56,326 nucleotides of DNA. Origin: an uncultured virus (IMG/VR IMGVR_UViG_3300009785_000018) (taxonomy: Duplodnaviria; Heunggongvirae; Uroviricota; Caudoviricetes). Where the stretch lies: the IMG/VR virus record IMGVR_UViG_3300009785_000018. One strand, written 5' to 3'. Positions within the stretch are counted from its first letter, which is position 1, and every line of letters begins with the position of its first letter. Positions 1-56,326 of the stretch are shown piece after piece. Made by a program: the position numbers and the translations under genes. Under the pieces are notes generated by a model. It was given only the letters and a program-made list of their open reading frames with translations, had not been told where the DNA came from and made no database searches.

Positions 1-645
1 TCCACACCTTCGATCAATATTACCAAATTTGATTGGGAAAAATATCTAGATGAAAATCCTAAATTTAAGGGCAAAGACGAAAAGTCGGGAGTAGAAGTTC
101 TGTTGTTGCAATTTTTTAAAGATTTGCTCCACAAAGAGGGCTTTACCTCTATTAGGTATGTTCCCCTAGGAGCCGCCGATCAAGGCTACTGTGGGCTCTC
201 CTGTGAGATCCTATGGCAGAATGGGCAACTGACCTCTGGCATTGCAGACACCCATTTTAATAATTGCAAAAGCTTTACAAAATACTATCTCGCCGCAATG
301 AGTGAAAATCGATCTTTCATTCGTGCGGTAAAAGCTTATTTTAACATACCCTATCTTGGCAAAGATGAAATTGGTGATGCACCAAAAGAAGATGAACCCA
401 AGCGAGGAAAGGATGCTCCAACTGGACCCGATGTAACTCTAAAAAATAAGGTTAAGTCTATTCTTAAAATTTCAGAATTTGATAGTTTTAAAACTTTTCT
501 ACGGAAACAGGTTAAAGAAAATAAAGAAACCGCTTGGCTTAAAGAGGATGAATATTCTGATTGGGCAAGCTATTCCGACTGGCACGAGATTAATAAGAAA
601 AAAATACTTGAGTTAGTTGGGTTGATCAATCAATACAAGAGATGA
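1..645 (+). CDS. 5'-truncated phage protein, possibly a Rad52/Sak-like single-strand annealing protein
   Basis: Frame is open from base 1 (STPSINITKFDWEKYL...), so the gene starts upstream of the window. Motif LAAMSENRSFIRAVKAYFNI resembles the MAETRAxxRA helix of Rad52-like annealing proteins (recalled, unverified). Confidence 0.35.
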   Translation, partial: STPSINITKFDWEKYLDENPKFKGKDEKSGVEVLLLQFFKDLLHKEGFTSIRYVPLGAADQGYCGLSCEILWQNGQLTSGIADTHFNNCKSFTKYYLAAMSENRSFIRAVKAYFNIPYLGKDEIGDAPKEDEPKRGKDAPTGPDVTLKNKVKSILKISEFDSFKTFLRKQVKENKETAWLKEDEYSDWASYSDWHEINKKKILELVGLINQYKR

Positions 646-965
646 TGCTAGAAATCATAAACTTAAGTTGCTTAAACTTTTTAATACTTTCTGCCTTCTT
701 TTTAACAGACTTCAAGGTACATATTGTAAATACCATTTTTAGAAAAGACTTTGAAAGTGTAAGTCAAGCCGAGAATTATATTTTTCTTCATAAGGATATC
801 AGAATATTATGGTCTGACTTCACATTATCTGGACTAATAAGGTGTCCAATTTGTTTTAATATTTGGGTTTCATTTTTTGTTAGCCTTATAGGACTCAATA
901 TCATATATTTCCCAATAATATTCTTCATCTCGATTATGAGCTTTAAAATATTTAATAAAAAATGA
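642..965 (+). CDS. small membrane protein with CxxC motif (DUF1360-like)
   Basis: Hydrophobic segments and LIRCPICFNIW motif; ATGA overlap with the upstream gene. Confidence 0.5.
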   Translation: MMLEIINLSCLNFLILSAFFLTDFKVHIVNTIFRKDFESVSQAENYIFLHKDIRILWSDFTLSGLIRCPICFNIWVSFFVSLIGLNIIYFPIIFFISIMSFKIFNKK

Positions 966-1222
966 AATGTAAAATAACGAACACCTCAATAATCTTATTA
1001 ATTGTAATCTCATTCGCTGTTGCCTGTTTTAATACAACCAATGGAATCTTTTTTGCAGTATTTACAAATACGATATTAAATTATATTAGCTTTTTAAGAC
1101 AAAAACCAATAAAAACGAAAGCAAAGAAACGAAAAATTTTAACTGTGGATGAATTTCGTCAAAAAGAAATCGAGGCTAATCCCCACCGCCCTTATCCATA
1201 TGCCGACGAATTTACAGACTAA
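962..1222 (+). CDS. small hypothetical membrane protein
   Basis: Hydrophobic N-terminus, basic C-terminus; start overlaps the previous stop. Confidence 0.5.
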   Translation: MKCKITNTSIILLIVISFAVACFNTTNGIFFAVFTNTILNYISFLRQKPIKTKAKKRKILTVDEFRQKEIEANPHRPYPYADEFTD

Positions 1223-1374
1223 TGAAAAAAGATAATAAATGTTGCGTATGTTCTACCAAGTATGGTTCAATGACCTTTTGGAAGAATAAAGATTTCTGGC
1301 AAACGATGCTCATGTATGCATGTGGTGTAGTTATGCTATTGCTTATGTTAACTCACTGCGGAAAAACAATGTAA
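1222..1374 (+). CDS. 50-aa hypothetical protein (not in ORF track)
   Basis: TAATG overlap with the previous stop; MKKDNKCCVCSTKYG...LLLMLTHCGKTM with a hydrophobic stretch. Confidence 0.45.
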   Translation: MKKDNKCCVCSTKYGSMTFWKNKDFWQTMLMYACGVVMLLLMLTHCGKTM

Positions 1375-1375
1375 T

Positions 1376-1540
1376 ATGAATATAGGAAAATATTGTTTAG
1401 ACATAACCGAGTTTGAATCACGTCCGTGGTTTAGAGTGGAGATTGAATATGAAGGAGAAGATGAGGAAAAGGGGTATGCTTACGTCCACCGTGGCTGGTT
1501 GTGGTTTGTGATATCACGTAGAGAGGGCTTTGGCTGGTAA
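1376..1540 (+). CDS. 54-aa hypothetical protein (not in ORF track)
   Basis: ATG 1 nt after the previous stop; MNIGKYCLDITEFESRPWFRVEIEYEG...REGFGW; fills the gap. Confidence 0.45.
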   Translation: MNIGKYCLDITEFESRPWFRVEIEYEGEDEEKGYAYVHRGWLWFVISRREGFGW

Positions 1541-1568
1541 GAGTCCCAATAAAAAACAAATCAAGGCG

Positions 1569-1597
1569 TTGACGACGACAATAAAATTTTTTAAAGT
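1569..1597 (+). promoter_or_regulatory. sigma70-like promoter
   Basis: TTGACG-N17-TAAAGT, ending 8 nt before the ATG at 1606. Confidence 0.5.
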
Positions 1598-1605
1598 ATA
1601 AACAA

Positions 1606-2043
1606 ATGGAAAAAATAGTATTAGTAACTGGTGGATTTGATCCACTTCATTCTGGTCACCTTGCTTATTTAAAAGAGGCAAGGAAACTTGGGGACAAACT
1701 TATCGTTGGAATAAATTCTGACGATTGGCTGACTCGAAAAAAAGGTAAAAGCTTCTTGCCAGAAAAAGAACGGCACGAAATATTATCTGCGATTAGATAT
1801 GTAGATGGTTGCATCTTGTTTAACGATAGTGATGACACGGCTATTGAAGCTATTAAAAATGTTAAAATGTTATTTCCATTTGCTCAGATAATTTTTGCTA
1901 ATGGTGGCGACAGGTCAACCGACAATATTCCAGAATTTGGAGATGACTTGTTTTTCGATGATGTCGAATTTGTGTTTGGTGTCGGCGGTGAAGATAAAAA
2001 AAATAGCAGTAGTTGGATTCTAAAAAAATATGAAAAAAATTAA
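1606..2043 (+). CDS. cytidylyltransferase-like nucleotidyltransferase (HxGH family, TagD/RfaE-like)
   Basis: VLVTGGFDPLHSGH, VGINSDDWLTRKKG, FANGGDR and KKNSSS motifs. Confidence 0.9.
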   Translation: MEKIVLVTGGFDPLHSGHLAYLKEARKLGDKLIVGINSDDWLTRKKGKSFLPEKERHEILSAIRYVDGCILFNDSDDTAIEAIKNVKMLFPFAQIIFANGGDRSTDNIPEFGDDLFFDDVEFVFGVGGEDKKNSSSWILKKYEKN

Positions 2044-2069
2044 AGTATTCGTATAGAAAGTTTTAGAAA

Positions 2070-2339
2070 ATGACCAAATTTGATTATAAAAAGCCCACAG
2101 CGCAAATGCTGGGTAGATGGCAACCTTGGCATAAGGAGCATACTGAATTATTCAAGAAGGCGTTAAGTAAAACTGGACAGATTTGCATTATGTTAAGCCT
2201 TGCAGAACAAGACGACAGTAATCCATTCGATCCACTCACAGTTACAAATAATATTAAGAAGGTTTTATTGAACGAAGGATATACGTTTAACAAACAATAT
2301 ACCATTATTGTTGTGCCAAATATTATAGATATCAGTTAG
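2070..2339 (+). pseudogene. probably truncated HxGH-family nucleotidyltransferase
   Basis: MLGRWQPWHKEH (HxGH altered to HKEH); only 89 aa, ending at VPNIIDIS where it meets the stop of the convergent LRR gene. Confidence 0.55.
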
Positions 2340-5300
2340 GGAGTAGCAGGCTTGGCCTCTTTCCATGCACGAACTGAAAAACCAATCCGATCTCTAATTG
2401 CTGTACCGCCACCAGGGGTGGGATTAGTCTGATCTGCAGTTACCAAAGCATCACCATCAATACTCGCGATTGCCGATATATTACCACCTTGGACAAAACT
2501 GGGTGGGGACTTGCTGGGGTCATACCAGTAATAACGTATCCTCAAATTGTAGCCCGCCAAAGAACCGGTCGATTTAGCTGTAACTATCGCTCGACCGTAT
2601 TGCTGACCACCGATTGCTTCGCTATTAATAAACTCAACTACTGTTTGGCTATCGTTGTAATTAATACTTGAATTGGTTGAATGTATTGGGGTGTTTATAG
2701 TAGAGATTATTGCAATGGTATCATCATCATAAAATGGGGTAAAATCATGATTATTGTTTGTGCGAATAGAAGTAAATTCCACAGAATTATTTATATCAAA
2801 TATTGGTATGTATAAATTACTCGGAGTGTGATTTTTATAATAAGCATTGTTATTTGAATCCAAGGCTATATGAATACCCCATCCACTTTTAAAAGAATCA
2901 TACGTAACTTTACCTGAATAGCTCGTCGCGCCTGTTGTTCTGATCGGATCGGTTTCAAAAATTGCTGAAGTAATTTGTACATTGCCTGGGTCATAATATT
3001 CATGTGTTGCAAAGGTTGGAGCGTCTCCTTCAAATCTAACAATTAACAGGTTGTCGCATCCAAAAAACACACGATATCCAATCGAGGTCACATTGTCGGG
3101 AATCGTGATATCGGTTAGTTTTGAGCATCTAAAGAATGCAAAATCTCCAATCGAGGTCACACCACTGCCAATCGTGATATCGGTTAGGCTAATGCATCTA
3201 TTGAATGCGCTCTTCCCAATCGCTGTTACGCTGTCAGGAATGGTAATGCTAGGCAGGCTTGTGCAGGTATTGAATGCATCCCTTTTAATAGTGGTCAAAG
3301 TATTGGGTAGCGTGACACTTACCAGATTTGAGCAGAATCTGAATGTCCCATCTTCAATCGAGGTCACGCTGTCTGGGATGGTAATACTGGTCAGGCCAGA
3401 GCAGTCCCAGAATGCATTAGTTCCAATCGAGGTCACGCTGTCTGGGATGGTAATGCTGCTTAGGAATGTGCAGTTTTGGAATGCCGCCGTTCCAATCGCG
3501 GTCACGGCTAAGCCATTATAAGTGCTGGGAATATCCAAGGTTCCGAAAGCAGTTTCTATACAATCGGCCACTCTATACGTTCCATCACCCCTTAAGGTAA
3601 ACGTTAGGGAAGCTACTGATGCTAGCGTTCTAACACCCAAACCTCCATACTTGCTTACACCATCTCCACCATTAGCTGGGGATATGTAGCTGCTAAACGC
3701 TCCAGATGGGACGCTAGCAAATTGTCCGGAAACATCGGGACTTTCTATACGGCCAAATGGACCCACTAGATAACTAGTAGTGCCCTCAAAGTCAATCTCT
3801 AAAACTGGAGCGGTTGTACCCTCAAAGTTAATTAAAGTGACACTATCTAAGTATCGTAAAGCAGCAAATCCAATATTAGTAACACTGCTTGGTATCGTAA
3901 TGCTGGTCAGGCTAGAGCAGCCATAGAATGTCTCCTGTTCAATCAAGGTTACACCGTCGGGTATCGTAATGCTGGTTAGACTACTGCATCTAGTGAATGC
4001 CCCTTCTCCAATCGATGTCACACTGTCGGGAATGGTAATACTGGTTAGGCTAGTGTTACCACCGAATGCAGTATTTCCAATCGAAGTCACGCTGTCTGGG
4101 AGGATAATGCTAGGCAGGCTAGAGCAGCCGTTGAATGCGCCTTGCCCAATAGAAGTCACGCTGTCGGGGATCGTAACGCTGGTCAGGGAAGTGCAGGAAC
4201 TGAATACACCAATTGCAATCGAGGTCACGCTATCGGGTATGGTAATGCTGGTCAGGCTAGTGCAGTAACTGAAAGCAAAAGCGTCAATCGAGGTCACGCT
4301 GTCTGGGAGGATAATGCTGCTTGCGCTAAAGCAGGATCTGAATGCACTAGTTCCAATTGAGGTCACGCCATCGGGGATCGTAATACTGGTCAGGCTAGTG
4401 CATAAAAAGAATGCAATATCCCCAATCGAAGTCACGTTATCAGGAATAGTAACGTTGGTCAGGCTAGTGCAATTATGGAATGTAGCATTTTCAATCAAGG
4501 TCACGGCGTCGGGGATATTAATGCTAGTCAGGCTAGAGCAGTTTGTGAATGCACTATTTCCAATCGAGGTCAAATTGCTACTACTACCAATCGTTATACT
4601 AGTTGCGTTTTTGCAGTTATAGAATGCCCGTATTCCAATCGAGGCCACGCTGTCTGGCAGCGTAATGCTGGTCAGACTTTGGCAATTTTCGAATGCATTA
4701 TATCCAATCGAGGTCACTGGTAATTCATCCGGTGATTGTGATGTATCTAGATGGGTACTGGGAACATCTATTGTTCCGCTAGCAAATGTCGGGCAATTAG
4801 TCACAGAATACTCAGTGCCATCATCATTCAAGGTAAAAGTAAGACCGACATTAGAAGCGTCGATTGATTCGTTTATGTCTAAACCTGCGTATGTTGTTCC
4901 ATTTCCTGCATTTTGGTAACTTACTATTGTATTCAGTGGGACGGTAATTGTTGTGGTCAAAATGCCTTGCCAATCAGGGTATGGTATTTTGTTGGATAAG
5001 ACGGGGGCAGATGTTGCTAGACAGGTTATGCTGCCTAGACTAGAACACTGGTCGAACGCTGAGATTCCAATCGAGGTCACGCTATCGGGAATGGTTATGC
5101 TGCTTAGGCTAGTGCAATTTTCGAATGCATTGTTTCCAATTGTTTCCAAGTCTTCGGAAAGATCAATATTAATTAGGCTAGAGCAGCTTTTGAATGCACT
5201 GCTTCCAATCTCGGTCACACCGTCGGGGAGGGTGATGTTGATTAGACTTGTGCAGCTTTGAAACGCATTATTGCCAATCGAGATCAATTCTTCGGAAAGG

Positions 5301-7321
5301 TTAATACTGATTAGGTTAATGCAGTTATTGAATGCGTAAGTTTCAATTGCGGTCACATTGTCGGGAATCGTAATACTATTTAGGCTTGTGCATAATCGGA
5401 ATGACCCAGATTCAATCGACGTCAAACTGTCGGGAAGGGAAACATCATCTAAGCTAACACATTCATTAAATAACCTACATGCAATCTCGGTCACACCTTC
5501 AGGGATTACAACTTCGGTTAATCCGGTCCTTTCGAATGCGGCTTCTCCAATTGAAGTCACACTGTCTGGAATTGTGACTCTTCTTAAGAAAAGGCAGTCA
5601 CGGAATGCAGCATCCCCAATCGAGGTAATACTGTTAGGAATCACAACACTTGTTAATAAAATGCAGTTTTCGAATGTGCTATCTTCAATCGAACTTATAT
5701 TTCCGATTATGTTTTCAATGCTTTCCAAGCTAATGCAGTTTTCGAACGCAAAGGCCCTAATCCTAGTTAAGCTGTTGGGAGTTACAATGCTTTCCAAACT
5801 AGAGCATCCTTGGAAAGTGTATAGTGGAATTGTTGTTATACCGTCCCCCATATCTACGGTTGTTAGAGCTATACAATCTTTGAATAAAGCTATCCCAATC
5901 GAGGTTACACTGTCTGGAATTACTACACTTGTTAGAGCTATGCAATCTTTGAATGCACAGCTTGCAATGGAGGTCACTGGTAATGTATCCTCTGATTGTA
6001 ATGTGTCTAGGTGAGTACTTGGAATATCTAATGATCCATTGTATTCTGTTCCACAACTAGTTAAGACGTAAGCCGTACCATCTTCATTTATCTCAAATAC
6101 TATGTCAGATCCTGAATTAGAATAATTATTAGATACCGTCGCCTTTATAGTTGCAAAATATCTTGCATCGTCAGTTGATCCCTTGTCTGCATCTCCCCTA
6201 GATGGATATTGCACTATACACTCTTCATTTACATTTGCGGAAGCTCCATATACCACTGGAAATCCATTGTTAAACTTATGATATACATTTTCCTCTGGAT
6301 CATAAGCCAAAGGTGCCGAAGCTTCAGATGGGCTAAATATGGCAAATTTTTTCAATTCTCCAGTTACATTCAATTCTAATGTAGCTGCATCGGCAAACCA
6401 ATTATTGCTTTGAGGAGCAGACAAAAGTCTAGAATCATAAGACCCAAACTCTGCAGGATCAAAATCTAAAGTCTGTTGAATTCTAGTTATAGGATTAAAT
6501 GCTAAAATAGTAGTTCCGTATAATGGCGGAAAAACCGCCCATTCACCAACTGTAGTTGGGGGAGCAAATCTGGAAATAAATGCTGCATCATCAGCTTCAC
6601 CAGGTGTCAGTTCTTTTTCAGGGATTTCTTCCGTGTGTACATATAAGTCATTTTGACTTGGATTATAACATATTACGTTCCCAGTGCGTCCAGCCATGAC
6701 CGCCCAGTCCCCAACAACAGATGGCCCTGCAAAGAAGTATGGGCCAAGTGTACCATTATCTGCACTTATCTGGGGCTGACCATGTGTAACTTGCTGAACA
6801 GATTGAAAATATGGATTGACTGCAATAATTTGTGGCGAAAATGTTGGAGCAAAAACTGCCCAGTCTCCTACCGTCGCAGTACCTCCAAATGGATTAGGCG
6901 AGGATTGTGGATCGTAATCTCCAGTATAATTTAGTTCAAAGCCACCCTCATTTACTGGATCAAAACAATAAGCTATACGCTTAGAAACACTATAATCCAC
7001 TATCTCAAATACTGCATATTGTCCAACTCCAGCAACCCCACCAATTGATCTATCAAAACTTAAAGGGAATTGTTTAACAATATCATTTTGTGGATCGTAA
7101 AATACAATAGAGTCTGGACCGCCAGGAACATTCATCCCCATAGTAGCAAAATTACCAACAGCAGCTATTCCATAGGTAAATCCCCCAGTGACGGTTTGGG
7201 ATGGTGTTTGATATAGTCTCTTATATGGGTTGTAAGAGGGTATAATAGAGGTTTCTTCTTCTACGTTATATGATGGTGGAAAAACCGCCCAATCTCCTAT
7301 AGATGCACTTTTTTTTGACAT
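2336..7321 (-). CDS. large BspA-type LRR protein: N-terminal beta-propeller-like repeats plus three capped LRR blocks; putative receptor-binding protein
   Basis: About 34 23-aa repeats [23 protein letters not shown] in blocks of ~14, ~13 and ~7, each after an FxxxxDGT-Y...DIPST cap; N-terminal (V/I)G(D/E)WAVF repeats; last gene of the tail-tip run. Confidence 0.85.
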   Translation of the reverse strand: MSKKSASIGDWAVFPPSYNVEEETSIIPSYNPYKRLYQTPSQTVTGGFTYGIAAVGNFATMGMNVPGGPDSIVFYDPQNDIVKQFPLSFDRSIGGVAGVGQYAVFEIVDYSVSKRIAYCFDPVNEGGFELNYTGDYDPQSSPNPFGGTATVGDWAVFAPTFSPQIIAVNPYFQSVQQVTHGQPQISADNGTLGPYFFAGPSVVGDWAVMAGRTGNVICYNPSQNDLYVHTEEIPEKELTPGEADDAAFISRFAPPTTVGEWAVFPPLYGTTILAFNPITRIQQTLDFDPAEFGSYDSRLLSAPQSNNWFADAATLELNVTGELKKFAIFSPSEASAPLAYDPEENVYHKFNNGFPVVYGASANVNEECIVQYPSRGDADKGSTDDARYFATIKATVSNNYSNSGSDIVFEINEDGTAYVLTSCGTEYNGSLDIPSTHLDTLQSEDTLPVTSIASCAFKDCIALTSVVIPDSVTSIGIALFKDCIALTTVDMGDGITTIPLYTFQGCSSLESIVTPNSLTRIRAFAFENCISLESIENIIGNISSIEDSTFENCILLTSVVIPNSITSIGDAAFRDCLFLRRVTIPDSVTSIGEAAFERTGLTEVVIPEGVTEIACRLFNECVSLDDVSLPDSLTSIESGSFRLCTSLNSITIPDNVTAIETYAFNNCINLISINLSEELISIGNNAFQSCTSLINITLPDGVTEIGSSAFKSCSSLINIDLSEDLETIGNNAFENCTSLSSITIPDSVTSIGISAFDQCSSLGSITCLATSAPVLSNKIPYPDWQGILTTTITVPLNTIVSYQNAGNGTTYAGLDINESIDASNVGLTFTLNDDGTEYSVTNCPTFASGTIDVPSTHLDTSQSPDELPVTSIGYNAFENCQSLTSITLPDSVASIGIRAFYNCKNATSITIGSSSNLTSIGNSAFTNCSSLTSINIPDAVTLIENATFHNCTSLTNVTIPDNVTSIGDIAFFLCTSLTSITIPDGVTSIGTSAFRSCFSASSIILPDSVTSIDAFAFSYCTSLTSITIPDSVTSIAIGVFSSCTSLTSVTIPDSVTSIGQGAFNGCSSLPSIILPDSVTSIGNTAFGGNTSLTSITIPDSVTSIGEGAFTRCSSLTSITIPDGVTLIEQETFYGCSSLTSITIPSSVTNIGFAALRYLDSVTLINFEGTTAPVLEIDFEGTTSYLVGPFGRIESPDVSGQFASVPSGAFSSYISPANGGDGVSKYGGLGVRTLASVASLTFTLRGDGTYRVADCIETAFGTLDIPSTYNGLAVTAIGTAAFQNCTFLSSITIPDSVTSIGTNAFWDCSGLTSITIPDSVTSIEDGTFRFCSNLVSVTLPNTLTTIKRDAFNTCTSLPSITIPDSVTAIGKSAFNRCISLTDITIGSGVTSIGDFAFFRCSKLTDITIPDNVTSIGYRVFFGCDNLLIVRFEGDAPTFATHEYYDPGNVQITSAIFETDPIRTTGATSYSGKVTYDSFKSGWGIHIALDSNNNAYYKNHTPSNLYIPIFDINNSVEFTSIRTNNNHDFTPFYDDDTIAIISTINTPIHSTNSSINYNDSQTVVEFINSEAIGGQQYGRAIVTAKSTGSLAGYNLRIRYYWYDPSKSPPSFVQGGNISAIASIDGDALVTADQTNPTPGGGTAIRDRIGFSVRAWKEAKPATP
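3060..5980 (-). repeat. imperfect 69-bp coding repeats (three LRR blocks)
   Basis: Recurring CCAATCGAGGTCAC and GAATGC at ~69-bp period. Confidence 0.9.
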
Positions 7322-7379
7322 TTTTTTTATTTTCTAATTGATTTGGTTATATTATTTTATCGTATTTTTTACTATAATG

Positions 7380-10300
7380 TTATGCATTCGGTAAACTATA
7401 TGAGACACTTAAACCGTCATAATTTGTTCCATATCCAATTGCATTAGCTGGAACATTAATGGTTGTGGCTGATATCCTTTCAAAATTCGTCGCGTTGGGC
7501 TCGGCGATGCTTGTGTCTATTGGGTTTAATGTTGGGGCGTTTTTCGAAAGGAAGTTAACTGTGGCTAGATTATTACAATCCTTGAAAGTATAAGGTCCAA
7601 TCGAGTTCACGCTGGCTGGGAACGTAATGGTAGTCAAGTTAGGCATGGTAGTGAAAGCACCCCGTCCAATTTCCCTTACGCCGTTGGGAATCGCAATAGT
7701 GTTGAAGGCAGTGTGGCCGAACGCACCCTCTTCAATCACTTTCACGCTATTGGGAATCGTAAAGCTGTTCAGGCTATCGCAGTGACCGAATGTACCCCTT
7801 GGAATTGAGGCAAGGTTGACGGGTAAGACAGCGCTAGTCAGGCTACTGCAGTCAAAGAATAACTCTGTTCCAAGTGTTTGTACACTATAAGGGATGAAAA
7901 TACTGGTCAGGCTACGGCAGTTGGCGAATGCCTGAGCTGCGATCAATTCCACGCTGTTAGGAATCGTAATACTACTTAGGCTAGTGCAGCCTCGAAATGC
8001 AAGAGAATAAATAAATCTCACACTGTTAGGAATCGTAATGCTAGGCAGGCTAGAGCAGCCGTCGAATGACTGTTGCCCAATATGGGTCACTCCGTCGGGG
8101 ATCGTAACGCTGGTCAGGGAAGTGCAGTTACCTAATAACATACCTGCAATCACTCTCACTCTGTCGCCGAAGGAAATGCTGCTTAGGCTTGTGCAGCGAT
8201 TGAATGCACCAATGTCAATGAAGTTTACGAAGTCGTGGATCGTAATACTGGTCAGGCCAGAGCAGCCAAAGAATGCCCAACTCCCAATTGTGACCACGCT
8301 GTCTGGGATTATAATGTTAGTTATGTTAGCGCAGTTTAAGAATGCAGAATTTCCAATCGCGACCACTGGTAATTCATCCGGTGATTGTGATGTATCTAGA
8401 TGGGTACTGGGAATTTCTTTGTCACCTGAGGCGGATTTAAGACATTCGATTAGAGTATATTCATCGCCTCGATCGTTCAGTTGGAAGGTAAACTCTGGAG
8501 CAAGGGCATAAATTGTTCTGTCTATATTGAAAAAGTCTCTAATATTACAATTATCATCGCCAAGGAATTCAAATTCATCAATTCTATACTCTCCGATTGC
8601 TTCATCAAAGAGATAACTTGGCCGATCTACATCTCCGAGATTTCTGTAAGGAAAGATATGAATATCAGAGATTTTATTTCCTACATATATCTCTTGATTT
8701 AACCCAATGCCGTCTATAAATAAATGTGAATCTATAGGATTTGCAGGAATAGTAACATTTGTACCAAAGGATTTGTATATTAATTCGTCCTGCATACTAA
8801 TATCCCATCCTCTATTTAAATTTTCAATATCTATAGATGGATTGTAATAAGAAGATCCAGAATATCCAACACTACCTCCGCTAAACTCAATTGAATACGC
8901 ATTTTCATCAACAAAGCCCAAGGGGTTGATTGTTTTCAACAAACTTCGATCAAAACATATACCAGAATTAAAAACTGCAGCACCAGTTAATAATTTTGGT
9001 CTTTCCGTTATATTTGGAACATAATTATTTTTATTTAAAGATTGGTCTTTCCACTCGGTAACAAAAACCTCTCCACTCTGTGCAAACTGTTTTACATTTT
9101 CAATATTAATATAGTTATTGTAAAAATAAATATCTTTACTTTCTCCATCACTAGCTCTTTGTACGGTCATAATGCACCCAGTAAAGCCTGGATTCACCCT
9201 AGAAAGAGATAATAGCAAATTAGCGACGTGAAAGTTATAAGGATAGTTGGTGTTATAGCCTGAAACCTCAATCGTAGGTAGGTCTTCGAAACATGCACCA
9301 CTTTTAGAAGCTATGAAATCTCCAGTTAAAGTAAATCCAACGTCATCGCCAGTAGCTTCTGGAAGCTCTCCAAAAACTACTTCACCAACTGTATCCGCCA
9401 TAAATAAATCTTCAAAACCAGAAATAGTCGTGTCATATATTTTTTCATATGTATATACACCTCTTTTAACAGCTGAAAGGAAATTCTGGTCGACTATACC
9501 AGTTTCTGTAATATATCCAGCGATCCCGCTTCCCGTTATATCGTAATATCCAGTGATTTCTCCAGTATATGATATAAATTTTCTTACAATTTCTGTGGTG
9601 TATGCGCCTGGCTGAAGATTCACTTCTCCGTCTGGCAAAAAGTTGGCTGGATCAAAGAAAGATGCGCCGTAACCAGTTCTAATAATCCCAGTAAGCTGTT
9701 CTTCGTTAAAAGTTCCAGTGCCAATAATATTATTGACTATTCCTGTAATTACCTGCGATCCAAAAGGAACGAATCCAGAAAAACGAGTTGTTGACATTCC
9801 TGCTAAATTAATATCGGTATCAACGATACCACTTCCAAGTCCAGTTAAAAGCAGCTCATAATCATTAACAATCTGTCCAGTAGGTTCAGCATAACCAGTT
9901 AAAATTCCTGTTCCTACGCCAGTTTGAATAACACCAGAAGCATCTAAGCCAGAAACCAAACCAGTCTTAGAAATAGAAACTGTATTTATTCCTGTAACTA
10001 CAGCATCTTCGGTATGAGAAAAATCTCTAAAAAAAGCCTTATCTCTAAATATGTCACCAGTCTGCCCAGAAAGATGAGACAGCGAAACACCAATGTTTGC
10101 ACCATTAAAATCGGCGTAATAGCTAGTAACAGTAATAGATCCAGATAGTCCGTCGAAGTCTGCAACAAAAGGCTGTATGTTCAAATAAGAACTAGACCTT
10201 ATAGTTGAAGGTAAATTTCCTCCAGTTAGACTATAAGCATATTCTATTTGGCCAAAATTTGTATAAAATAATAAATCAGCTACTCCGCTTAAATTTTGTG

Positions 10301-10880
10301 ACTGAGAAGGGGTCAAAAGAAATTTTGCTCCGCCTAACAGTTCATATCCCGTTACTTCTTGATAAGTGTCTATGGAAAAATCTACTGGAACATCTGAAGA
10401 AACTAGTTCTCCACTAAATACCGTAAAAGATAATGGTGGGTCAATATTATTTATAAAACCCGTTAAGGTTTCATCGGCTACTATTTTATCAGAACTTGTA
10501 GTAATTGAATACGATGGGGTTTGTCCAAAAAAAGTAAATCCAATATTTTCTGGTTGCTCGTTAATAGCAAATACTCCAGATATTTTTCCATTCGGTAAGG
10601 TTTCTCCTACAACTTTTGGAACCCCGTTTATGAAATATTCGTGTTGGTTATTCTTTAAATTTCCAGAAATAATAAAACTACTATTATTAGAATAACTATC
10701 TACAAAGCCCGTGTTTCTGTCAAAAATTTTACCACCAGCAAATTTATAGTCTATGTTATAGTCTCCAGTTAAACCAACATGAATATCTGAAGATCTGGTC
10801 TTGGTTATAACGTTAAAAACATAACTATAATCACCAGTTTGATCTGCAATGCTTCTAAAATTTTTGCCGCTTAATATCAT
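7380..10880 (-). CDS. tail-tip-type structural protein fused to a C-terminal BspA-type LRR domain
   Basis: TG/SG-rich beta-type N-terminal ~790 aa, then FTFQLNDRGDEY cap and ~12 LRR repeats; start overlaps the upstream stop. Confidence 0.75.
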   Translation of the reverse strand: MILSGKNFRSIADQTGDYSYVFNVITKTRSSDIHVGLTGDYNIDYKFAGGKIFDRNTGFVDSYSNNSSFIISGNLKNNQHEYFINGVPKVVGETLPNGKISGVFAINEQPENIGFTFFGQTPSYSITTSSDKIVADETLTGFINNIDPPLSFTVFSGELVSSDVPVDFSIDTYQEVTGYELLGGAKFLLTPSQSQNLSGVADLLFYTNFGQIEYAYSLTGGNLPSTIRSSSYLNIQPFVADFDGLSGSITVTSYYADFNGANIGVSLSHLSGQTGDIFRDKAFFRDFSHTEDAVVTGINTVSISKTGLVSGLDASGVIQTGVGTGILTGYAEPTGQIVNDYELLLTGLGSGIVDTDINLAGMSTTRFSGFVPFGSQVITGIVNNIIGTGTFNEEQLTGIIRTGYGASFFDPANFLPDGEVNLQPGAYTTEIVRKFISYTGEITGYYDITGSGIAGYITETGIVDQNFLSAVKRGVYTYEKIYDTTISGFEDLFMADTVGEVVFGELPEATGDDVGFTLTGDFIASKSGACFEDLPTIEVSGYNTNYPYNFHVANLLLSLSRVNPGFTGCIMTVQRASDGESKDIYFYNNYINIENVKQFAQSGEVFVTEWKDQSLNKNNYVPNITERPKLLTGAAVFNSGICFDRSLLKTINPLGFVDENAYSIEFSGGSVGYSGSSYYNPSIDIENLNRGWDISMQDELIYKSFGTNVTIPANPIDSHLFIDGIGLNQEIYVGNKISDIHIFPYRNLGDVDRPSYLFDEAIGEYRIDEFEFLGDDNCNIRDFFNIDRTIYALAPEFTFQLNDRGDEYTLIECLKSASGDKEIPSTHLDTSQSPDELPVVAIGNSAFLNCANITNIIIPDSVVTIGSWAFFGCSGLTSITIHDFVNFIDIGAFNRCTSLSSISFGDRVRVIAGMLLGNCTSLTSVTIPDGVTHIGQQSFDGCSSLPSITIPNSVRFIYSLAFRGCTSLSSITIPNSVELIAAQAFANCRSLTSIFIPYSVQTLGTELFFDCSSLTSAVLPVNLASIPRGTFGHCDSLNSFTIPNSVKVIEEGAFGHTAFNTIAIPNGVREIGRGAFTTMPNLTTITFPASVNSIGPYTFKDCNNLATVNFLSKNAPTLNPIDTSIAEPNATNFERISATTINVPANAIGYGTNYDGLSVSYSLPNA
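7560..8370 (-). repeat. imperfect 69-bp coding repeats (LRR block)
   Basis: Same unit, more diverged. Confidence 0.8.
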
Positions 10881-13800
10881 TAATTTATAAGTCCTTGTGT
10901 AGCCTGAGTATAATTCGAGTGCCTGCTAGTTCTTCTTTGTAATGAATCTATCAATCTTCTTGTAACATCTATAGAAACTGGCTGCATAATTCTATTTCCA
11001 AAAACGTAATTTGAAGTGACTCCATCTGAAGATATATTAATATTAAAAGACTCCAGACCTTTAGTTATCATCTCTGACCCTATTTGGTCAGAGATACCAG
11101 CAATAGATATTTTTATACTTCTACGAGGTTGTTCAATATTATGTGTCAAATTGAGATTAAACTCTTCATGCAATTTTTCTAATAATTCGTCGCTAGGAGT
11201 ACATTGTTGGGTACTTAAATCTTTTCTATAAAATAAATTTAGATCGTCTACTGGAGTTTGATACAAGTTTATATTAAATTTGGCGAAGCTCGTTTCAAAT
11301 TGTTCTATATTCTCTTGAATCATGTGTTCTACTTTAGGAATAAAAACTTCAACTTGTTTTTGATATTCTAAAATAGCTCTGTAACTTCTAGGGTCGAAAG
11401 TGTCCAATGAAGGTATCATGATTCGTTTGCCCGATGGAGTGTCAAATCCGTGAGGTGGAGCATAAATTTTAAATCCATTTACTTCCACTCTTGTACATAC
11501 AGATGATTGTAAACCCAACTTTTCAATGCACTCTCCCTTTATACATTGGTATTCAGAAAAGGTTTCTCCATCTAGAACATCAAAAGATCCACAGGTTACA
11601 TCATCTGAGCAAAAATTGGAATCTACACATTCCCCCTGTTTACATGTATCTCCGTCAATCTCTCTTTTGGTGGCTCTCCAAGCAGTAGAGTTTTCTTTCA
11701 ACTCACTCAGTTTAATCTCTAATTTCGCAAGTCTCTCTGGGTTTTTCTCTCCTGAGAAACAATCTGTATCATCTTCACAGTCTCCATAACAGCCAGAAGA
11801 TACGTCTCTGCCTCTACTCTCCGTAGAGTTTACTTTTATTGAAGGATGTAATTGATCTCTCTCTATATCGAATCCGCTGCTAAAATCATCTGGATATACA
11901 ACAAATAGCTTGACGTTATCATCACTAATATGTTCTGGAGCATAATTTTTTATTAAGTTGGCAAACGTCGCTTTATCTGTTACTTTTATCTCTTTCATCC
12001 TCTTCCTTTCGTAAATATCAAGGAGTGTCTTTATTTCATTTGTAGCGCCTTCCTGCGGGTACCAGTTGTTTGAAGCTTGTTGTATTACTACTCCTTGATC
12101 AAAAACATTTTCATCATCTTGGACAATTCGAATCTCTTTGTTCTGCACTTTTTCTTGCAATCTTCCAACAACCGAGCCCTGACTGTGACCAAAATCAAAT
12201 AGAGGGCTTTCTAAAAACTTTTTAGTACTTGGGTCATCAAAATCATAGTATGTTCCACCCCCTTTTATCGTAATATTCTTTCTGCTATAATCTTTTCGTT
12301 TATATTTGTCATATCCACAAAAACTTAATTTATCAGTGGCGTCTATTTCTTTCGCAAAATATTTTCCAATGAATTCAGATCCTAATCTTTTTTCATTTTC
12401 TATGACCTTGTCCAAGAGCGCATCTTTTCTAGAAGCCAACATAAAATATCCTCTAGAAAAGCTTTCAACAGCAATTGTACTGCCCCCGTCTCCTTCTTGT
12501 GTCACAGAAATATCCTCACCTCCAAAAAGTGGAACCTTAGCGAAAAAGTCTTCTTCTTCTGGAGTAGGGTTCCATAATTCCTTAATTTTACGGATTGCCT
12601 TTGCATCATGGTCAAGAATCTCACCCGGCCCTTGACCAAAACGAGTTCCCTTGTTATAATATGTCACCGCTGGTGTGTCATCCGCATCCCTAGGAAAAAA
12701 GAAAGCCAAGGCCTTTAGTGATCCAAGCTGCGGAATCCCTCTTTGTTGCGCTATCTCAACCAAAGTGTCTGGTTTCAATCCGTCTATTCCTTCTGATCTT
12801 GTAAGTCTAAAATCTCCGCCTAATCCTTCTTCGCCTTCTATATCATCGCGAAGTTGGAATGTTAGATCTTCTCCCTCTGCACTTGGCGAGCTTGTGGTTT
12901 CCGCAGGACCTATGTACTGGAGTTGAACAATAGCTTCACGATTCCTATCTGCCCCATACATTTTTCCCCACCAAAAATGTTCTCTTAAAGCTGTGCTATA
13001 TTTTGCAAGGGCAATAGATATTTCTAAGTCCTCAAAAGATACTAAATCGCTTCCGTCTTCTGGCTCTTTTCCCATAATGGCTTCATCGTTTGTATCGTTG
13101 TATAAGTCTGATAAAGTGATAGGCTTTAAGTCCAATTTAACACTAGTATTACAGTTATAGACTTTCCTTTCTCCGCCTTGCTTATAAAGAGATACGCTAC
13201 CAGAATTTTTAGTATTTTCGATGCTTTGTGTTTCTTCGAAAGTTATGATGTTTTCATTTTCTAGCTCTTCTTTGCCAATAATATCGGCCTCAACTTTGGT
13301 GTCAATAAATTTAAGAACAGGTTCCCCTTCAGCATTATGCTCGAAATAAAAGTTGAAAGAAAAGTCTGCTCCCCATCTTTTTAGAACTTCCCTCAAGGTT
13401 CCTTCATACTGTGCATAATACTTATCATTAGTTTCTGGTATACTTTCATCCACTACTATCTCTATATTAGCTTCCTCAAAAAACGCTTTAATTGCTTCGA
13501 TTAATGAAGCAAAATTATATCTAACATCAAAAATCTCAGTACACTCCAAATCTAAACATCTTTGACGATCTAAGCTACCATCATATTTATCTTCTGGACA
13601 ATTTGGACATGGATCACACCCATCTACTTTAAATATATCTTCGTCAAGATTTAAATATCCGTCTCGATTAGTGTCACAGGGATGAAACTCTCTCCCCATT
13701 AAAATTAAAGGTGTAATCTCTTCATCTTCGGTACGTTGAATGTGAAAGGCTGGTCTTTCTTGATCGGAAGCGTCTAGACCATCTAGTGAAGCTAATATAT

Positions 13801-14209
13801 CTTTTTTATTATAGCTCTTCTTTCTTGCTTCTGTCCCACTCTCATCAACGGGGAATCTTGGTATAATTCCGTGCTTCTTGTGTAGTCCAATATAAATTTT
13901 ATCAAGGCTCATACTAGCGTCAAAAAAGGTTAGCTCCAGTACTTTCCCCGATTTGTTTACGCTTGTTCGCGTCTTAATTAGAGAGTATTGTCCTAAATTT
14001 TTATCCCCTACTTCTATTTCATAAGCCTCTTGAACAGATCTGGCATTTAGTGTTGGAGTTTCATAATCGCCTGTTTCATTAACAATATTTATAGTAATGG
14101 TAGATGGCGAATTTGAAAAATTATTTGTAAAGGAAGCATTATATATTTTGCCTCCAAATATTTCAGGATTACCGTCAATTTTTATTGCTTCTGTTTCTAT
14201 TTCTTTCAT
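10880..14209 (-). CDS. putative tail-tip/baseplate hub-like protein with Cys-rich insertions
   Basis: 1109 aa, acidic, downstream of the tape measure; hub-like EGTLREVLKRWGADFSFNFYF segment; CDPCPNC and CxxDxxC/CxxGEC clusters. Confidence 0.5.
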   Translation of the reverse strand: MKEIETEAIKIDGNPEIFGGKIYNASFTNNFSNSPSTITINIVNETGDYETPTLNARSVQEAYEIEVGDKNLGQYSLIKTRTSVNKSGKVLELTFFDASMSLDKIYIGLHKKHGIIPRFPVDESGTEARKKSYNKKDILASLDGLDASDQERPAFHIQRTEDEEITPLILMGREFHPCDTNRDGYLNLDEDIFKVDGCDPCPNCPEDKYDGSLDRQRCLDLECTEIFDVRYNFASLIEAIKAFFEEANIEIVVDESIPETNDKYYAQYEGTLREVLKRWGADFSFNFYFEHNAEGEPVLKFIDTKVEADIIGKEELENENIITFEETQSIENTKNSGSVSLYKQGGERKVYNCNTSVKLDLKPITLSDLYNDTNDEAIMGKEPEDGSDLVSFEDLEISIALAKYSTALREHFWWGKMYGADRNREAIVQLQYIGPAETTSSPSAEGEDLTFQLRDDIEGEEGLGGDFRLTRSEGIDGLKPDTLVEIAQQRGIPQLGSLKALAFFFPRDADDTPAVTYYNKGTRFGQGPGEILDHDAKAIRKIKELWNPTPEEEDFFAKVPLFGGEDISVTQEGDGGSTIAVESFSRGYFMLASRKDALLDKVIENEKRLGSEFIGKYFAKEIDATDKLSFCGYDKYKRKDYSRKNITIKGGGTYYDFDDPSTKKFLESPLFDFGHSQGSVVGRLQEKVQNKEIRIVQDDENVFDQGVVIQQASNNWYPQEGATNEIKTLLDIYERKRMKEIKVTDKATFANLIKNYAPEHISDDNVKLFVVYPDDFSSGFDIERDQLHPSIKVNSTESRGRDVSSGCYGDCEDDTDCFSGEKNPERLAKLEIKLSELKENSTAWRATKREIDGDTCKQGECVDSNFCSDDVTCGSFDVLDGETFSEYQCIKGECIEKLGLQSSVCTRVEVNGFKIYAPPHGFDTPSGKRIMIPSLDTFDPRSYRAILEYQKQVEVFIPKVEHMIQENIEQFETSFAKFNINLYQTPVDDLNLFYRKDLSTQQCTPSDELLEKLHEEFNLNLTHNIEQPRRSIKISIAGISDQIGSEMITKGLESFNINISSDGVTSNYVFGNRIMQPVSIDVTRRLIDSLQRRTSRHSNYTQATQGLIN

Positions 14210-14250
14210 CTTTTATATTATCTTATAAATTGTTTTTTTTTCAATCAAAC

Positions 14251-16299
14251 CTATGCTCGCTCTAAATTTTCCCTGTTTTCGGTCAAAAGATTATTTCTAT
14301 TTTGTAGCAGTATAGTATTACCCAAAATAGATTCTTGAAAAAACTTGTTTATACTGCCGAAGGAGTCTCCCCTTATTTCAAATATCCCAGATTTTAACCT
14401 TTTGTTATTGGCTGTTTCTAAATATTCCAAATTATGCAACATCTTTTTACCATTTGAGAATACCATTGAGCTTTTTTCAAAAAATTTATTAAAACTTAAA
14501 TAATTATGATCTCCACTATTAATTTCAAAATCATCATTAAACTCCATAGCTTTGAATTGTCCGACTGGTAGAGTATGAACCGATCCAGAACCGGTCAAGA
14601 TTGTATATAAAGTGTTGTTTTCTCCAGTAAATAGCATAGAAGTCTCACCTGACAGGGTATACGTGTTACTAACATCTCTAATTTTTAACCCAGATAGATT
14701 TCCATAAGTAAAGGCTTCGGAAGAGTTTAGGCCGCTTCCAGTGATTTTATTATCTATTACATCATAATTCTCTCCCGATATCTGCAAGTAACCGTTATAA
14801 AATGAGAAAAAACCGCTATTTAAATCATTTTGTGGAATCTTGAAAGATCTTTTAGTATTATTGTATGTTACAATATTATTTAGGTTTAAATCCCCCGAAG
14901 AAACCAAAGATTGATTTGAAAAAGAGGGGGCCATATTTTTTTTAATAAAAATAGAGTCAAATCCATACTGATCAGTGTAGCCTTCATCAGCATAAAATCC
15001 GCACGATTGATCAACAAGATCATTCGCAACGACTTCCTTAGTGGTTCCGCTCTCAACCGTAGTAGATTCAATACCGCTTATGAAACCAGTTAGAGGTATA
15101 AAGTTAAAACCACTTATAATTCCAGTGCCACTTTCAAATGAGAATATAGGCTCAACATTTCCACATTCGTTCAAGCAATTGTATTCAAATATAAGATCTG
15201 TAAACTGTCCAGTGCTTAAAGTTATTTGAGTCTCAAAACCAGTAACAAGCTGTCTCTGTAAAAGAATAGAGATATCTTCTTCTTCATTTCGAATATTTGA
15301 CTCTGTAAAATTACCGCTATACTCAATAAAAAAGTTTCCTTTTTTTACTCCTATTTTATTTCCATTTCCATAAAGTGTCTCTCTATTTCCACAAAGATCA
15401 GAAATGTATCCAGTTTTTACAATACTACTATCAAACGGAATGTTCTCTTTTAAAACTGAAAATTGTCCAGAGATATCAGTATATTCTTTAAAAAGGTATT
15501 TAACACCACTGTTAATATATCCAGTTTGATATACCTGCGTTCCAGTTAAACTGACTAAGCCCAAAGAATCCTCGCTTACAGCGAAAAATCCAGAAAATAT
15601 CTTATTTAATTTTGTAGAATTTATTTTTTTATTGAAATAAACAAAGTTGTCTATTGTTCCGCTAAAACTTGACTCCAATATTTGTTCGTTCGGAGTTCCG
15701 CCAATGAACCATTTTTCACCATGAGAAATCCCTCCTATTGAGAAGCTCTCTAAGTCAAACTGTTTTCTATCAAAATTATATCTTCCTATATTAAAGTTTG
15801 TTCCGTTTTTATTTACAACCAATCCATTGTAGCTGGCATAATTCAATTTTGAAACAAAAATTCCAGAAGGTGACTCAAGATATAAGTTATGAGTATCATT
15901 AAATCCTATGTTAAAGCCTTTCTTGCCAGACAGACTGCTAAAGATAATACCATTATTGGTCCCAGACTTGTTAGCGGTAATCATAACTGTCCAGTTTGAA
16001 GCGCCAGATAAATTATTTGAATTATCAATTTCTAAAAAACTTGAGCTTCCGTTAGAAAATTTATTAAAATTTCCACTGCCCTTTTCGTCATAAAATCCAT
16101 CATAATTTTCGCCAATAGCATTATAGGGTGTTATTCCTGAATTTTTATTGTAAACTATGGGTCTATAAGTATCGCCTGCCGCAAAGAAGCCGTTTGATGG
16201 TAATTCTTCAAGGTTTCCAGTTTCAAAATCATAATATATGTCGATGTCCGACAAATTATTACCCTTGCTCCCATAAAAATCCAAAAAATCCTTTACCAT
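14251..16299 (-). CDS. virion protein with N-terminal LamG/concanavalin A-like domain
   Basis: IYYDFE...NWTVMI...WFIGG...FSGTIDNFVYFNKKINSTKLNKI matches the LamG-3 pattern; preceded by the late-type promoter motif. Confidence 0.65.
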   Translation of the reverse strand: MVKDFLDFYGSKGNNLSDIDIYYDFETGNLEELPSNGFFAAGDTYRPIVYNKNSGITPYNAIGENYDGFYDEKGSGNFNKFSNGSSSFLEIDNSNNLSGASNWTVMITANKSGTNNGIIFSSLSGKKGFNIGFNDTHNLYLESPSGIFVSKLNYASYNGLVVNKNGTNFNIGRYNFDRKQFDLESFSIGGISHGEKWFIGGTPNEQILESSFSGTIDNFVYFNKKINSTKLNKIFSGFFAVSEDSLGLVSLTGTQVYQTGYINSGVKYLFKEYTDISGQFSVLKENIPFDSSIVKTGYISDLCGNRETLYGNGNKIGVKKGNFFIEYSGNFTESNIRNEEEDISILLQRQLVTGFETQITLSTGQFTDLIFEYNCLNECGNVEPIFSFESGTGIISGFNFIPLTGFISGIESTTVESGTTKEVVANDLVDQSCGFYADEGYTDQYGFDSIFIKKNMAPSFSNQSLVSSGDLNLNNIVTYNNTKRSFKIPQNDLNSGFFSFYNGYLQISGENYDVIDNKITGSGLNSSEAFTYGNLSGLKIRDVSNTYTLSGETSMLFTGENNTLYTILTGSGSVHTLPVGQFKAMEFNDDFEINSGDHNYLSFNKFFEKSSMVFSNGKKMLHNLEYLETANNKRLKSGIFEIRGDSFGSINKFFQESILGNTILLQNRNNLLTENRENLERA

Positions 16300-16307
16300 G
16301 ACACATT

Positions 16308-16335
16308 ATTACACATTTTATCTGCGTGTAAGAAA
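16308..16335 (-). promoter_or_regulatory. putative phage late promoter
   Basis: TTTCTT-N16-TGTAAT, 8 nt before ATG 16299. Confidence 0.7.
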
Positions 16336-16363
16336 TTTCTCTTTTTGTAGGAAAAACTGTAAT
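16336..16363 (+). promoter_or_regulatory. putative phage late promoter
   Basis: TTTCTC-N16-TGTAAT, 8 nt before ATG 16372. Confidence 0.75.
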
Positions 16364-16371
16364 ATCCCCTT

Positions 16372-16593
16372 ATGAGAAGGATTATTAGGGATAAAGGAAT
16401 AGAAAAAAATGTTAATGATGTTAATGATGTTGTAAATATTTTTTTTGGACTTAAAAAGGGAAAATTGCCAGAAAAGTTTAAGGATCTTCATGAGCAATAT
16501 CTTAAAGAATTAGAATATAGAGGTGGTTGTTCTGGTTGCAGAAAAAACGCAATTCAGAAGAAGTATAGAAACAACATATTACAAAATAGTTAA
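16372..16593 (+). CDS. small basic protein with CxxC motif
   Basis: GGCSGCRKNAIQKKY; directly behind the promoter motif and abutting the next gene. Confidence 0.65.
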   Translation: MRRIIRDKGIEKNVNDVNDVVNIFFGLKKGKLPEKFKDLHEQYLKELEYRGGCSGCRKNAIQKKYRNNILQNS

Positions 16594-19500
16594 ATGGGAC
16601 AGTATTATACATCAACTGGAAGATATGATCTATCTACTGGAGATATTTTGGATGTAGAAACTAATCTATCCTTAGACGCTTTCGAATTACCAGATTTTTT
16701 CCAAAAGGGCAATAGAGTTTCTAGTAATCTCTTGTACGACCCAGATCTTGATGTTGGCAGTTATTATATTGAGCCGTTTAATAAATTTTATCCTGAGACT
16801 GCGAGTACTGGAAGTTTAGAATATAGAAAAGCGGAAATCGGCATTAACAGTATATGGAAGACCGATTTTGAAAAAAGTAAAAGAATTCACGACTATTATA
16901 CTTGGACTGGTATTCACTTCTCTGGAGAAATTGATGGTCACGCTGTTGTTGAGGTCGCTGGTCTTGTATATTCTGGATATTCAGAAGGGACATTGGCTGG
17001 AAAATATTATCCTGAAACTGGAGAGACTCCGACATTTTCATCTAAGGGCAAAAGCACAGTAATTGTGAGCCGCACAGACGGTGCAAGTTCTTCTAATTTT
17101 GCAAAGACCTTTTTTAGTGGCTTAAGAGGTGAGGTTCAAGTAGTTCCTCTAGGTAATTCTTGGCAAAACAATCCGTTTGTAAATTCTGAAACAGAAACTG
17201 GAAAAGCATATTTAAAGGAAGCTTTATCAACTGCGATTGTTAATGGCAATACCACGGCCCCTAAATTTTACAAATGGATATCAACTATCCTTGATAGAAT
17301 AGACAGTTCTAGAGATAGTAAGATTTTTATATTGAGAGATTTTGACACTAGCACTGTTAATTATACGGTAGGCGACAAAGTTGTTTCGGAGCAAGACCTA
17401 ATAGACCGCATTAAAGGTTTACAGATTCCCGTATACGATTATTATAATACATCCACAAACACTGATGAATCTTCAAACCCTTTATCAGGTATTACTACAT
17501 TTTCTTCTGGTTATTCACCTACAGATAATGCCTATGTAGATCGACCTAATCGAATACCCGACTGGATTAGTGATCAACAGATCGATATGGTTGATGAACC
17601 TTCTAACTCCAAATGGCTATCTCCAGAAAATGTTTTTCAGTTTGATACAAGTTTATATAGTTTTGTTGGAAGTGGAATGACTTCAGGACTAAAAACTGGA
17701 GAAATTACTGGCGGGGGTATAATTAACGCTACTACTGAACCATTACTATTAAAAACCAACACTTATGGCAATTATTACGAGGATAAATTTAGAGGGCATC
17801 TAGATATCTCAGCAAGTGGCCGCATTTCATTTGAAGATATATTTCAGCAATACTTTCTTGGTGATTATAATAGGCCTGCTGGTAGTTATGGACTTAAGGT
17901 TTCTGGAACAAATCACAGCAATTCATTAGTAACTGGAGATATGTTATATATTCCATATTCTGGAGAGGATTACATAGAGGGAAAACAAACACAAAGAGCT
18001 GTTAATTTTAATGATTTTTGTGTTTTTGCCCCAGTTAACTTGGACGGATTTGAGACCTCCTTCCTTTCTTCAGTTACTGTAACTGGATCCCCGATAATTT
18101 CTGGAGAAGTTTACTTGGCTTCTGGATTGCTTGATATTGACTCTACCTTAAATACTGGGATAACTGGAGAATTTGATTTCTTTGATATAAATTTTTTAAC
18201 TGGAGACCCTAAATATTTTGTTGAGACAGAAGGATCTACAGGCATGTTATCTGGAGAACTTTTTCATACTTATCTATTATCAGATACTGGACAGGTAGAT
18301 TTCGAAACTACACTTACATCTGCGAAAATATTGCCTGTAGATATGCCAGAAGGTATTTTTACTACGAGTATAGATCCATTCTTTAGTAATAGTATCTCTG
18401 GAGATCAAGTAGTATCTGGGATTAAGGAAGAGAGGGTCGAGGATTTATTACCAGACAGTACGAATATATTAAAAACTTCAATAAGAGATAAAGGTACGGG
18501 TCGTGCGTTTATAAGCGGAATTTTTCAGGGAGATATGACTTATACTGGGATTTATTACAAAGATGATGATGCTTTAACTGGATACATAAATCCAGCGCAT
18601 GATTACCATTATAAAATTTCAGATTTAAGTGACTTTAACTTAACTAATTTAACGGGCGATGGTAAGGTTAGAGTTGTAGATAATAATGGGGGCAATGTAC
18701 AAATTTCTTCAGACGTGGACATCATATTTTTATTTGATCGGTCTGGCTCTATGGGTGACAACATAAGAAGTTGTTCTGCTGCTATATCTGCATCTCAACT
18801 TTTTGATTTTCGCATAATCAATGCAAGTGTCTATTCATATGACTATTATAGCTCATTGCCCTATTACATTCCCGGTGTACGCTTAGCGTATTCAGATAGT
18901 GATATGGTGGAAACTGAAGGCTCTTATGAAAGATTTCAGGGCGTGTTGAATGATATCACTAATTACATTCAAATTGGCGGTGGTTTTGAGAAACTGTCGG
19001 AAGCAATTTTAGAGTTAGATGCTGCTGGTAGATTTGATGGTTATAACGATAGGAACGTGATTTTGTGTGCATTTACAGACGAAATCGATGCTTCCACTAC
19101 GTCCCAAAAATCGCAGGCTTTACAGGTCTTGGGAACCAAGGAGATTCAAACTATTTTTTTTACTACGACTTTTGATCAGTATGGATATGCTCATCCCCTA
19201 GAGCCTATTTATACCGCCTATTTAGATCAGTTACCAGCCGAATGTAATGCTCAATGGATAAATATGTCTAACGTTAGCGCTGCGAATTTCAGTAATCTTA
19301 TTAATGAGGTAGCTACTAGGGGTTTCGCTAATCTTGATATAATTTCAATATTATCTATTGATAACCAAGAGTTAAATGATTATTTGCCTGATTTATTTTT
19401 TGCAGATGCTACTTTGTCGAGACAAGAATATTATGCTCCAGGAGCTATATTTGTTACATCATTAGAATTGACAGGAGACACTATGATAGACAGTGGTGGT

Positions 19501-22500
19501 GATAATTTAGATGATGACTTTGCAATACTCAAAAATGACGAAGTAATTCTCTCTCCCGCTAGAAATATAGGGTGGTATTCAAATCAACCGCCTTATTCAG
19601 TGTACGTAGTGGGCGGTAAAATTACTGCAAATAATGTTGACTATCCAATAACAAATTTAAGTAATAATATGGATACAGTATTCAAAGTTACTGATAGTTG
19701 GTACGGAAGGGGGGAATTTAATGTTTCTTATCAAGATAGAATAGATGAAATTGAAGCTTCTAACGGTCCCGTTGAGTCTTCAAGTTTGGAATTGGTAGTG
19801 CTTAGTGATAGAGACATAATAAGAGGCTGGAACGCAAAGCCAACACTGAATACTCCCGATCAAGATCTTAACAGCTTATCTGTAGGAATTTTTTCACAGC
19901 CATCCATCCCTGATGGTTTTAATTTATCTACGCAAGGTGGTGGTACATTAGATAATGCCTCTAATAGAGGTTCGCAAAGACTTTCTGAAACTTCCAGAGC
20001 TTTTCTTGATAACAGTATTCCTGATTGGCCTTACAGTGGTGTACAGACTGGAAACTCATCTCCAAACTATGTTTGGTCATACACTGGTAATATTTTTACT
20101 GGTGATAAATTAGAGGTGGCAGTGTTTGATGGTTGGGGGTCTACACTTAGACTAATTCCTTGGACTGCCAAACTTACTTGGAGCGACGGCTTTACTAGTT
20201 TTGTAAACGGGGGATATAAAGAATCTTTTCCTAGTGATTCAGCTAAGATTCGTCAACTTCAAGATACAAGTTTAACACAGACACAATATTATTCGGCAGA
20301 TGGGGGTGGTCCTTGGGGAGAATCTTATAAATTTTACGAAGGCGGTAGCGGTATAATTCCTGTAACAAGAAATATTGAACAAAAATTTGTTCAAGATATG
20401 GCATATCTTCAATATGACACTAATGAAGTACCCTTTAACATAGTCCAGGGATTTGGTTTTTCTGTTAAGGACAAAGAAACCATTTCTTCCTCTGATCCAA
20501 TATTTGTTGGAGACAATAATAGACCCAGAGCAATATGGCAAGACGTTGGTTTTGTTTGTAATTTAGATCCAATTAAGTTTACTGACACCAACGAGAATGA
20601 AGAAGATGGCGACGACGACGGCAAAGATAACGCTTTTGATCCTTGCATCCCAGATCCGGGTTGCCCCGAAGAAGACAGCGGCGGTGGCGGCGAAGGGCCT
20701 GGTGATGGCGGCGGCGGTGGCGGCGACGGAGAGAGATCAAATATAGTTTCTGGGGTTCTTTATAGTGGATCGATAACTTTCAATAAAATGTCTATTGGTG
20801 ATTATCTAGAATTTAGTCCATATAACTTTGATTACTCTGGTGATTATCTAGAAGCTTATGGAACTGGTTTTCCTGATATCCATAATTTAGATAATAGGTT
20901 TTTTTATGACAGAAGAGGTAATAATATAAGTACATTCAGTAATGCTGTAGAGCTAGCCTATTTACTTAATGGTTTTTATAATAATTTTTCATTAGGCACA
21001 AATAAAAGAGGGGTATGGCAAAAATTTAAAACAGAATTTGACGAATATGCTGGGGATACGGCTGGGGATTTTTATAGCGGCGCATTGTTAGAAGCGACGG
21101 CAATTACTCCTAATTTTTTAACAATAAAGTCCCTAATATTCAGTGATATGGGTGCTTACAAAATCAAGTTTCAAGATGACAATCTCTCAATTGCTAGTCA
21201 GTATCAATACTCAATGCCTAGGTCAATAGGTTTTCAAGGAAGTTATGACGGTCTGAGGTGGAAAAACCTATTCTTAAAAGATTTTGATTATACCTCAAGC
21301 AGCCATGAGCTCATAACTGACGGATATGAAATAGAAAAAAAACCTATGGAATTTGGTTTTGGTCCCGAATTAAGAGTTGACAACGAGAGAGACGGGGTGG
21401 ACTCAATAACTGTAACTGCAAATGATCACGTAATTGAATCGGGGGATGGAGTGTTTTTAAATCAAGTAGAATCTATAGGGATAACAATTTCAAGTTTTGG
21501 AAACGGCGTATTTAGTGGGGTTGAGTTTCCCTCAGGGATAGACGTGCAAGATTTTTTCGAAGACACTATTCGATATGAATATAGCGGCAATAATTCTGGT
21601 TCTTTACTTGGTTTTATTAGCGGTTACGAAGTAAGAAATCCTCTAGCGAAGGAAGATGATGAAATTGTGATAGAACCCGTTGAGGTTGTTTACCCCTGTC
21701 CAGGCCCTCTGACTACAATAATAAGAACTCGACAGGTCATTGTTGATAGTGGTATTGATGAGTTTGGTAACTACTTCCAAGTTACTCAAGAAGAAGAGGC
21801 GGGTTGTGAATTTTGCTTTGGCTACAAAAAAGTCGCCTTGCCAATCGGTCACGAGGCTAACGAAGGCTTGTTCCCAGGAGACCCAGACTATGTATTTAGT
21901 GGCTATTCACTCTGCGATGCGGAGGGACTTCCAGAGTTAGGGGAGGAAGAGGAAGAAGAAGATAAATTTCAAACTATAGCATTTAGTGGATTTTTTACAG
22001 GTTTTGAGGGCGAAGAGATATTTAGTTTAGACCTTTATGATTCAGATGACACATTTTTCCGTGGGACATTTAAAGCTCCCTTGGAACCAGAAGCTATTTT
22101 TATAGTTCCAAATCAAACGGCAACTTATTCGATTAATGAATTGGAATTTTTCTTTGATCTAATCTCTGTTAAAGATCGCGAAGCTTTATTCGAACAAGAC
22201 GAAAATGGTAATTCCATAATACCAGTAGGACAAGAATCGAACGATACAAACACCAGTTATAGAACTGGATTCATTTTTGACAACGAAAGAGACTACAGGT
22301 ACTATAGGTTTATCTACAGCGGATTTAATATTCCAGATGGAAGCAGTTCAGCCGAAGAAACCTTTGCCCCCCAAAGTGGAGTAGTTGTATTCGACGAAGT
22401 TAATTTGTATGGACCAACTGATTATGAATTTGCTTTGAGTGGAGCACAGGAAATAACTTTATTTGACTCTATTTATTCTGGAGACTTATTGATTCCAGTC

Positions 22501-23814
22501 AGTGGGCGCATGACTGGTATGCATGTTGGCAGTAGCTTTAGTGGAATACTGCCTGTTAACTCAAATAAAACTGAAACTATTCTCGAAGACTTTTTCTCTG
22601 GTACTCAACAAATTTATCCTACCCAATTTGTTGGGAACTATCAAGACACCTTAACTGGAATAGGAGAAGCTTCTGGAATTATTACTGGATTATTTTATGA
22701 TACAGGTACTAACAGGTTGTTTAATGAAATATTAATTCAACAAACAGTTACTGGATTTGAAAATGTCGACACTGAGGTTAATCGAATAAACGATATCACA
22801 GATATATTAGGTTTAACTGACGAAGAGGTATTTATAGATTTCACGGGCCCAGCAAGATTCACTGGTATTGGGGCGGTCAATGCACTTCAAACTGGAGTTA
22901 AAAGCTTTACAATAGTCACTGGTACAGAGACTGGATTCATAAATGATGGAAGCGGTAGCTATGATTTTTATAGATCTGAATCTAGACTTTTCGGAGAAAA
23001 AATTCTGCTTCAAGATAGTGGCAAAATTTTAAATCAAGACTTTGGTAATTTACTTCTAGAATCATTAGATACTAGTCAAGTATTTAGTTCTATTCCTTCT
23101 GGATATATTAATTCCCAATTAACATTAAATTATAACAATCCGATTACAGGTGATAGAGTGATAATTGATAGCAATGGCTTTGTAAGAAGCACAGGTAATC
23201 AGCTTCCAAATTTATTTAAGGATATAACCGGTTTGTCTAAGGTTATTAATAGTGGTGAATTTGGATTTAGCACATCAATAATTGATAATGACACATTACA
23301 AATCTTTACAAATACCCTAGGTGAGCTTGGCAACTCAATACGGGCTAGTTCAGACGGAAGTCTTAATAAACCAACGTTTGAAACCGATACCTTTACTGGC
23401 GGACAAAATTTCTATCAACCATTAATTGGTTACGGGTTGTTTTCTGGCAATGCCTTCGAAACAGTTAATAATACTGGGATTTATGAAGTAGATTACACAG
23501 GAGAAATTACTGGTATAATTAACATATTTACTGGAAATAAAAATTTCAACGATACATGGAATCTTCATACTGGAAAATTCAATAAAAATTATAATTTTAG
23601 ATCTAATCTTCCTGATGGAGTTATAACTTCCATCTATGAAGACGGTTTTCATTCTATGGGTATTTACCCAAGTCAATTTGCTACATTTATTGACTACGTT
23701 CCTAGCGATTTAGTAGACTATAATAATACGGAAAATGAGCCCGATGTCGCTGAATTAATCATTACTGGAATAAATTTAACTGGATATACAATTCCAATAC
23801 ACGGAGACAAATAA
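16594..23814 (+). CDS. 2406-aa putative virion adhesin/tail-associated protein with vWA domain
   Basis: DVDIIFLFDRSGSM MIDAS-type motif at ~18712-18753; TG/SG-rich flanks; acidic poly-Gly linker; discoidin-like motifs. Confidence 0.65.
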   Translation: MGQYYTSTGRYDLSTGDILDVETNLSLDAFELPDFFQKGNRVSSNLLYDPDLDVGSYYIEPFNKFYPETASTGSLEYRKAEIGINSIWKTDFEKSKRIHDYYTWTGIHFSGEIDGHAVVEVAGLVYSGYSEGTLAGKYYPETGETPTFSSKGKSTVIVSRTDGASSSNFAKTFFSGLRGEVQVVPLGNSWQNNPFVNSETETGKAYLKEALSTAIVNGNTTAPKFYKWISTILDRIDSSRDSKIFILRDFDTSTVNYTVGDKVVSEQDLIDRIKGLQIPVYDYYNTSTNTDESSNPLSGITTFSSGYSPTDNAYVDRPNRIPDWISDQQIDMVDEPSNSKWLSPENVFQFDTSLYSFVGSGMTSGLKTGEITGGGIINATTEPLLLKTNTYGNYYEDKFRGHLDISASGRISFEDIFQQYFLGDYNRPAGSYGLKVSGTNHSNSLVTGDMLYIPYSGEDYIEGKQTQRAVNFNDFCVFAPVNLDGFETSFLSSVTVTGSPIISGEVYLASGLLDIDSTLNTGITGEFDFFDINFLTGDPKYFVETEGSTGMLSGELFHTYLLSDTGQVDFETTLTSAKILPVDMPEGIFTTSIDPFFSNSISGDQVVSGIKEERVEDLLPDSTNILKTSIRDKGTGRAFISGIFQGDMTYTGIYYKDDDALTGYINPAHDYHYKISDLSDFNLTNLTGDGKVRVVDNNGGNVQISSDVDIIFLFDRSGSMGDNIRSCSAAISASQLFDFRIINASVYSYDYYSSLPYYIPGVRLAYSDSDMVETEGSYERFQGVLNDITNYIQIGGGFEKLSEAILELDAAGRFDGYNDRNVILCAFTDEIDASTTSQKSQALQVLGTKEIQTIFFTTTFDQYGYAHPLEPIYTAYLDQLPAECNAQWINMSNVSAANFSNLINEVATRGFANLDIISILSIDNQELNDYLPDLFFADATLSRQEYYAPGAIFVTSLELTGDTMIDSGGDNLDDDFAILKNDEVILSPARNIGWYSNQPPYSVYVVGGKITANNVDYPITNLSNNMDTVFKVTDSWYGRGEFNVSYQDRIDEIEASNGPVESSSLELVVLSDRDIIRGWNAKPTLNTPDQDLNSLSVGIFSQPSIPDGFNLSTQGGGTLDNASNRGSQRLSETSRAFLDNSIPDWPYSGVQTGNSSPNYVWSYTGNIFTGDKLEVAVFDGWGSTLRLIPWTAKLTWSDGFTSFVNGGYKESFPSDSAKIRQLQDTSLTQTQYYSADGGGPWGESYKFYEGGSGIIPVTRNIEQKFVQDMAYLQYDTNEVPFNIVQGFGFSVKDKETISSSDPIFVGDNNRPRAIWQDVGFVCNLDPIKFTDTNENEEDGDDDGKDNAFDPCIPDPGCPEEDSGGGGEGPGDGGGGGGDGERSNIVSGVLYSGSITFNKMSIGDYLEFSPYNFDYSGDYLEAYGTGFPDIHNLDNRFFYDRRGNNISTFSNAVELAYLLNGFYNNFSLGTNKRGVWQKFKTEFDEYAGDTAGDFYSGALLEATAITPNFLTIKSLIFSDMGAYKIKFQDDNLSIASQYQYSMPRSIGFQGSYDGLRWKNLFLKDFDYTSSSHELITDGYEIEKKPMEFGFGPELRVDNERDGVDSITVTANDHVIESGDGVFLNQVESIGITISSFGNGVFSGVEFPSGIDVQDFFEDTIRYEYSGNNSGSLLGFISGYEVRNPLAKEDDEIVIEPVEVVYPCPGPLTTIIRTRQVIVDSGIDEFGNYFQVTQEEEAGCEFCFGYKKVALPIGHEANEGLFPGDPDYVFSGYSLCDAEGLPELGEEEEEEDKFQTIAFSGFFTGFEGEEIFSLDLYDSDDTFFRGTFKAPLEPEAIFIVPNQTATYSINELEFFFDLISVKDREALFEQDENGNSIIPVGQESNDTNTSYRTGFIFDNERDYRYYRFIYSGFNIPDGSSSAEETFAPQSGVVVFDEVNLYGPTDYEFALSGAQEITLFDSIYSGDLLIPVSGRMTGMHVGSSFSGILPVNSNKTETILEDFFSGTQQIYPTQFVGNYQDTLTGIGEASGIITGLFYDTGTNRLFNEILIQQTVTGFENVDTEVNRINDITDILGLTDEEVFIDFTGPARFTGIGAVNALQTGVKSFTIVTGTETGFINDGSGSYDFYRSESRLFGEKILLQDSGKILNQDFGNLLLESLDTSQVFSSIPSGYINSQLTLNYNNPITGDRVIIDSNGFVRSTGNQLPNLFKDITGLSKVINSGEFGFSTSIIDNDTLQIFTNTLGELGNSIRASSDGSLNKPTFETDTFTGGQNFYQPLIGYGLFSGNAFETVNNTGIYEVDYTGEITGIINIFTGNKNFNDTWNLHTGKFNKNYNFRSNLPDGVITSIYEDGFHSMGIYPSQFATFIDYVPSDLVDYNNTENEPDVAELIITGINLTGYTIPIHGDK

Positions 23815-23816
23815 TT

Positions 23817-24722
23817 ATGGCGGGTCGATTTCAAATTATAAAAACTGGTGCATCTACGGTTCGAGTTGCTGAAAACAGTAGTATTCTTACTTCTAAAATA
23901 AGGTATCGACCTAATGGCTCTGATGTATTTTTGGGCCACGGTGAGGATGGTAGAGATCAAGATTTGAGGATATCTTCTCGAAGTTTTATGACCGAAAAAC
24001 AAAAAGAGGCGGAGAAAGCATCTATTGCATTTGCTACATCTTTAGAGATTGTAGTTGAAGAGAGTATTACAGATGTTATACATAGTAAGGATAATGAAGC
24101 ACAAACTAGACAAGCCCCATACGAGGCTTTTCATATTAAAGGCTTGGGAATTGATTTTACACCGAAATACGACGATGATGTGCAAAAAAGGGATTTCATA
24201 TATTTAGAATTGGACCTGCACAGAAGCTTAGATGTTCGTTCCGCAGCAATTGTTGTCGGACCTGTTAATGGTAATGGTCCTGGAAAAATTCCCGGAGAAA
24301 GAAATGAACGCACTGATGTCATCGAAGAAGATAAAGATTTATTAGGTTGGCCCTCCTTTCCTTCGTCCTATCTTTTTAACATGGATCTAAACAAAGATGG
24401 CGAGTTAATTTACACTCCCACAAATGCAGAGCCCACCAACGAAGAACTTAGGCAGGGTAAATTTCAGAAAAAAGCATACTTGATGATTGGATATTTAACT
24501 AAAGATGTAGTAGGGGGTAGCGAAGGTCTTGTGATTTTTGATGAAGACAATAGCGACGCCCCCTATATGAATGTAGTTGGCTGTTTAAATACTAACTTAG
24601 AAATATCTCATGGGCTTTCTAACGAATTACCTGTTGTCAACCTTTCTCCAAGCCACGATCCCGTACACTTGAGTTCAAATTATTTTGAGGAAGTTGAGCA
24701 AGAATCTGAATCGGGGGAATAA
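23817..24722 (+). CDS. hypothetical protein, probably virion-associated
   Basis: 301-aa ORF starting 2 nt after the large gene. Confidence 0.6.
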   Translation: MAGRFQIIKTGASTVRVAENSSILTSKIRYRPNGSDVFLGHGEDGRDQDLRISSRSFMTEKQKEAEKASIAFATSLEIVVEESITDVIHSKDNEAQTRQAPYEAFHIKGLGIDFTPKYDDDVQKRDFIYLELDLHRSLDVRSAAIVVGPVNGNGPGKIPGERNERTDVIEEDKDLLGWPSFPSSYLFNMDLNKDGELIYTPTNAEPTNEELRQGKFQKKAYLMIGYLTKDVVGGSEGLVIFDEDNSDAPYMNVVGCLNTNLEISHGLSNELPVVNLSPSHDPVHLSSNYFEEVEQESESGE

Positions 24723-24723
24723 T

Positions 24724-25614
24724 ATGCACGAAGAAAATAATATTCCCAATACTCATGACCCAGGTCAACCAGAATACTTCGACGAGATTTCTAAGAAACA
24801 AAAGAAAAGTCAGCCCATTAATTTTGAAAATACAATCTGGCAAACTTTGGACCAAAAACCCAGAATAGGAAATCTATATTTCATGGATAGCTTGCTATTC
24901 AGTTCTTGCAAATTTAAGGCAGAAAAAGAATTGGGATATAGCCAAGAAGAAGAAGCTATTAAAGAGAGAGAAGATAGAATCGTAGAACTTTATGAAGAAG
25001 AGGATGGCGATATAGAAAAGTTTACCCGCTCCAATTATTTGACGGCGACCAAAGAACAGATTCATCAAATTACTTTTAGAGATAGAATGTATAGGATAGA
25101 AGTTCAGATTATTACTATGGAAATGAAGTTTTTTCAAACTGGCTCTCCTTTTATCGGACCTATACCATATTTCCAGCCGCGAACGTATCGAACCACTGGT
25201 CGTAGCTTCCCAGTATTTACAGAAAGTCACGAAAGAATGGCGGGACAAAGACACTCTGGACGAGTCAATATAGATACTACACGTATTATGAGACAACAAA
25301 ATGGTACATATTTAATCAAAGTGACTGTTGTAGGAAATGGTTTTACTACAAGTGGATTTGGCTTTCCTGTGGGAATAATCCCATTTGCAAGTGACAGTAT
25401 TCCTATCCTTTTCATAAATGCAAACCCAAATGAAACACCTTTAGCTGCTTTTGGCAGTATTATACCAGTGAATTACAATAGTGATGGCGAAGCAGTTGAA
25501 GACGTTTACAACTGGTCACTTTCTGAAGAATTAAAAAAACATAAAGATGGGGATATTCCCCTCAATGAGCTGTCTATGCTAGCTCAAGAAACTTTGGACT
25601 CTATCGCAGAATAA
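24724..25614 (+). CDS. hypothetical protein
   Basis: Track ORF starts at 24685; the in-frame ATG at 24724 (MHEENN) lies 1 nt after the previous stop and is the likelier start. Confidence 0.6.
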   Translation: MHEENNIPNTHDPGQPEYFDEISKKQKKSQPINFENTIWQTLDQKPRIGNLYFMDSLLFSSCKFKAEKELGYSQEEEAIKEREDRIVELYEEEDGDIEKFTRSNYLTATKEQIHQITFRDRMYRIEVQIITMEMKFFQTGSPFIGPIPYFQPRTYRTTGRSFPVFTESHERMAGQRHSGRVNIDTTRIMRQQNGTYLIKVTVVGNGFTTSGFGFPVGIIPFASDSIPILFINANPNETPLAAFGSIIPVNYNSDGEAVEDVYNWSLSEELKKHKDGDIPLNELSMLAQETLDSIAE

Positions 25615-25621
25615 AACTTTA

Positions 25622-27253
25622 TCAGATGTTAATAAATTTTAGGTCTTCTATACTGTTTACTGGTGATTTGAAATAATCCCAAGAATAATTAAGTGTAATC
25701 TTTTTCCCGAAACTCGGATTTGATCCTATATTTTTTTGGGTCAAAACTTCATCTCCCCCCAAGAAACCCTCTGAGATGCTTATAATTTCATTATGAGCTG
25801 ACTTTATTCCTTCTTCGATATCTGTATCGTCATTAATCACGGCATTAACACTAATTGACAATTTGGCTCTTTCATAGGATTCTAGATGTTGAAGCACATA
25901 TTCTTCTGAATCTCCTGCTTCTGCTAAATATACTTGACCAACTAGCGCATAAGGTTTCGCTTTAAAGTATGGATTCTCTACATTAATAACATAGTCAAAT
26001 TTTTCGAAACCCTCTGGAGGCTCTTCTTCATCTGTTAAGTTAACGGAAAAATTTATTTCTCCCTTAAACTTGTTTTTTGTAACACTTGCTGATGTATAAC
26101 GTTTATTGATGTTGTCAATATCATAATAATTAGAAAAAAGTCCAATCACATTCTCGCTTTTATAAACATTTATTTTTGAATTGTAAGCTTCTTCTACAAG
26201 CGCCCACCTGTCTGTTAAATCCGATCTGCCCCTTAAAGATCCTTTTAGTGAATATTTTGTTATGTTATCTTCCCCTTTGTTTTCATTTAAAGAAAGTTCC
26301 AGTATTAATGTATCTTGTCCAATATTAGTTACAGCGTCGTCATATTGTAGAGTAAAAGATATAGACTGATTTATTTCATTTATATTTTTTGTTCTTACAA
26401 CGGGGGTTGTATTTAACGTTATATCGTGACATTCTTCTATTTTTGCTATAAAATTATAAGCATCAAAAATCACCTCTAGTTCTGCTAATGTTGTATTTAT
26501 TCCTCCAGTAATGCTTCCAGATATAGAAGCCGTGTGAAAGCCCTGAGCCTGTTCATTTATATTGATGCTATAATTAATCTTGGATTTACTGCTTTGAAGC
26601 AAATCAAGCTCATAAACTTCGGTAACAGAATATTCTCCATTAACTCTGTTTATATTCTCTGATCTGCTTATTAATACAAGATTGCTATTGTTAATTGAAA
26701 CCTCTTCAGGATTTCGATTTGATCCAGCAGACCTTTCTCCAAAACACATTGATAAGTTTGCAGGAACCGTTGGAGAACCTCCACCAAGGTTGGCAGTAAC
26801 AAACGTACGAGCATTTTCGAATCCCGTTTCATCTAAACCCCCGGTATTTATTCCAGCCGCAGATACTGTATGAGTAACTGTCAAAACCCTCTCTTTGTTC
26901 TCTGAAAAATCCCATGTATTTGATGGGTTAATTATTCCCTCCGATTCAAAGTAATCTGCTGGATAGCACAGCAAGACTATGGTATAATCAATCTTGGATA
27001 AATAATCTGATGGTGCGAAATCAATGCTTTGTAAAAACACGTTGGCTCTTGTAAACGAACCATAAGTGAATAAACCATCTGTTATTTCATAAGTTGTAAG
27101 AATGGTGGCTTGCAGTGCCGACAAACTGGTGTAGCCTCCGGTATCAATAGCTTGCCCATTTAAAGTTATGTTTTCTACAAATCCCCATTTTTTATTATAA
27201 AAAATAGGAGAATGAGTAATGGAAATTCTTGGTTCTGTTATTTTAGATGTCAT
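25622..27253 (-). CDS. putative tail-tip/baseplate structural protein
   Basis: 543 aa, acidic, beta-rich; similar size and pattern to the upstream neighbour (both end in a ..SW.. strand). Confidence 0.55.
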   Translation of the reverse strand: MTSKITEPRISITHSPIFYNKKWGFVENITLNGQAIDTGGYTSLSALQATILTTYEITDGLFTYGSFTRANVFLQSIDFAPSDYLSKIDYTIVLLCYPADYFESEGIINPSNTWDFSENKERVLTVTHTVSAAGINTGGLDETGFENARTFVTANLGGGSPTVPANLSMCFGERSAGSNRNPEEVSINNSNLVLISRSENINRVNGEYSVTEVYELDLLQSSKSKINYSININEQAQGFHTASISGSITGGINTTLAELEVIFDAYNFIAKIEECHDITLNTTPVVRTKNINEINQSISFTLQYDDAVTNIGQDTLILELSLNENKGEDNITKYSLKGSLRGRSDLTDRWALVEEAYNSKINVYKSENVIGLFSNYYDIDNINKRYTSASVTKNKFKGEINFSVNLTDEEEPPEGFEKFDYVINVENPYFKAKPYALVGQVYLAEAGDSEEYVLQHLESYERAKLSISVNAVINDDTDIEEGIKSAHNEIISISEGFLGGDEVLTQKNIGSNPSFGKKITLNYSWDYFKSPVNSIEDLKFINI

Positions 27254-28892
27254 CTATGTCGGCTACCTCCCTTAGCCAACTCCAAGTAACGCTAAACGTC
27301 ATTAAATTTTTTTTAGGAGTGAAAGATGTTTTTGGTGCAGAAGAAATGTGCAGTAATTCTTCGTCTGGCGTATACTTCGAAATATTAGAGTTAACAAACG
27401 TGGCATAATCAGTGAAAGCGCTCTCTTTTTGGCCCCTTAATTCCATATTCAATGTAGTGTTTCCTACTGTGGCTAAGTTTAGTTTTTGAGATATCTGTTT
27501 GTCTTTTAATATATTAAAATTATTTTTCAAATCAACTGGATAAGAGTGTGTTACAGTATTTTTGGTTGTAATTTCTTCTGGATTGCCTTCTTTAGGTTCG
27601 CTTGAGTAGGTAAATGCATAAGTAATGGTGCCATCTATTTCGGAATAATTAACATCTTCACTCGAAATAAAGATCTGTCTAAAATCTATTGTATTGTTTC
27701 TAAATTCAGTTTCTACCCTTGTTTGAATGTCAGCCTTTATTGTATCCCAAGCGGTTTTTGCGACATCTATAGAAGAGTTTCCAGCGGGAAATGGTTTTCC
27801 GTCTCCAACTATCTGCCCTCTTTCAGATATTAAGTAGAAGCTTTCTGTTTTTTTAATTTCACAATTGTAAGACCAACTATAAGTGTCTTGAATAGATATG
27901 TCGTTGGAATAAGTAACCGTATAATTGATAGTTAAATTTCTCTCGTTTATATCTCTGACTACTGATATTCTTTTATCAACAAGTTGGTTAGGGGAACCAT
28001 AAGGAGTAATGGTAATTCCTGTATTATCAGCATCTCCATCGAAACCTTGAAATGCAGTCCTACATCTCGCAAAAGAATTTGTTTCGATTTGGGTTGTCGC
28101 CTCCGTTTTGAGTTCTCCCATTGAGCTTGCAGTGATTGGTCCGATATGACGAATAACCCCCTTTTCTGTTACTTTCGTTATTCCATCTTGGCCTGTAGAA
28201 ACCGAAGTGTCTATTGTTTTATCAAAATTTACGTCATCTTCACCAGTACCTCTCTTAACAAAATCATATTGATGAGATAAAGAGTATGATCTAGATATTT
28301 CATCAATATTTTCCGTACAATATAATTTATATCCTGTTAGGCTTGGATTATAACCGTCAATCAATTGGCTAGCCAGAGCTTTTGCAATTAAATCTATTGC
28401 TAGCGTTTGCGACAAGTCTAATGGATCATTAGTCTCGCTGTCCAAATATAAAATATTGACTGAATAATTAAAGCTTTTATTAGAGATAGATTCGCTAAAA
28501 GAAAAAGACTCACTTAAACTTTCTAAAAAATTTGTACTTGCAAACAAACTATTTAATCCATCATCACCAGCAGTTATTGAATTTTCATAAATTTCTATAG
28601 TAGCTGATACCTTTTTTAAATTTGGGCTAAGATCATCATCAGAAAAGGAGATTTGAGTTAACTTACCTGTGCCGAAATCTACTTCGTTAATCGTAACACT
28701 TTCCATTGTTGCCGTATCTAGAAAGTCATCAATAGTAGCGATATTGGTTGATGATTCTTCATCTAAAACAGTATCATCAATTAAAAAACCTTCAACCTTT
28801 AGGGTTTTGATTTTTTTATAATTATATAGATTTGACCCGAAATACTTATATTCGGTAGAAGATCCTAATATTGTTGTTTTATCGAAAATCAT
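27243..28892 (-). CDS. putative tail-tip/baseplate structural protein
   Basis: 549 aa, acidic, repeated I(N/T)YxxTYS strands; in the tail operon. Confidence 0.55.
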   Translation of the reverse strand: MIFDKTTILGSSTEYKYFGSNLYNYKKIKTLKVEGFLIDDTVLDEESSTNIATIDDFLDTATMESVTINEVDFGTGKLTQISFSDDDLSPNLKKVSATIEIYENSITAGDDGLNSLFASTNFLESLSESFSFSESISNKSFNYSVNILYLDSETNDPLDLSQTLAIDLIAKALASQLIDGYNPSLTGYKLYCTENIDEISRSYSLSHQYDFVKRGTGEDDVNFDKTIDTSVSTGQDGITKVTEKGVIRHIGPITASSMGELKTEATTQIETNSFARCRTAFQGFDGDADNTGITITPYGSPNQLVDKRISVVRDINERNLTINYTVTYSNDISIQDTYSWSYNCEIKKTESFYLISERGQIVGDGKPFPAGNSSIDVAKTAWDTIKADIQTRVETEFRNNTIDFRQIFISSEDVNYSEIDGTITYAFTYSSEPKEGNPEEITTKNTVTHSYPVDLKNNFNILKDKQISQKLNLATVGNTTLNMELRGQKESAFTDYATFVNSNISKYTPDEELLHISSAPKTSFTPKKNLMTFSVTWSWLREVADIDDI

Positions 28893-29681
28893 TTATCTAA
28901 AGCTAATTATTGATATATTTGTTGAAACAACGTCTTCAGCACTCAAGCTAAATTCGGTTGATTGAATTTTTCCTTCAATTGAATAGTCCTGTAACTCATT
29001 TCCATCTAAATCTTTTACCGTAAAAGAAGCTGAAGCGTTATCTCCGTGTGTAGTAACAAAATTACTTATATCATTACTTGTAAGGCTGCATTCCGATCTT
29101 CTTTCTGTAATATCAATAAAATCCGGGGAAGTGCCGTCATTAGTTATTAAAAATATAGGGTTTTGTTTTAAGGACACGCTGAAAGATAATGCTGATACAC
29201 CATCAACTCCTACTACTGGGCTGGCAGCAGAATGACCAACACTCATATCATCTTCAAAGTCAACACTTACCACTTCCTCTGCTTCTTCAATTTGATCATT
29301 TATATTTCCATAGTAAGTTAAACTGGCGCTAGCATTAAAAAGCGAGTTGTCGCTTGCGGAAATGGACAAACTTTGTGGACACAATCCAGTAAATGTATAA
29401 TCTCCGATAATCAATGCCGTGTCAGTTTGATTAGTAAAATTTTGTGATCCATCAAAAAGCCCTGAAAATTCTTGATAAAAGAGGTCTCCATCGCTACCTA
29501 TTAAATACTCTAAATTAATTACAGTAGTAGGCCTTTGATTTGCGTAATACACCCCAGTGCTAGTAGATAAGCGATCTTTGCCAAAACCCAGAGAGTTGGA
29601 ATTATTAATGCTTAAACTTTTGCATAATATTTCTGTACTACCATATGTTACATTAACATCTTTATAGCTTCTATAACCCAT
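28893..29681 (-). CDS. tail-tube-like minor tail protein
   Basis: SALSFSVSLKQNPIF and SLSISAS segments resemble tail tube 38816-39889; position in the operon. Confidence 0.45.
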   Translation of the reverse strand: MGYRSYKDVNVTYGSTEILCKSLSINNSNSLGFGKDRLSTSTGVYYANQRPTTVINLEYLIGSDGDLFYQEFSGLFDGSQNFTNQTDTALIIGDYTFTGLCPQSLSISASDNSLFNASASLTYYGNINDQIEEAEEVVSVDFEDDMSVGHSAASPVVGVDGVSALSFSVSLKQNPIFLITNDGTSPDFIDITERRSECSLTSNDISNFVTTHGDNASASFTVKDLDGNELQDYSIEGKIQSTEFSLSAEDVVSTNISIISFR

Positions 29682-30529
29682 TACTCTTCTAACTCCTCCA
29701 ATGTATTAACAAATGATCTAAAATTGATAGTTCCCTCCAAGAAGCCGTTAACATCTGCGGTCAGTCCTTCTGATTCCATTCTGGCTTTTGGCATATGATA
29801 TACAATGTCTGAACCCCCTTCACATTGAACTATCTTGATTTCCAAGTCGCTTGATCCGCTAACGAATGCTTCTTCAAAACTGTTTGAAACATTTTGTCTA
29901 TCATCGCTGCCGACTATCAAATCTAGACTCAAAGAAAGTTCGAATCCTGCAACACTAGAAACATCGACTGGAAGATGACTTCCCATCGCATAAGATGGCT
30001 TCCAATTTGTTGAAATAGAATACTCAAAAGACTGAATGTGCCCCGACTCTAGTGCGCTGATACCTTCAATAAGAACAGATTTATTTCGCAATCCTAATGC
30101 ACTTTCTTCCACCATATCTGCTAGTAATTGGTCCTTTTCGTTTTCTTCTGTAATTGATGCTATCTCTCCGTAAGTAACGAATTCAATAGAGTCGGATGGT
30201 GGACTAGAGATTCCCCCATTCAATTTATAGCTATTTATATATCCACTGGTGAAAGAGAAATTACTAAGATGAGATCCCATAGTTCCAGCAGTTATAATAC
30301 CACTGTTTTCAATGAACGTATTGTATAAATTATTTCCTGCAGTTAATATTAAAGCTGATATAGATCCTTCAGACTGGTTTTTGCCCTTGTAACTTCTAGT
30401 CGCCAGACCCTTTCCAATAATTTCTGTTTTGGGACTAGAATATGAGGAATCAAAAGAAAAAGAGTTTGCTCCCTTAATTCCTTCTCCACCTAAGCTTACA
30501 AAAACGTCTTGACTTCTAGAATACCTCAT
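29681..30529 (-). CDS. tail-tube-like minor tail protein
   Basis: SGYINSYKLNG and IQSFEYSISTNWKPSYAMGS align by eye with NGFVSSYSVSA and VQSFSVSVDLPREALERLGS of the major tail protein. Confidence 0.55.
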   Translation of the reverse strand: MRYSRSQDVFVSLGGEGIKGANSFSFDSSYSSPKTEIIGKGLATRSYKGKNQSEGSISALILTAGNNLYNTFIENSGIITAGTMGSHLSNFSFTSGYINSYKLNGGISSPPSDSIEFVTYGEIASITEENEKDQLLADMVEESALGLRNKSVLIEGISALESGHIQSFEYSISTNWKPSYAMGSHLPVDVSSVAGFELSLSLDLIVGSDDRQNVSNSFEEAFVSGSSDLEIKIVQCEGGSDIVYHMPKARMESEGLTADVNGFLEGTINFRSFVNTLEELEE

Positions 30530-30541
30530 ACCTTGGTATTT

Positions 30542-30569
30542 ATTACACTTTTATCGAACCTTATTGAAT
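30542..30569 (-). promoter_or_regulatory. putative phage late promoter (degenerate upstream box)
   Basis: ATTCAA-N16-TGTAAT, 12 nt before ATG 30529. Confidence 0.55.
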
Positions 30570-31450
30570 TGTGCAGACCTGTCAGCGACTTGAATACCAG
30601 CCCTTCTCAATTTTTCGGAATCAGCTCCTGTAAAACTTTTATTTTTGCCTGTATTTTTTTCGGCTTCGTACCTCATTTGTGCAAATTCAATTATCTCGTC
30701 TGGATCTTCAGATTCAATACCTGGATAGTTTTTAAAAATACTTGAAAATGTATTTGCATTTGTTGCCAAGTTTGTTTGAAAATATGTAATTTGACTAATA
30801 GGTTTTCCAAAATATTGATATGTGTTTTTTGATAGGTCCCAAGAACTTCGAAAAAAATGTTTAATAGATATTCTTTTAATATTTGATTCTTTTAATTTTT
30901 CAGTATATTTAGTATAACTTTTGTTAATTTTAAATAACTCTTCTGGCTCTATTTCATCAAAGTCTTTTTCATTAAACTTTTTTTGAGAAAGATCTCTGTC
31001 TAAATATAAAGAATTCACAATGTAATGTTCATGCATTCTTCTATCAGTAATTTTTTCTATTGAGCTGGATGTAATTGAGTATTTTTGATCCAACAAATTC
31101 TGATATTCTTTTTCATTCGCTTCAAGTTCACTCTTTGCATGTTTTTTCATGTCTTCCGCCAGTGACTTCTGAATAGTTTTTTTTAGTTGGTCATTTAATT
31201 CTTCTAGATCTTTAATCTTGCTTTCCTTCTCCTCTGACCACAAATCTTGAGAAATAGCCCTTTCTATTAAACTTTCAGAAGTCTCTACTCCTCTTTTTTT
31301 TAATCTTTCGTAAAAAAAAGAATATACTCTTTCGTAATCTACATGATCATCCAGAGACATGTGTTTTATATAAAGGCTATTCTCAATATCATAAGAATAG
31401 CCTTTTAATATTTCCGAAAGCGCACTTCGAAGAATAGAATCTTCGTTCAT
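30551..31450 (-). CDS. charged helical protein, possible tail assembly chaperone
   Basis: Coiled-coil-like K/E-rich protein near the tape measure; YFGKPISQITYFQ motif. Confidence 0.4.
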   Translation of the reverse strand: MNEDSILRSALSEILKGYSYDIENSLYIKHMSLDDHVDYERVYSFFYERLKKRGVETSESLIERAISQDLWSEEKESKIKDLEELNDQLKKTIQKSLAEDMKKHAKSELEANEKEYQNLLDQKYSITSSSIEKITDRRMHEHYIVNSLYLDRDLSQKKFNEKDFDEIEPEELFKINKSYTKYTEKLKESNIKRISIKHFFRSSWDLSKNTYQYFGKPISQITYFQTNLATNANTFSSIFKNYPGIESEDPDEIIEFAQMRYEAEKNTGKNKSFTGADSEKLRRAGIQVADRSAQFNKVR

Positions 31451-32220
31451 TACTTCTTACTATCTTTTTTTACTTTCTTTTTAGCTTTTTTTTCTTCTGA
31501 TTCCGCCTTGACTTCCTCTACTACTTCTTTTTCTATTTCCTCTTCTTCAATTTCTGTTTCAATTTTTTTACCGAAATTTTCTTTATAAAATCCTTCGAAA
31601 TCTTGTTCGGTGTCAGCGATTCCCATAAACCACAAAGTAAATAGAAAAACTAGTTTGTTATAAATTTCAGACCATTCGTCTCCATTTTCGCCATCTTGCT
31701 TTTCTTCCATATGCTGGAACTGCTCAATCATTCTTTTTTGTGGATGCTCATTATCTGATTCAAACATAGCTTTTTCATCAATCAGAGAAAAGTTTAAAAA
31801 AGCATAGTCAATTGATTTGTTGCGAGCTTTAGTCTCAACAGTATCATCATAAATTGCCGAATAATATTCATTGAAATTTCTAATCTGATCTGACAACTTA
31901 TTTATCTCTTCGTATAATTTGATTCTAGTATCTTTGTTTTTATCGCCCGTACTAGTTAGCAAATCTTCTTCTTTTCTTACAAGCTGTTGGCGTAATTTGG
32001 TAATTTCATACTCATCACCTTTTGTCATCGCTCCGTCGCAATTATCCATGTAATACTTATCAACAGCCGCTTTTGTTTGAACGCCCATGTTCATAAGTTT
32101 CGACTTAATCGCAGCTTGAAAGATTTCTAAATCTTCCATTTCGCTTCTATTTGGCTTTTTAAGACCAAAATCAAAAGTTTCTTCGCCTATTTTCCCCTTG
32201 AATGTATATAATTTTTTCAT
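31450..32220 (-). CDS. charged helical protein, possible tail assembly chaperone
   Basis: FGLKKPNRSEMED N-terminus is chaperone-like; acidic then basic tail; TAATG coupling to the next gene. Confidence 0.45.
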   Translation of the reverse strand: MKKLYTFKGKIGEETFDFGLKKPNRSEMEDLEIFQAAIKSKLMNMGVQTKAAVDKYYMDNCDGAMTKGDEYEITKLRQQLVRKEEDLLTSTGDKNKDTRIKLYEEINKLSDQIRNFNEYYSAIYDDTVETKARNKSIDYAFLNFSLIDEKAMFESDNEHPQKRMIEQFQHMEEKQDGENGDEWSEIYNKLVFLFTLWFMGIADTEQDFEGFYKENFGKKIETEIEEEEIEKEVVEEVKAESEEKKAKKKVKKDSKK

Positions 32221-32229
32221 AAATTTCCC

Positions 32230-32448
32230 TTACCTATTGATTTTATAGTAATTCTCAGCCTGATCTTCGAAAAACCTAGCTTGATCATTGCCAACATCTA
32301 GAATTCTCTGTCTTGCCTCTTCATAATCATCATTAGAAATGCACTTTTTATCAAGTAAATCTTCTAAATGATACAAATATTGTTTAAACATGTATTTGAT
32401 ACACCGTTTGCCCAAAAAATTGAAATATAAATAATCCTTTTCTTCCAT
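32230..32448 (-). CDS. small hypothetical protein
   Basis: 72 aa with its own promoter motif and GGAGG 6 nt before the ATG. Confidence 0.65.
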   Translation of the reverse strand: MEEKDYLYFNFLGKRCIKYMFKQYLYHLEDLLDKKCISNDDYEEARQRILDVGNDQARFFEDQAENYYKINR

Positions 32449-32467
32449 ACCTTGCCTCCAAGGTAGT

Positions 32468-32495
32468 ATTACATTTAAAAGGGTAAAATGAGAAA
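32468..32495 (-). promoter_or_regulatory. putative phage late promoter
   Basis: TTTCTC-N16-TGTAAT. Confidence 0.75.
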
Positions 32496-35400
32496 TTATG
32501 CAGGTGCTACAACGTCACCTCTCAATGAGGCTTCTAAACCCTCCAGCCTTGTTCTCATTGATTCGATCATAGCCTCTGTATTTGCAAAGTTTTCTTCTAC
32601 TCCATCAAAAGATAATGTAAAATTATTAAATGTCTCCACCTTACTTTCTACACCTTCGTTTAGAGTGGTAATGAATGTGGCAATATTTTGATTCAGATCT
32701 GCAAGTTGTTCAACGTTACTGTTTTGCTTGTCTTGTTTAATTTGCTCTAAAAGCTCACTAAATGTAATTTCTTGATTTTCAACAAGTTTTTGTATAACTG
32801 CTTCAAGATTTCCCCTATCACCTTGCGTCTTATCTGATGATTTAAAATCGTCTATCGCTTTTATTGCTGTACCCATCTCGTCACCAGTTATAGTTTTATC
32901 TGACTTCCCTTGTTCTAAAGACCTTAAAATTTCTGTCAGAAAGTCGGTATTATTTTTTGACTCTGCAAGCGCCGATAACGCTGTATTAGTTTTCTTAAGT
33001 TCTTCTATTAAGGGATTTGTGGTTTCTTCAGGTGCTGGCTTAGTATCTTTAACAGCACTGTCTGTTCCATACTGATAAGCGTTAGCATCTCCACCTTCGA
33101 TTAAATTAGGAAGTCCCATCATTGATCGGAACGCTGCATTATCTGATTTTCCCTGACTCTGTGAGAACATATAATTTTCCCTTGGATCGTCGAGATCGAC
33201 GCCGACGGGTGCCATACTTGCTGCGCCATATCCAAGACGTGCGTTATTCTTATTGAAGTCTAATGGCATTCCACTCTTAATATCAAAATCTCCAGATTCC
33301 AAGACAGATGAGTTAAATATTTGGTCATACATCTCAGTTCCATGATTAAACATTCCTCGTTCGCTATATGCGTTTTTAAAGGGATTGTTGAAAATGGCAC
33401 TTTGGTCTATTTGATGCCTTTCTGTTGTCTCCATGCCACTTTTAGTATGAAAACTCTTAGGTCCATCGTAACGCCCAAGATTGTTATTGTTTTGTATTCT
33501 GGAATATTCTTTGATATATTGGTCTCGTAACCTTGCCTGTTCTTTGTTTTGGGGGACTACCAATCCACTCAAACCAGCATCCCTGTTTACGACATCTTTT
33601 CGTTCTGTAAATGCTTCTCTTACGCTCGATGGAGTACTTGCAATTAAGGCGTCATTAGTTTTGCCCCTGCTGGTTATTTCGTTTGTTAAGACTCCAAATC
33701 CAGCAGTTTCCATTCGTGAGCCATATTGCCCTTCTCCCATGCGTCTAATAGCTTCGTTAGCTCTTCCAGCAACATCATATTTATTGAATTTAAATTGTCC
33801 GTTCTCGTCAACCTCCGTTCCAGTATTTTTTATATTTCTGTCAAATTCAGATAACATACTTGCTTGCGTAAATCTATCTATTTTAAATTTTCCGTCTTCG
33901 TCTTTCTCTTCCAAGGCAGCAACAAAACCCTCTCTAATTTCTCCAGCCTCATTTGTCAATACTTTCTTAACTCCCTTTGTACTTGTATATTCTCCTTGAG
34001 CTCTAACTTTACCAGCGATAGTTGGATCATCTCTGCCCATCACTTCTGACACGCTCATTCCCATTTCAGATCCTTGTTGAGATCTTACGGATTGGTCTGT
34101 TCTTAACTTCCTAAGAATAGCTTCTTGGTTGTTAGAAATGTTTATGTTTTCCCTTCTATCATTCGACGCTATTTTTTCAAGTTCAAGACTCTCGGCAGCT
34201 GATAATACTAAACTGTTCAGTGTTGTTTCTACACCCTCGGTCCCAGAGAAAATGTTTTTTAGTTCGGTTCTTATATTATTGAGCTCTTCTAGGCTAGAAA
34301 TTCCTGTTGCCATTTTCGCTAGAACTGGGGTCAATTTCTCTTCATCAAAACTAGTGCCAGAAGTAACTATAGGGTTTATGAGTTCGTCTATTCCCCCAAT
34401 GGTGTCGTCAAAAATTTTATTTTTGTTTGTTCCAGTTAAGACCTCTTCTTCCTTAACTTTTAATGCTTGTATCTTATTAAAATTATCATCCCTTCCTGAG
34501 CCTGTTAGTCCGAATCTGCTACCAGACATTAATAGAGCACTTCTTTCTCTGTTTATTTCGGTTGGGCCAGATAATTGATCCCTGAATGAGCTTGCATTGT
34601 TTATACTTCTTTGTACATTAAAGTTCTCCATTTGCGCCCTACCAAACGCAGCACTATTAATTCCCAACCCTACCCTTGTTCTTGTCATCGACCTTCGGTT
34701 TGCCATGTCTTGGAATCCACCTCCAGATTTAAAACTTTCGCTTATAATATTACCGTATTCGTGTAGTGCATCAGATGATTCTCTAATCGCAGAAGGCAAA
34801 TCGTCTATGTCAATTCCCAAACGCATTAACGCTTTTTGTATCCCGCCAAAACGGCCGGAACTGAGTCCTTCGGATATAGATTTTGAGAATTCACCTATAG
34901 AATCACCAGAATTCTTCATAGCTTGATCCATTGCACTAAAATCAACATTACTTAAATTTATGTTTTTTAGTTCCTTTTTTTGATCTTCGGATATGTCAGA
35001 GAAAGGATCGTCCTCTACAATAAAACTGTTGCTACTCATTCCCATCTTCGACAGAAGTTTGTCGAAGCCCTCAAGCATAGAAAGACCACTCGCCCCTTGG
35101 CCTTGGCCGTTTCTGGCTAAATTCATTATCATTTTTTCACGATTTCTGCTAAAATCAGTTTGAACAACTCGACTACCCGTTGTATCTTCGAGTATTTTTG
35201 TTACGTCAAGCCTATTTTTAGCCTCAAATGTTTGCGAATTTAACTGTCTCTGCAATTCCACGGCTACATCGCCCCTATCGTTCGAGGTCGCAGATGTCAA
35301 TTTTTCAATTTGTTCGGATGTTAAACCCGACTCTCTTAAAGTTTTGTTTGTTGCGTCTTCTATACCTAATATTTTCTGCTGATCAAGATCTCCAGAAGAT

Positions 35401-38400
35401 ATTAAGTCCGAAATTAGAGATTGAGACTGTAAAAAAGATTTAATCGCATTGGCGCTGTTTGCATTTGTTTCTTGAAGCTTGTCAAATTGTGCGGCTAATA
35501 TATCTGAGGGTGACTCCTTTTTTCCTGCAGATGAAACACCTCCAAGTATAGCGCCTCCTACAGTCCCAGCTATCATTGCAGGCAGTCCAAACAATGATCC
35601 AGCGGACATGCCCGTCGAAGCTCCTTGCGCCGCGCCTTCGAAAATATTTCCAGTTCTTTTAGCAGCATCTTCATCTTGACCCGCTTTTCCAGCTATGAAT
35701 TCAGCGCCACGACCTATCGTTGGAGCAGACATACTCAAAACCATACTGCCTAAAAATCCCCTTTGAGCAATTCCTTGGTTTCTTTGGAATCTCCTATTTG
35801 AAATATCGGCTTTTATCATTTTCTTAGCCATAGGTGTCATAGTCTTATCCTGCTCAAAACGTTTTTCTATACCTCTGAAACTCGGCATACCTAATCTCCC
35901 TCCTATTCCTTTACGGCTTTGTTTATCTATTGCTGCTTGAGCTCCCTTAACTTGTTGTTCGGCTATTTGTTGGTCTATTTCAAAAAATCTATTACCAACA
36001 GAAGTTTTAACAGCGGTTCTAACTTGTTGTCTAAGCTTTTTGCCTTCTGGGGTACTATTCAAATCTTTCATGCTCATCCCCCTTCTTCCCATCTGCGTTT
36101 TTAACTCTGATCGATATTCATCATTTAATACCATCGATCTGTCTGCTTGCGAGAACCTAGTATTTGCATTTACTGGAGTTGCGCCTTGGAATCGACTTGT
36201 CTGATCTTGTCTCCTTACGTCTTCTTCTATGTCACGTCGCTGCAGAGCTTTCTCTCTTCGTAGTTCCTGCTCTCTTATCTTTTGCGCTTCAAGTGCTCGC
36301 CGTTTCTTGGCTTCTCTTTCTTGAGCTATACGGTCGGCATTATCAAGACTATCTTGTCTCCTTGCAAACTCACCAAAATTATCGGCTCCAGTTGGAGAAC
36401 CCCTAGGTGGTCCAATGAAACTTGAACTTCTAAGGTTTTCAAAAGCTCCTGAAGCTCCTTTATTTATTAGGTTTCTTTTGGTAGCTTCTTTGGCAGTTGG
36501 TCTGCCTACTGGATTTACTCCCTGAGACCTTTCTTTAAATCTGTTTGTTCTAACAGATCCAATAGTATTATCGGCATAAATACTATTTCCCCCTCTTTTA
36601 ATAATAGCACTAGCCGTAGCGGGTAAAATTTTGTTCTGATTTCTACTTGAAGCCCCTCCTGGATTGGTACCAGCATTCTTTCGTAGCCATTCTTTATCCT
36701 TAACGGTCAAGGGTAACCCGTTTTCTAGTTTGCCTTTTATAGCGATTTCTCTCTTGCTTCCTGCAGCATAATTAAACGTGCTCTTATTCATCATACCGCC
36801 CTTCATCATTTCTTTATTTAAAACGATGTCCCCAGACTTATTAGGTATGATAAGCTCTTCACTATTTACAACTGCTGGACCTTTTTTTCCTCTGCCATAA
36901 TTAAATTTTTCAATAACCCTTGCTTGCGCTTTCGATGTAGCACCTCCTACATTTCTACCAATAGCATTTTGTTCTCTAATAATTGCTTCTGGAATTGTTC
37001 CGCCCGCGTTATTAGACACTCCACGATTAAGCGCGATAGCCTTGGTTGAACGCTTTATATTATATCCTCCAGCGCTACCTGATATAATTAATCCCCTCTT
37101 TCTTAAGTGTTCTGAAAATCTAACTTCGGATCTTTCTTGAGCTTTTTGAATGGCAAGTTGTCTTTCTAAAATACCAAGAATAACTTGTTCTTTTTGTGCT
37201 TGCGAAGTAGCTAAAGCAAACTGCTTTTTCTCTTCTTCCGTACCTTGTTTTAATAAAGCTACAGTAGCGGTTTGAGTTTGTTCTCTATTTTTTTGTCCTT
37301 TGTTAAGTCCAGTTAATGAAAGTAGAGAAGCACCGCCTTGAACCAATGTGTTAGCAAATAGATTTTTAACAACTGCAGCAGCAGCAACAAGTCCAGGTCC
37401 ACTTAAAACCTTCGCGAAGCCTTCTGCGGCATCACGTAAAAAGCCGAAATTCTTGGCTCCTATAATAGCATCATTTAAAAGACCAATGAATGCATTAGAC
37501 GCACCAAGTTTGTTTCCTTGAAAAGCTTCTAAAATAGAATTTATGTTCCCAACAAGATCTTTAATTGCGTCACCAGTCCCCAATGCTCCAACGCTGTTAA
37601 AAATTTTTCCAATATTGGAATTAATTTGTTTGCTTATTCCCCCAATAGTTTGGTTATACTCTTCGTTTGCCTTATTAGCTTCATTGGTAGCCTCACCTGA
37701 TTTTAAAGCTGCACTATCAGCGACACTATACGCACTAGACAAATCTTGAAATGCGGAGATTAACTTAGAAATTTGAAACCCGCCAGCAGCCACTTGACCA
37801 ATTTGAGCAGCTAAAGATTGATTACCTGCATCTTGAGCCGCTTTATAAGCAATTGAGACTTGACGCAATTTTTCCATTCCGCTTGAGTTATCATCAATTG
37901 CAACTTTTAAGTCTTTTAATTCTGCTATACGATTCGGTAAGCTCAGTCTAGTAAAAGCAGTCTTAAGGCCTTGACCCAAGGTTGCGCCACCAAGACCAGT
38001 TCTCTGCTTCATGGCCGTAATAACACCCAGTAACTCATTAAATGAAACTCCAGCACCCTGAGCTACAGCAGCAGAACGAGCCAGCGCAGCTGCTAAATCA
38101 TCCGAAGAAACGGCGAAAGATGTTTCAACAGCACGAAGTTTGTTGATAACTTCAGTTGACGTCAGAGCTTCTTTCGCGAAGCCATTCAGGGTTGCCGTAA
38201 TTGCGGCAACTGCTTCGTTAGTTTTTAAAGTTGTTAATCGGACCAGAATTAGGGAATCTTCAGTACGTTTCAATGTTTCTCCCACCGCCAAACCCTGACG
38301 AGCAAATTCTTGAGCAGTTTGTGCTACCGTTTGAAAAGATTGTCCAGTTTTTTTCGCAATATCAAATAATTCATTTCCAAACTTTGAAATTGTACCGCTT

Positions 38401-38717
38401 GATTGACCCAAAATACTATTAATAGCTGTAAGCTGCGATTCAACCTCTACGATTGTACTTACTAGCTTTGTGAAAGATCTTCTTACTCCCTCAATAACTG
38501 CAACAGACGCTCCGAACGCAATAACACGGGCATTAGAAGCTTCTAGAGACTTAGTAAACTCATCAGCCTTCCCCGTAATACGACCCAAGGCCATCTGACC
38601 CTTTTTAGTGTCTAAATTAACGCCTTTACGTTCGAGTTTGCGGACAGCGGTATTTACGTTCCGATTTAAATTCCGCGTATCCGCTCCTACTATAATGTCT
38701 AAGTCGCTTTGAGCCAT
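32496..38717 (-). CDS. tail tape measure protein
   Basis: 2073 aa, helical, A/G/Q-rich; TP901-type core (LFDIAKKTGQSFQTVAQTAQEFARQG, FAVSSDDLAAALARS, GATLGQGLKTAFTRL); follows the tail tube gene. Confidence 0.9.
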   Translation of the reverse strand: MAQSDLDIIVGADTRNLNRNVNTAVRKLERKGVNLDTKKGQMALGRITGKADEFTKSLEASNARVIAFGASVAVIEGVRRSFTKLVSTIVEVESQLTAINSILGQSSGTISKFGNELFDIAKKTGQSFQTVAQTAQEFARQGLAVGETLKRTEDSLILVRLTTLKTNEAVAAITATLNGFAKEALTSTEVINKLRAVETSFAVSSDDLAAALARSAAVAQGAGVSFNELLGVITAMKQRTGLGGATLGQGLKTAFTRLSLPNRIAELKDLKVAIDDNSSGMEKLRQVSIAYKAAQDAGNQSLAAQIGQVAAGGFQISKLISAFQDLSSAYSVADSAALKSGEATNEANKANEEYNQTIGGISKQINSNIGKIFNSVGALGTGDAIKDLVGNINSILEAFQGNKLGASNAFIGLLNDAIIGAKNFGFLRDAAEGFAKVLSGPGLVAAAAVVKNLFANTLVQGGASLLSLTGLNKGQKNREQTQTATVALLKQGTEEEKKQFALATSQAQKEQVILGILERQLAIQKAQERSEVRFSEHLRKRGLIISGSAGGYNIKRSTKAIALNRGVSNNAGGTIPEAIIREQNAIGRNVGGATSKAQARVIEKFNYGRGKKGPAVVNSEELIIPNKSGDIVLNKEMMKGGMMNKSTFNYAAGSKREIAIKGKLENGLPLTVKDKEWLRKNAGTNPGGASSRNQNKILPATASAIIKRGGNSIYADNTIGSVRTNRFKERSQGVNPVGRPTAKEATKRNLINKGASGAFENLRSSSFIGPPRGSPTGADNFGEFARRQDSLDNADRIAQEREAKKRRALEAQKIREQELRREKALQRRDIEEDVRRQDQTSRFQGATPVNANTRFSQADRSMVLNDEYRSELKTQMGRRGMSMKDLNSTPEGKKLRQQVRTAVKTSVGNRFFEIDQQIAEQQVKGAQAAIDKQSRKGIGGRLGMPSFRGIEKRFEQDKTMTPMAKKMIKADISNRRFQRNQGIAQRGFLGSMVLSMSAPTIGRGAEFIAGKAGQDEDAAKRTGNIFEGAAQGASTGMSAGSLFGLPAMIAGTVGGAILGGVSSAGKKESPSDILAAQFDKLQETNANSANAIKSFLQSQSLISDLISSGDLDQQKILGIEDATNKTLRESGLTSEQIEKLTSATSNDRGDVAVELQRQLNSQTFEAKNRLDVTKILEDTTGSRVVQTDFSRNREKMIMNLARNGQGQGASGLSMLEGFDKLLSKMGMSSNSFIVEDDPFSDISEDQKKELKNINLSNVDFSAMDQAMKNSGDSIGEFSKSISEGLSSGRFGGIQKALMRLGIDIDDLPSAIRESSDALHEYGNIISESFKSGGGFQDMANRRSMTRTRVGLGINSAAFGRAQMENFNVQRSINNASSFRDQLSGPTEINRERSALLMSGSRFGLTGSGRDDNFNKIQALKVKEEEVLTGTNKNKIFDDTIGGIDELINPIVTSGTSFDEEKLTPVLAKMATGISSLEELNNIRTELKNIFSGTEGVETTLNSLVLSAAESLELEKIASNDRRENINISNNQEAILRKLRTDQSVRSQQGSEMGMSVSEVMGRDDPTIAGKVRAQGEYTSTKGVKKVLTNEAGEIREGFVAALEEKDEDGKFKIDRFTQASMLSEFDRNIKNTGTEVDENGQFKFNKYDVAGRANEAIRRMGEGQYGSRMETAGFGVLTNEITSRGKTNDALIASTPSSVREAFTERKDVVNRDAGLSGLVVPQNKEQARLRDQYIKEYSRIQNNNNLGRYDGPKSFHTKSGMETTERHQIDQSAIFNNPFKNAYSERGMFNHGTEMYDQIFNSSVLESGDFDIKSGMPLDFNKNNARLGYGAASMAPVGVDLDDPRENYMFSQSQGKSDNAAFRSMMGLPNLIEGGDANAYQYGTDSAVKDTKPAPEETTNPLIEELKKTNTALSALAESKNNTDFLTEILRSLEQGKSDKTITGDEMGTAIKAIDDFKSSDKTQGDRGNLEAVIQKLVENQEITFSELLEQIKQDKQNSNVEQLADLNQNIATFITTLNEGVESKVETFNNFTLSFDGVEENFANTEAMIESMRTRLEGLEASLRGDVVAPA

Positions 38718-38729
38718 AACCTAGTTATT

Positions 38730-38757
38730 ATTACATTAAATACAAAACAAAGTGAAA
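38730..38757 (-). promoter_or_regulatory. putative phage late promoter
   Basis: TTTCAC-N16-TGTAAT, 12 nt before the tape measure ATG. Confidence 0.8.
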
Positions 38758-38786
38758 AAAAAATCCCACCGTTTCCAGTGGGATTT
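38755..38786 (-). terminator. intrinsic terminator after tail tube gene
   Basis: Inverted repeat AAATCCCAC/GTGGGATTT (38761-38786) running into a T-tract on the minus strand. Confidence 0.8.
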
Positions 38787-38815
38787 AATAATATATTTTA
38801 ATAGATCTTTAATTA

Positions 38816-39889
38816 CTATTCACTACTACCATCCAAGAAAATACCTCTTGTAGTATCGCTAGCCGCTCCAATTGGAACCGTAAAGCTTACCGAACCGTTT
38901 CTGTCAGAACCAATATCTGTAGAAGTGTTCTCGCTTTCAAAGAATGCGCCTTTAATCTCAATCTTAAATGTCTCAGATTTTGCGCTACCTACACATGGTG
39001 AAGCAGTAATAGTGAAGTCAAAACTGGTTGCTGAGCAGGAAGTAAAAAGGTCTGAAAGACTACCCTCAACTATGTCGGTTACTGCAAAATCCAAAGATAC
39101 TGTTGCATTAATAGGTGTTTGAAGCGGACGAGCAAATACGAAGTCACTACCAAGTCTTTCCAGCGCCTCACGAGGCAAATCAACAGAAACTGAGAATGAT
39201 TGAACATTTGCTTTGCTAAGATCTACACCCAACAAAGTGGTTGGTAGTCCAGCAATTGCAATATCGCCCTTTTTGATAACTGATGGCATCCCAACTTCCC
39301 CAGTTGTTCCAGCAGGTATTGTATAAGTCGTGGTAAGAGCTGTTCCGTCAGTTGGGTTAATCGCAGGAATAACAACAGCTCCAGCCGCGTCTTTAATTGA
39401 GTAGTTTGATCCTTCGATAGAAACACTAGATTCCATAAATCCTCCAACAGATGCGGAGACGGAGTAAGAGGAAACAAATCCATTTCCGATACCTACAACA
39501 AAATCTTCTGTAGCTACTGGAGTACGACCAACGACATCTACGCCCTGCTTTGTAAACAGAGAGAAATAATTCTTATCATCTTGAGTTCCATCTAAAAAGA
39601 AGCTGGCAATGGACTTGCTGCCATCGATTGGCATTCCTAATGCTGCTTCATTATGACCGTCAGTTGTGTAATATGTAAACTCCATTGTCGGAGTAGGTGA
39701 AGAATTTACCACCTTGTCCAAAGCCGCTGTCTGACCAAATTGATTAACGTCCTCCAAGGGGAGGTCAAAAGTGTCACTAACAGATTGGACACGGTGTAAT
39801 TGTATAATAGCGGCGTGAGCGCCTGTTGAAGGGGTGGGACCAACAAAAAGTCCAGCTGATCCATATTTTACTTGTGTTCTTGATGCCAT
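38816..39889 (-). CDS. major tail tube protein
   Basis: 357 aa, beta-rich, own promoter motif and terminator, between neck genes and tape measure. Confidence 0.75.
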   Translation of the reverse strand: MASRTQVKYGSAGLFVGPTPSTGAHAAIIQLHRVQSVSDTFDLPLEDVNQFGQTAALDKVVNSSPTPTMEFTYYTTDGHNEAALGMPIDGSKSIASFFLDGTQDDKNYFSLFTKQGVDVVGRTPVATEDFVVGIGNGFVSSYSVSASVGGFMESSVSIEGSNYSIKDAAGAVVIPAINPTDGTALTTTYTIPAGTTGEVGMPSVIKKGDIAIAGLPTTLLGVDLSKANVQSFSVSVDLPREALERLGSDFVFARPLQTPINATVSLDFAVTDIVEGSLSDLFTSCSATSFDFTITASPCVGSAKSETFKIEIKGAFFESENTSTDIGSDRNGSVSFTVPIGAASDTTRGIFLDGSSE

Positions 39890-39921
39890 AATTTAAAAAA
39901 TGTTTGAGGGTTGTATTTTAT

Positions 39922-39949
39922 ATTACAAATTTTTTTATTAAATGAGAAA
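39922..39949 (-). promoter_or_regulatory. putative phage late promoter
   Basis: TTTCTC-N16-TGTAAT. Confidence 0.8.
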
Positions 39950-40804
39950 TCAAATTCTTGGAAATTTATAGCACAACAATCTAAACTCTGCATAACCTAA
40001 ATAAAAGTTATCTGCACCCTTAGATGAAATTTTTGTGGTATTAACTATAACTCTATCTACGTTTGCTTTTTGCATTGAATCTGGATATTTCGAATATAAA
40101 CCAGTATAATTAAATTCACCATTTTTCAAATCTCCGTAAATATTAAAAGGTATATCTTCAAAATCTATAATTGGAAAGCAAGTTTGAGTCAAGTCTTCAA
40201 AAATACTTAATGCTCCATCCATTAAATAGGCATTGTCCGAAATAACAACAGCTTGATAATTTGATTCATTCTCGTCCATTCCCCCCAAAGCGAATGGGTT
40301 ATTTCTGCTGTCTTTATGGCTTAAAATAACACAGGGAGCATTAATCTTTAGATCGTTTGATCCTGTAATCGGATCTATAGGATCTTCGGAGTTAAAAGAT
40401 TTCTCCATAAATAACTCCACATCTTTTTCGTTTCTAAAGTAAAAGTTTAAGTCTTTCTTTGCATAAGTTGCTGATCCTGAAATAGTTCCGCTATGATATG
40501 CTCCTCCGTTCATAAAGTTTAAATTAACTCCGCTAACATCTCTATCAATAAAATTGGTCACTATTTCGCCTGATACTATCTCTGAATAACTAACCCCAGT
40601 AGGAATAGCGGCTCCCAAAACAGACGAATCATAAACCCATTGTGCGTCAGAACTAGATGAAAAATTCAGTCCATTAAACGGCATTTGGTTAGAAGGATAA
40701 AGTTCTCCAGTTACATTCGTATAAGCCTGCCCTTTGTTAAGAACTTTATGTTCTAAAAAGAAAGCCAAGCTGGAACCTAATTTATGTTTAAACTGTGGAT
40801 TCAT
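39950..40804 (-). CDS. putative tail terminator/completion protein
   Basis: Immediately upstream of tail tube; APCVILS...PFALGG segment. Confidence 0.45.
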   Translation of the reverse strand: MNPQFKHKLGSSLAFFLEHKVLNKGQAYTNVTGELYPSNQMPFNGLNFSSSSDAQWVYDSSVLGAAIPTGVSYSEIVSGEIVTNFIDRDVSGVNLNFMNGGAYHSGTISGSATYAKKDLNFYFRNEKDVELFMEKSFNSEDPIDPITGSNDLKINAPCVILSHKDSRNNPFALGGMDENESNYQAVVISDNAYLMDGALSIFEDLTQTCFPIIDFEDIPFNIYGDLKNGEFNYTGLYSKYPDSMQKANVDRVIVNTTKISSKGADNFYLGYAEFRLLCYKFPRI

Positions 40805-40807
40805 AAT

Positions 40808-41383
40808 TTATTTTTTTGTTAAATTTTCTGAGAAATACTTCCTAATTCTTTGGATATATCCCCCATCCATAAGTGGTGTTATTGGGTCTTCAACATTTCC
40901 TTTGAGCTGCAAACCAAATTCTGAACGACCTTTTCCTGGTCTGAAAGCGAACTTTTCTACTCCACCCAATCCTCTTTCAACCCCCTCGACCCAAGTTTTT
41001 GATATCCAAGGAAGACTTAAAATAGATTCTGAGTAAATATCTTTAGAGCTGGGAAACTTTATTTTAAATTCATATGTGGCTTGCCTCGCAGAGGCAGTTT
41101 TTCTAGTTCTTACAGTGCTATTAGAAGTGATTCCAATTCGGCTGTCCACAACTCGTTTTAGGTTTTCTACTGGTAATTCTCCCCCTTCAAAACCAAAATA
41201 TCCGATAGTTTTTGGATCTCCTTCTATTTTCCTAGATACAGGATCAGCATCGATATCTGCATCTAACATTGATTTAGCAATATTTACCTGTCTTTCAGCT
41301 TTGCGTCTCATAAAGTTTTTAGCCTTTTGACCAGTCAAACTTTTTTGGATCTTAGCATTTATTCTTCTTTTAAAAATTGCCAT
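40808..41383 (-). CDS. putative neck/tail completion protein (basic)
   Basis: Position among neck genes; K/R-rich. Confidence 0.4.
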   Translation of the reverse strand: MAIFKRRINAKIQKSLTGQKAKNFMRRKAERQVNIAKSMLDADIDADPVSRKIEGDPKTIGYFGFEGGELPVENLKRVVDSRIGITSNSTVRTRKTASARQATYEFKIKFPSSKDIYSESILSLPWISKTWVEGVERGLGGVEKFAFRPGKGRSEFGLQLKGNVEDPITPLMDGGYIQRIRKYFSENLTKK

Positions 41384-41390
41384 AGATATT

Positions 41391-41418
41391 ATTACACAAA
41401 AGCATTCCTCCAGAGAAC
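41391..41418 (-). promoter_or_regulatory. putative phage late promoter
   Basis: GTTCTC-N16-TGTAAT, 7 nt before ATG 41383. Confidence 0.75.
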
Positions 41419-41422
41419 TTTG

Positions 41423-41878
41423 CTATCTTATCTCTTCAAAGTAAAATCTATAAAAATTATCCTTCAAAAGACCGTGTTTTGAAGATTCAGATCTACGACG
41501 GTAGTAACTTCCATTCCATTCAATCTTTTCTGCATTTTCAAGTAGAGAGTTGCCTGTTGAATCTGTAATAACCTTTAATATTGTCTGTGCAGTCTCTGGC
41601 AACGGCTCCGAATTTCCTGCAAAATTTAGTTTGTAAAAATTTTCAGACCCATTAACAAAGGATGTTCTTGCATAAAATAATCCACTCTGCTTTGTAGTAA
41701 CAACCTCACTATTAAGTGGGGAATTATCATAAAACGCATTATGATTTATATTGTGAGAAACTACCGTTTGAGTGCCTTCTGAAATTGCATAAAAAGGATT
41801 TTTCGTAGCAAAGTTATAATGAAGTTGCGAGAATGCCTCATTTACTGCTGATTCCTGATCTTCTGTCAAATAGCCCAT
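41423..41878 (-). CDS. putative head closure/stopper protein
   Basis: Position; C-terminal IEWNGSYY...FYRFYFE strands. Start re-called at 41878 (TAATG overlap with upstream stop). Confidence 0.45.
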   Translation of the reverse strand: MGYLTEDQESAVNEAFSQLHYNFATKNPFYAISEGTQTVVSHNINHNAFYDNSPLNSEVVTTKQSGLFYARTSFVNGSENFYKLNFAGNSEPLPETAQTILKVITDSTGNSLLENAEKIEWNGSYYRRRSESSKHGLLKDNFYRFYFEEIR

Positions 41879-42333
41879 TATTGCCAATGTCCAGTCCAGC
41901 TCTGCCTTGTATCTCTTGGTCCGCTCCTATTGTGTTTCCACAAATTTGCTAAATTATCAGCTTCCACATCTGACTCTTTAGCCAAATCGCTATAGGCACG
42001 AGCCACCTGTTTAGGCTGAACAAAGGTAACAGAAGATTGATCGTCTCTAAGAGATAAAATGTTATTATTGCTAGTTGACATCAAAGCAGTTCTAGCTTTG
42101 TTTTTATAATAAAATCCGTAATATATAGCTTTTAAAATACCCTTTTCGTCGTCTCCAAGTTGTGGGTAATAGTCGCCAGATTCGTAACAATAGAAGGTTG
42201 AAATTTTATTATTTAATTTTCCGACGTTTGATTCTAACCAATAAAAAATACTACCAGTTGTGGGAGTAGCTGGTGCGTCCAGTTCTTGATGTATTTCATA
42301 GGCCAAGCCTGAAATTGGTTGAAATTGTGCCAT
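41878..42333 (-). CDS. putative head-tail adaptor protein
   Basis: Helical, with ILSLRDDQSSVTF hairpin as in adaptors; start re-called at 42333 (MAQFQP), 7 nt after the promoter motif. Confidence 0.5.
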   Translation of the reverse strand: MAQFQPISGLAYEIHQELDAPATPTTGSIFYWLESNVGKLNNKISTFYCYESGDYYPQLGDDEKGILKAIYYGFYYKNKARTALMSTSNNNILSLRDDQSSVTFVQPKQVARAYSDLAKESDVEADNLANLWKHNRSGPRDTRQSWTGHWQ

Positions 42334-42340
42334 GTTTATT

Positions 42341-42368
42341 ATTACACAAAAAGGCAAAAATGGAGAAC
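42341..42368 (-). promoter_or_regulatory. putative phage late promoter
   Basis: GTTCTC-N16-TGTAAT. Confidence 0.75.
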
Positions 42369-42404
42369 CTTCTTATATTTACTTTTTTATAATTCGGTAA
42401 TGAT

Positions 42405-43031
42405 TTATGGTCTATACGCCCAATTCATTAAACTAACGTCCCTTTTAGAAGGACAAGTAATTTGTCGTCCATCTTTTTTGATATTAGTTTTTTTGCCCTG
42501 TTCCATTCCCTTCATGCGAGATACAAAACTTATTGTCCTGTTTGCGGATTTAACGTCGCTCATAGTCCACTCACTCTTCTTTTTAGATAGTAATCTCAAA
42601 TTCCTTTCAATTGGCCCGCGAGATAGACTAGCAGTTTTGCTGCATGGACTTTCTGACCATTTCTTCAAAGAGCTATAACCCATATTTACAGTGCTTTTGT
42701 ATTTGCTGTAAACTTCGTCAATCTTATCTTTATTGTCTTCTGCAATAATTTTTTCAACTTCTAAGCCAAATTCTTCACAGTAATTGCTATAATCCCTGTC
42801 TGCCGCGACTTCAAATTCATAAAGGTCTAAATCAATTTCATAACCCTTTACTAATTTTTTAACCTGCTTGTTGCTAGGCTTCTTACCTTCTTTATTGGTT
42901 TTACCTCCCCGCTTTTCATACTCTTTAAGAACCCACATATGCTTAACATAGGAATTCTTGTTGAATTTTCTATCAGCCTCTTTCTTTACTCGTTCGTAAA
43001 GATCTTCATTTAAAAAGGTTATTTTTGCCAT
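42405..43031 (-). CDS. basic two-module protein with DUF3140-like C-terminal domain
   Basis: TVNMGYSSLKKW...SKRDVSLMNWAYRP resembles the DUF3140 VNM...SLxNWGHDP pattern; N-terminal WVLKEYEKRGG module. Confidence 0.5.
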   Translation of the reverse strand: MAKITFLNEDLYERVKKEADRKFNKNSYVKHMWVLKEYEKRGGKTNKEGKKPSNKQVKKLVKGYEIDLDLYEFEVAADRDYSNYCEEFGLEVEKIIAEDNKDKIDEVYSKYKSTVNMGYSSLKKWSESPCSKTASLSRGPIERNLRLLSKKKSEWTMSDVKSANRTISFVSRMKGMEQGKKTNIKKDGRQITCPSKRDVSLMNWAYRP

Positions 43032-43039
43032 AAAGTTTT

Positions 43040-43360
43040 TTATTTACCCTTAGCTAAGATTTTTTCTAATTCCCCTTGTTTTTTCTTGGTCATTTTTTTT
43101 CTCTCTCCAGCCTGTGTAATCTTTTGACCCATTTCTTTTCTAAAAGCGTCTACACAGCGCTTCTCGAAGCTTGGACGGCCTTTTGTACGATTATTAGGCC
43201 TTATACCATATTGAGACATACCATGTCTGTATAACGAATCTACGTCCATTTTGGCGATCTTACATGCGTAATCTACTGCTCCAGAGCAACCTAAAACTGC
43301 CTGTTTATTCCCCAGAGCTTTATTAAGCTGGTCATTTCCTATTCTTCCATTTATTTTCAT
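43040..43360 (-). CDS. small basic hypothetical protein
   Basis: 106 aa with its own promoter motif, downstream of the capsid terminator. Confidence 0.65.
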   Translation of the reverse strand: MKINGRIGNDQLNKALGNKQAVLGCSGAVDYACKIAKMDVDSLYRHGMSQYGIRPNNRTKGRPSFEKRCVDAFRKEMGQKITQAGERKKMTKKKQGELEKILAKGK

Positions 43361-43379
43361 AATTTTACTTTCACCGCTG

Positions 43380-43407
43380 TTTACAGTTAAAACGCCTTTT
43401 AGTGAAA
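43380..43407 (-). promoter_or_regulatory. putative phage late promoter
   Basis: TTTCAC-N16-TGTAAA. Confidence 0.7.
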
Positions 43408-43439
43408 TTTATCCACCTCATTCCTCGTAAATAGACAAT

Positions 43440-43464
43440 AAAAAAACCCACTCCGAAGAGTGGG
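43440..43464 (-). terminator. intrinsic terminator after major capsid gene
   Basis: Minus strand CCCACTC-TTCG-GAGTGGG-TTTTTTT (UUCG tetraloop). Confidence 0.9.
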
Positions 43465-43489
43465 CTTTTGTAAATACTTTGGATATCGA

Positions 43490-44641
43490 TTAGACGATAA
43501 GACCGAACAGATTGCGAGGCTCTACTGCAAGGTAACCAACTTCAGCTTCACCGAACATGCCAGTCTTGCCCTCACGAGCAACAAACTGATCGTCAGGAGA
43601 AACATTGAAGTTTGCACCAGTTTCACCGTCTGCGATTTCAACCTTAAGAAGACCGTTAACATCAATCTTACGAGAGATGCCTAGAACGAACTGTTCACTT
43701 CCACCAGCAAATACACTGGTTGTGCTAGAGTCGAATTTTTCACCAATATCAGGGAACTCAGTATTACCAGCAAGAGTATCGAAGATGGTATTGAAGTCTT
43801 GTCCAAGGCCCATTTCGTTAAGCTGAATAATTTCAGTTCCGTAGATTGAAGGAAGACCGCCAGCAGCATAGACTGCTTCACGAACGCTTTCAGGAGCAGA
43901 AACTGCTGTTGCACCACTAGTCGTTTCAGTACCAGCGCGAGTATTCATTGGCTGATAAGCAATTGCACGAATCTCTTCGACCATTTCAGGAGACATTACC
44001 AGAGTATCGATAGCACGAGTGCTATTGTCGAGACCTGCTGGTGTATCACCAAGACCAGAACTTAAGACACGAGCAGCCATTGTTTGAAGACGGTTAAAGT
44101 CATCAAGTCCAAGTTGACCTGCTGTGTTCGAACGGATAAGGTGTTTACCACCGTTAGTTGTCGAATTTGCAAGTGAATCTAGGATAGGCTGGATGCCTTG
44201 GCGTTTCATCTTGAAGCGAACTTCGTTGATAAGCTTGCGGATACCGTTCTCTGCGTGGCTGATACGACCAGCTTTAAGATACTTCTTATAGAACGCAATT
44301 GCGGAACTAATGAAAGCAGTGCTGAAAGCAACGTCGTCTGCACCAGTAAGTTGGTTGTAAGCAAGATCTCCTGGGCGGCTTGAGAACGATACACGAACAT
44401 AATCTGCTTCAGAAATGTTATGATAGTCATCAAGAGGGATAGTACGAGGCTCATACTCACCAACAGAAAGAGTGTCGTAGAAACCGTCGATTACGTTTGT
44501 TTCATCAAGTACTTTCTTAGCAAGAGGACCGACAAGACTAGCGAATACTCTCATTGCATCACGAGATGCTTCGTTGTCACGAGATCCCATAGCTTTGATA
44601 AGTTCGATATGTTCAGTTTTTTCTTTTAATTTAATTTTCAT
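43490..44641 (-). CDS. major capsid protein
   Basis: 383 aa after portal, protease and accessory gene; LVMSPEMVEEIR and LPSIYGTEIIQL segments typical of HK97-fold capsids; strong terminator. Confidence 0.8.
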   Translation of the reverse strand: MKIKLKEKTEHIELIKAMGSRDNEASRDAMRVFASLVGPLAKKVLDETNVIDGFYDTLSVGEYEPRTIPLDDYHNISEADYVRVSFSSRPGDLAYNQLTGADDVAFSTAFISSAIAFYKKYLKAGRISHAENGIRKLINEVRFKMKRQGIQPILDSLANSTTNGGKHLIRSNTAGQLGLDDFNRLQTMAARVLSSGLGDTPAGLDNSTRAIDTLVMSPEMVEEIRAIAYQPMNTRAGTETTSGATAVSAPESVREAVYAAGGLPSIYGTEIIQLNEMGLGQDFNTIFDTLAGNTEFPDIGEKFDSSTTSVFAGGSEQFVLGISRKIDVNGLLKVEIADGETGANFNVSPDDQFVAREGKTGMFGEAEVGYLAVEPRNLFGLIV

Positions 44642-44661
44642 ATAAATAATTCCGTTTCTGA

Positions 44662-45234
44662 TTAGAGGGTTAGTTCGATGTTAACATCGCCTTGGCGAGT
44701 TCCAGCGGAAGAAAGAACTTTAGCTACAAGCGTTCCATCAGCAGCAGCGTCACCCGGAAGTACAACTCTGAATCCACCATCAGCATTAGCTGCAAGACCA
44801 GAGCCAGGCTGAGGGTTACCAGCGATACAGCTGTTAGAAACCCAGAAGTTACCGCGAGTAGCGATTTGGACTGGTTTGCCAGAAGCAACGAAGCCATTTT
44901 CGTCAGCCCAACGTTGGTTGAAGCCGTCGATTTGGTTTCCGTGATCGTCTGTTACTGCAGTTCCTTCTAGTGTGATACCTAGAATGCTACCAGCGAAATC
45001 TCCGCTGACAGCTTTTTCAACAGTCCAAGGAGATTGGAATTTATTAGAGTAGACGCCGTCATGAGAAGCGCCCACTGATTGACCTTGGGCGTAGTAGTTG
45101 TCGTTGTCTGGGTCAAAAGTTTTAACCTTGACAAGATCACCAGCTACACCAGTAAATTCTGCTCTTAGATGCGAACGAATGTCGTGCGGAGCAATATTAC
45201 GAGATGGTTTTAGTTTTAAATCTTTGTATGCCAT
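44662..45234 (-). CDS. putative capsid decoration/cement protein
   Basis: 190 aa, Gly-rich beta protein (ILGITL, VASGKPVQIATRGNF) between scaffold and capsid genes. Confidence 0.6.
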   Translation of the reverse strand: MAYKDLKLKPSRNIAPHDIRSHLRAEFTGVAGDLVKVKTFDPDNDNYYAQGQSVGASHDGVYSNKFQSPWTVEKAVSGDFAGSILGITLEGTAVTDDHGNQIDGFNQRWADENGFVASGKPVQIATRGNFWVSNSCIAGNPQPGSGLAANADGGFRVVLPGDAAADGTLVAKVLSSAGTRQGDVNIELTL

Positions 45235-45255
45235 AATTTTAGTTAGTTAGATGTT

Positions 45256-45283
45256 ATTACAATAATTGTTTTACGATGTGAAA
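45256..45283 (-). promoter_or_regulatory. putative phage late promoter
   Basis: TTTCAC-N16-TGTAAT upstream of the decoration and capsid genes. Confidence 0.8.
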
Positions 45284-45997
45284 TTATTTTCCTTCAAGCT
45301 CCAATTCAAAGTTGCTGAACTGGTCTTCAAGTGAAACTTTTTCTTCATGTTGGGTCGATGCTACTTCTTGCTTTACATCTTCTTGTGCAGATGCGATAAG
45401 CTTTTCAGCGTCTTCCTTTTCACGAGATTCTTTTTGCTCTTCAGTTTCTTCAGTTGAAGCTTTGGCTTTTACAGCTTCTTCTTCTTCTTGTTTCTTCATT
45501 TCTTCAGCTTTTTTCATTTTGTAGTCTTTAGACTTTTCTTTGGCAAAAACTTTGAAATCTCCGAGCCAAGCATCGTAACCACCTTCATCAAGACCTTTTA
45601 TTTGTTTAGCAATGACTTTAGAGTCATCAGCTTCAAGATCATAATCTTTTTCTAGTGCTTCCATGCGTTCGCTGAAAATGCGACTTTGTTCTTCCGCAAC
45701 AAGTTTGGCTTTGATCTCTTCCAGTTCTTTGTCAGAAGCTTCGGATTTCTCCTTGAGCTCTGTAAGTTCTGCTTCAATTTTAGCTTTTTCTTCTGCGGCC
45801 ATTGTTTTAGCTTCTTCGAGTTCTTTTTTCTCGGTAGCGAACTTGGCACTCTCATCACGGATCGCATCAGCAATTGCAGAAGCAGTCACTTTATCGAAAT
45901 TTGCTTCAAGAGAGGCAAGGAGTTTATGATCAACTTCTTCGCTTTCGCAAACAGAAGCCAATACAGTTTTATAATCTTCTTGATTTTTAATTTTCAT
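45284..45997 (-). CDS. nested in-frame scaffolding protein (237 aa)
   Basis: In-frame ATG (MKIKNQEDY) 13 nt downstream of an internal TTTCAC-N16-TGTAAA motif; coiled-coil-rich. Confidence 0.65.
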   Translation of the reverse strand: MKIKNQEDYKTVLASVCESEEVDHKLLASLEANFDKVTASAIADAIRDESAKFATEKKELEEAKTMAAEEKAKIEAELTELKEKSEASDKELEEIKAKLVAEEQSRIFSERMEALEKDYDLEADDSKVIAKQIKGLDEGGYDAWLGDFKVFAKEKSKDYKMKKAEEMKKQEEEEAVKAKASTEETEEQKESREKEDAEKLIASAQEDVKQEVASTQHEEKVSLEDQFSNFELELEGK

Positions 45998-47152
45998 AGC
46001 TGTATATTTCTTTACATTTATTTTTTTTGATTGTGAAATTTTTGCCTTCTTCTTATCTTTCCCTGCCATAGGGTGTGAAGTGGGTAGAAGGTCGGTATCA
46101 TGTTTACCACTTCTAAATTTAAGATTTCTTAGTACGTGTAAAAATGAGTTTACTCTCGCTTGAGCCCATTGTTGTGGAGAACTAACAGTAGGTCTAACGC
46201 TAGATGGGTTAGTATTATAAGCTCCAATACCACGATTGTAAACTATCTTAAGTTTTCCAAGAGTAGTTTGTTTGCGCTTGTCCGAGCCAACTTTTTCCTT
46301 ATGATCTGTAAGTTTGGTTTGCAAAGACTTCTCTACTGTTTTGGAAACTTTAGAGCTATTGTCGTTGGCTTCTAATTTAGTTTCTACATCCTCTTTTGTT
46401 TCAGTAGTAAGTATGCCTTTAACATCAGCGGCAGGATTACCCACTATGCCAGCTCCTAAAAATAGCTTCGGGCCTTTAACTAGACGGTAGATCTCTTTGC
46501 CCTCATATTCTCCAGAGCCTCCATTATCTTTTAAAAACGGAAGACGCTTCTCTATTTCAGATTCATCATCAATTATTTCTGCTTGATCAACAAATTTTGA
46601 ACCTTCCATTATCGAGAATTCTTTAAAATAAACTTCCCAACTGAATGATGCTTGACCATATTTCAAAGAATTTTTATCAGAAGCTTCTACAAGTAACTCA
46701 GCCAACTCTGGTTTGATACTACGCCAAACAAAACCTCCACCAGAAGCAACTATAGGCTTGTTTAAATCTTCGATATCTTCTTCTGAAATCAAATTTCTTT
46801 CATTTGCATATTCTCTGAATCCATAAGAGAAAAGGGAACCAACAACAACATCTTCGTCGTGTTCAAGGTTTAAATATTTGTGAGGAATCTGCTTGGCTAG
46901 TGCTATTGTGTCTTCAGTCGTTATTGCATGTCCATTTTTATTAGCCATTCCTCCTACCCATAAATCAGCAGAAATGTAAAGAAGATCTCTATTCATCTCT
47001 ATTTGTTCTTTAGGTACATCAAGCAATGCTTTTAGAGAATCCAAAGATGCCAGTGCCAGATGTTCGTCTCTTTCTTTAGGATGAACAACTTGATATTCCG
47101 CAATTATTTTCGTGGAAAATGGATAATCTTTTTTAATTTGATCTTTATTCAT
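45284..47152 (-). CDS. prohead protease-scaffold fusion
   Basis: ANKNGH, LNLEHDEDVVVG, ASFSWEVYF and GAGIVGNPAA fit a His/Ser maturation protease; C-terminal E/K coiled coil; between portal and capsid. Confidence 0.75.
   Translation of the reverse strand: MNKDQIKKDYPFSTKIIAEYQVVHPKERDEHLALASLDSLKALLDVPKEQIEMNRDLLYISADLWVGGMANKNGHAITTEDTIALAKQIPHKYLNLEHDEDVVVGSLFSYGFREYANERNLISEEDIEDLNKPIVASGGGFVWRSIKPELAELLVEASDKNSLKYGQASFSWEVYFKEFSIMEGSKFVDQAEIIDDESEIEKRLPFLKDNGGSGEYEGKEIYRLVKGPKLFLGAGIVGNPAADVKGILTTETKEDVETKLEANDNSSKVSKTVEKSLQTKLTDHKEKVGSDKRKQTTLGKLKIVYNRGIGAYNTNPSSVRPTVSSPQQWAQARVNSFLHVLRNLKFRSGKHDTDLLPTSHPMAGKDKKKAKISQSKKINVKKYTAMKIKNQEDYKTVLASVCESEEVDHKLLASLEANFDKVTASAIADAIRDESAKFATEKKELEEAKTMAAEEKAKIEAELTELKEKSEASDKELEEIKAKLVAEEQSRIFSERMEALEKDYDLEADDSKVIAKQIKGLDEGGYDAWLGDFKVFAKEKSKDYKMKKAEEMKKQEEEEAVKAKASTEETEEQKESREKEDAEKLIASAQEDVKQEVASTQHEEKVSLEDQFSNFELELEGK
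46011..46038 (-). promoter_or_regulatory. intragenic putative late promoter
   Basis: TTTCAC-N16-TGTAAA inside the protease ORF. Confidence 0.7.
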
Positions 47153-47171
47153 TACTAGGCTATCTCTAAAG

Positions 47172-47199
47172 ATTACAATTTTTGTTTGCTTTAGTGAAA
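47172..47199 (-). promoter_or_regulatory. putative phage late promoter
   Basis: TTTCAC-N16-TGTAAT. Confidence 0.8.
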
Positions 47200-49179
47200 T
47201 TAATCGCTCGGTGCGTCCCTTCTAGAATGCCAAACTAAAGCTCCTAGAAAGGTGTCTAATTCAAAATCATCACAAATCTTATCAATCTCTTCTTGCATTT
47301 TTGGGTTTTCATCAATTGACTTGCTTTTGATGATAGAGGCAACCGCCTTTTCCCAGTCCGCTTTATTATAATTTTCTACAACCTTTTTTGCGATTGAATT
47401 GGCAAAATCAACTTGAGAGTCTGTAAGCTTCTTAACGTTGTAACTACCCTTAAGTTTTTTAATGGCGTTTTCTTTGATTTTATCCATCTCCGTTAGGCAA
47501 GACTGTATTTCCTTTAGTGAGATACCTTCAATACCACCAACGACTCTACTTTGTCTAGGTCCACTAATCGGAACCCCACTGCCAGCTGGTCTTCCTTTTT
47601 CTTGTTTTATTTTAGTTTTACTAGATGGACCAGCTTCTTCATCTATTGGATTGTAATTCATTTGTGGCTCATAAAGACTATCGTTTTTCAATTTGCGATA
47701 TTCTTTTTGATTTTTAAGACTTTCATTCTTCTCTGGAAGAATACCATCTTCAATTGCTGTATTCAGCTCTTCTGGAACTAAGAATCCCAACTCAGCCATT
47801 CGAGTATAAACTCTGTTCATTTGTGTTTGGTCTTCAAGGTTTATAGAAGAAAGTTTTACTGTTGGAGCATTCGTGTACCCCATTTCTTTGCAAACATTTC
47901 CAATTTCTCCCTCAAGCCATTCTTTAAAAATAGACTGACCCCTTTTAAGTCTCTGGCAAAATACCCTAACCTTAGTCATTTGATTGGAAAACTTCTCGTT
48001 GCTTCCAAAAATTGACTGTAAACCTTCTCTAATATCCTCATTTACCTGAGCATATTTTTCGGCTCCAACAACTTTGGTAATATCTGGAATAACATAATCA
48101 ACCTCAGTGGTGTAATCTGCAACGAGAACTCTCTGAGTTGCCTCACTATTGAAAAGCTGTCTCATATAAGCTAAATGCTCTGGATTGGGAGGAACTTCAT
48201 TACCGTCAACTTTATAGCCCCCCATAGTAACTTTTAGAATCATATTTTCCAGAGTCTTTAAAACTTTTCTATCAGCCTTTTTCATTTCAAGCTTCAATTC
48301 AATGTCATCTAGTACTCCATAAAAGAGTGGTACTGCAAAATATTCGTAATCTTGTTTTTGATAAAAAGCGGAACTCACATCTTTAAGAGGAACGTAAATA
48401 GAAGATGTTAAAGATAATTCAGAACTATCTTTAATCGCTTGTTTTATTTCTGGACTTAATTTTTGATATAAAATCTTCTCACTTTGAGTTTGAGGATTTT
48501 TCAATCTTTTAATTTCGTAAGGACTTAAAACTTTATAAATGTCTCTATCGCTTGTTAAACCCCCATACAAACTTACTTGGGCTGGATTAAGAACTGTATA
48601 TTTTACTGGTATTTCCGCACTAGACGCATACATTTTTAGATTTTTAGTATCTTTGCTATTGATCTTTCCTTTCATTGCATACGGAAAAACATTGCAAGAT
48701 CTATACAATTCTCTATAAAACTGTTCCGCAAACCCATTTATATTAATGGCTTTTAACCAAGTCTCGCAAAAATTTTTAGCACTCTTATTAGAGGACGATA
48801 ATTTAATTTTTGACATAGAGAATTCTACCATAGCTTCAATCGTATTTCGAAATAGCTGGAACTCCTGCCAAGCTTTTTGACATAGCCATACAGTTTCATT
48901 AATTGTAACATAGCCTCCATTATTGTTGTAAAGATTTCCTCCACCAGTTAAATTGGGAAACCTATTCGATAATTGAGTGTTGATCCCTAAAGATTTTACT
49001 CCTCTGCGACCTAAACCGCCCTTTACCCATTCGCTACCAGCGAATCCAACCATCTTGTTATAATCTTCATTAGAAAAGTCAGATCCCAATGACTTTTGTG
49101 GTGCAGATTCCTTCTGCTCGTAATATTTCTGCCTGTCAGTGAAATAAAGATTGTCTGCCTTGTAATTATTTTTCCCCAT
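47200..49179 (-). CDS. portal protein
   Basis: 659 aa, helical, first gene of the head cluster; FRNTIEAMVEF, FYRELYRSCNVF and YQKQDYEYFAVP segments are portal-like. Confidence 0.75.
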   Translation of the reverse strand: MGKNNYKADNLYFTDRQKYYEQKESAPQKSLGSDFSNEDYNKMVGFAGSEWVKGGLGRRGVKSLGINTQLSNRFPNLTGGGNLYNNNGGYVTINETVWLCQKAWQEFQLFRNTIEAMVEFSMSKIKLSSSNKSAKNFCETWLKAININGFAEQFYRELYRSCNVFPYAMKGKINSKDTKNLKMYASSAEIPVKYTVLNPAQVSLYGGLTSDRDIYKVLSPYEIKRLKNPQTQSEKILYQKLSPEIKQAIKDSSELSLTSSIYVPLKDVSSAFYQKQDYEYFAVPLFYGVLDDIELKLEMKKADRKVLKTLENMILKVTMGGYKVDGNEVPPNPEHLAYMRQLFNSEATQRVLVADYTTEVDYVIPDITKVVGAEKYAQVNEDIREGLQSIFGSNEKFSNQMTKVRVFCQRLKRGQSIFKEWLEGEIGNVCKEMGYTNAPTVKLSSINLEDQTQMNRVYTRMAELGFLVPEELNTAIEDGILPEKNESLKNQKEYRKLKNDSLYEPQMNYNPIDEEAGPSSKTKIKQEKGRPAGSGVPISGPRQSRVVGGIEGISLKEIQSCLTEMDKIKENAIKKLKGSYNVKKLTDSQVDFANSIAKKVVENYNKADWEKAVASIIKSKSIDENPKMQEEIDKICDDFELDTFLGALVWHSRRDAPSD

Positions 49180-49186
49180 GACAAAT

Positions 49187-49214
49187 GTTACATTTAAAGT
49201 GAGATTTTGTGAAA
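49187..49214 (-). promoter_or_regulatory. putative phage late promoter
   Basis: TTTCAC-N16-TGTAAC, 7 nt before the portal ATG. Confidence 0.75.
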
Positions 49215-49281
49215 ATGATTGATGTAAAAAATAAATTAAGAAAACCTAAAAACAGACAACTACCATAGTTTATTGCGTTAA

Positions 49282-49308
49282 TTTCTACATTTTTCAAAAA
49301 TGTGTAAT
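49282..49308 (+). promoter_or_regulatory. putative phage late promoter for the right-hand LRR operon (variant)
   Basis: TTTCTA-N15-TGTAAT; spacer one base shorter than the other copies. Confidence 0.55.
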
Positions 49309-49372
49309 ATAGTATATGGTAGATTCACGGGATTTAATTGAAAATGGAGTTTAAAATTAATATATAAATATT

Positions 49373-49696
49373 ATGAAAAATATTAGATTATTACAGGACG
49401 AAATACATACTTCTTTTGATAAAAGTCTCTTCGAAACTAGAACTTTTGATGCTAAAATTTCTTCTTTATCTACTGATCATCCTATTTCACATCGAAATGA
49501 TTCTCATATGTATACGCATATAGTTCAAGAACTTAATAGAAAATATCATTTTTTTGGTCTTGATTCATTTATTCAAATTCCTGTAGATGCTGGATTTAGA
49601 CCTGTAAACTTAACACCATTTTTCGCTGGTTCAATTTCACTTGAGAATGGATCTAGGCTTCTTTCCGAAGACTCATCTTTATTACTTCTTGAATAA
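49373..49696 (+). CDS. hypothetical protein ending in an 8-periodic LLxE motif
   Basis: C-terminus ISLENGSR-LLSEDSSL-LLLE; first sizeable gene of the operon. Confidence 0.6.
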   Translation: MKNIRLLQDEIHTSFDKSLFETRTFDAKISSLSTDHPISHRNDSHMYTHIVQELNRKYHFFGLDSFIQIPVDAGFRPVNLTPFFAGSISLENGSRLLSEDSSLLLLE

Positions 49697-49720
49697 TCTA
49701 ATTAATTTTTAACAATTACC

Positions 49721-50884
49721 GTGGCAGACAAAACAATAACAGAACTTACAGAAATTACTTCAGCTAATTCGACAAATGACTTTTTACCAGTTGTTGATAC
49801 TAGCGCCGTAGAAACTAAGAGGATCATTTTATCTAATTTGCCTATGAGCAACGAAGAGATTGGTCGATCCTACCCCTTTACCACGGACTTTCAAACAGGC
49901 AATGAGAGGACACGGAATGTATCCTCAATTGCATCAAGCGAATTCTTTAATAATACCAATTTAAGCTCTATTTATATTGGAAGCAACGTGACCTTGATTG
50001 CATTGTCTGCATTCAAAAATTGCACAAACCTTAGCAACGTTACAATCCCCGATAGCGTGAGATCGATTAACTCTTTTGCATTCGACAATTGCACAAGCCT
50101 AACCAGTATTACGATCCCTGAAAGAGGGGTCTCTATTGGAACTAGCGCATTCAAAGGCTGCTCTGGCCTGACCAGTATTACAATTCCCGATGGTGTGACC
50201 TCGATTGAAGGCAATACATTTTTTGAATGCACCGGTCTTACCAGTATTACCATTTCCGACAGCGTTACCGCGATTGGAAGTAGTGCATTCTATGGCTGTT
50301 CTGGCGTAAGCAGTATCACGATTCCCGATAGTGTAACCTCGATTGGGGCCAATGCATTCCGAGACTGCACTAGCCTGACTAGCTTTATTATTGGCAACAG
50401 CGTGACCTCGATTGAAGGTAGTACATTCAAAGACTGCACTGGCCTTGCCAGCATAACCATTCCCGATAGCGTTACCACGATTTCAAGTAATGCATTCAAT
50501 GGCTGCACTAGCCTAGCCAGCGTTACGATTCCTGATAGTGTAACCTCGATTGGCGGTGATGCATTCCGAAACTGCTCTAGCCTTACCAGCATTACGATCG
50601 GCAATGGCTTGACTTCGATTGGACCTGTTGCATTCTTTGGCTGCACTGGCCTGACAAGCGTCACCATTCCCAACAGTATGACTTCAATTGGGATTTTTGC
50701 ATTCAGTCAATGCACTAGCCTAGCCACAATCACCTCTCTTGCTACAGATGCCCCAAGTGTTGAAACTACCTCGTTTAATAATGTTACGGCTACCACAATT
50801 ACTGTCCCAGCTGGGTCTACACAGAGTTACAAAGATGAAGGAGATGGAACAACATACGGGGGCTTAGAAATCATAGAGGCTTAA
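49721..50884 (+). CDS. BspA-type LRR protein (~12 repeats) with shared N-terminal module
   Basis: GTG start; ADKTITELTEITSAN..DFLPVVD; TSIGxxAFxxC repeats. Confidence 0.9.
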   Translation: MADKTITELTEITSANSTNDFLPVVDTSAVETKRIILSNLPMSNEEIGRSYPFTTDFQTGNERTRNVSSIASSEFFNNTNLSSIYIGSNVTLIALSAFKNCTNLSNVTIPDSVRSINSFAFDNCTSLTSITIPERGVSIGTSAFKGCSGLTSITIPDGVTSIEGNTFFECTGLTSITISDSVTAIGSSAFYGCSGVSSITIPDSVTSIGANAFRDCTSLTSFIIGNSVTSIEGSTFKDCTGLASITIPDSVTTISSNAFNGCTSLASVTIPDSVTSIGGDAFRNCSSLTSITIGNGLTSIGPVAFFGCTGLTSVTIPNSMTSIGIFAFSQCTSLATITSLATDAPSVETTSFNNVTATTITVPAGSTQSYKDEGDGTTYGGLEIIEA

Positions 50885-53190
50885 TATTATGTCAGATAAA
50901 AAAATATCAGAACTTACACAAATCATTTCAGCTAATCCGATAACTGACGTTTTGCCGATTGTGGATATCAGTTTAAATCAAACCGATAAAATAACTATAG
51001 GCAAGCTTCCAATGAGTGCTTCTGCTATAGCACGGTCTTATCCCTACACTATAGACTTTATTTCAGGGACAGAACAGACGCGAGATCTGACACTTATTGA
51101 TACTTCAAGCGGGTATCAAAGCAATTCGAATTTAGAGCTTATTTACATTGGCAGTCATGTGACCTCGATTGGGGACAGTGCATTCTATAACTCCAATACC
51201 CTTACTAGCATTACCATCCCCAATAGCGTGACCTCGATTGGGAGTCTTGCATTTAGTAACTGCTCTAGTCTAACAAGTGTTACAATTCTTGACGGTGTAG
51301 GCGCGACTTCGATTGGAACTAGCGCATTCGGTGGTAACGCTAATCTAACCAGCGTTACGATCCCAAACAGTGTGACCTCGATTGGAGAGCAAGCATTTTT
51401 TAGCTGCGGCCTAGCCAGCATTACGATCGGCAATGGCGTGACTTCGATTGGAGTTAGTGCATTTTTTGACTGCACAAGCCTGGCTAGCGTTACCATCGGC
51501 AACAGCGTTACCACGATTTCAAGTAATGCATTCAATGACTGCACTAGCCTAGCCACAATCACCTCTCTTGCTGAATCTGCCCCAAGTGTTGAAACTAACT
51601 CGTTTAATAATGTTGCGGCTACCACAATTACTGTCCCAGTTGGAGCAACAGTAAGTTACCAAAATGCAGGAAATGGAACAACATACGGAGGTTTAATAAT
51701 CGCAGAACTCGAAGAGGCTTAATATTATGGCAGACAAAAAAATATCAGAACTTACAGAACTTACTTCGGCTAATGCGGTAACTGACGTTTTACCGATTGT
51801 GGATATCAGTTCTAACGAAACTAAGAAAATTAGCCTAGCTGATTTACCAATTAGCGATGTCGCCATCGCCCAATCTATGCCCCACACTACCGACTCTCAG
51901 TTAGGGGTGGTGCAGACAAGAAATCTGACAACTATTGATAATTCAAGCGGGTATTCAAATAATACCAATTTAGAATCTATCTATATAGGGAATAACGTTA
52001 CATCGATTGGAAGTAGTGCATTCTATTACTGCTCTAACCTGACCAGCGTTGTCATACCCAACAGTGTGACTTCGATTGGAGATAATACTTTCATTGGCTG
52101 CTTTGACCTGACCAGTATTAACATCCCAGACAGCGTGACCGCGATTGGATCTCAGGCATACATGTATTGCCAAAGCCTGACCAGCATTAAGATCCCCGAC
52201 AGCGTTACCACGATTGGGAGTAGTGCATTCTATTACTGTACTAACGCAACAAGCATTACGATCGGCGACAGTGTGACCTCGATTGGAAGTGATGCATTCT
52301 CTGCCTGCAATAGTATTACTAGCGTTGATCTACCCGACAGCCTTACTTCGATTGATAGCAGTTTGTTTACAACATGCGCTAACCTCACAAGTATTAATGT
52401 ATCCAGTGAAAATGCATTATTTTCATCAATTGACGGTGTTCTATTTAGTAAGTCTGCAGATAATTTAGTTATTTTTCCATATGGTAAAAGTAGTGCATAT
52501 TCTATTCCCAATAGCGTGACTTCGATTGGAAATCGGGCATTCAGATTCTGTAATAACCTGACCAGCATTACGATTCCCAGCAGCGTGACCTCGATTGGAG
52601 ATTCGGCATTCCGAAGCTGCTCTGGCCTTACCAGCATTACCATCCCCAATAGCGTGACCTCGATTGGAGATTTTGCATTCTATGGCTGCTCTGGCGTAAG
52701 CAGTATCACGATTCCCGATAGTGTAACCTCGATTGGGGCTAATGCATTCGCTTTCTGCTCAGGCTCAACCAGCATAACCATTCCCAATAGCGTGACTTCG
52801 ATTGGAGAGCGTGTATTCCTTGGCTGCACTAGCCTAACCAGCATTACTATACCCGACAGCGTGACCTCGATTGGAGTGAGTGCATTCCAAAGATGCACTA
52901 GCGTAACCGATATTACCATCGGCGACGGTGTGACCTCGATTGGGGATTTTGCATTCAATCAATGCACCAGCCTAACCAGTATTACCATCGGCGACGGTGT
53001 GACCTCGATTGGTCAGACCGCCATCTCTCAAACTGGCCTGACTAGTCTTACCATCCCCGATAACGTTACCTCGACTGTATATCAAGCATTTGCCTTTAAC
53101 ACTAGCTTAACAACCGTTACAATTGGCAATGGTTTGGGCAATATTGCTGGCTTTGCATTCAGAAATTGTACGTCGCTATCAACACTCAGT
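49980..53190 (+). repeat. imperfect 69-bp coding repeats across three LRR genes
   Basis: Recurring GTGACCTCGATTGG...GCATTC...TGC. Confidence 0.9.
50889..51722 (+). CDS. BspA-type LRR protein (~7 repeats) with shared N-terminal module
   Basis: [26 protein letters not shown] repeats; YGGL C-cap. Confidence 0.9.
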
Positions 53191-53346
53191 TGCACTGCTA
53201 CGGATGCTCCAACGCTTGGAACTACTCCATTTGATGGCTGTACTAGCTTAAGCGAAATTCAAGTTCCAAATTCAGCAGTAGCGGATTATCAAGCAAAAGG
53301 AGAGGGAAATAACAAATATGGCGGCCTAGAAATCGTAGGCGTTTAA
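51727..53346 (+). CDS. BspA-type LRR protein (~17 repeats) with shared N-terminal module
   Basis: [26 protein letters not shown] repeats with an [11 protein letters not shown] insertion; YGGL C-cap. Confidence 0.9.
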
Positions 53347-53373
53347 TACTTAATTTTTTAAACTTTAATAATT

Positions 53374-56028
53374 GTGTCACAAAATACTAAAATATCAAAT
53401 CTTACCGAGCTTACAGACCCATCCAGTACGGATTTTATCCCTATTGTAGATACTGTAAATAAAGAGACCAAGAAAATCTCTTACAATAGTCTTACAAGTG
53501 GCTTTTATTCGGAATCTAGTGATATCTTGCCAGACAGTGACATAACTTATGATATTGGCAGCCCCGATAAAAGATTTAGAGATTTGTATCTTAGTGAAAA
53601 CTCTATATTTTTAGGGGACTCTACAATTTCTTTTTCTGGTGGACCGTCAGGTGGTTTATTTGTCAGTGGTTCAGGCGGAAATGACAGGTTAATTAACGAC
53701 AAAGAAACTGGTCAGTTTTTAAGTAATGGTGGAAGTGGTAATTTTACTGAAGCTTTTATTCAAAGCTCGTTAGACATAGGTAGGTATATTTTCTTAGGTG
53801 ATGAACTTAATGAAAGTAAAATACAAATGAAGGGTATGGGTCCTGTTAAGTATGAATTTACTGCGGGTGCTAATGGATTTAAATTTACAGATGAAGATTA
53901 TGATATTGATCTTATAAATATCCCTCACCCATTTATCAATAGCGACGGATCACGGAATGTTATTACGCTTGATTCTACTAGGGTGCAGGGAAACTTTTTA
54001 GCAACTGGAGGAATGTACCACAGTGACAGCATCACTGGCCCACAGTATGGATTTGGAGGAGGCTCAGACCTTCACCTTAAAACAAGTGGAGTTAGTAGAT
54101 TAGCCGTTACAAAGGAGAGTGGTAATGTTGGTATAGGAACTACTTCTCCAGATGCAAGATTACACGTAGATGGCCACTTTAAATTAAATATATCATCTGC
54201 AAATCGTACACCAGGAAAAAGTGTGGCTTTAATTAAAAGCGATAATGGAACTGCAGCTAATTTAAGAGTCGAAGGGCCAATTGCAGCAACACACGATCTA
54301 TTTAAAAACAGTGGGGCAGATAATGGTTTTGCAGATAACTCAAATCACTTTCATACGGTACAGAAAATTAATCGCATTACCCAACAAGTTGGCGCAGGCA
54401 AACCAAACGAAAGAGTTCAAGAACAATATTATGCGATTGCAAACAATAATCTTAAAAATAATAAAGCTGCATTTTGGAATTGGCATAGGGTTTCAAGGAG
54501 TGTCGCTTCTGCAAGTGTTAGTTTAACCAACCTAGTAGGATGGAACGTTTCGGCTATTCAAGATACCGATAATCGTTCATCAAATTCTGAAGCTTCGTTT
54601 CCCGCAGGAGGGGCGGAAGCCGCAGTACTTACTTTTGACAGCGAATCAAATAGGTCAGCAGTTTTATCTAATGGAGATCTTTTGCAAGTTACTATTTCAA
54701 TAGATTTTGAAGGCGCGATTGTTGCGGCAACACTTTATGCCGAAGTTACTGCTGTAGATGCGGAACAAGCTACCGTAGTTCTTTATGGTGGCAATTATAA
54801 ATCGATTGGTCAAGTTCCAGATGGTAATGATCAAATCGCACTAACCAGCGGATTTACTATAAATAAAATTGACGTAAATCAATATATGGGTCTCTCAGAC
54901 GGGACTGTTACTGTGTTAACCGACAATACAAGAGCGACCGAAACCGATACATTCTCTCTTTCTTTTTCAAGCGCTCATAGCCTTGAATTAAATGATGTTA
55001 TTACGGTCATAACTGACGGCGACTCCTCTCACGGATTTAAAGATGCTGAAGTGGCGTTTGTGAAAGAGGTTACAAGCACTACTGAAGCAAAATTCGTTTA
55101 CGGAAGAGTGTTTGATCCAGCGCCCGCCTCTGCTCGAAACAATGTTACTGGTAGCTCATTTGTTGGTATATTAAGAGGCACCCTTGATGGTCTTCACAGA
55201 TTTACTGCAGGTGATCAATTAATGCATTTTAATGCAGATAACCAAGGGCGATACAAAAGTTATCAAATAGGACCAGGCTCTGAGGTCGGTGCAGACTGTA
55301 TTGCAATCGGTAAGAACGTTTATAATAAAGACGCTTCGACTATTAAGATCGGTTACGATAATAATATGTTGAACATTGATTCTGCTGGAATTGATGTTGC
55401 AGGAACAATTAATGCTACTGGAACAATTACTGCTGATGGAGATGTAAAGTTAAGCGATTTTACTTCAACGTCTCGTTCTACAGATGTTTCGGCTTTAGAT
55501 CCCATACAGAACAACCAGCCAGCGTCCGATGATACGGTAGCTAACTTATCCGTTGATTCATCGGGCAACGTTGTTAGAGGATCACAAGAAGCAACTTGGA
55601 CTTTCAGTCGTGACCAGCTTAACGCATTAACAACTGCTAAAGTAAATTTGTTATCTTCTCCAGGTGCTGGAAAGTGCATTGTAGTTGAAGAAAGTAACTG
55701 GCTTATAGAAGTAGACCTCACAAAAGCAGCACAATCAACTCCAGTTTCTCTTACATGCGAGATAGTGAATGGGCAGACCCAATACAAAGTAGCAACGCAA
55801 ATTACTGCCGCCAACCTAACTCTAATAGCAGGACACATAAAGACTGCTAACACTGATGCATTTGGAATGTATTCTAGAGATGTTCCAGAACTGGATAGAA
55901 TTTCCAAGTTTAATGAGCCTATGACTATTCGTGCAAAAAATAGTAGTGGCGTTGTTAATTTTCCAGATAATTTTGTTAGCGTAAAACTAAAAGTCAAATA
56001 CAGGGTCTTCGACAAGGATACTTTTTAA
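53374..56028 (+). CDS. tail-fibre-like protein with the same N-terminal module
   Basis: GTG start; TKISNLTELT..DFIPIVD..ETKKI; DILPDSDITYDIGSPDKRFRDLYL and GNVGIGTTSPDARLHV fibre-type motifs. Confidence 0.7.
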   Translation: MSQNTKISNLTELTDPSSTDFIPIVDTVNKETKKISYNSLTSGFYSESSDILPDSDITYDIGSPDKRFRDLYLSENSIFLGDSTISFSGGPSGGLFVSGSGGNDRLINDKETGQFLSNGGSGNFTEAFIQSSLDIGRYIFLGDELNESKIQMKGMGPVKYEFTAGANGFKFTDEDYDIDLINIPHPFINSDGSRNVITLDSTRVQGNFLATGGMYHSDSITGPQYGFGGGSDLHLKTSGVSRLAVTKESGNVGIGTTSPDARLHVDGHFKLNISSANRTPGKSVALIKSDNGTAANLRVEGPIAATHDLFKNSGADNGFADNSNHFHTVQKINRITQQVGAGKPNERVQEQYYAIANNNLKNNKAAFWNWHRVSRSVASASVSLTNLVGWNVSAIQDTDNRSSNSEASFPAGGAEAAVLTFDSESNRSAVLSNGDLLQVTISIDFEGAIVAATLYAEVTAVDAEQATVVLYGGNYKSIGQVPDGNDQIALTSGFTINKIDVNQYMGLSDGTVTVLTDNTRATETDTFSLSFSSAHSLELNDVITVITDGDSSHGFKDAEVAFVKEVTSTTEAKFVYGRVFDPAPASARNNVTGSSFVGILRGTLDGLHRFTAGDQLMHFNADNQGRYKSYQIGPGSEVGADCIAIGKNVYNKDASTIKIGYDNNMLNIDSAGIDVAGTINATGTITADGDVKLSDFTSTSRSTDVSALDPIQNNQPASDDTVANLSVDSSGNVVRGSQEATWTFSRDQLNALTTAKVNLLSSPGAGKCIVVEESNWLIEVDLTKAAQSTPVSLTCEIVNGQTQYKVATQITAANLTLIAGHIKTANTDAFGMYSRDVPELDRISKFNEPMTIRAKNSSGVVNFPDNFVSVKLKVKYRVFDKDTF

Positions 56029-56040
56029 TTTATTTTATGG

Positions 56041-56068
56041 TTGAATTTTAAATCATTATATATATAAT
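56041..56068 (+). promoter_or_regulatory. sigma70-like promoter
   Basis: TTGAAT-N16-TATAAT, 6 nt before ATG 56075; AT-rich context lowers specificity. Confidence 0.45.
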
Positions 56069-56074
56069 ATAAAT

Positions 56075-56326
56075 ATGAGCAAAAAATTACACTTTGTATC
56101 TGGTCTTCCAAGGGCTTGTTCAACCTTACTTTGCAATCTTCTTTCCCAAAACCCAAGAGTTCACGCTACGCCTACTAGTGCTTTGCACGAGATTGGCTAT
56201 ATCGCTCGACAAGTGTTTCAAACAGAAGAGGCAAAGGCAGTGGATATGGAAAAGGTTCTTGAGCCTATGTATTTAGATTACGTCAAGGCTGGATGCGAGA
56301 ACGCATTCAATAGCATTACAGATCGT
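56075..56326 (+). CDS. sulfotransferase-family protein (3'-truncated by window end)
   Basis: Hand translation MSKKLHFVSGLPRACSTLLCNLLSQNP matches the PAPS-binding GxPRSGSTLL loop; frame open to window end. Confidence 0.8.
   Translation, partial: MSKKLHFVSGLPRACSTLLCNLLSQNPRVHATPTSALHEIGYIARQVFQTEEAKAVDMEKVLEPMYLDYVKAGCENAFNSITDR

What the first reader, a model, noticed from the sequence alone, without database searches (positions are those of the whole stretch)
2336..53346. Phage LRR repertoire whose modules appear to be exchanged between five genes at two distant loci
Seen: five BspA-type LRR genes (~82 repeats by hand count) flank the virion module. Otherwise divergent genes share discrete DNA patches: 4715-4764 = 8364-8413 (50/50 nt), 4163-4196 = 8094-8127 (34/34), reverse complement of 4888-4925 = 51650-51687 (38/38, ~47 kb apart on opposite strands), 50284-50359 vs 52674-52749 (74/76). 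Identity includes synonymous sites. Known: BspA/TpLRR domains are surface adhesins. Inference: recurrent recombination or gene conversion among 69-bp modules builds a combinatorial set of virion binding surfaces, loosely analogous to VLR cassette assembly, with no RT or invertase visible in this window. I cannot tell whether this has been described.
Basis: partly seen in the sequence, partly recalled or inferred. Interest (0 to 1): 0.85.

Follow-up and report, generated by a model that had tools for sequence, protein, structure and literature searches.

The report
Phage repeat genes share bacterial DNA
A marine virus of bacteria carries five probable host-binding genes built from short repeats that copy DNA patches between each other, and whose repeat DNA closely matches surface-protein genes of one group of marine Verrucomicrobia, suggesting the virus draws its binding surfaces from a bacterial gene family by ordinary recombination.

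Summary
The four patches are exact and far beyond chance (9 matches of 30 nt or more versus 0.4 expected; 0 of 300 permutations) and recur in other assemblies. They are short conversion tracts (24-76 nt; two lie in caps), not swapped 69-bp modules: seven same-species alleles of gene A keep repeat number and order but are hypervariable at four positions per repeat. New: the repeat DNA is GC-rich in an AT-rich phage and carries the position-specific codon pattern and caps of chromosomal surface-protein genes of one clade of marine Puniceicoccaceae-family bacteria; sister phages G004/G006 carry the pattern of a second clade, although G004 is close to this phage. Best reading: host-derived LRR heads on tail-associated proteins, varied by ordinary homologous recombination (paralogues, other phages, probably host genes) plus selection. 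No reverse transcriptase, invertase or silent cassette found; a relative encodes a UvsX-like recombinase. Ongoing host re-templating, virion display and the true host are inferred, not shown. This scan noted patch-trading, Verrucomicrobia-like LRR fibres before on other DNA.

The parts
2336..7321 (-). Gene A, 1661 aa: beta-propeller, three capped BspA-type LRR blocks, C-terminal domain
6137..7321 (-). Gene A N-terminal beta-propeller (Kelch/WD-like fold), phage-like low GC at four-fold sites (0.21)
5012..5977 (-). Gene A LRR block 1 (14 repeats): partly ameliorated, little allelic variation (8-11 of 322 residues)
3815..4717 (-). Gene A LRR block 2 (13 repeats): hypervariable among alleles (45 and 74 of 301 residues), most host-like DNA
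3023..3505 (-). Gene A LRR block 3 (7 repeats) with host-type N- and C-caps
3399..3404 (-). Three clustered substitutions versus assembly G000; the window allele completes a 24-nt match to genes B and C (candidate polymorphic conversion)
4163..4196 (-). 34-nt patch shared with gene B 8094-8127 (within repeats)
4715..4764 (-). 50-nt patch shared with gene B 8364-8413: N-cap with a phage-specific 7-residue insertion
4888..4925 (-). 38-nt patch shared with gene D 51650-51687: C-cap of block 1
7380..10880 (-). Gene B, 1166 aa: conserved phage N-terminal region of unknown fold plus one LRR block (7542-8366, 12 repeats)
32496..38717 (-). Tape measure protein (marks the virion module between the two loci)
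43490..44641 (-). Putative major capsid protein (by position and conservation only); used as phage marker
49721..50884 (+). Gene C, 387 aa: tail-fibre-type N-terminal 40 aa plus 12 repeats
50284..50359 (+). 76-nt patch (74/76) shared with gene E 52674-52749; not found in 101 bacterial genomes of the candidate host family
50889..51722 (+). Gene D, 277 aa: same N-terminus plus about 7 repeats; tandem paralogue of C and E
51650..51687 (+). 38-nt patch equal to gene A; a second allele of D differs at two residues inside it
51727..53346 (+). Gene E, 539 aa: same N-terminus plus about 18 repeats
53374..56028 (+). Gene F, 884 aa: same N-terminal module but no LRR; replaced by other genes in relatives

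Best explanation
The five genes encode tail-associated adhesin-like proteins in which a phage anchor is fused to BspA-type LRR solenoids captured, caps included, from secreted surface proteins of marine Puniceicoccaceae-family Verrucomicrobiota (origin: shown by DNA; virion display: inferred). Because all repeats share a near-uniform DNA scaffold, ordinary homologous recombination (a relative encodes a UvsX-like recombinase) copies tracts of tens of bases between repeats, genes and loci (shown), moves blocks between phages (shown for G004/G006), changes block and repeat number over longer times (shown between relatives), and probably keeps importing repeat DNA from the bacterial gene family (inferred). 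Selection keeps the scaffold and favours change at repeat positions 6, 7, 10 and 11. No dedicated diversification machinery is involved.
For: Patches beyond the codon-permutation null in four phages. Species-specific homogenisation: the A/B cap patch reads differently in G003, where it is again shared between A and B. Polymorphic tract: D allele P0131 differs at two residues inside the A-D patch while 7 of 7 A alleles keep them. Alleles P0124 and P0125 differ at 69 of 301 residues in block 2 but 5 of 402 and 1 of 222 in the flanking domains; 43 of 120 changes need 2 or more bases versus 10 of 53 outside LRRs, p 0.03. GC at four-fold sites 0.40-0.53 in LRR blocks versus 0.14-0.26 in 12 other genes. 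Exact matches of 24 nt or more per 1000 repeat pairs: self 13.3, bacterial G013 22.0, G098 20.8, G014 12.7, G015 6.0, sister phages G003 1.5, G004 0, G006 0, gut control 1.6. Synonymous codon identity: window-G013 0.65, self 0.63, G003 0.54, G004 0.46; G004-G079 0.75. Two codon patterns map on two recA clades, 100/100; bacterial genes are chromosomal with signal-peptide-like starts. 24 of 30 viral proteins with the same N-terminal 40 aa hit tail or virion PHROGs.
Against: No phage-bacterium tract longer than 36 nt exact (46 nt for G006) or 88 of 100 nt was found, so no single recent import is caught. The host is not independently fixed: the phage's PEP-CTERM-like tail matches best a different lineage of the family (G038-G045) whose LRR codon pattern does not match. 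Allele data are protein-only; new residues fit the window's own repeat profile slightly better than the bacterial one (mean log P -2.51 versus -2.75) and mostly have no long paralogous donor. Per-repeat variability correlates with best nucleotide match to bacteria (rho 0.61) but not with synonymous identity (rho 0.27, p 0.14). Near-identical assemblies show invariant arrays. A non-LRR tail gene also has a clustered allelic patch (30 changes). Nothing places A or B on the virion except gene position (uninformative).
Confidence: 0.7

Rival explanations
1. One-off capture: each phage lineage took LRR genes from a bacterium once, then amplified and homogenised them internally; no continuing input from the chromosome.
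For: A star-like decay from one consensus fits the identities window-bacteria 0.65, G003-bacteria 0.54, window-G003 0.54. The C/E patch is absent from 101 family genomes and the cap insertion is phage-specific, so those tracts are internal. No long phage-bacterium tract.
Against: The window keeps 152 of 219 GC-ending consensus codons (0.69), as many as the bacteria themselves (0.64-0.78), while 30% of four-fold sites in core genes differ from G003; caps have decayed to 70-77% while repeats reach 88%. G004, as close by capsid, has the other pattern in all arrays examined (5 versus 60 diagnostic codons), so at least one full replacement happened after the radiation.
Confidence: 0.35
2. Programmed cassette assembly (VLR- or vlsE-like) with dedicated donors or enzyme.
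For: Uniform scaffold, hypervariable positions and inter-locus patches.
Against: All LRR DNA lies in intact open frames; no silent array in G000 or the 141.7-kb G003; no site-specific recombinase among 94 G003 ORFs; near-identical assemblies are invariant; the bacterial genes show the same variable positions.
Confidence: 0.05
3. Diversity-generating retroelement acting on the LRRs.
For: Dense non-synonymous change at few codons per repeat.
Against: No RT in G000, G001, G003 or G006 (none complete by CheckV); inferred base changes not adenine-biased (T 35, A 49, G 55, C 42); no template repeat among matches; variable region spans about 900 nt.
Confidence: 0.02
4. Patches or alleles are assembly artefacts caused by abundant similar bacterial repeats.
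For: Metagenomes hold many contigs 82-95% alike to the repeats (71-221 contigs under 90% per run); many members of the G004-type cluster are frameshifted or truncated in the arrays.
Against: Identical patches in several assemblies; frames intact; alleles keep exact length and irregular repeats; caps patches contain phage-specific sequence.
Confidence: 0.05

Closest known systems
BspA/TpLRR surface proteins (Pfam LRR_5, PF13306; PDB 4GT6, 4FS7, 4CP6 PcpA, 6MLX TpLRR)
   Same: 23-residue repeat and fold; caps shared with Puniceicoccaceae-family chromosomal genes.
   Different: No signal-peptide-like start or bacterial C-terminal tail; fused to phage anchors instead; sits in a virion module.
Phage mosaicism by relaxed homologous recombination with chromosomal DNA (De Paepe et al. 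2014, PMC3945230, abstract seen); tail-fibre exchange with cryptic prophages (recalled)
   Same: Homology-driven uptake of diverged DNA from the host chromosome into a phage.
   Different: Donor here is a bacterial housekeeping-context surface-protein family, not a prophage; recombinase found is UvsX/RecA-like, not Rad52-like; tracts are sub-gene.
Ig-like domains shared by phage virion proteins and bacterial surface proteins (Fraser et al. 2006, title seen in the reference list of PMC4759559; content recalled)
   Same: Bacterial surface binding domain displayed on phage structural proteins.
   Different: Tandem repeat scaffold allows patchwise conversion; DNA-level match resolves to a bacterial clade.
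Agnathan VLR assembly; Borrelia vlsE and Neisseria pilE/pilS conversion (recalled)
   Same: Short-tract copying into a uniform scaffold with hypervariable positions.
   Different: No silent cassette library, no single expression locus, no dedicated enzyme, no evidence of high-rate variation within a clone.
Diversity-generating retroelements (BPP-1 type; recalled)
   Same: Hypervariable residues in a probable receptor-binding protein.
   Different: No RT, no template repeat, no adenine bias.

Membership tests
BspA/TpLRR (LRR_5) | Pfam LRR_5 above cut-off, 23-residue repeat | tested here: met
   A 774 bits, B 254 bits; C-E via identical copies in G001/G002; segmentation
BspA/TpLRR (LRR_5) | TpLRR solenoid fold | tested here: met
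   Block 2 model pLDDT 85; top Foldseek hits 4GT6, 4FS7, 4FDW, 4CP6
BspA/TpLRR (LRR_5) | Export signal and cell-surface anchor | tested here: not met
   By inspection: phage N-termini are propeller, unknown or tail-fibre-type; bacterial counterparts have signal-like starts; no predictor was run
Phage tail fibre / receptor-binding protein | Virion-attachment N-terminus | tested here: inconclusive
   C-E: 24 of 30 viral proteins with the same first 40 aa hit tail or virion PHROGs (30 chosen of 57 such loci), the module itself hits none; A, B: position only
Phage tail fibre / receptor-binding protein | Presence in virions and host binding | not testable with these tools
   needs proteomics and binding assays
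VLR / vlsE-type cassette conversion | Silent donor cassettes and an incomplete or single expression locus | tested here: not met
   all LRR_5 hits lie in long open frames in G000 and G003
VLR / vlsE-type cassette conversion | Short conversion tracts between homologous repeats | tested here: met
VLR / vlsE-type cassette conversion | High-rate variation within a clonal population | tested here: inconclusive
   near-identical assemblies invariant; only contigs, no raw reads
Diversity-generating retroelement | Reverse transcriptase | tested here: not met
   0 of 4 related records, none complete (G011 is unrelated)
Diversity-generating retroelement | Adenine-specific change relative to a template repeat | tested here: not met
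   no template repeat; no A bias in changes inferred from proteins
Invertase/shufflon tail-fibre switch | Site-specific recombinase and inverted recombination sites | tested here: not met
   none among 94 G003 ORFs of 95 aa or more, two boundary ORFs not scanned; only 12-13-nt imperfect inverted pairs in three flanks
Host-derived domain captured by homologous recombination | DNA closer to a cellular lineage than to sister phages | tested here: met
Host-derived domain captured by homologous recombination | Donor lineage is the proven host | tested here: inconclusive
   family supported weakly by PEP-CTERM-like tail (37 of 101 genomes), clade not; no other DNA match

The most novel reading that the evidence does not exclude
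These phages use their host's own hypervariable LRR surface-protein family as a standing template library: during infection, recombination keeps rewriting the phage's receptor-binding repeats from chromosomal genes, a host switch is followed by wholesale replacement of all arrays with the new host's repeat DNA, and the codon pattern of the arrays records the current host clade. Phage and bacterium would share one recombining pool of binding surfaces.
Probability: 0.35. Interest if true: 0.85.

Novelty: new variant of a known kind. Interest (0 to 1): 0.62.

Why it matters
It gives an enzyme-free route to variable phage binding surfaces and points to the bacterial chromosome's own adhesin genes as source material. 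The clade-specific codon pattern is a testable host marker for uncultured phages of marine Verrucomicrobiota, and the 'shared pool' idea can be tested directly in paired virome and cell metagenomes. If only internal conversion operates, it is an ordinary case of repeat-gene evolution.

Tried and rejected
Protein search with LRR block 3 was swamped by long generic BspA proteins. Gene B search in viral contigs gave nothing. Cluster look-ups for C and E found no exact record, so no alleles for them. Laying contigs of four runs on locus 1 was dominated by foreign repeats; no long piece over block 2, no allele DNA; depth there is no copy number. G011 came in by LRR similarity but is an unrelated phage and was dropped from the RT argument. 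The window test put two clade-B loci in the clade-A pool; superseded. Two-cluster linkage of repeats split off one outlier only, and the two-class codon classifier calls any non-B repeat A (552 of 583 gut repeats), so neither is used. A beta-barrel-like phage gene had no match in 201 genomes of the order; non-LRR DNA gave only short weak hits. Atlas searches of the E and B N-termini stayed under 0.9; capsid and B N-terminus had no solved relative. Length variants in the G004-type cluster that are frameshifted or truncated were treated as likely misassembly. My early note that the variable residues lie on the concave face is withdrawn: they lie in the loop between the two strands of each repeat; exposure was not computed. 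A dated repeat tree, GENECONV and RDP were not run.
Full report
Setting. The window is a 37.5% GC phage segment with a tape measure gene and a long virion module. The held record G000 (69,907 nt) is a second assembly differing at 17 positions. Relatives found with the putative capsid gene are G001/G002 (identical), G003 (141.7 kb, 91%), G004/G005 (90%) and G006-G010 (62-63%); 9 of 10 searched hold LRR_5 genes. Runs holding locus 2 are marine metagenomes.

Observation. All four patches are exact as stated. Among the five genes there are 20 exact matches of 24 nt or more, 14 between genes, 5 between loci. Permuting synonymous codons within repeat position and residue gives on average 0.42 matches of 30 nt or more against 9 observed, 0 of 300 reaching it; G003, G004 and G006 show the same excess. 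Flanks fall to 21-39 of 45. Other assemblies repeat the patches. Two of the four patches are in caps; the rest mostly span the conserved part of a repeat. So the unit is a short tract, not a 69-bp module.

Exchange inside the phage. Nearest neighbours of 50 canonical repeats are not enriched in the same gene (14.6 observed, 16.8 random). The A/B cap patch has another sequence in G003, again shared by its A and B. A second allele of D differs at two residues inside the A-D patch while 7 of 7 full-length A alleles keep them: a tract that is polymorphic, read at protein level only. The C/E patch is absent from 101 of 101 bacterial genomes searched with three mismatches. C, D and E also share starts and intergenic DNA, so tandem duplication explains part of locus 2.

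Alleles. The cluster of gene A has 8 members, 7 full length, all 1661 aa in register. Four differ from the window by 3-9 residues and one by none; P0124 and P0125 differ widely, and from each other at 69 of 301 residues in block 2 against 5 of 402 and 1 of 222 in the end domains. Variation concentrates at repeat positions 6, 7, 10, 11 (14, 12, 14, 15 of 31 repeats; 0-1 at positions 1, 2, 4, 12). 43 of 120 changes need at least two bases versus 10 of 53 outside LRRs (p 0.03), without adenine bias. Against my reading: most new residues have no long paralogous donor, near-identical assemblies are invariant, and a non-LRR gene also has a clustered patch. Repeat and block numbers do change between relatives, though several length variants look misassembled.

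Origin. Four-fold sites are 0.40-0.53 GC in the LRR blocks and 0.14-0.26 in 12 other genes and about 0.2 in the N-terminal parts of A and B. A consensus pattern scan of GTDB genomes gave 106 stretches, 80 listed; 10 are Verrucomicrobiota, most others gut Clostridia, which served as a control chosen by the same pattern (64 loci after dropping 6 overlapping). Exact matches of 24 nt or more per 1000 repeat pairs were 13.3 within the window, 22.0, 20.8, 12.7 and 6.0 to G013, G098, G014 and G015, 1.5, 0 and 0 to G003, G004 and G006, and 1.6 to the control; G004 and G006 instead gave 40-43 to G079 and 17-35 to G070 and none to G013-G015. These bacterial genes lie among housekeeping genes, with signal-like starts and the same caps. 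Modal codons differ by position in two patterns; six diagnostic codons, picked from those modes and so partly circular, count 193 to 15 for the window, 107 to 8 for G003, 5 to 60 for G004, 6 to 56 for G006. In a survey chosen by protein family (35 of 101 genomes hit, 30 loci fetched) only G013, G014, G015, G098, more weakly G016 and G101, resemble the window, and G065, G069, G070, G079 resemble G004/G006. The groups are two recA clades, 100/100; G015, 41% GC, joins the first by gyrB, so genome codon bias does not explain the pattern. By capsid, G004 groups with the window and G003 (93/90), so the pattern does not follow the phage tree. Seven further viral loci split 6 to 1 between the two patterns.

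Continuing or once? The window keeps 152 of 219 GC-ending consensus codons, equal to the bacteria (0.64-0.78) and above G003 (0.51), while 30% of four-fold sites in core genes differ from G003. Caps are 70-77% like bacterial caps, repeats up to 88 of 100. Equal-size pools give the nearest neighbour to clade-A bacteria for 0.50 of repeats, self 0.37, G003 0.08; bacterial repeats lie near consensus, which favours them. No long identical tract was caught, and star-like decay also fits the identities. I put continuing import at a little over even, given a host of that clade, which is itself unproven: the PEP-CTERM-like tail points to the family but best to another lineage.

Machinery and location. 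No RT in four related, incomplete records. G003 encodes a UvsX-like recombinase, exonucleases and an ERCC4 nuclease, and no integrase or invertase among 94 ORFs; the matching part of the window's own genome is not held. Block 2 folds as a TpLRR solenoid, the A N-terminus as a beta-propeller. The first 40 residues of C-F recur on tail fibres. Display on the virion and binding remain inferred.

Literature. Ten searches (listings only unless stated) found no report of LRR exchange between a phage and bacterial chromosomal genes; the library lacks most subscription journals and I opened no supplements. PMC3945230: abstract and section list. PMC7765460: one table row naming a BspA-family gene in a Vibrio jumbo phage. 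PMC2843621: passages. PMC4759559: two passages, one the reference line for Fraser 2006. VLR, vlsE, pilE, DGR and cryptic-prophage tail exchange are recalled. Earlier notes of this scan on other DNA already describe patch-trading LRR fibres and a Verrucomicrobia look; they are unchecked and not support. They were read after the host result was obtained; one prompted the codon-position check.

Verdict. Real, non-programmed conversion among host-derived LRR genes; new variant of a known kind. The two-clade DNA match against the phage tree is the part a specialist would find surprising. Interest 0.62.

Noticed in passing
L002:5525-6148 (outside the window): Phage gene ending in a PEP-CTERM-like tail (motif name recalled; no NCBIfam hit); matches C-termini in 37 of 101 family genomes, best in low-GC G038-G045; also present in G003.
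   Followed up: partly
window 14251-16299: Non-LRR tail-region gene with an allele carrying 30-31 changes, most between residues 478 and 590.
   Followed up: partly
window 16594-25614: Three genes (2406, 301, 309 aa) on the opposite strand inside the virion module, conserved in G003 and G004, not matched in G006; no Pfam or PHROG hit.
   Followed up: no
L036:9541-16026 (G004): Genes B and A are fused; proteins with 98-100% identical first 1140 residues carry different arrays (1600, 1746, 2862 aa), and an 86% relative has no LRR at all; spacer domains between blocks also share 50-68-nt exact tracts.
   Followed up: partly
L034:1-937 and L039:6995-9532: G004 gene C is a mosaic of G006 gene C (start) and G006 gene D (134 of 138 nt identical) although their capsids are only about 62% alike: block exchange between phages.
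   Followed up: yes
L295 (G013:C2 about 164400-165400): Bacterial LRR locus broken by frameshifts and stops; pseudogene or assembly error not resolved.
   Followed up: no
L286, L289, L293, L294: The bacterial LRR family itself has a homogenised scaffold with non-synonymous excess at the same four positions (clade B pN 0.58 versus pS 0.30), and an unnamed C-terminal tail.
   Followed up: partly
L028-L032 (G003): Many sugar-nucleotide, glycosyltransferase and sulfotransferase genes, DNA polymerase III alpha, ribonucleotide reductase, three tRNAs; terminase lies far from the virion module.
   Followed up: no
window 27046-27058 and 1172-1183: Other clustered substitutions between the window and G000 outside LRR genes.
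   Followed up: no

Follow-up and report, generated by a model that had tools for sequence, protein, structure and literature searches.

Tandem BspA-type leucine-rich repeat genes of a marine phage: four variable codons per unit, probably shaped by repeat homogenisation and diversifying selection

The 56,326-nt stretch of DNA that we analysed (the window) comes from a tailed marine phage and carries three BspA/TpLRR (LRR_5) genes in tandem at 49721-53346, here called A, B and C; each of their 69-nt units holds four hypervariable codons. We consider that this variability probably arises from ordinary copying and homogenisation of repeats combined with diversifying selection on four codons of a putative binding stripe, and not from a retroelement which makes mutations. 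The first-pass annotation had left two options open, diversifying selection after recent expansion or targeted mutagenesis like that of diversity-generating retroelements (DGRs); a third-base bias unexplained by codon usage, a raised dN/dS and neutral simulations all favour the former. The locus would thus be a quantified look-alike of a DGR, in which an NNY pattern produced by homogenised repeats under selection should not be taken as retroelement activity, and an uncultured family of ~142-kb marine phages would probably use BspA-type LRRs to recognise its hosts. We found no description of phage-borne BspA arrays as host-recognition modules in the open-access literature, and the available portions of PMC12750041 and PMC2843621 contain nothing on phage LRRs.

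Genome setting and protein family

The window belongs to a linear virus record of 69,907 nt (G000; completeness put at 47%), which occurs in seawater metagenomes, at least half of its words being present in 9 of the 20 runs listed. Genes A (49721..50884, 387 aa), B (50889..51722, 277 aa) and C (51727..53346, 539 aa) lie on the plus strand beside a probable portal gene (47200..49179, minus strand), for which the ESM Atlas neighbours named portal (score 0.95-0.98) are a lead only. This gene adjoins the LRR cluster and starts the head-tail module on the minus strand of the record, with cement/minor capsid and tape measure genes downstream. All three LRR genes share one layout, in which a common N-terminal segment of ~50 residues is followed by regular 69-nt TpLRR units and a C-cap. 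Gene A has 11 units (49979-50737) and gene B has six (51150-51566), while gene C has two runs of units (51988-52401 and 52507-53193) with a non-repeat island between them. The LRR pattern which the first-pass annotation had seen over 49980..53190 is therefore real, though it spans three genes and not one. The same N-terminal segment is found in an 884-aa non-LRR gene (53374..56028, plus strand) which matches no Pfam family and which the relative L181 lacks at that slot; the nearest Atlas clusters of the segment consist of small viral proteins that belong to no known family, again a lead only. Two more genes at the end of the tail module, both on the minus strand, are built on the same DNA unit as genes A-C, namely gene D (2336..7321, 1661 aa), with three TpLRR modules, and gene E (7380..10880, 1166 aa), with one C-terminal TpLRR module. 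No signal peptide or cell anchor was seen on inspection by eye.

Genes A, B and C are members of the BspA/TpLRR family, as they match Pfam LRR_5 with 328, 143 and 376 bits (gathering cut-off 27.7; E 2.6e-99, 6.3e-42 and 3.7e-114, respectively). The AF2 model of gene A has a mean pLDDT of 83.7, with 259 of 387 residues at 90 or above; its repeats are confident and residues 1-66 fall below 50. Foldseek with this model returned 4FS7 as the best match (E 8.5e-13, TM 0.63), followed by 4GT6, 4FD0, 4FDW, 4CP6 and 6MLX. Gene A matched 59 records, all below 60% identity, and no close allele of gene C was present among the 120 homologues listed. Genes A and C were absent from the exact-sequence collection, and when cultured relatives were searched for with the capsid-like protein, no match was obtained among 50,697 phage records.

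The variable core of the unit reads x1 x2 GCA TTC x3 x4 (for example 50279..50296) and occupies offsets +24..+41 in every 69-nt unit. In the gene A model each unit has a main beta strand at columns 19-21 and a short strand at columns 5-6; x1-x4 come after the short strand, within a segment that forms no strand, and thus lie away from the main one. This main strand is the usual ligand face of LRRs according to the part of PMC9525666 available, so that this location counts against a binding stripe. On geometrical grounds x1-x4 should line up from one turn to the next as a stripe, which may be exposed and serve as a binding face. Two published cases come near to this arrangement, as far as the accessible text of each goes: the hypervariable residues lie on one side of the modelled Flavobacterium psychrophilum LRR protein (PMC10392669), and in FNIP repeats a varying di-residue sits on the concave face's edge (PMC9525666). 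Display of the phage LRR proteins on the surface and binding of a ligand are suggested by their position beside portal and tail genes.

Codon pattern and selection at the variable positions

Units were collected from genes A-C under a loose pattern (33 rows), a stricter one (29) and the strictest (27), and from genes D and E under the latter two (38 and 37); the stricter patterns fix Ile/Leu, Phe and Cys, which biases the dN/dS of those columns low. The hypervariability reported from the letters alone was confirmed, as amino-acid entropy among 29 units is highest at x1-x4 (3.05, 2.47, 3.41 and 3.08 bits) and reaches 1.87 in the next column. All 16 quoted di-codons are present in the codon table of the region, such as AGT AGT/TAT GGC in unit 50255, CGA GAC at 50324 and GCT AAT/GCT TTC at 52714.

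With 11 non-LRR phage genes (10,267 codons) as the codon-usage reference, the third base was T in 21/29 units at x1 (13.5 expected from amino acid and usage, P 0.002) and in 24/29 at x2 (17.7 expected, P 0.008), T in 18/29 and A in 10/29 at x3 (14.2 expected, P 0.065), and C in 20/29 at x4 (6.3 expected, P <5e-6). Since the units are not independent, these P values measure shared ancestry. Shuffling of third bases among the x columns within each amino acid gave 62.5 ± 3.5 against the observed 83, which none of 20,000 shuffles reached. In genes D and E (38 units) the preference for C at x4 persists (22 vs 8.4 expected), and x1-x3 are each non-significant (P 0.06-0.11). The third-base bias that had been proposed thus stands for x1, x2 and x4 in genes A-C; it does not stand for T at x3 alone, which is non-significant against genome usage, nor for x1-x3 taken singly in genes D and E. 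The complete T,T,T,C set occurs in only 12 of 27 units. We rejected next-base context as the cause of the C at x4, the share of C being 0.29-0.32 whatever base follows.

A comparison with the rest of the unit puts this bias in perspective. Among 27 units the third bases differ by 0.41 at x and by 0.43 at the other 19 columns, whereas codon positions 1-2 differ by 0.68 at x and by 0.24 in the scaffold. As the x third bases differ no less than those of the scaffold, they are not specially fixed, and every column remembers one recent unit. ATT in 29/29 units is an example, as is GCA in 22/22 Ala codons, whose near-invariant silent A had been noticed from the sequence. Related phages fix other silent states, the third base of x2 being C in G004, G016, L218 and L240. 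GC3 is 0.48 in the repeat units and about 0.27 in other phage genes, which suggests, from composition, that the unit was imported.

Amino-acid replacement at these four codons outruns silent change. We fitted a simple MG94-type codon model of our own to the 23-codon units, taking the tree from FastTree and pooling the base frequencies. For genes A-C it gave a dN/dS of 2.10 at x vs 0.40 elsewhere (LRT 17.5, p 3e-5), and 2.25 at x under a star tree; for genes D and E the values were 2.22 and 0.58. When the x columns were fitted alone with their own silent rate the estimates were 4.8 and 2.0, although stationary T-richness could inflate such x-only estimates. By column (genes A-C), dN/dS was 2.0 at x1, 1.35 at x2 (not significant), 3.0 at x3 and 2.0 at x4, and all other columns were at or below 0.9. 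Hence dN/dS exceeds 1 at a few codons per unit, and amino acids and codon usage leave the third-base bias at these codons unexplained, so that the outcome which the first-pass annotation had named as a refutation of its view did not occur.

We argued that if x were merely neutral, units simulated under no, block or free recombination should reproduce these values. None of the 135 neutral-x simulations, 90 of them with recombination, reached 2.1 (maximum 1.77), and their difference at codon positions 1-2 was 0.48 ± 0.05 against the 0.68 observed. This largely refutes the improbable reading that x1-x4 are free loop positions under relaxed constraint, where a dN/dS above 1 would come from homogenisation of the scaffold and T-rich drift. 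Such a reading would fit the T bias of x1-x3 in genes D and E, which is near genome usage, and it draws support from the cellular arrays described below, most of which are near or below 1 at x. But x4 keeps C despite AT-rich usage, the third bases of x1 and x3 are position-specific though flanked by variable bases, and alleles change preferentially at x.

With the x columns fixed beforehand, six of eight other phage sets gave significant values at x (2.0 in the tail genes of the relative G003, 2.8 in G004, 4.6 in G016, 5.2 in L240, 2.5 in L218 and 3.1 in L181). The portal-side cluster of G003 (1.29) and L200 (2.22, LR 2.4) were non-significant, making two of nine phage sets overall. We also collected 79 cellular loci, mostly MAG contigs of which some may be viral in origin; 63 had at least 10 units and 43 at least 14, and arrays of more than 32 units were cut to 32 for dN/dS. 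At least three of the four most variable columns coincide with x in 31 of the 63. Among the 43, dN/dS at x was above that of the scaffold in all, above 1 in 17 (median 0.88), and significantly at or above 2 in only three. It rises with homogeneity (rho -0.78), and all eight of the most homogeneous arrays exceeded 1 (median 1.47). The trend indicates that a raised dN/dS at x is a tendency of the family which is strong in these phages. The two non-significant phage sets, the non-significant x2 and the three cellular arrays out of 43 count against our main explanation, as do two results given below, a reuse of identical di-codons no higher than chance and the fast turnover in module 2 of gene D.

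Homogenisation between genes and turnover among relatives

Homogenisation is seen directly in tracts that different genes have in common. Six in-frame tracts of high identity, 46-100 nt long, join units of paralogous genes, and together with the lineage-specific silent states they are the recent DNA exchange that marks concerted evolution. Between genes A and C, 50284..50359 and 52674-52749 (plus strand, 76 nt) differ by two silent mismatches across a unit boundary. Between genes A and B, 50468..50519 and 51504-51555 (plus strand, 52 nt) differ by a single non-synonymous G/A mismatch at x4, and 50711..50810 and 51540-51639 (plus strand, 100 nt), covering the last unit and the C-cap, differ by six mismatches. 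The congruence between left and right halves of units was 0.21, against 0.41 ± 0.10 in simulations without recombination; free recombination gave 0.0 ± 0.13, below the observed value. Clustering of breakpoints was also considered as a signal and set aside, six tracts being too few.

The x residues turn over fast among relatives. The portal, protease-like and capsid-like proteins of G003 are 87-91% identical to those of G000, and the counterpart units (genes A, B, D and E) keep 54-66% of scaffold residues and only 8-17% of x residues; the latter figure led us to reject the idea that old, unit-specific x residues are protected from homogenisation. Scaffold dS exceeded non-repeat dS in this comparison. 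Among close protein alleles, with distinct changes pooled, replacements affect 76 of 196 slots at x, 60 of 929 residues of the scaffold and 68 of 1979 elsewhere; in gene B, the close allele P0001 departs at 4 of 24 x residues vs 3 of 113 in the scaffold. Gene D was compared pairwise in three alleles of the same length. Its module 2 (residues 866-1143 of the minus-strand gene) is hypervariable, with 26, 37 and 36 of 48 x residues changed in the three pairs and the unit number and register kept, whereas module 1 changed at 4, 4 and 0 of 48. Outside the units 20-55 of 970 residues differ, the lowest count belonging to the pair with 36 changes in module 2. In one pair 21 of 37 module 2 changes require two or three base changes. 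The scaffold of the module differs too, at 32 of 228 residues. These counts suggest a turnover faster than simple point mutation, and a swapped-in old module under strong selection and fast conversion of patches fit them equally. DNA of the divergent gene D alleles was not found in the viral contigs searched, and a scan with the unit pattern returned only two near-identical records.

Near-identical assemblies tell a quieter story. Relative to G000, G001 has 0 differences in 33,055 nt, G002 one in 26,836 and L167 four in 9,186, and the only one within an LRR gene is a C>T at 52247, a scaffold site, also present in runs X2 and X3. No x change was seen in these three or in the long contigs of four runs, whose listed long pieces leave out the central units; this population comparison used contigs, the form in which all 20 runs listed are given; contigs drop rare variants, and the samples may be related.

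Proposed mechanism and its alternatives

We propose that the five BspA/TpLRR genes owe the likeness of their 69-nt units to concerted evolution, in which tandem duplication, unequal crossing-over and gene conversion act within and between genes, possibly through the phage's own recombinase. Four codons per unit, at the usual variable positions of the family, would be under diversifying selection, new residues coming from ordinary point mutation and being spread and reassorted by the same recombination. Since an amino-acid change needs codon positions 1-2, the inherited third base would remain as a fossil of the homogenised unit and so mimic the NNY pattern of a DGR. With one unit per solenoid turn, the four residues would line up as a stripe whose most likely role is to bind host surface molecules, and the common N-terminal segment likely serves to hold the proteins to the virion. 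Counting in favour of recombination are a RecA-family protein and PD-(D/E)XK and ERCC4 nucleases which, along with DnaE, are encoded among 53 of the 129 ORFs of G003 that were scanned singly against Pfam; no reverse transcriptase (RT) was found among these 53.

The other option of the first-pass annotation, DGR-like mutagenesis of an AAT AAT..AAT AAC ancestor with an RT and template that the host supplies or that lie in the half of the genome which G000 lacks, is very improbable. The advised search for an RT and an A-rich template found neither in G000 or G003. RVT_1 was detected in the control genomes and in none of G000 (47% complete, which leaves room for this option), 21 related records and three further records; Avd was found in 0/5 records, all of them fragments. 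No unit copy lay outside the LRR coding genes of G000 at an E below 1.9, nor did any of 89 unit matches in G003, and no template was found that departs from the variable repeat at adenines alone. G003 (141,669 nt, CheckV 77%) is collinear with G000 on both sides and begins and ends inside the LRR cluster, so that it is probably almost complete. Any template covering x1-x4 has to contain the silent A of GCA, and according to the available part of bioRxiv 2024.11.15.621889 DGRs change roughly one in two of the adenines open to them. Yet 25 of the 26 four-fold codons that separate x2 from x3 retain this A (p 1e-9), against 39% A at x positions 1-2, and the same holds in five other sets; this upholds the objection to a classical DGR which had been raised at the outset. 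Nor can an AAY template give the purine-ending codons found at 20 of 108 x positions in genes A-C (48 of 148 in genes D and E), or the K, E, Q, M or W that make up 4 of 26 and 4 of 37 new residues among gene D alleles. The variation is spread over ~67 internal units and not confined to one terminal repeat, related loci fix C at x2, and the near-identical contigs lack x changes. The NNY-rich x codons do resemble a DGR, as does the base order at x positions 1-2 (A 0.39 > G 0.32 > T 0.18 > C 0.11), which is the order given for DGR variable sites in that source, as far as it is available; this order fits the preferred residues S, N, D and G too. On these grounds we rejected the locus as a DGR target.

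A further alternative, unlikely though less so than the two others, is that fast short-tract conversion at xx-AF-xx swaps di-codon patches among the ~67 units and those of co-infecting relatives, diversity being mainly reassorted rather than newly mutated. Templated conversion of the pilin or VLR type works in this manner. The contrast between modules 1 and 2 of gene D, and the changes there that need two or three bases, speak for it, but an old swapped-in module allele explains them equally well. The gene B unit at 51294..51362 (plus strand) has Asn for the conserved Cys, a rare patch shared with the gene D unit at 4099, which lies 47 kb away on the opposite strand, and its x1x2 match those of the gene A unit at 50117; allele P0001 carries the x1x2 of gene D, and the gene D alleles lack the patch. 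Units at least 85% identical are abundant in the same seawater runs. Within the phage family, silent sites vary least in the core (GCA 22/22; 41/42 in L240), but this is not general in cellular arrays, where column 10 is below the mean in 29 of 63; a family-wide DNA anchor at the GCN codon was tried there and not found (p 0.5). Reuse of identical di-codons as cassettes was not above chance (10 vs 6.4, p 0.11; 10 vs 8.5, p 0.33), no silent donor cassettes or fragments were found in G000 or G003, and the 67 units carry 66 distinct tetrads, which means that new variants must come from mutation. Taken to its full extent, and with the long odds that this deserves, the idea describes an enzyme-light, antibody-like diversifier, in which the ~67 LRR units of five virion genes are interchangeable and serve one another as donors, and recombination that takes its anchor in the uniform core (TCG ATT GG / GCA TTC / TGC) rewrites the gene D module 2 stripe at a rate far above that of the remaining genome, allowing host switching without reverse transcriptase. 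Module-focused exchange of patches, if true, would be an RT-free route to phage receptor diversity, and would offer a natural scaffold in which four positions per turn can be programmed.

Relation to known systems

The phage genes belong to the TpLRR family and, on the explanation that we prefer, homogenisation with diversifying selection, work like the F. psychrophilum locus and, by analogy, like PRDM9. With known BspA/TpLRR proteins (Pfam LRR_5 PF13306; 4FS7, 4GT6, 6MLX, PcpA 4CP6) they have in common the 23-residue unit, the fold and the variable xx-AF-xx-C; they differ in being phage-borne, in their short viral N-terminal segment, in having five genes on one DNA unit, and in a dN/dS at x that ranks with the highest cellular values. 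DGRs of the BPP-1 type, in what is available of bioRxiv 2024.11.15.621889, likewise vary codon positions 1-2, keep a pyrimidine at position 3 and have a probable role in phage receptor binding. Unlike them, the phage loci yielded no RT, Avd or template, keep a silent adenine, commonly have NNR codons and showed, among the contigs compared, no variation within populations. The F. psychrophilum locus, as described in the accessible sections of PMC10392669, also has tandem paralogous LRR genes with several hypervariable positions per unit, which may correspond to x1-x4; unit number and sequence are strain-specific between conserved flanks, and recombination proceeds without a mobile-element enzyme. 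That locus is cellular, type 9 secreted and holds many broken gene fragments, whereas the phage units are all in intact genes. The zinc-finger coding minisatellite of PRDM9, in the part of PMC3890296 available, belongs to an unrelated DNA-binding animal protein and is thus an analogy only; it is likewise a homogenised coding repeat with non-synonymous change at a few recognition codons.

Allelic variation at the x sites of the LRR genes

Gene D, which encodes a 1661-aa protein with three TpLRR modules, was compared between two of its protein alleles, P0127 and P0128. In module 2 (residues 866–1143; gene within window 2336–7321, minus strand) almost all of the x sites, the four fast-changing residues of each repeat unit, were replaced, while the register and the number of units remained unchanged; module 1 and the remainder of the protein showed hardly any difference. 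At the equivalent four codons of homogenised BspA arrays in three gut MAG contigs (L072, L078, and L087), which may be cellular or viral, dN/dS was found to be 2.3–3.9.

Over window positions 50165–53041 and 54275–55507, related contigs (at least 85% identity) from the seawater metagenome runs X4 and X5 stacked to 10–50x the depth of the phage itself; more abundant relatives therefore share with it the repeat unit and a portion of the 884-aa gene. This non-LRR gene (window 53374–56028) shares an N-terminal segment with LRR genes A, B, and C. Since the related phage locus L181 carries the next conserved gene directly after its C-like gene, without the 884-aa gene between them, and loci L240 and L218 have far longer multi-module LRR genes in the counterpart of the A–C cluster, the content of the slot beside this cluster varies.

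Gene content and possible host

A plus-strand block (window 16594–25614) encoding proteins of 2406, 301, and 309 aa, none of which matched a Pfam family, splits the minus-strand tail module and is kept in the related phage G003. The 62–133 kb stretch of G003 (L055–L058) encodes DnaE, a RecA-family protein, ribonucleotide reductase, PhoH, IMPDH/GMP reductase, several sugar epimerases, two DUF932 paralogues, and a T4-type terminase; the capsid-like protein had no match among cultured phages. Outside the window, a 207-aa gene (G000:C1:66524–67150), with a counterpart in G003, ends in a putative PEP-CTERM-like tail and may hint at a Verrucomicrobia-type host. The adjoining 383-aa gene appeared, by eye, outer-membrane barrel-like.
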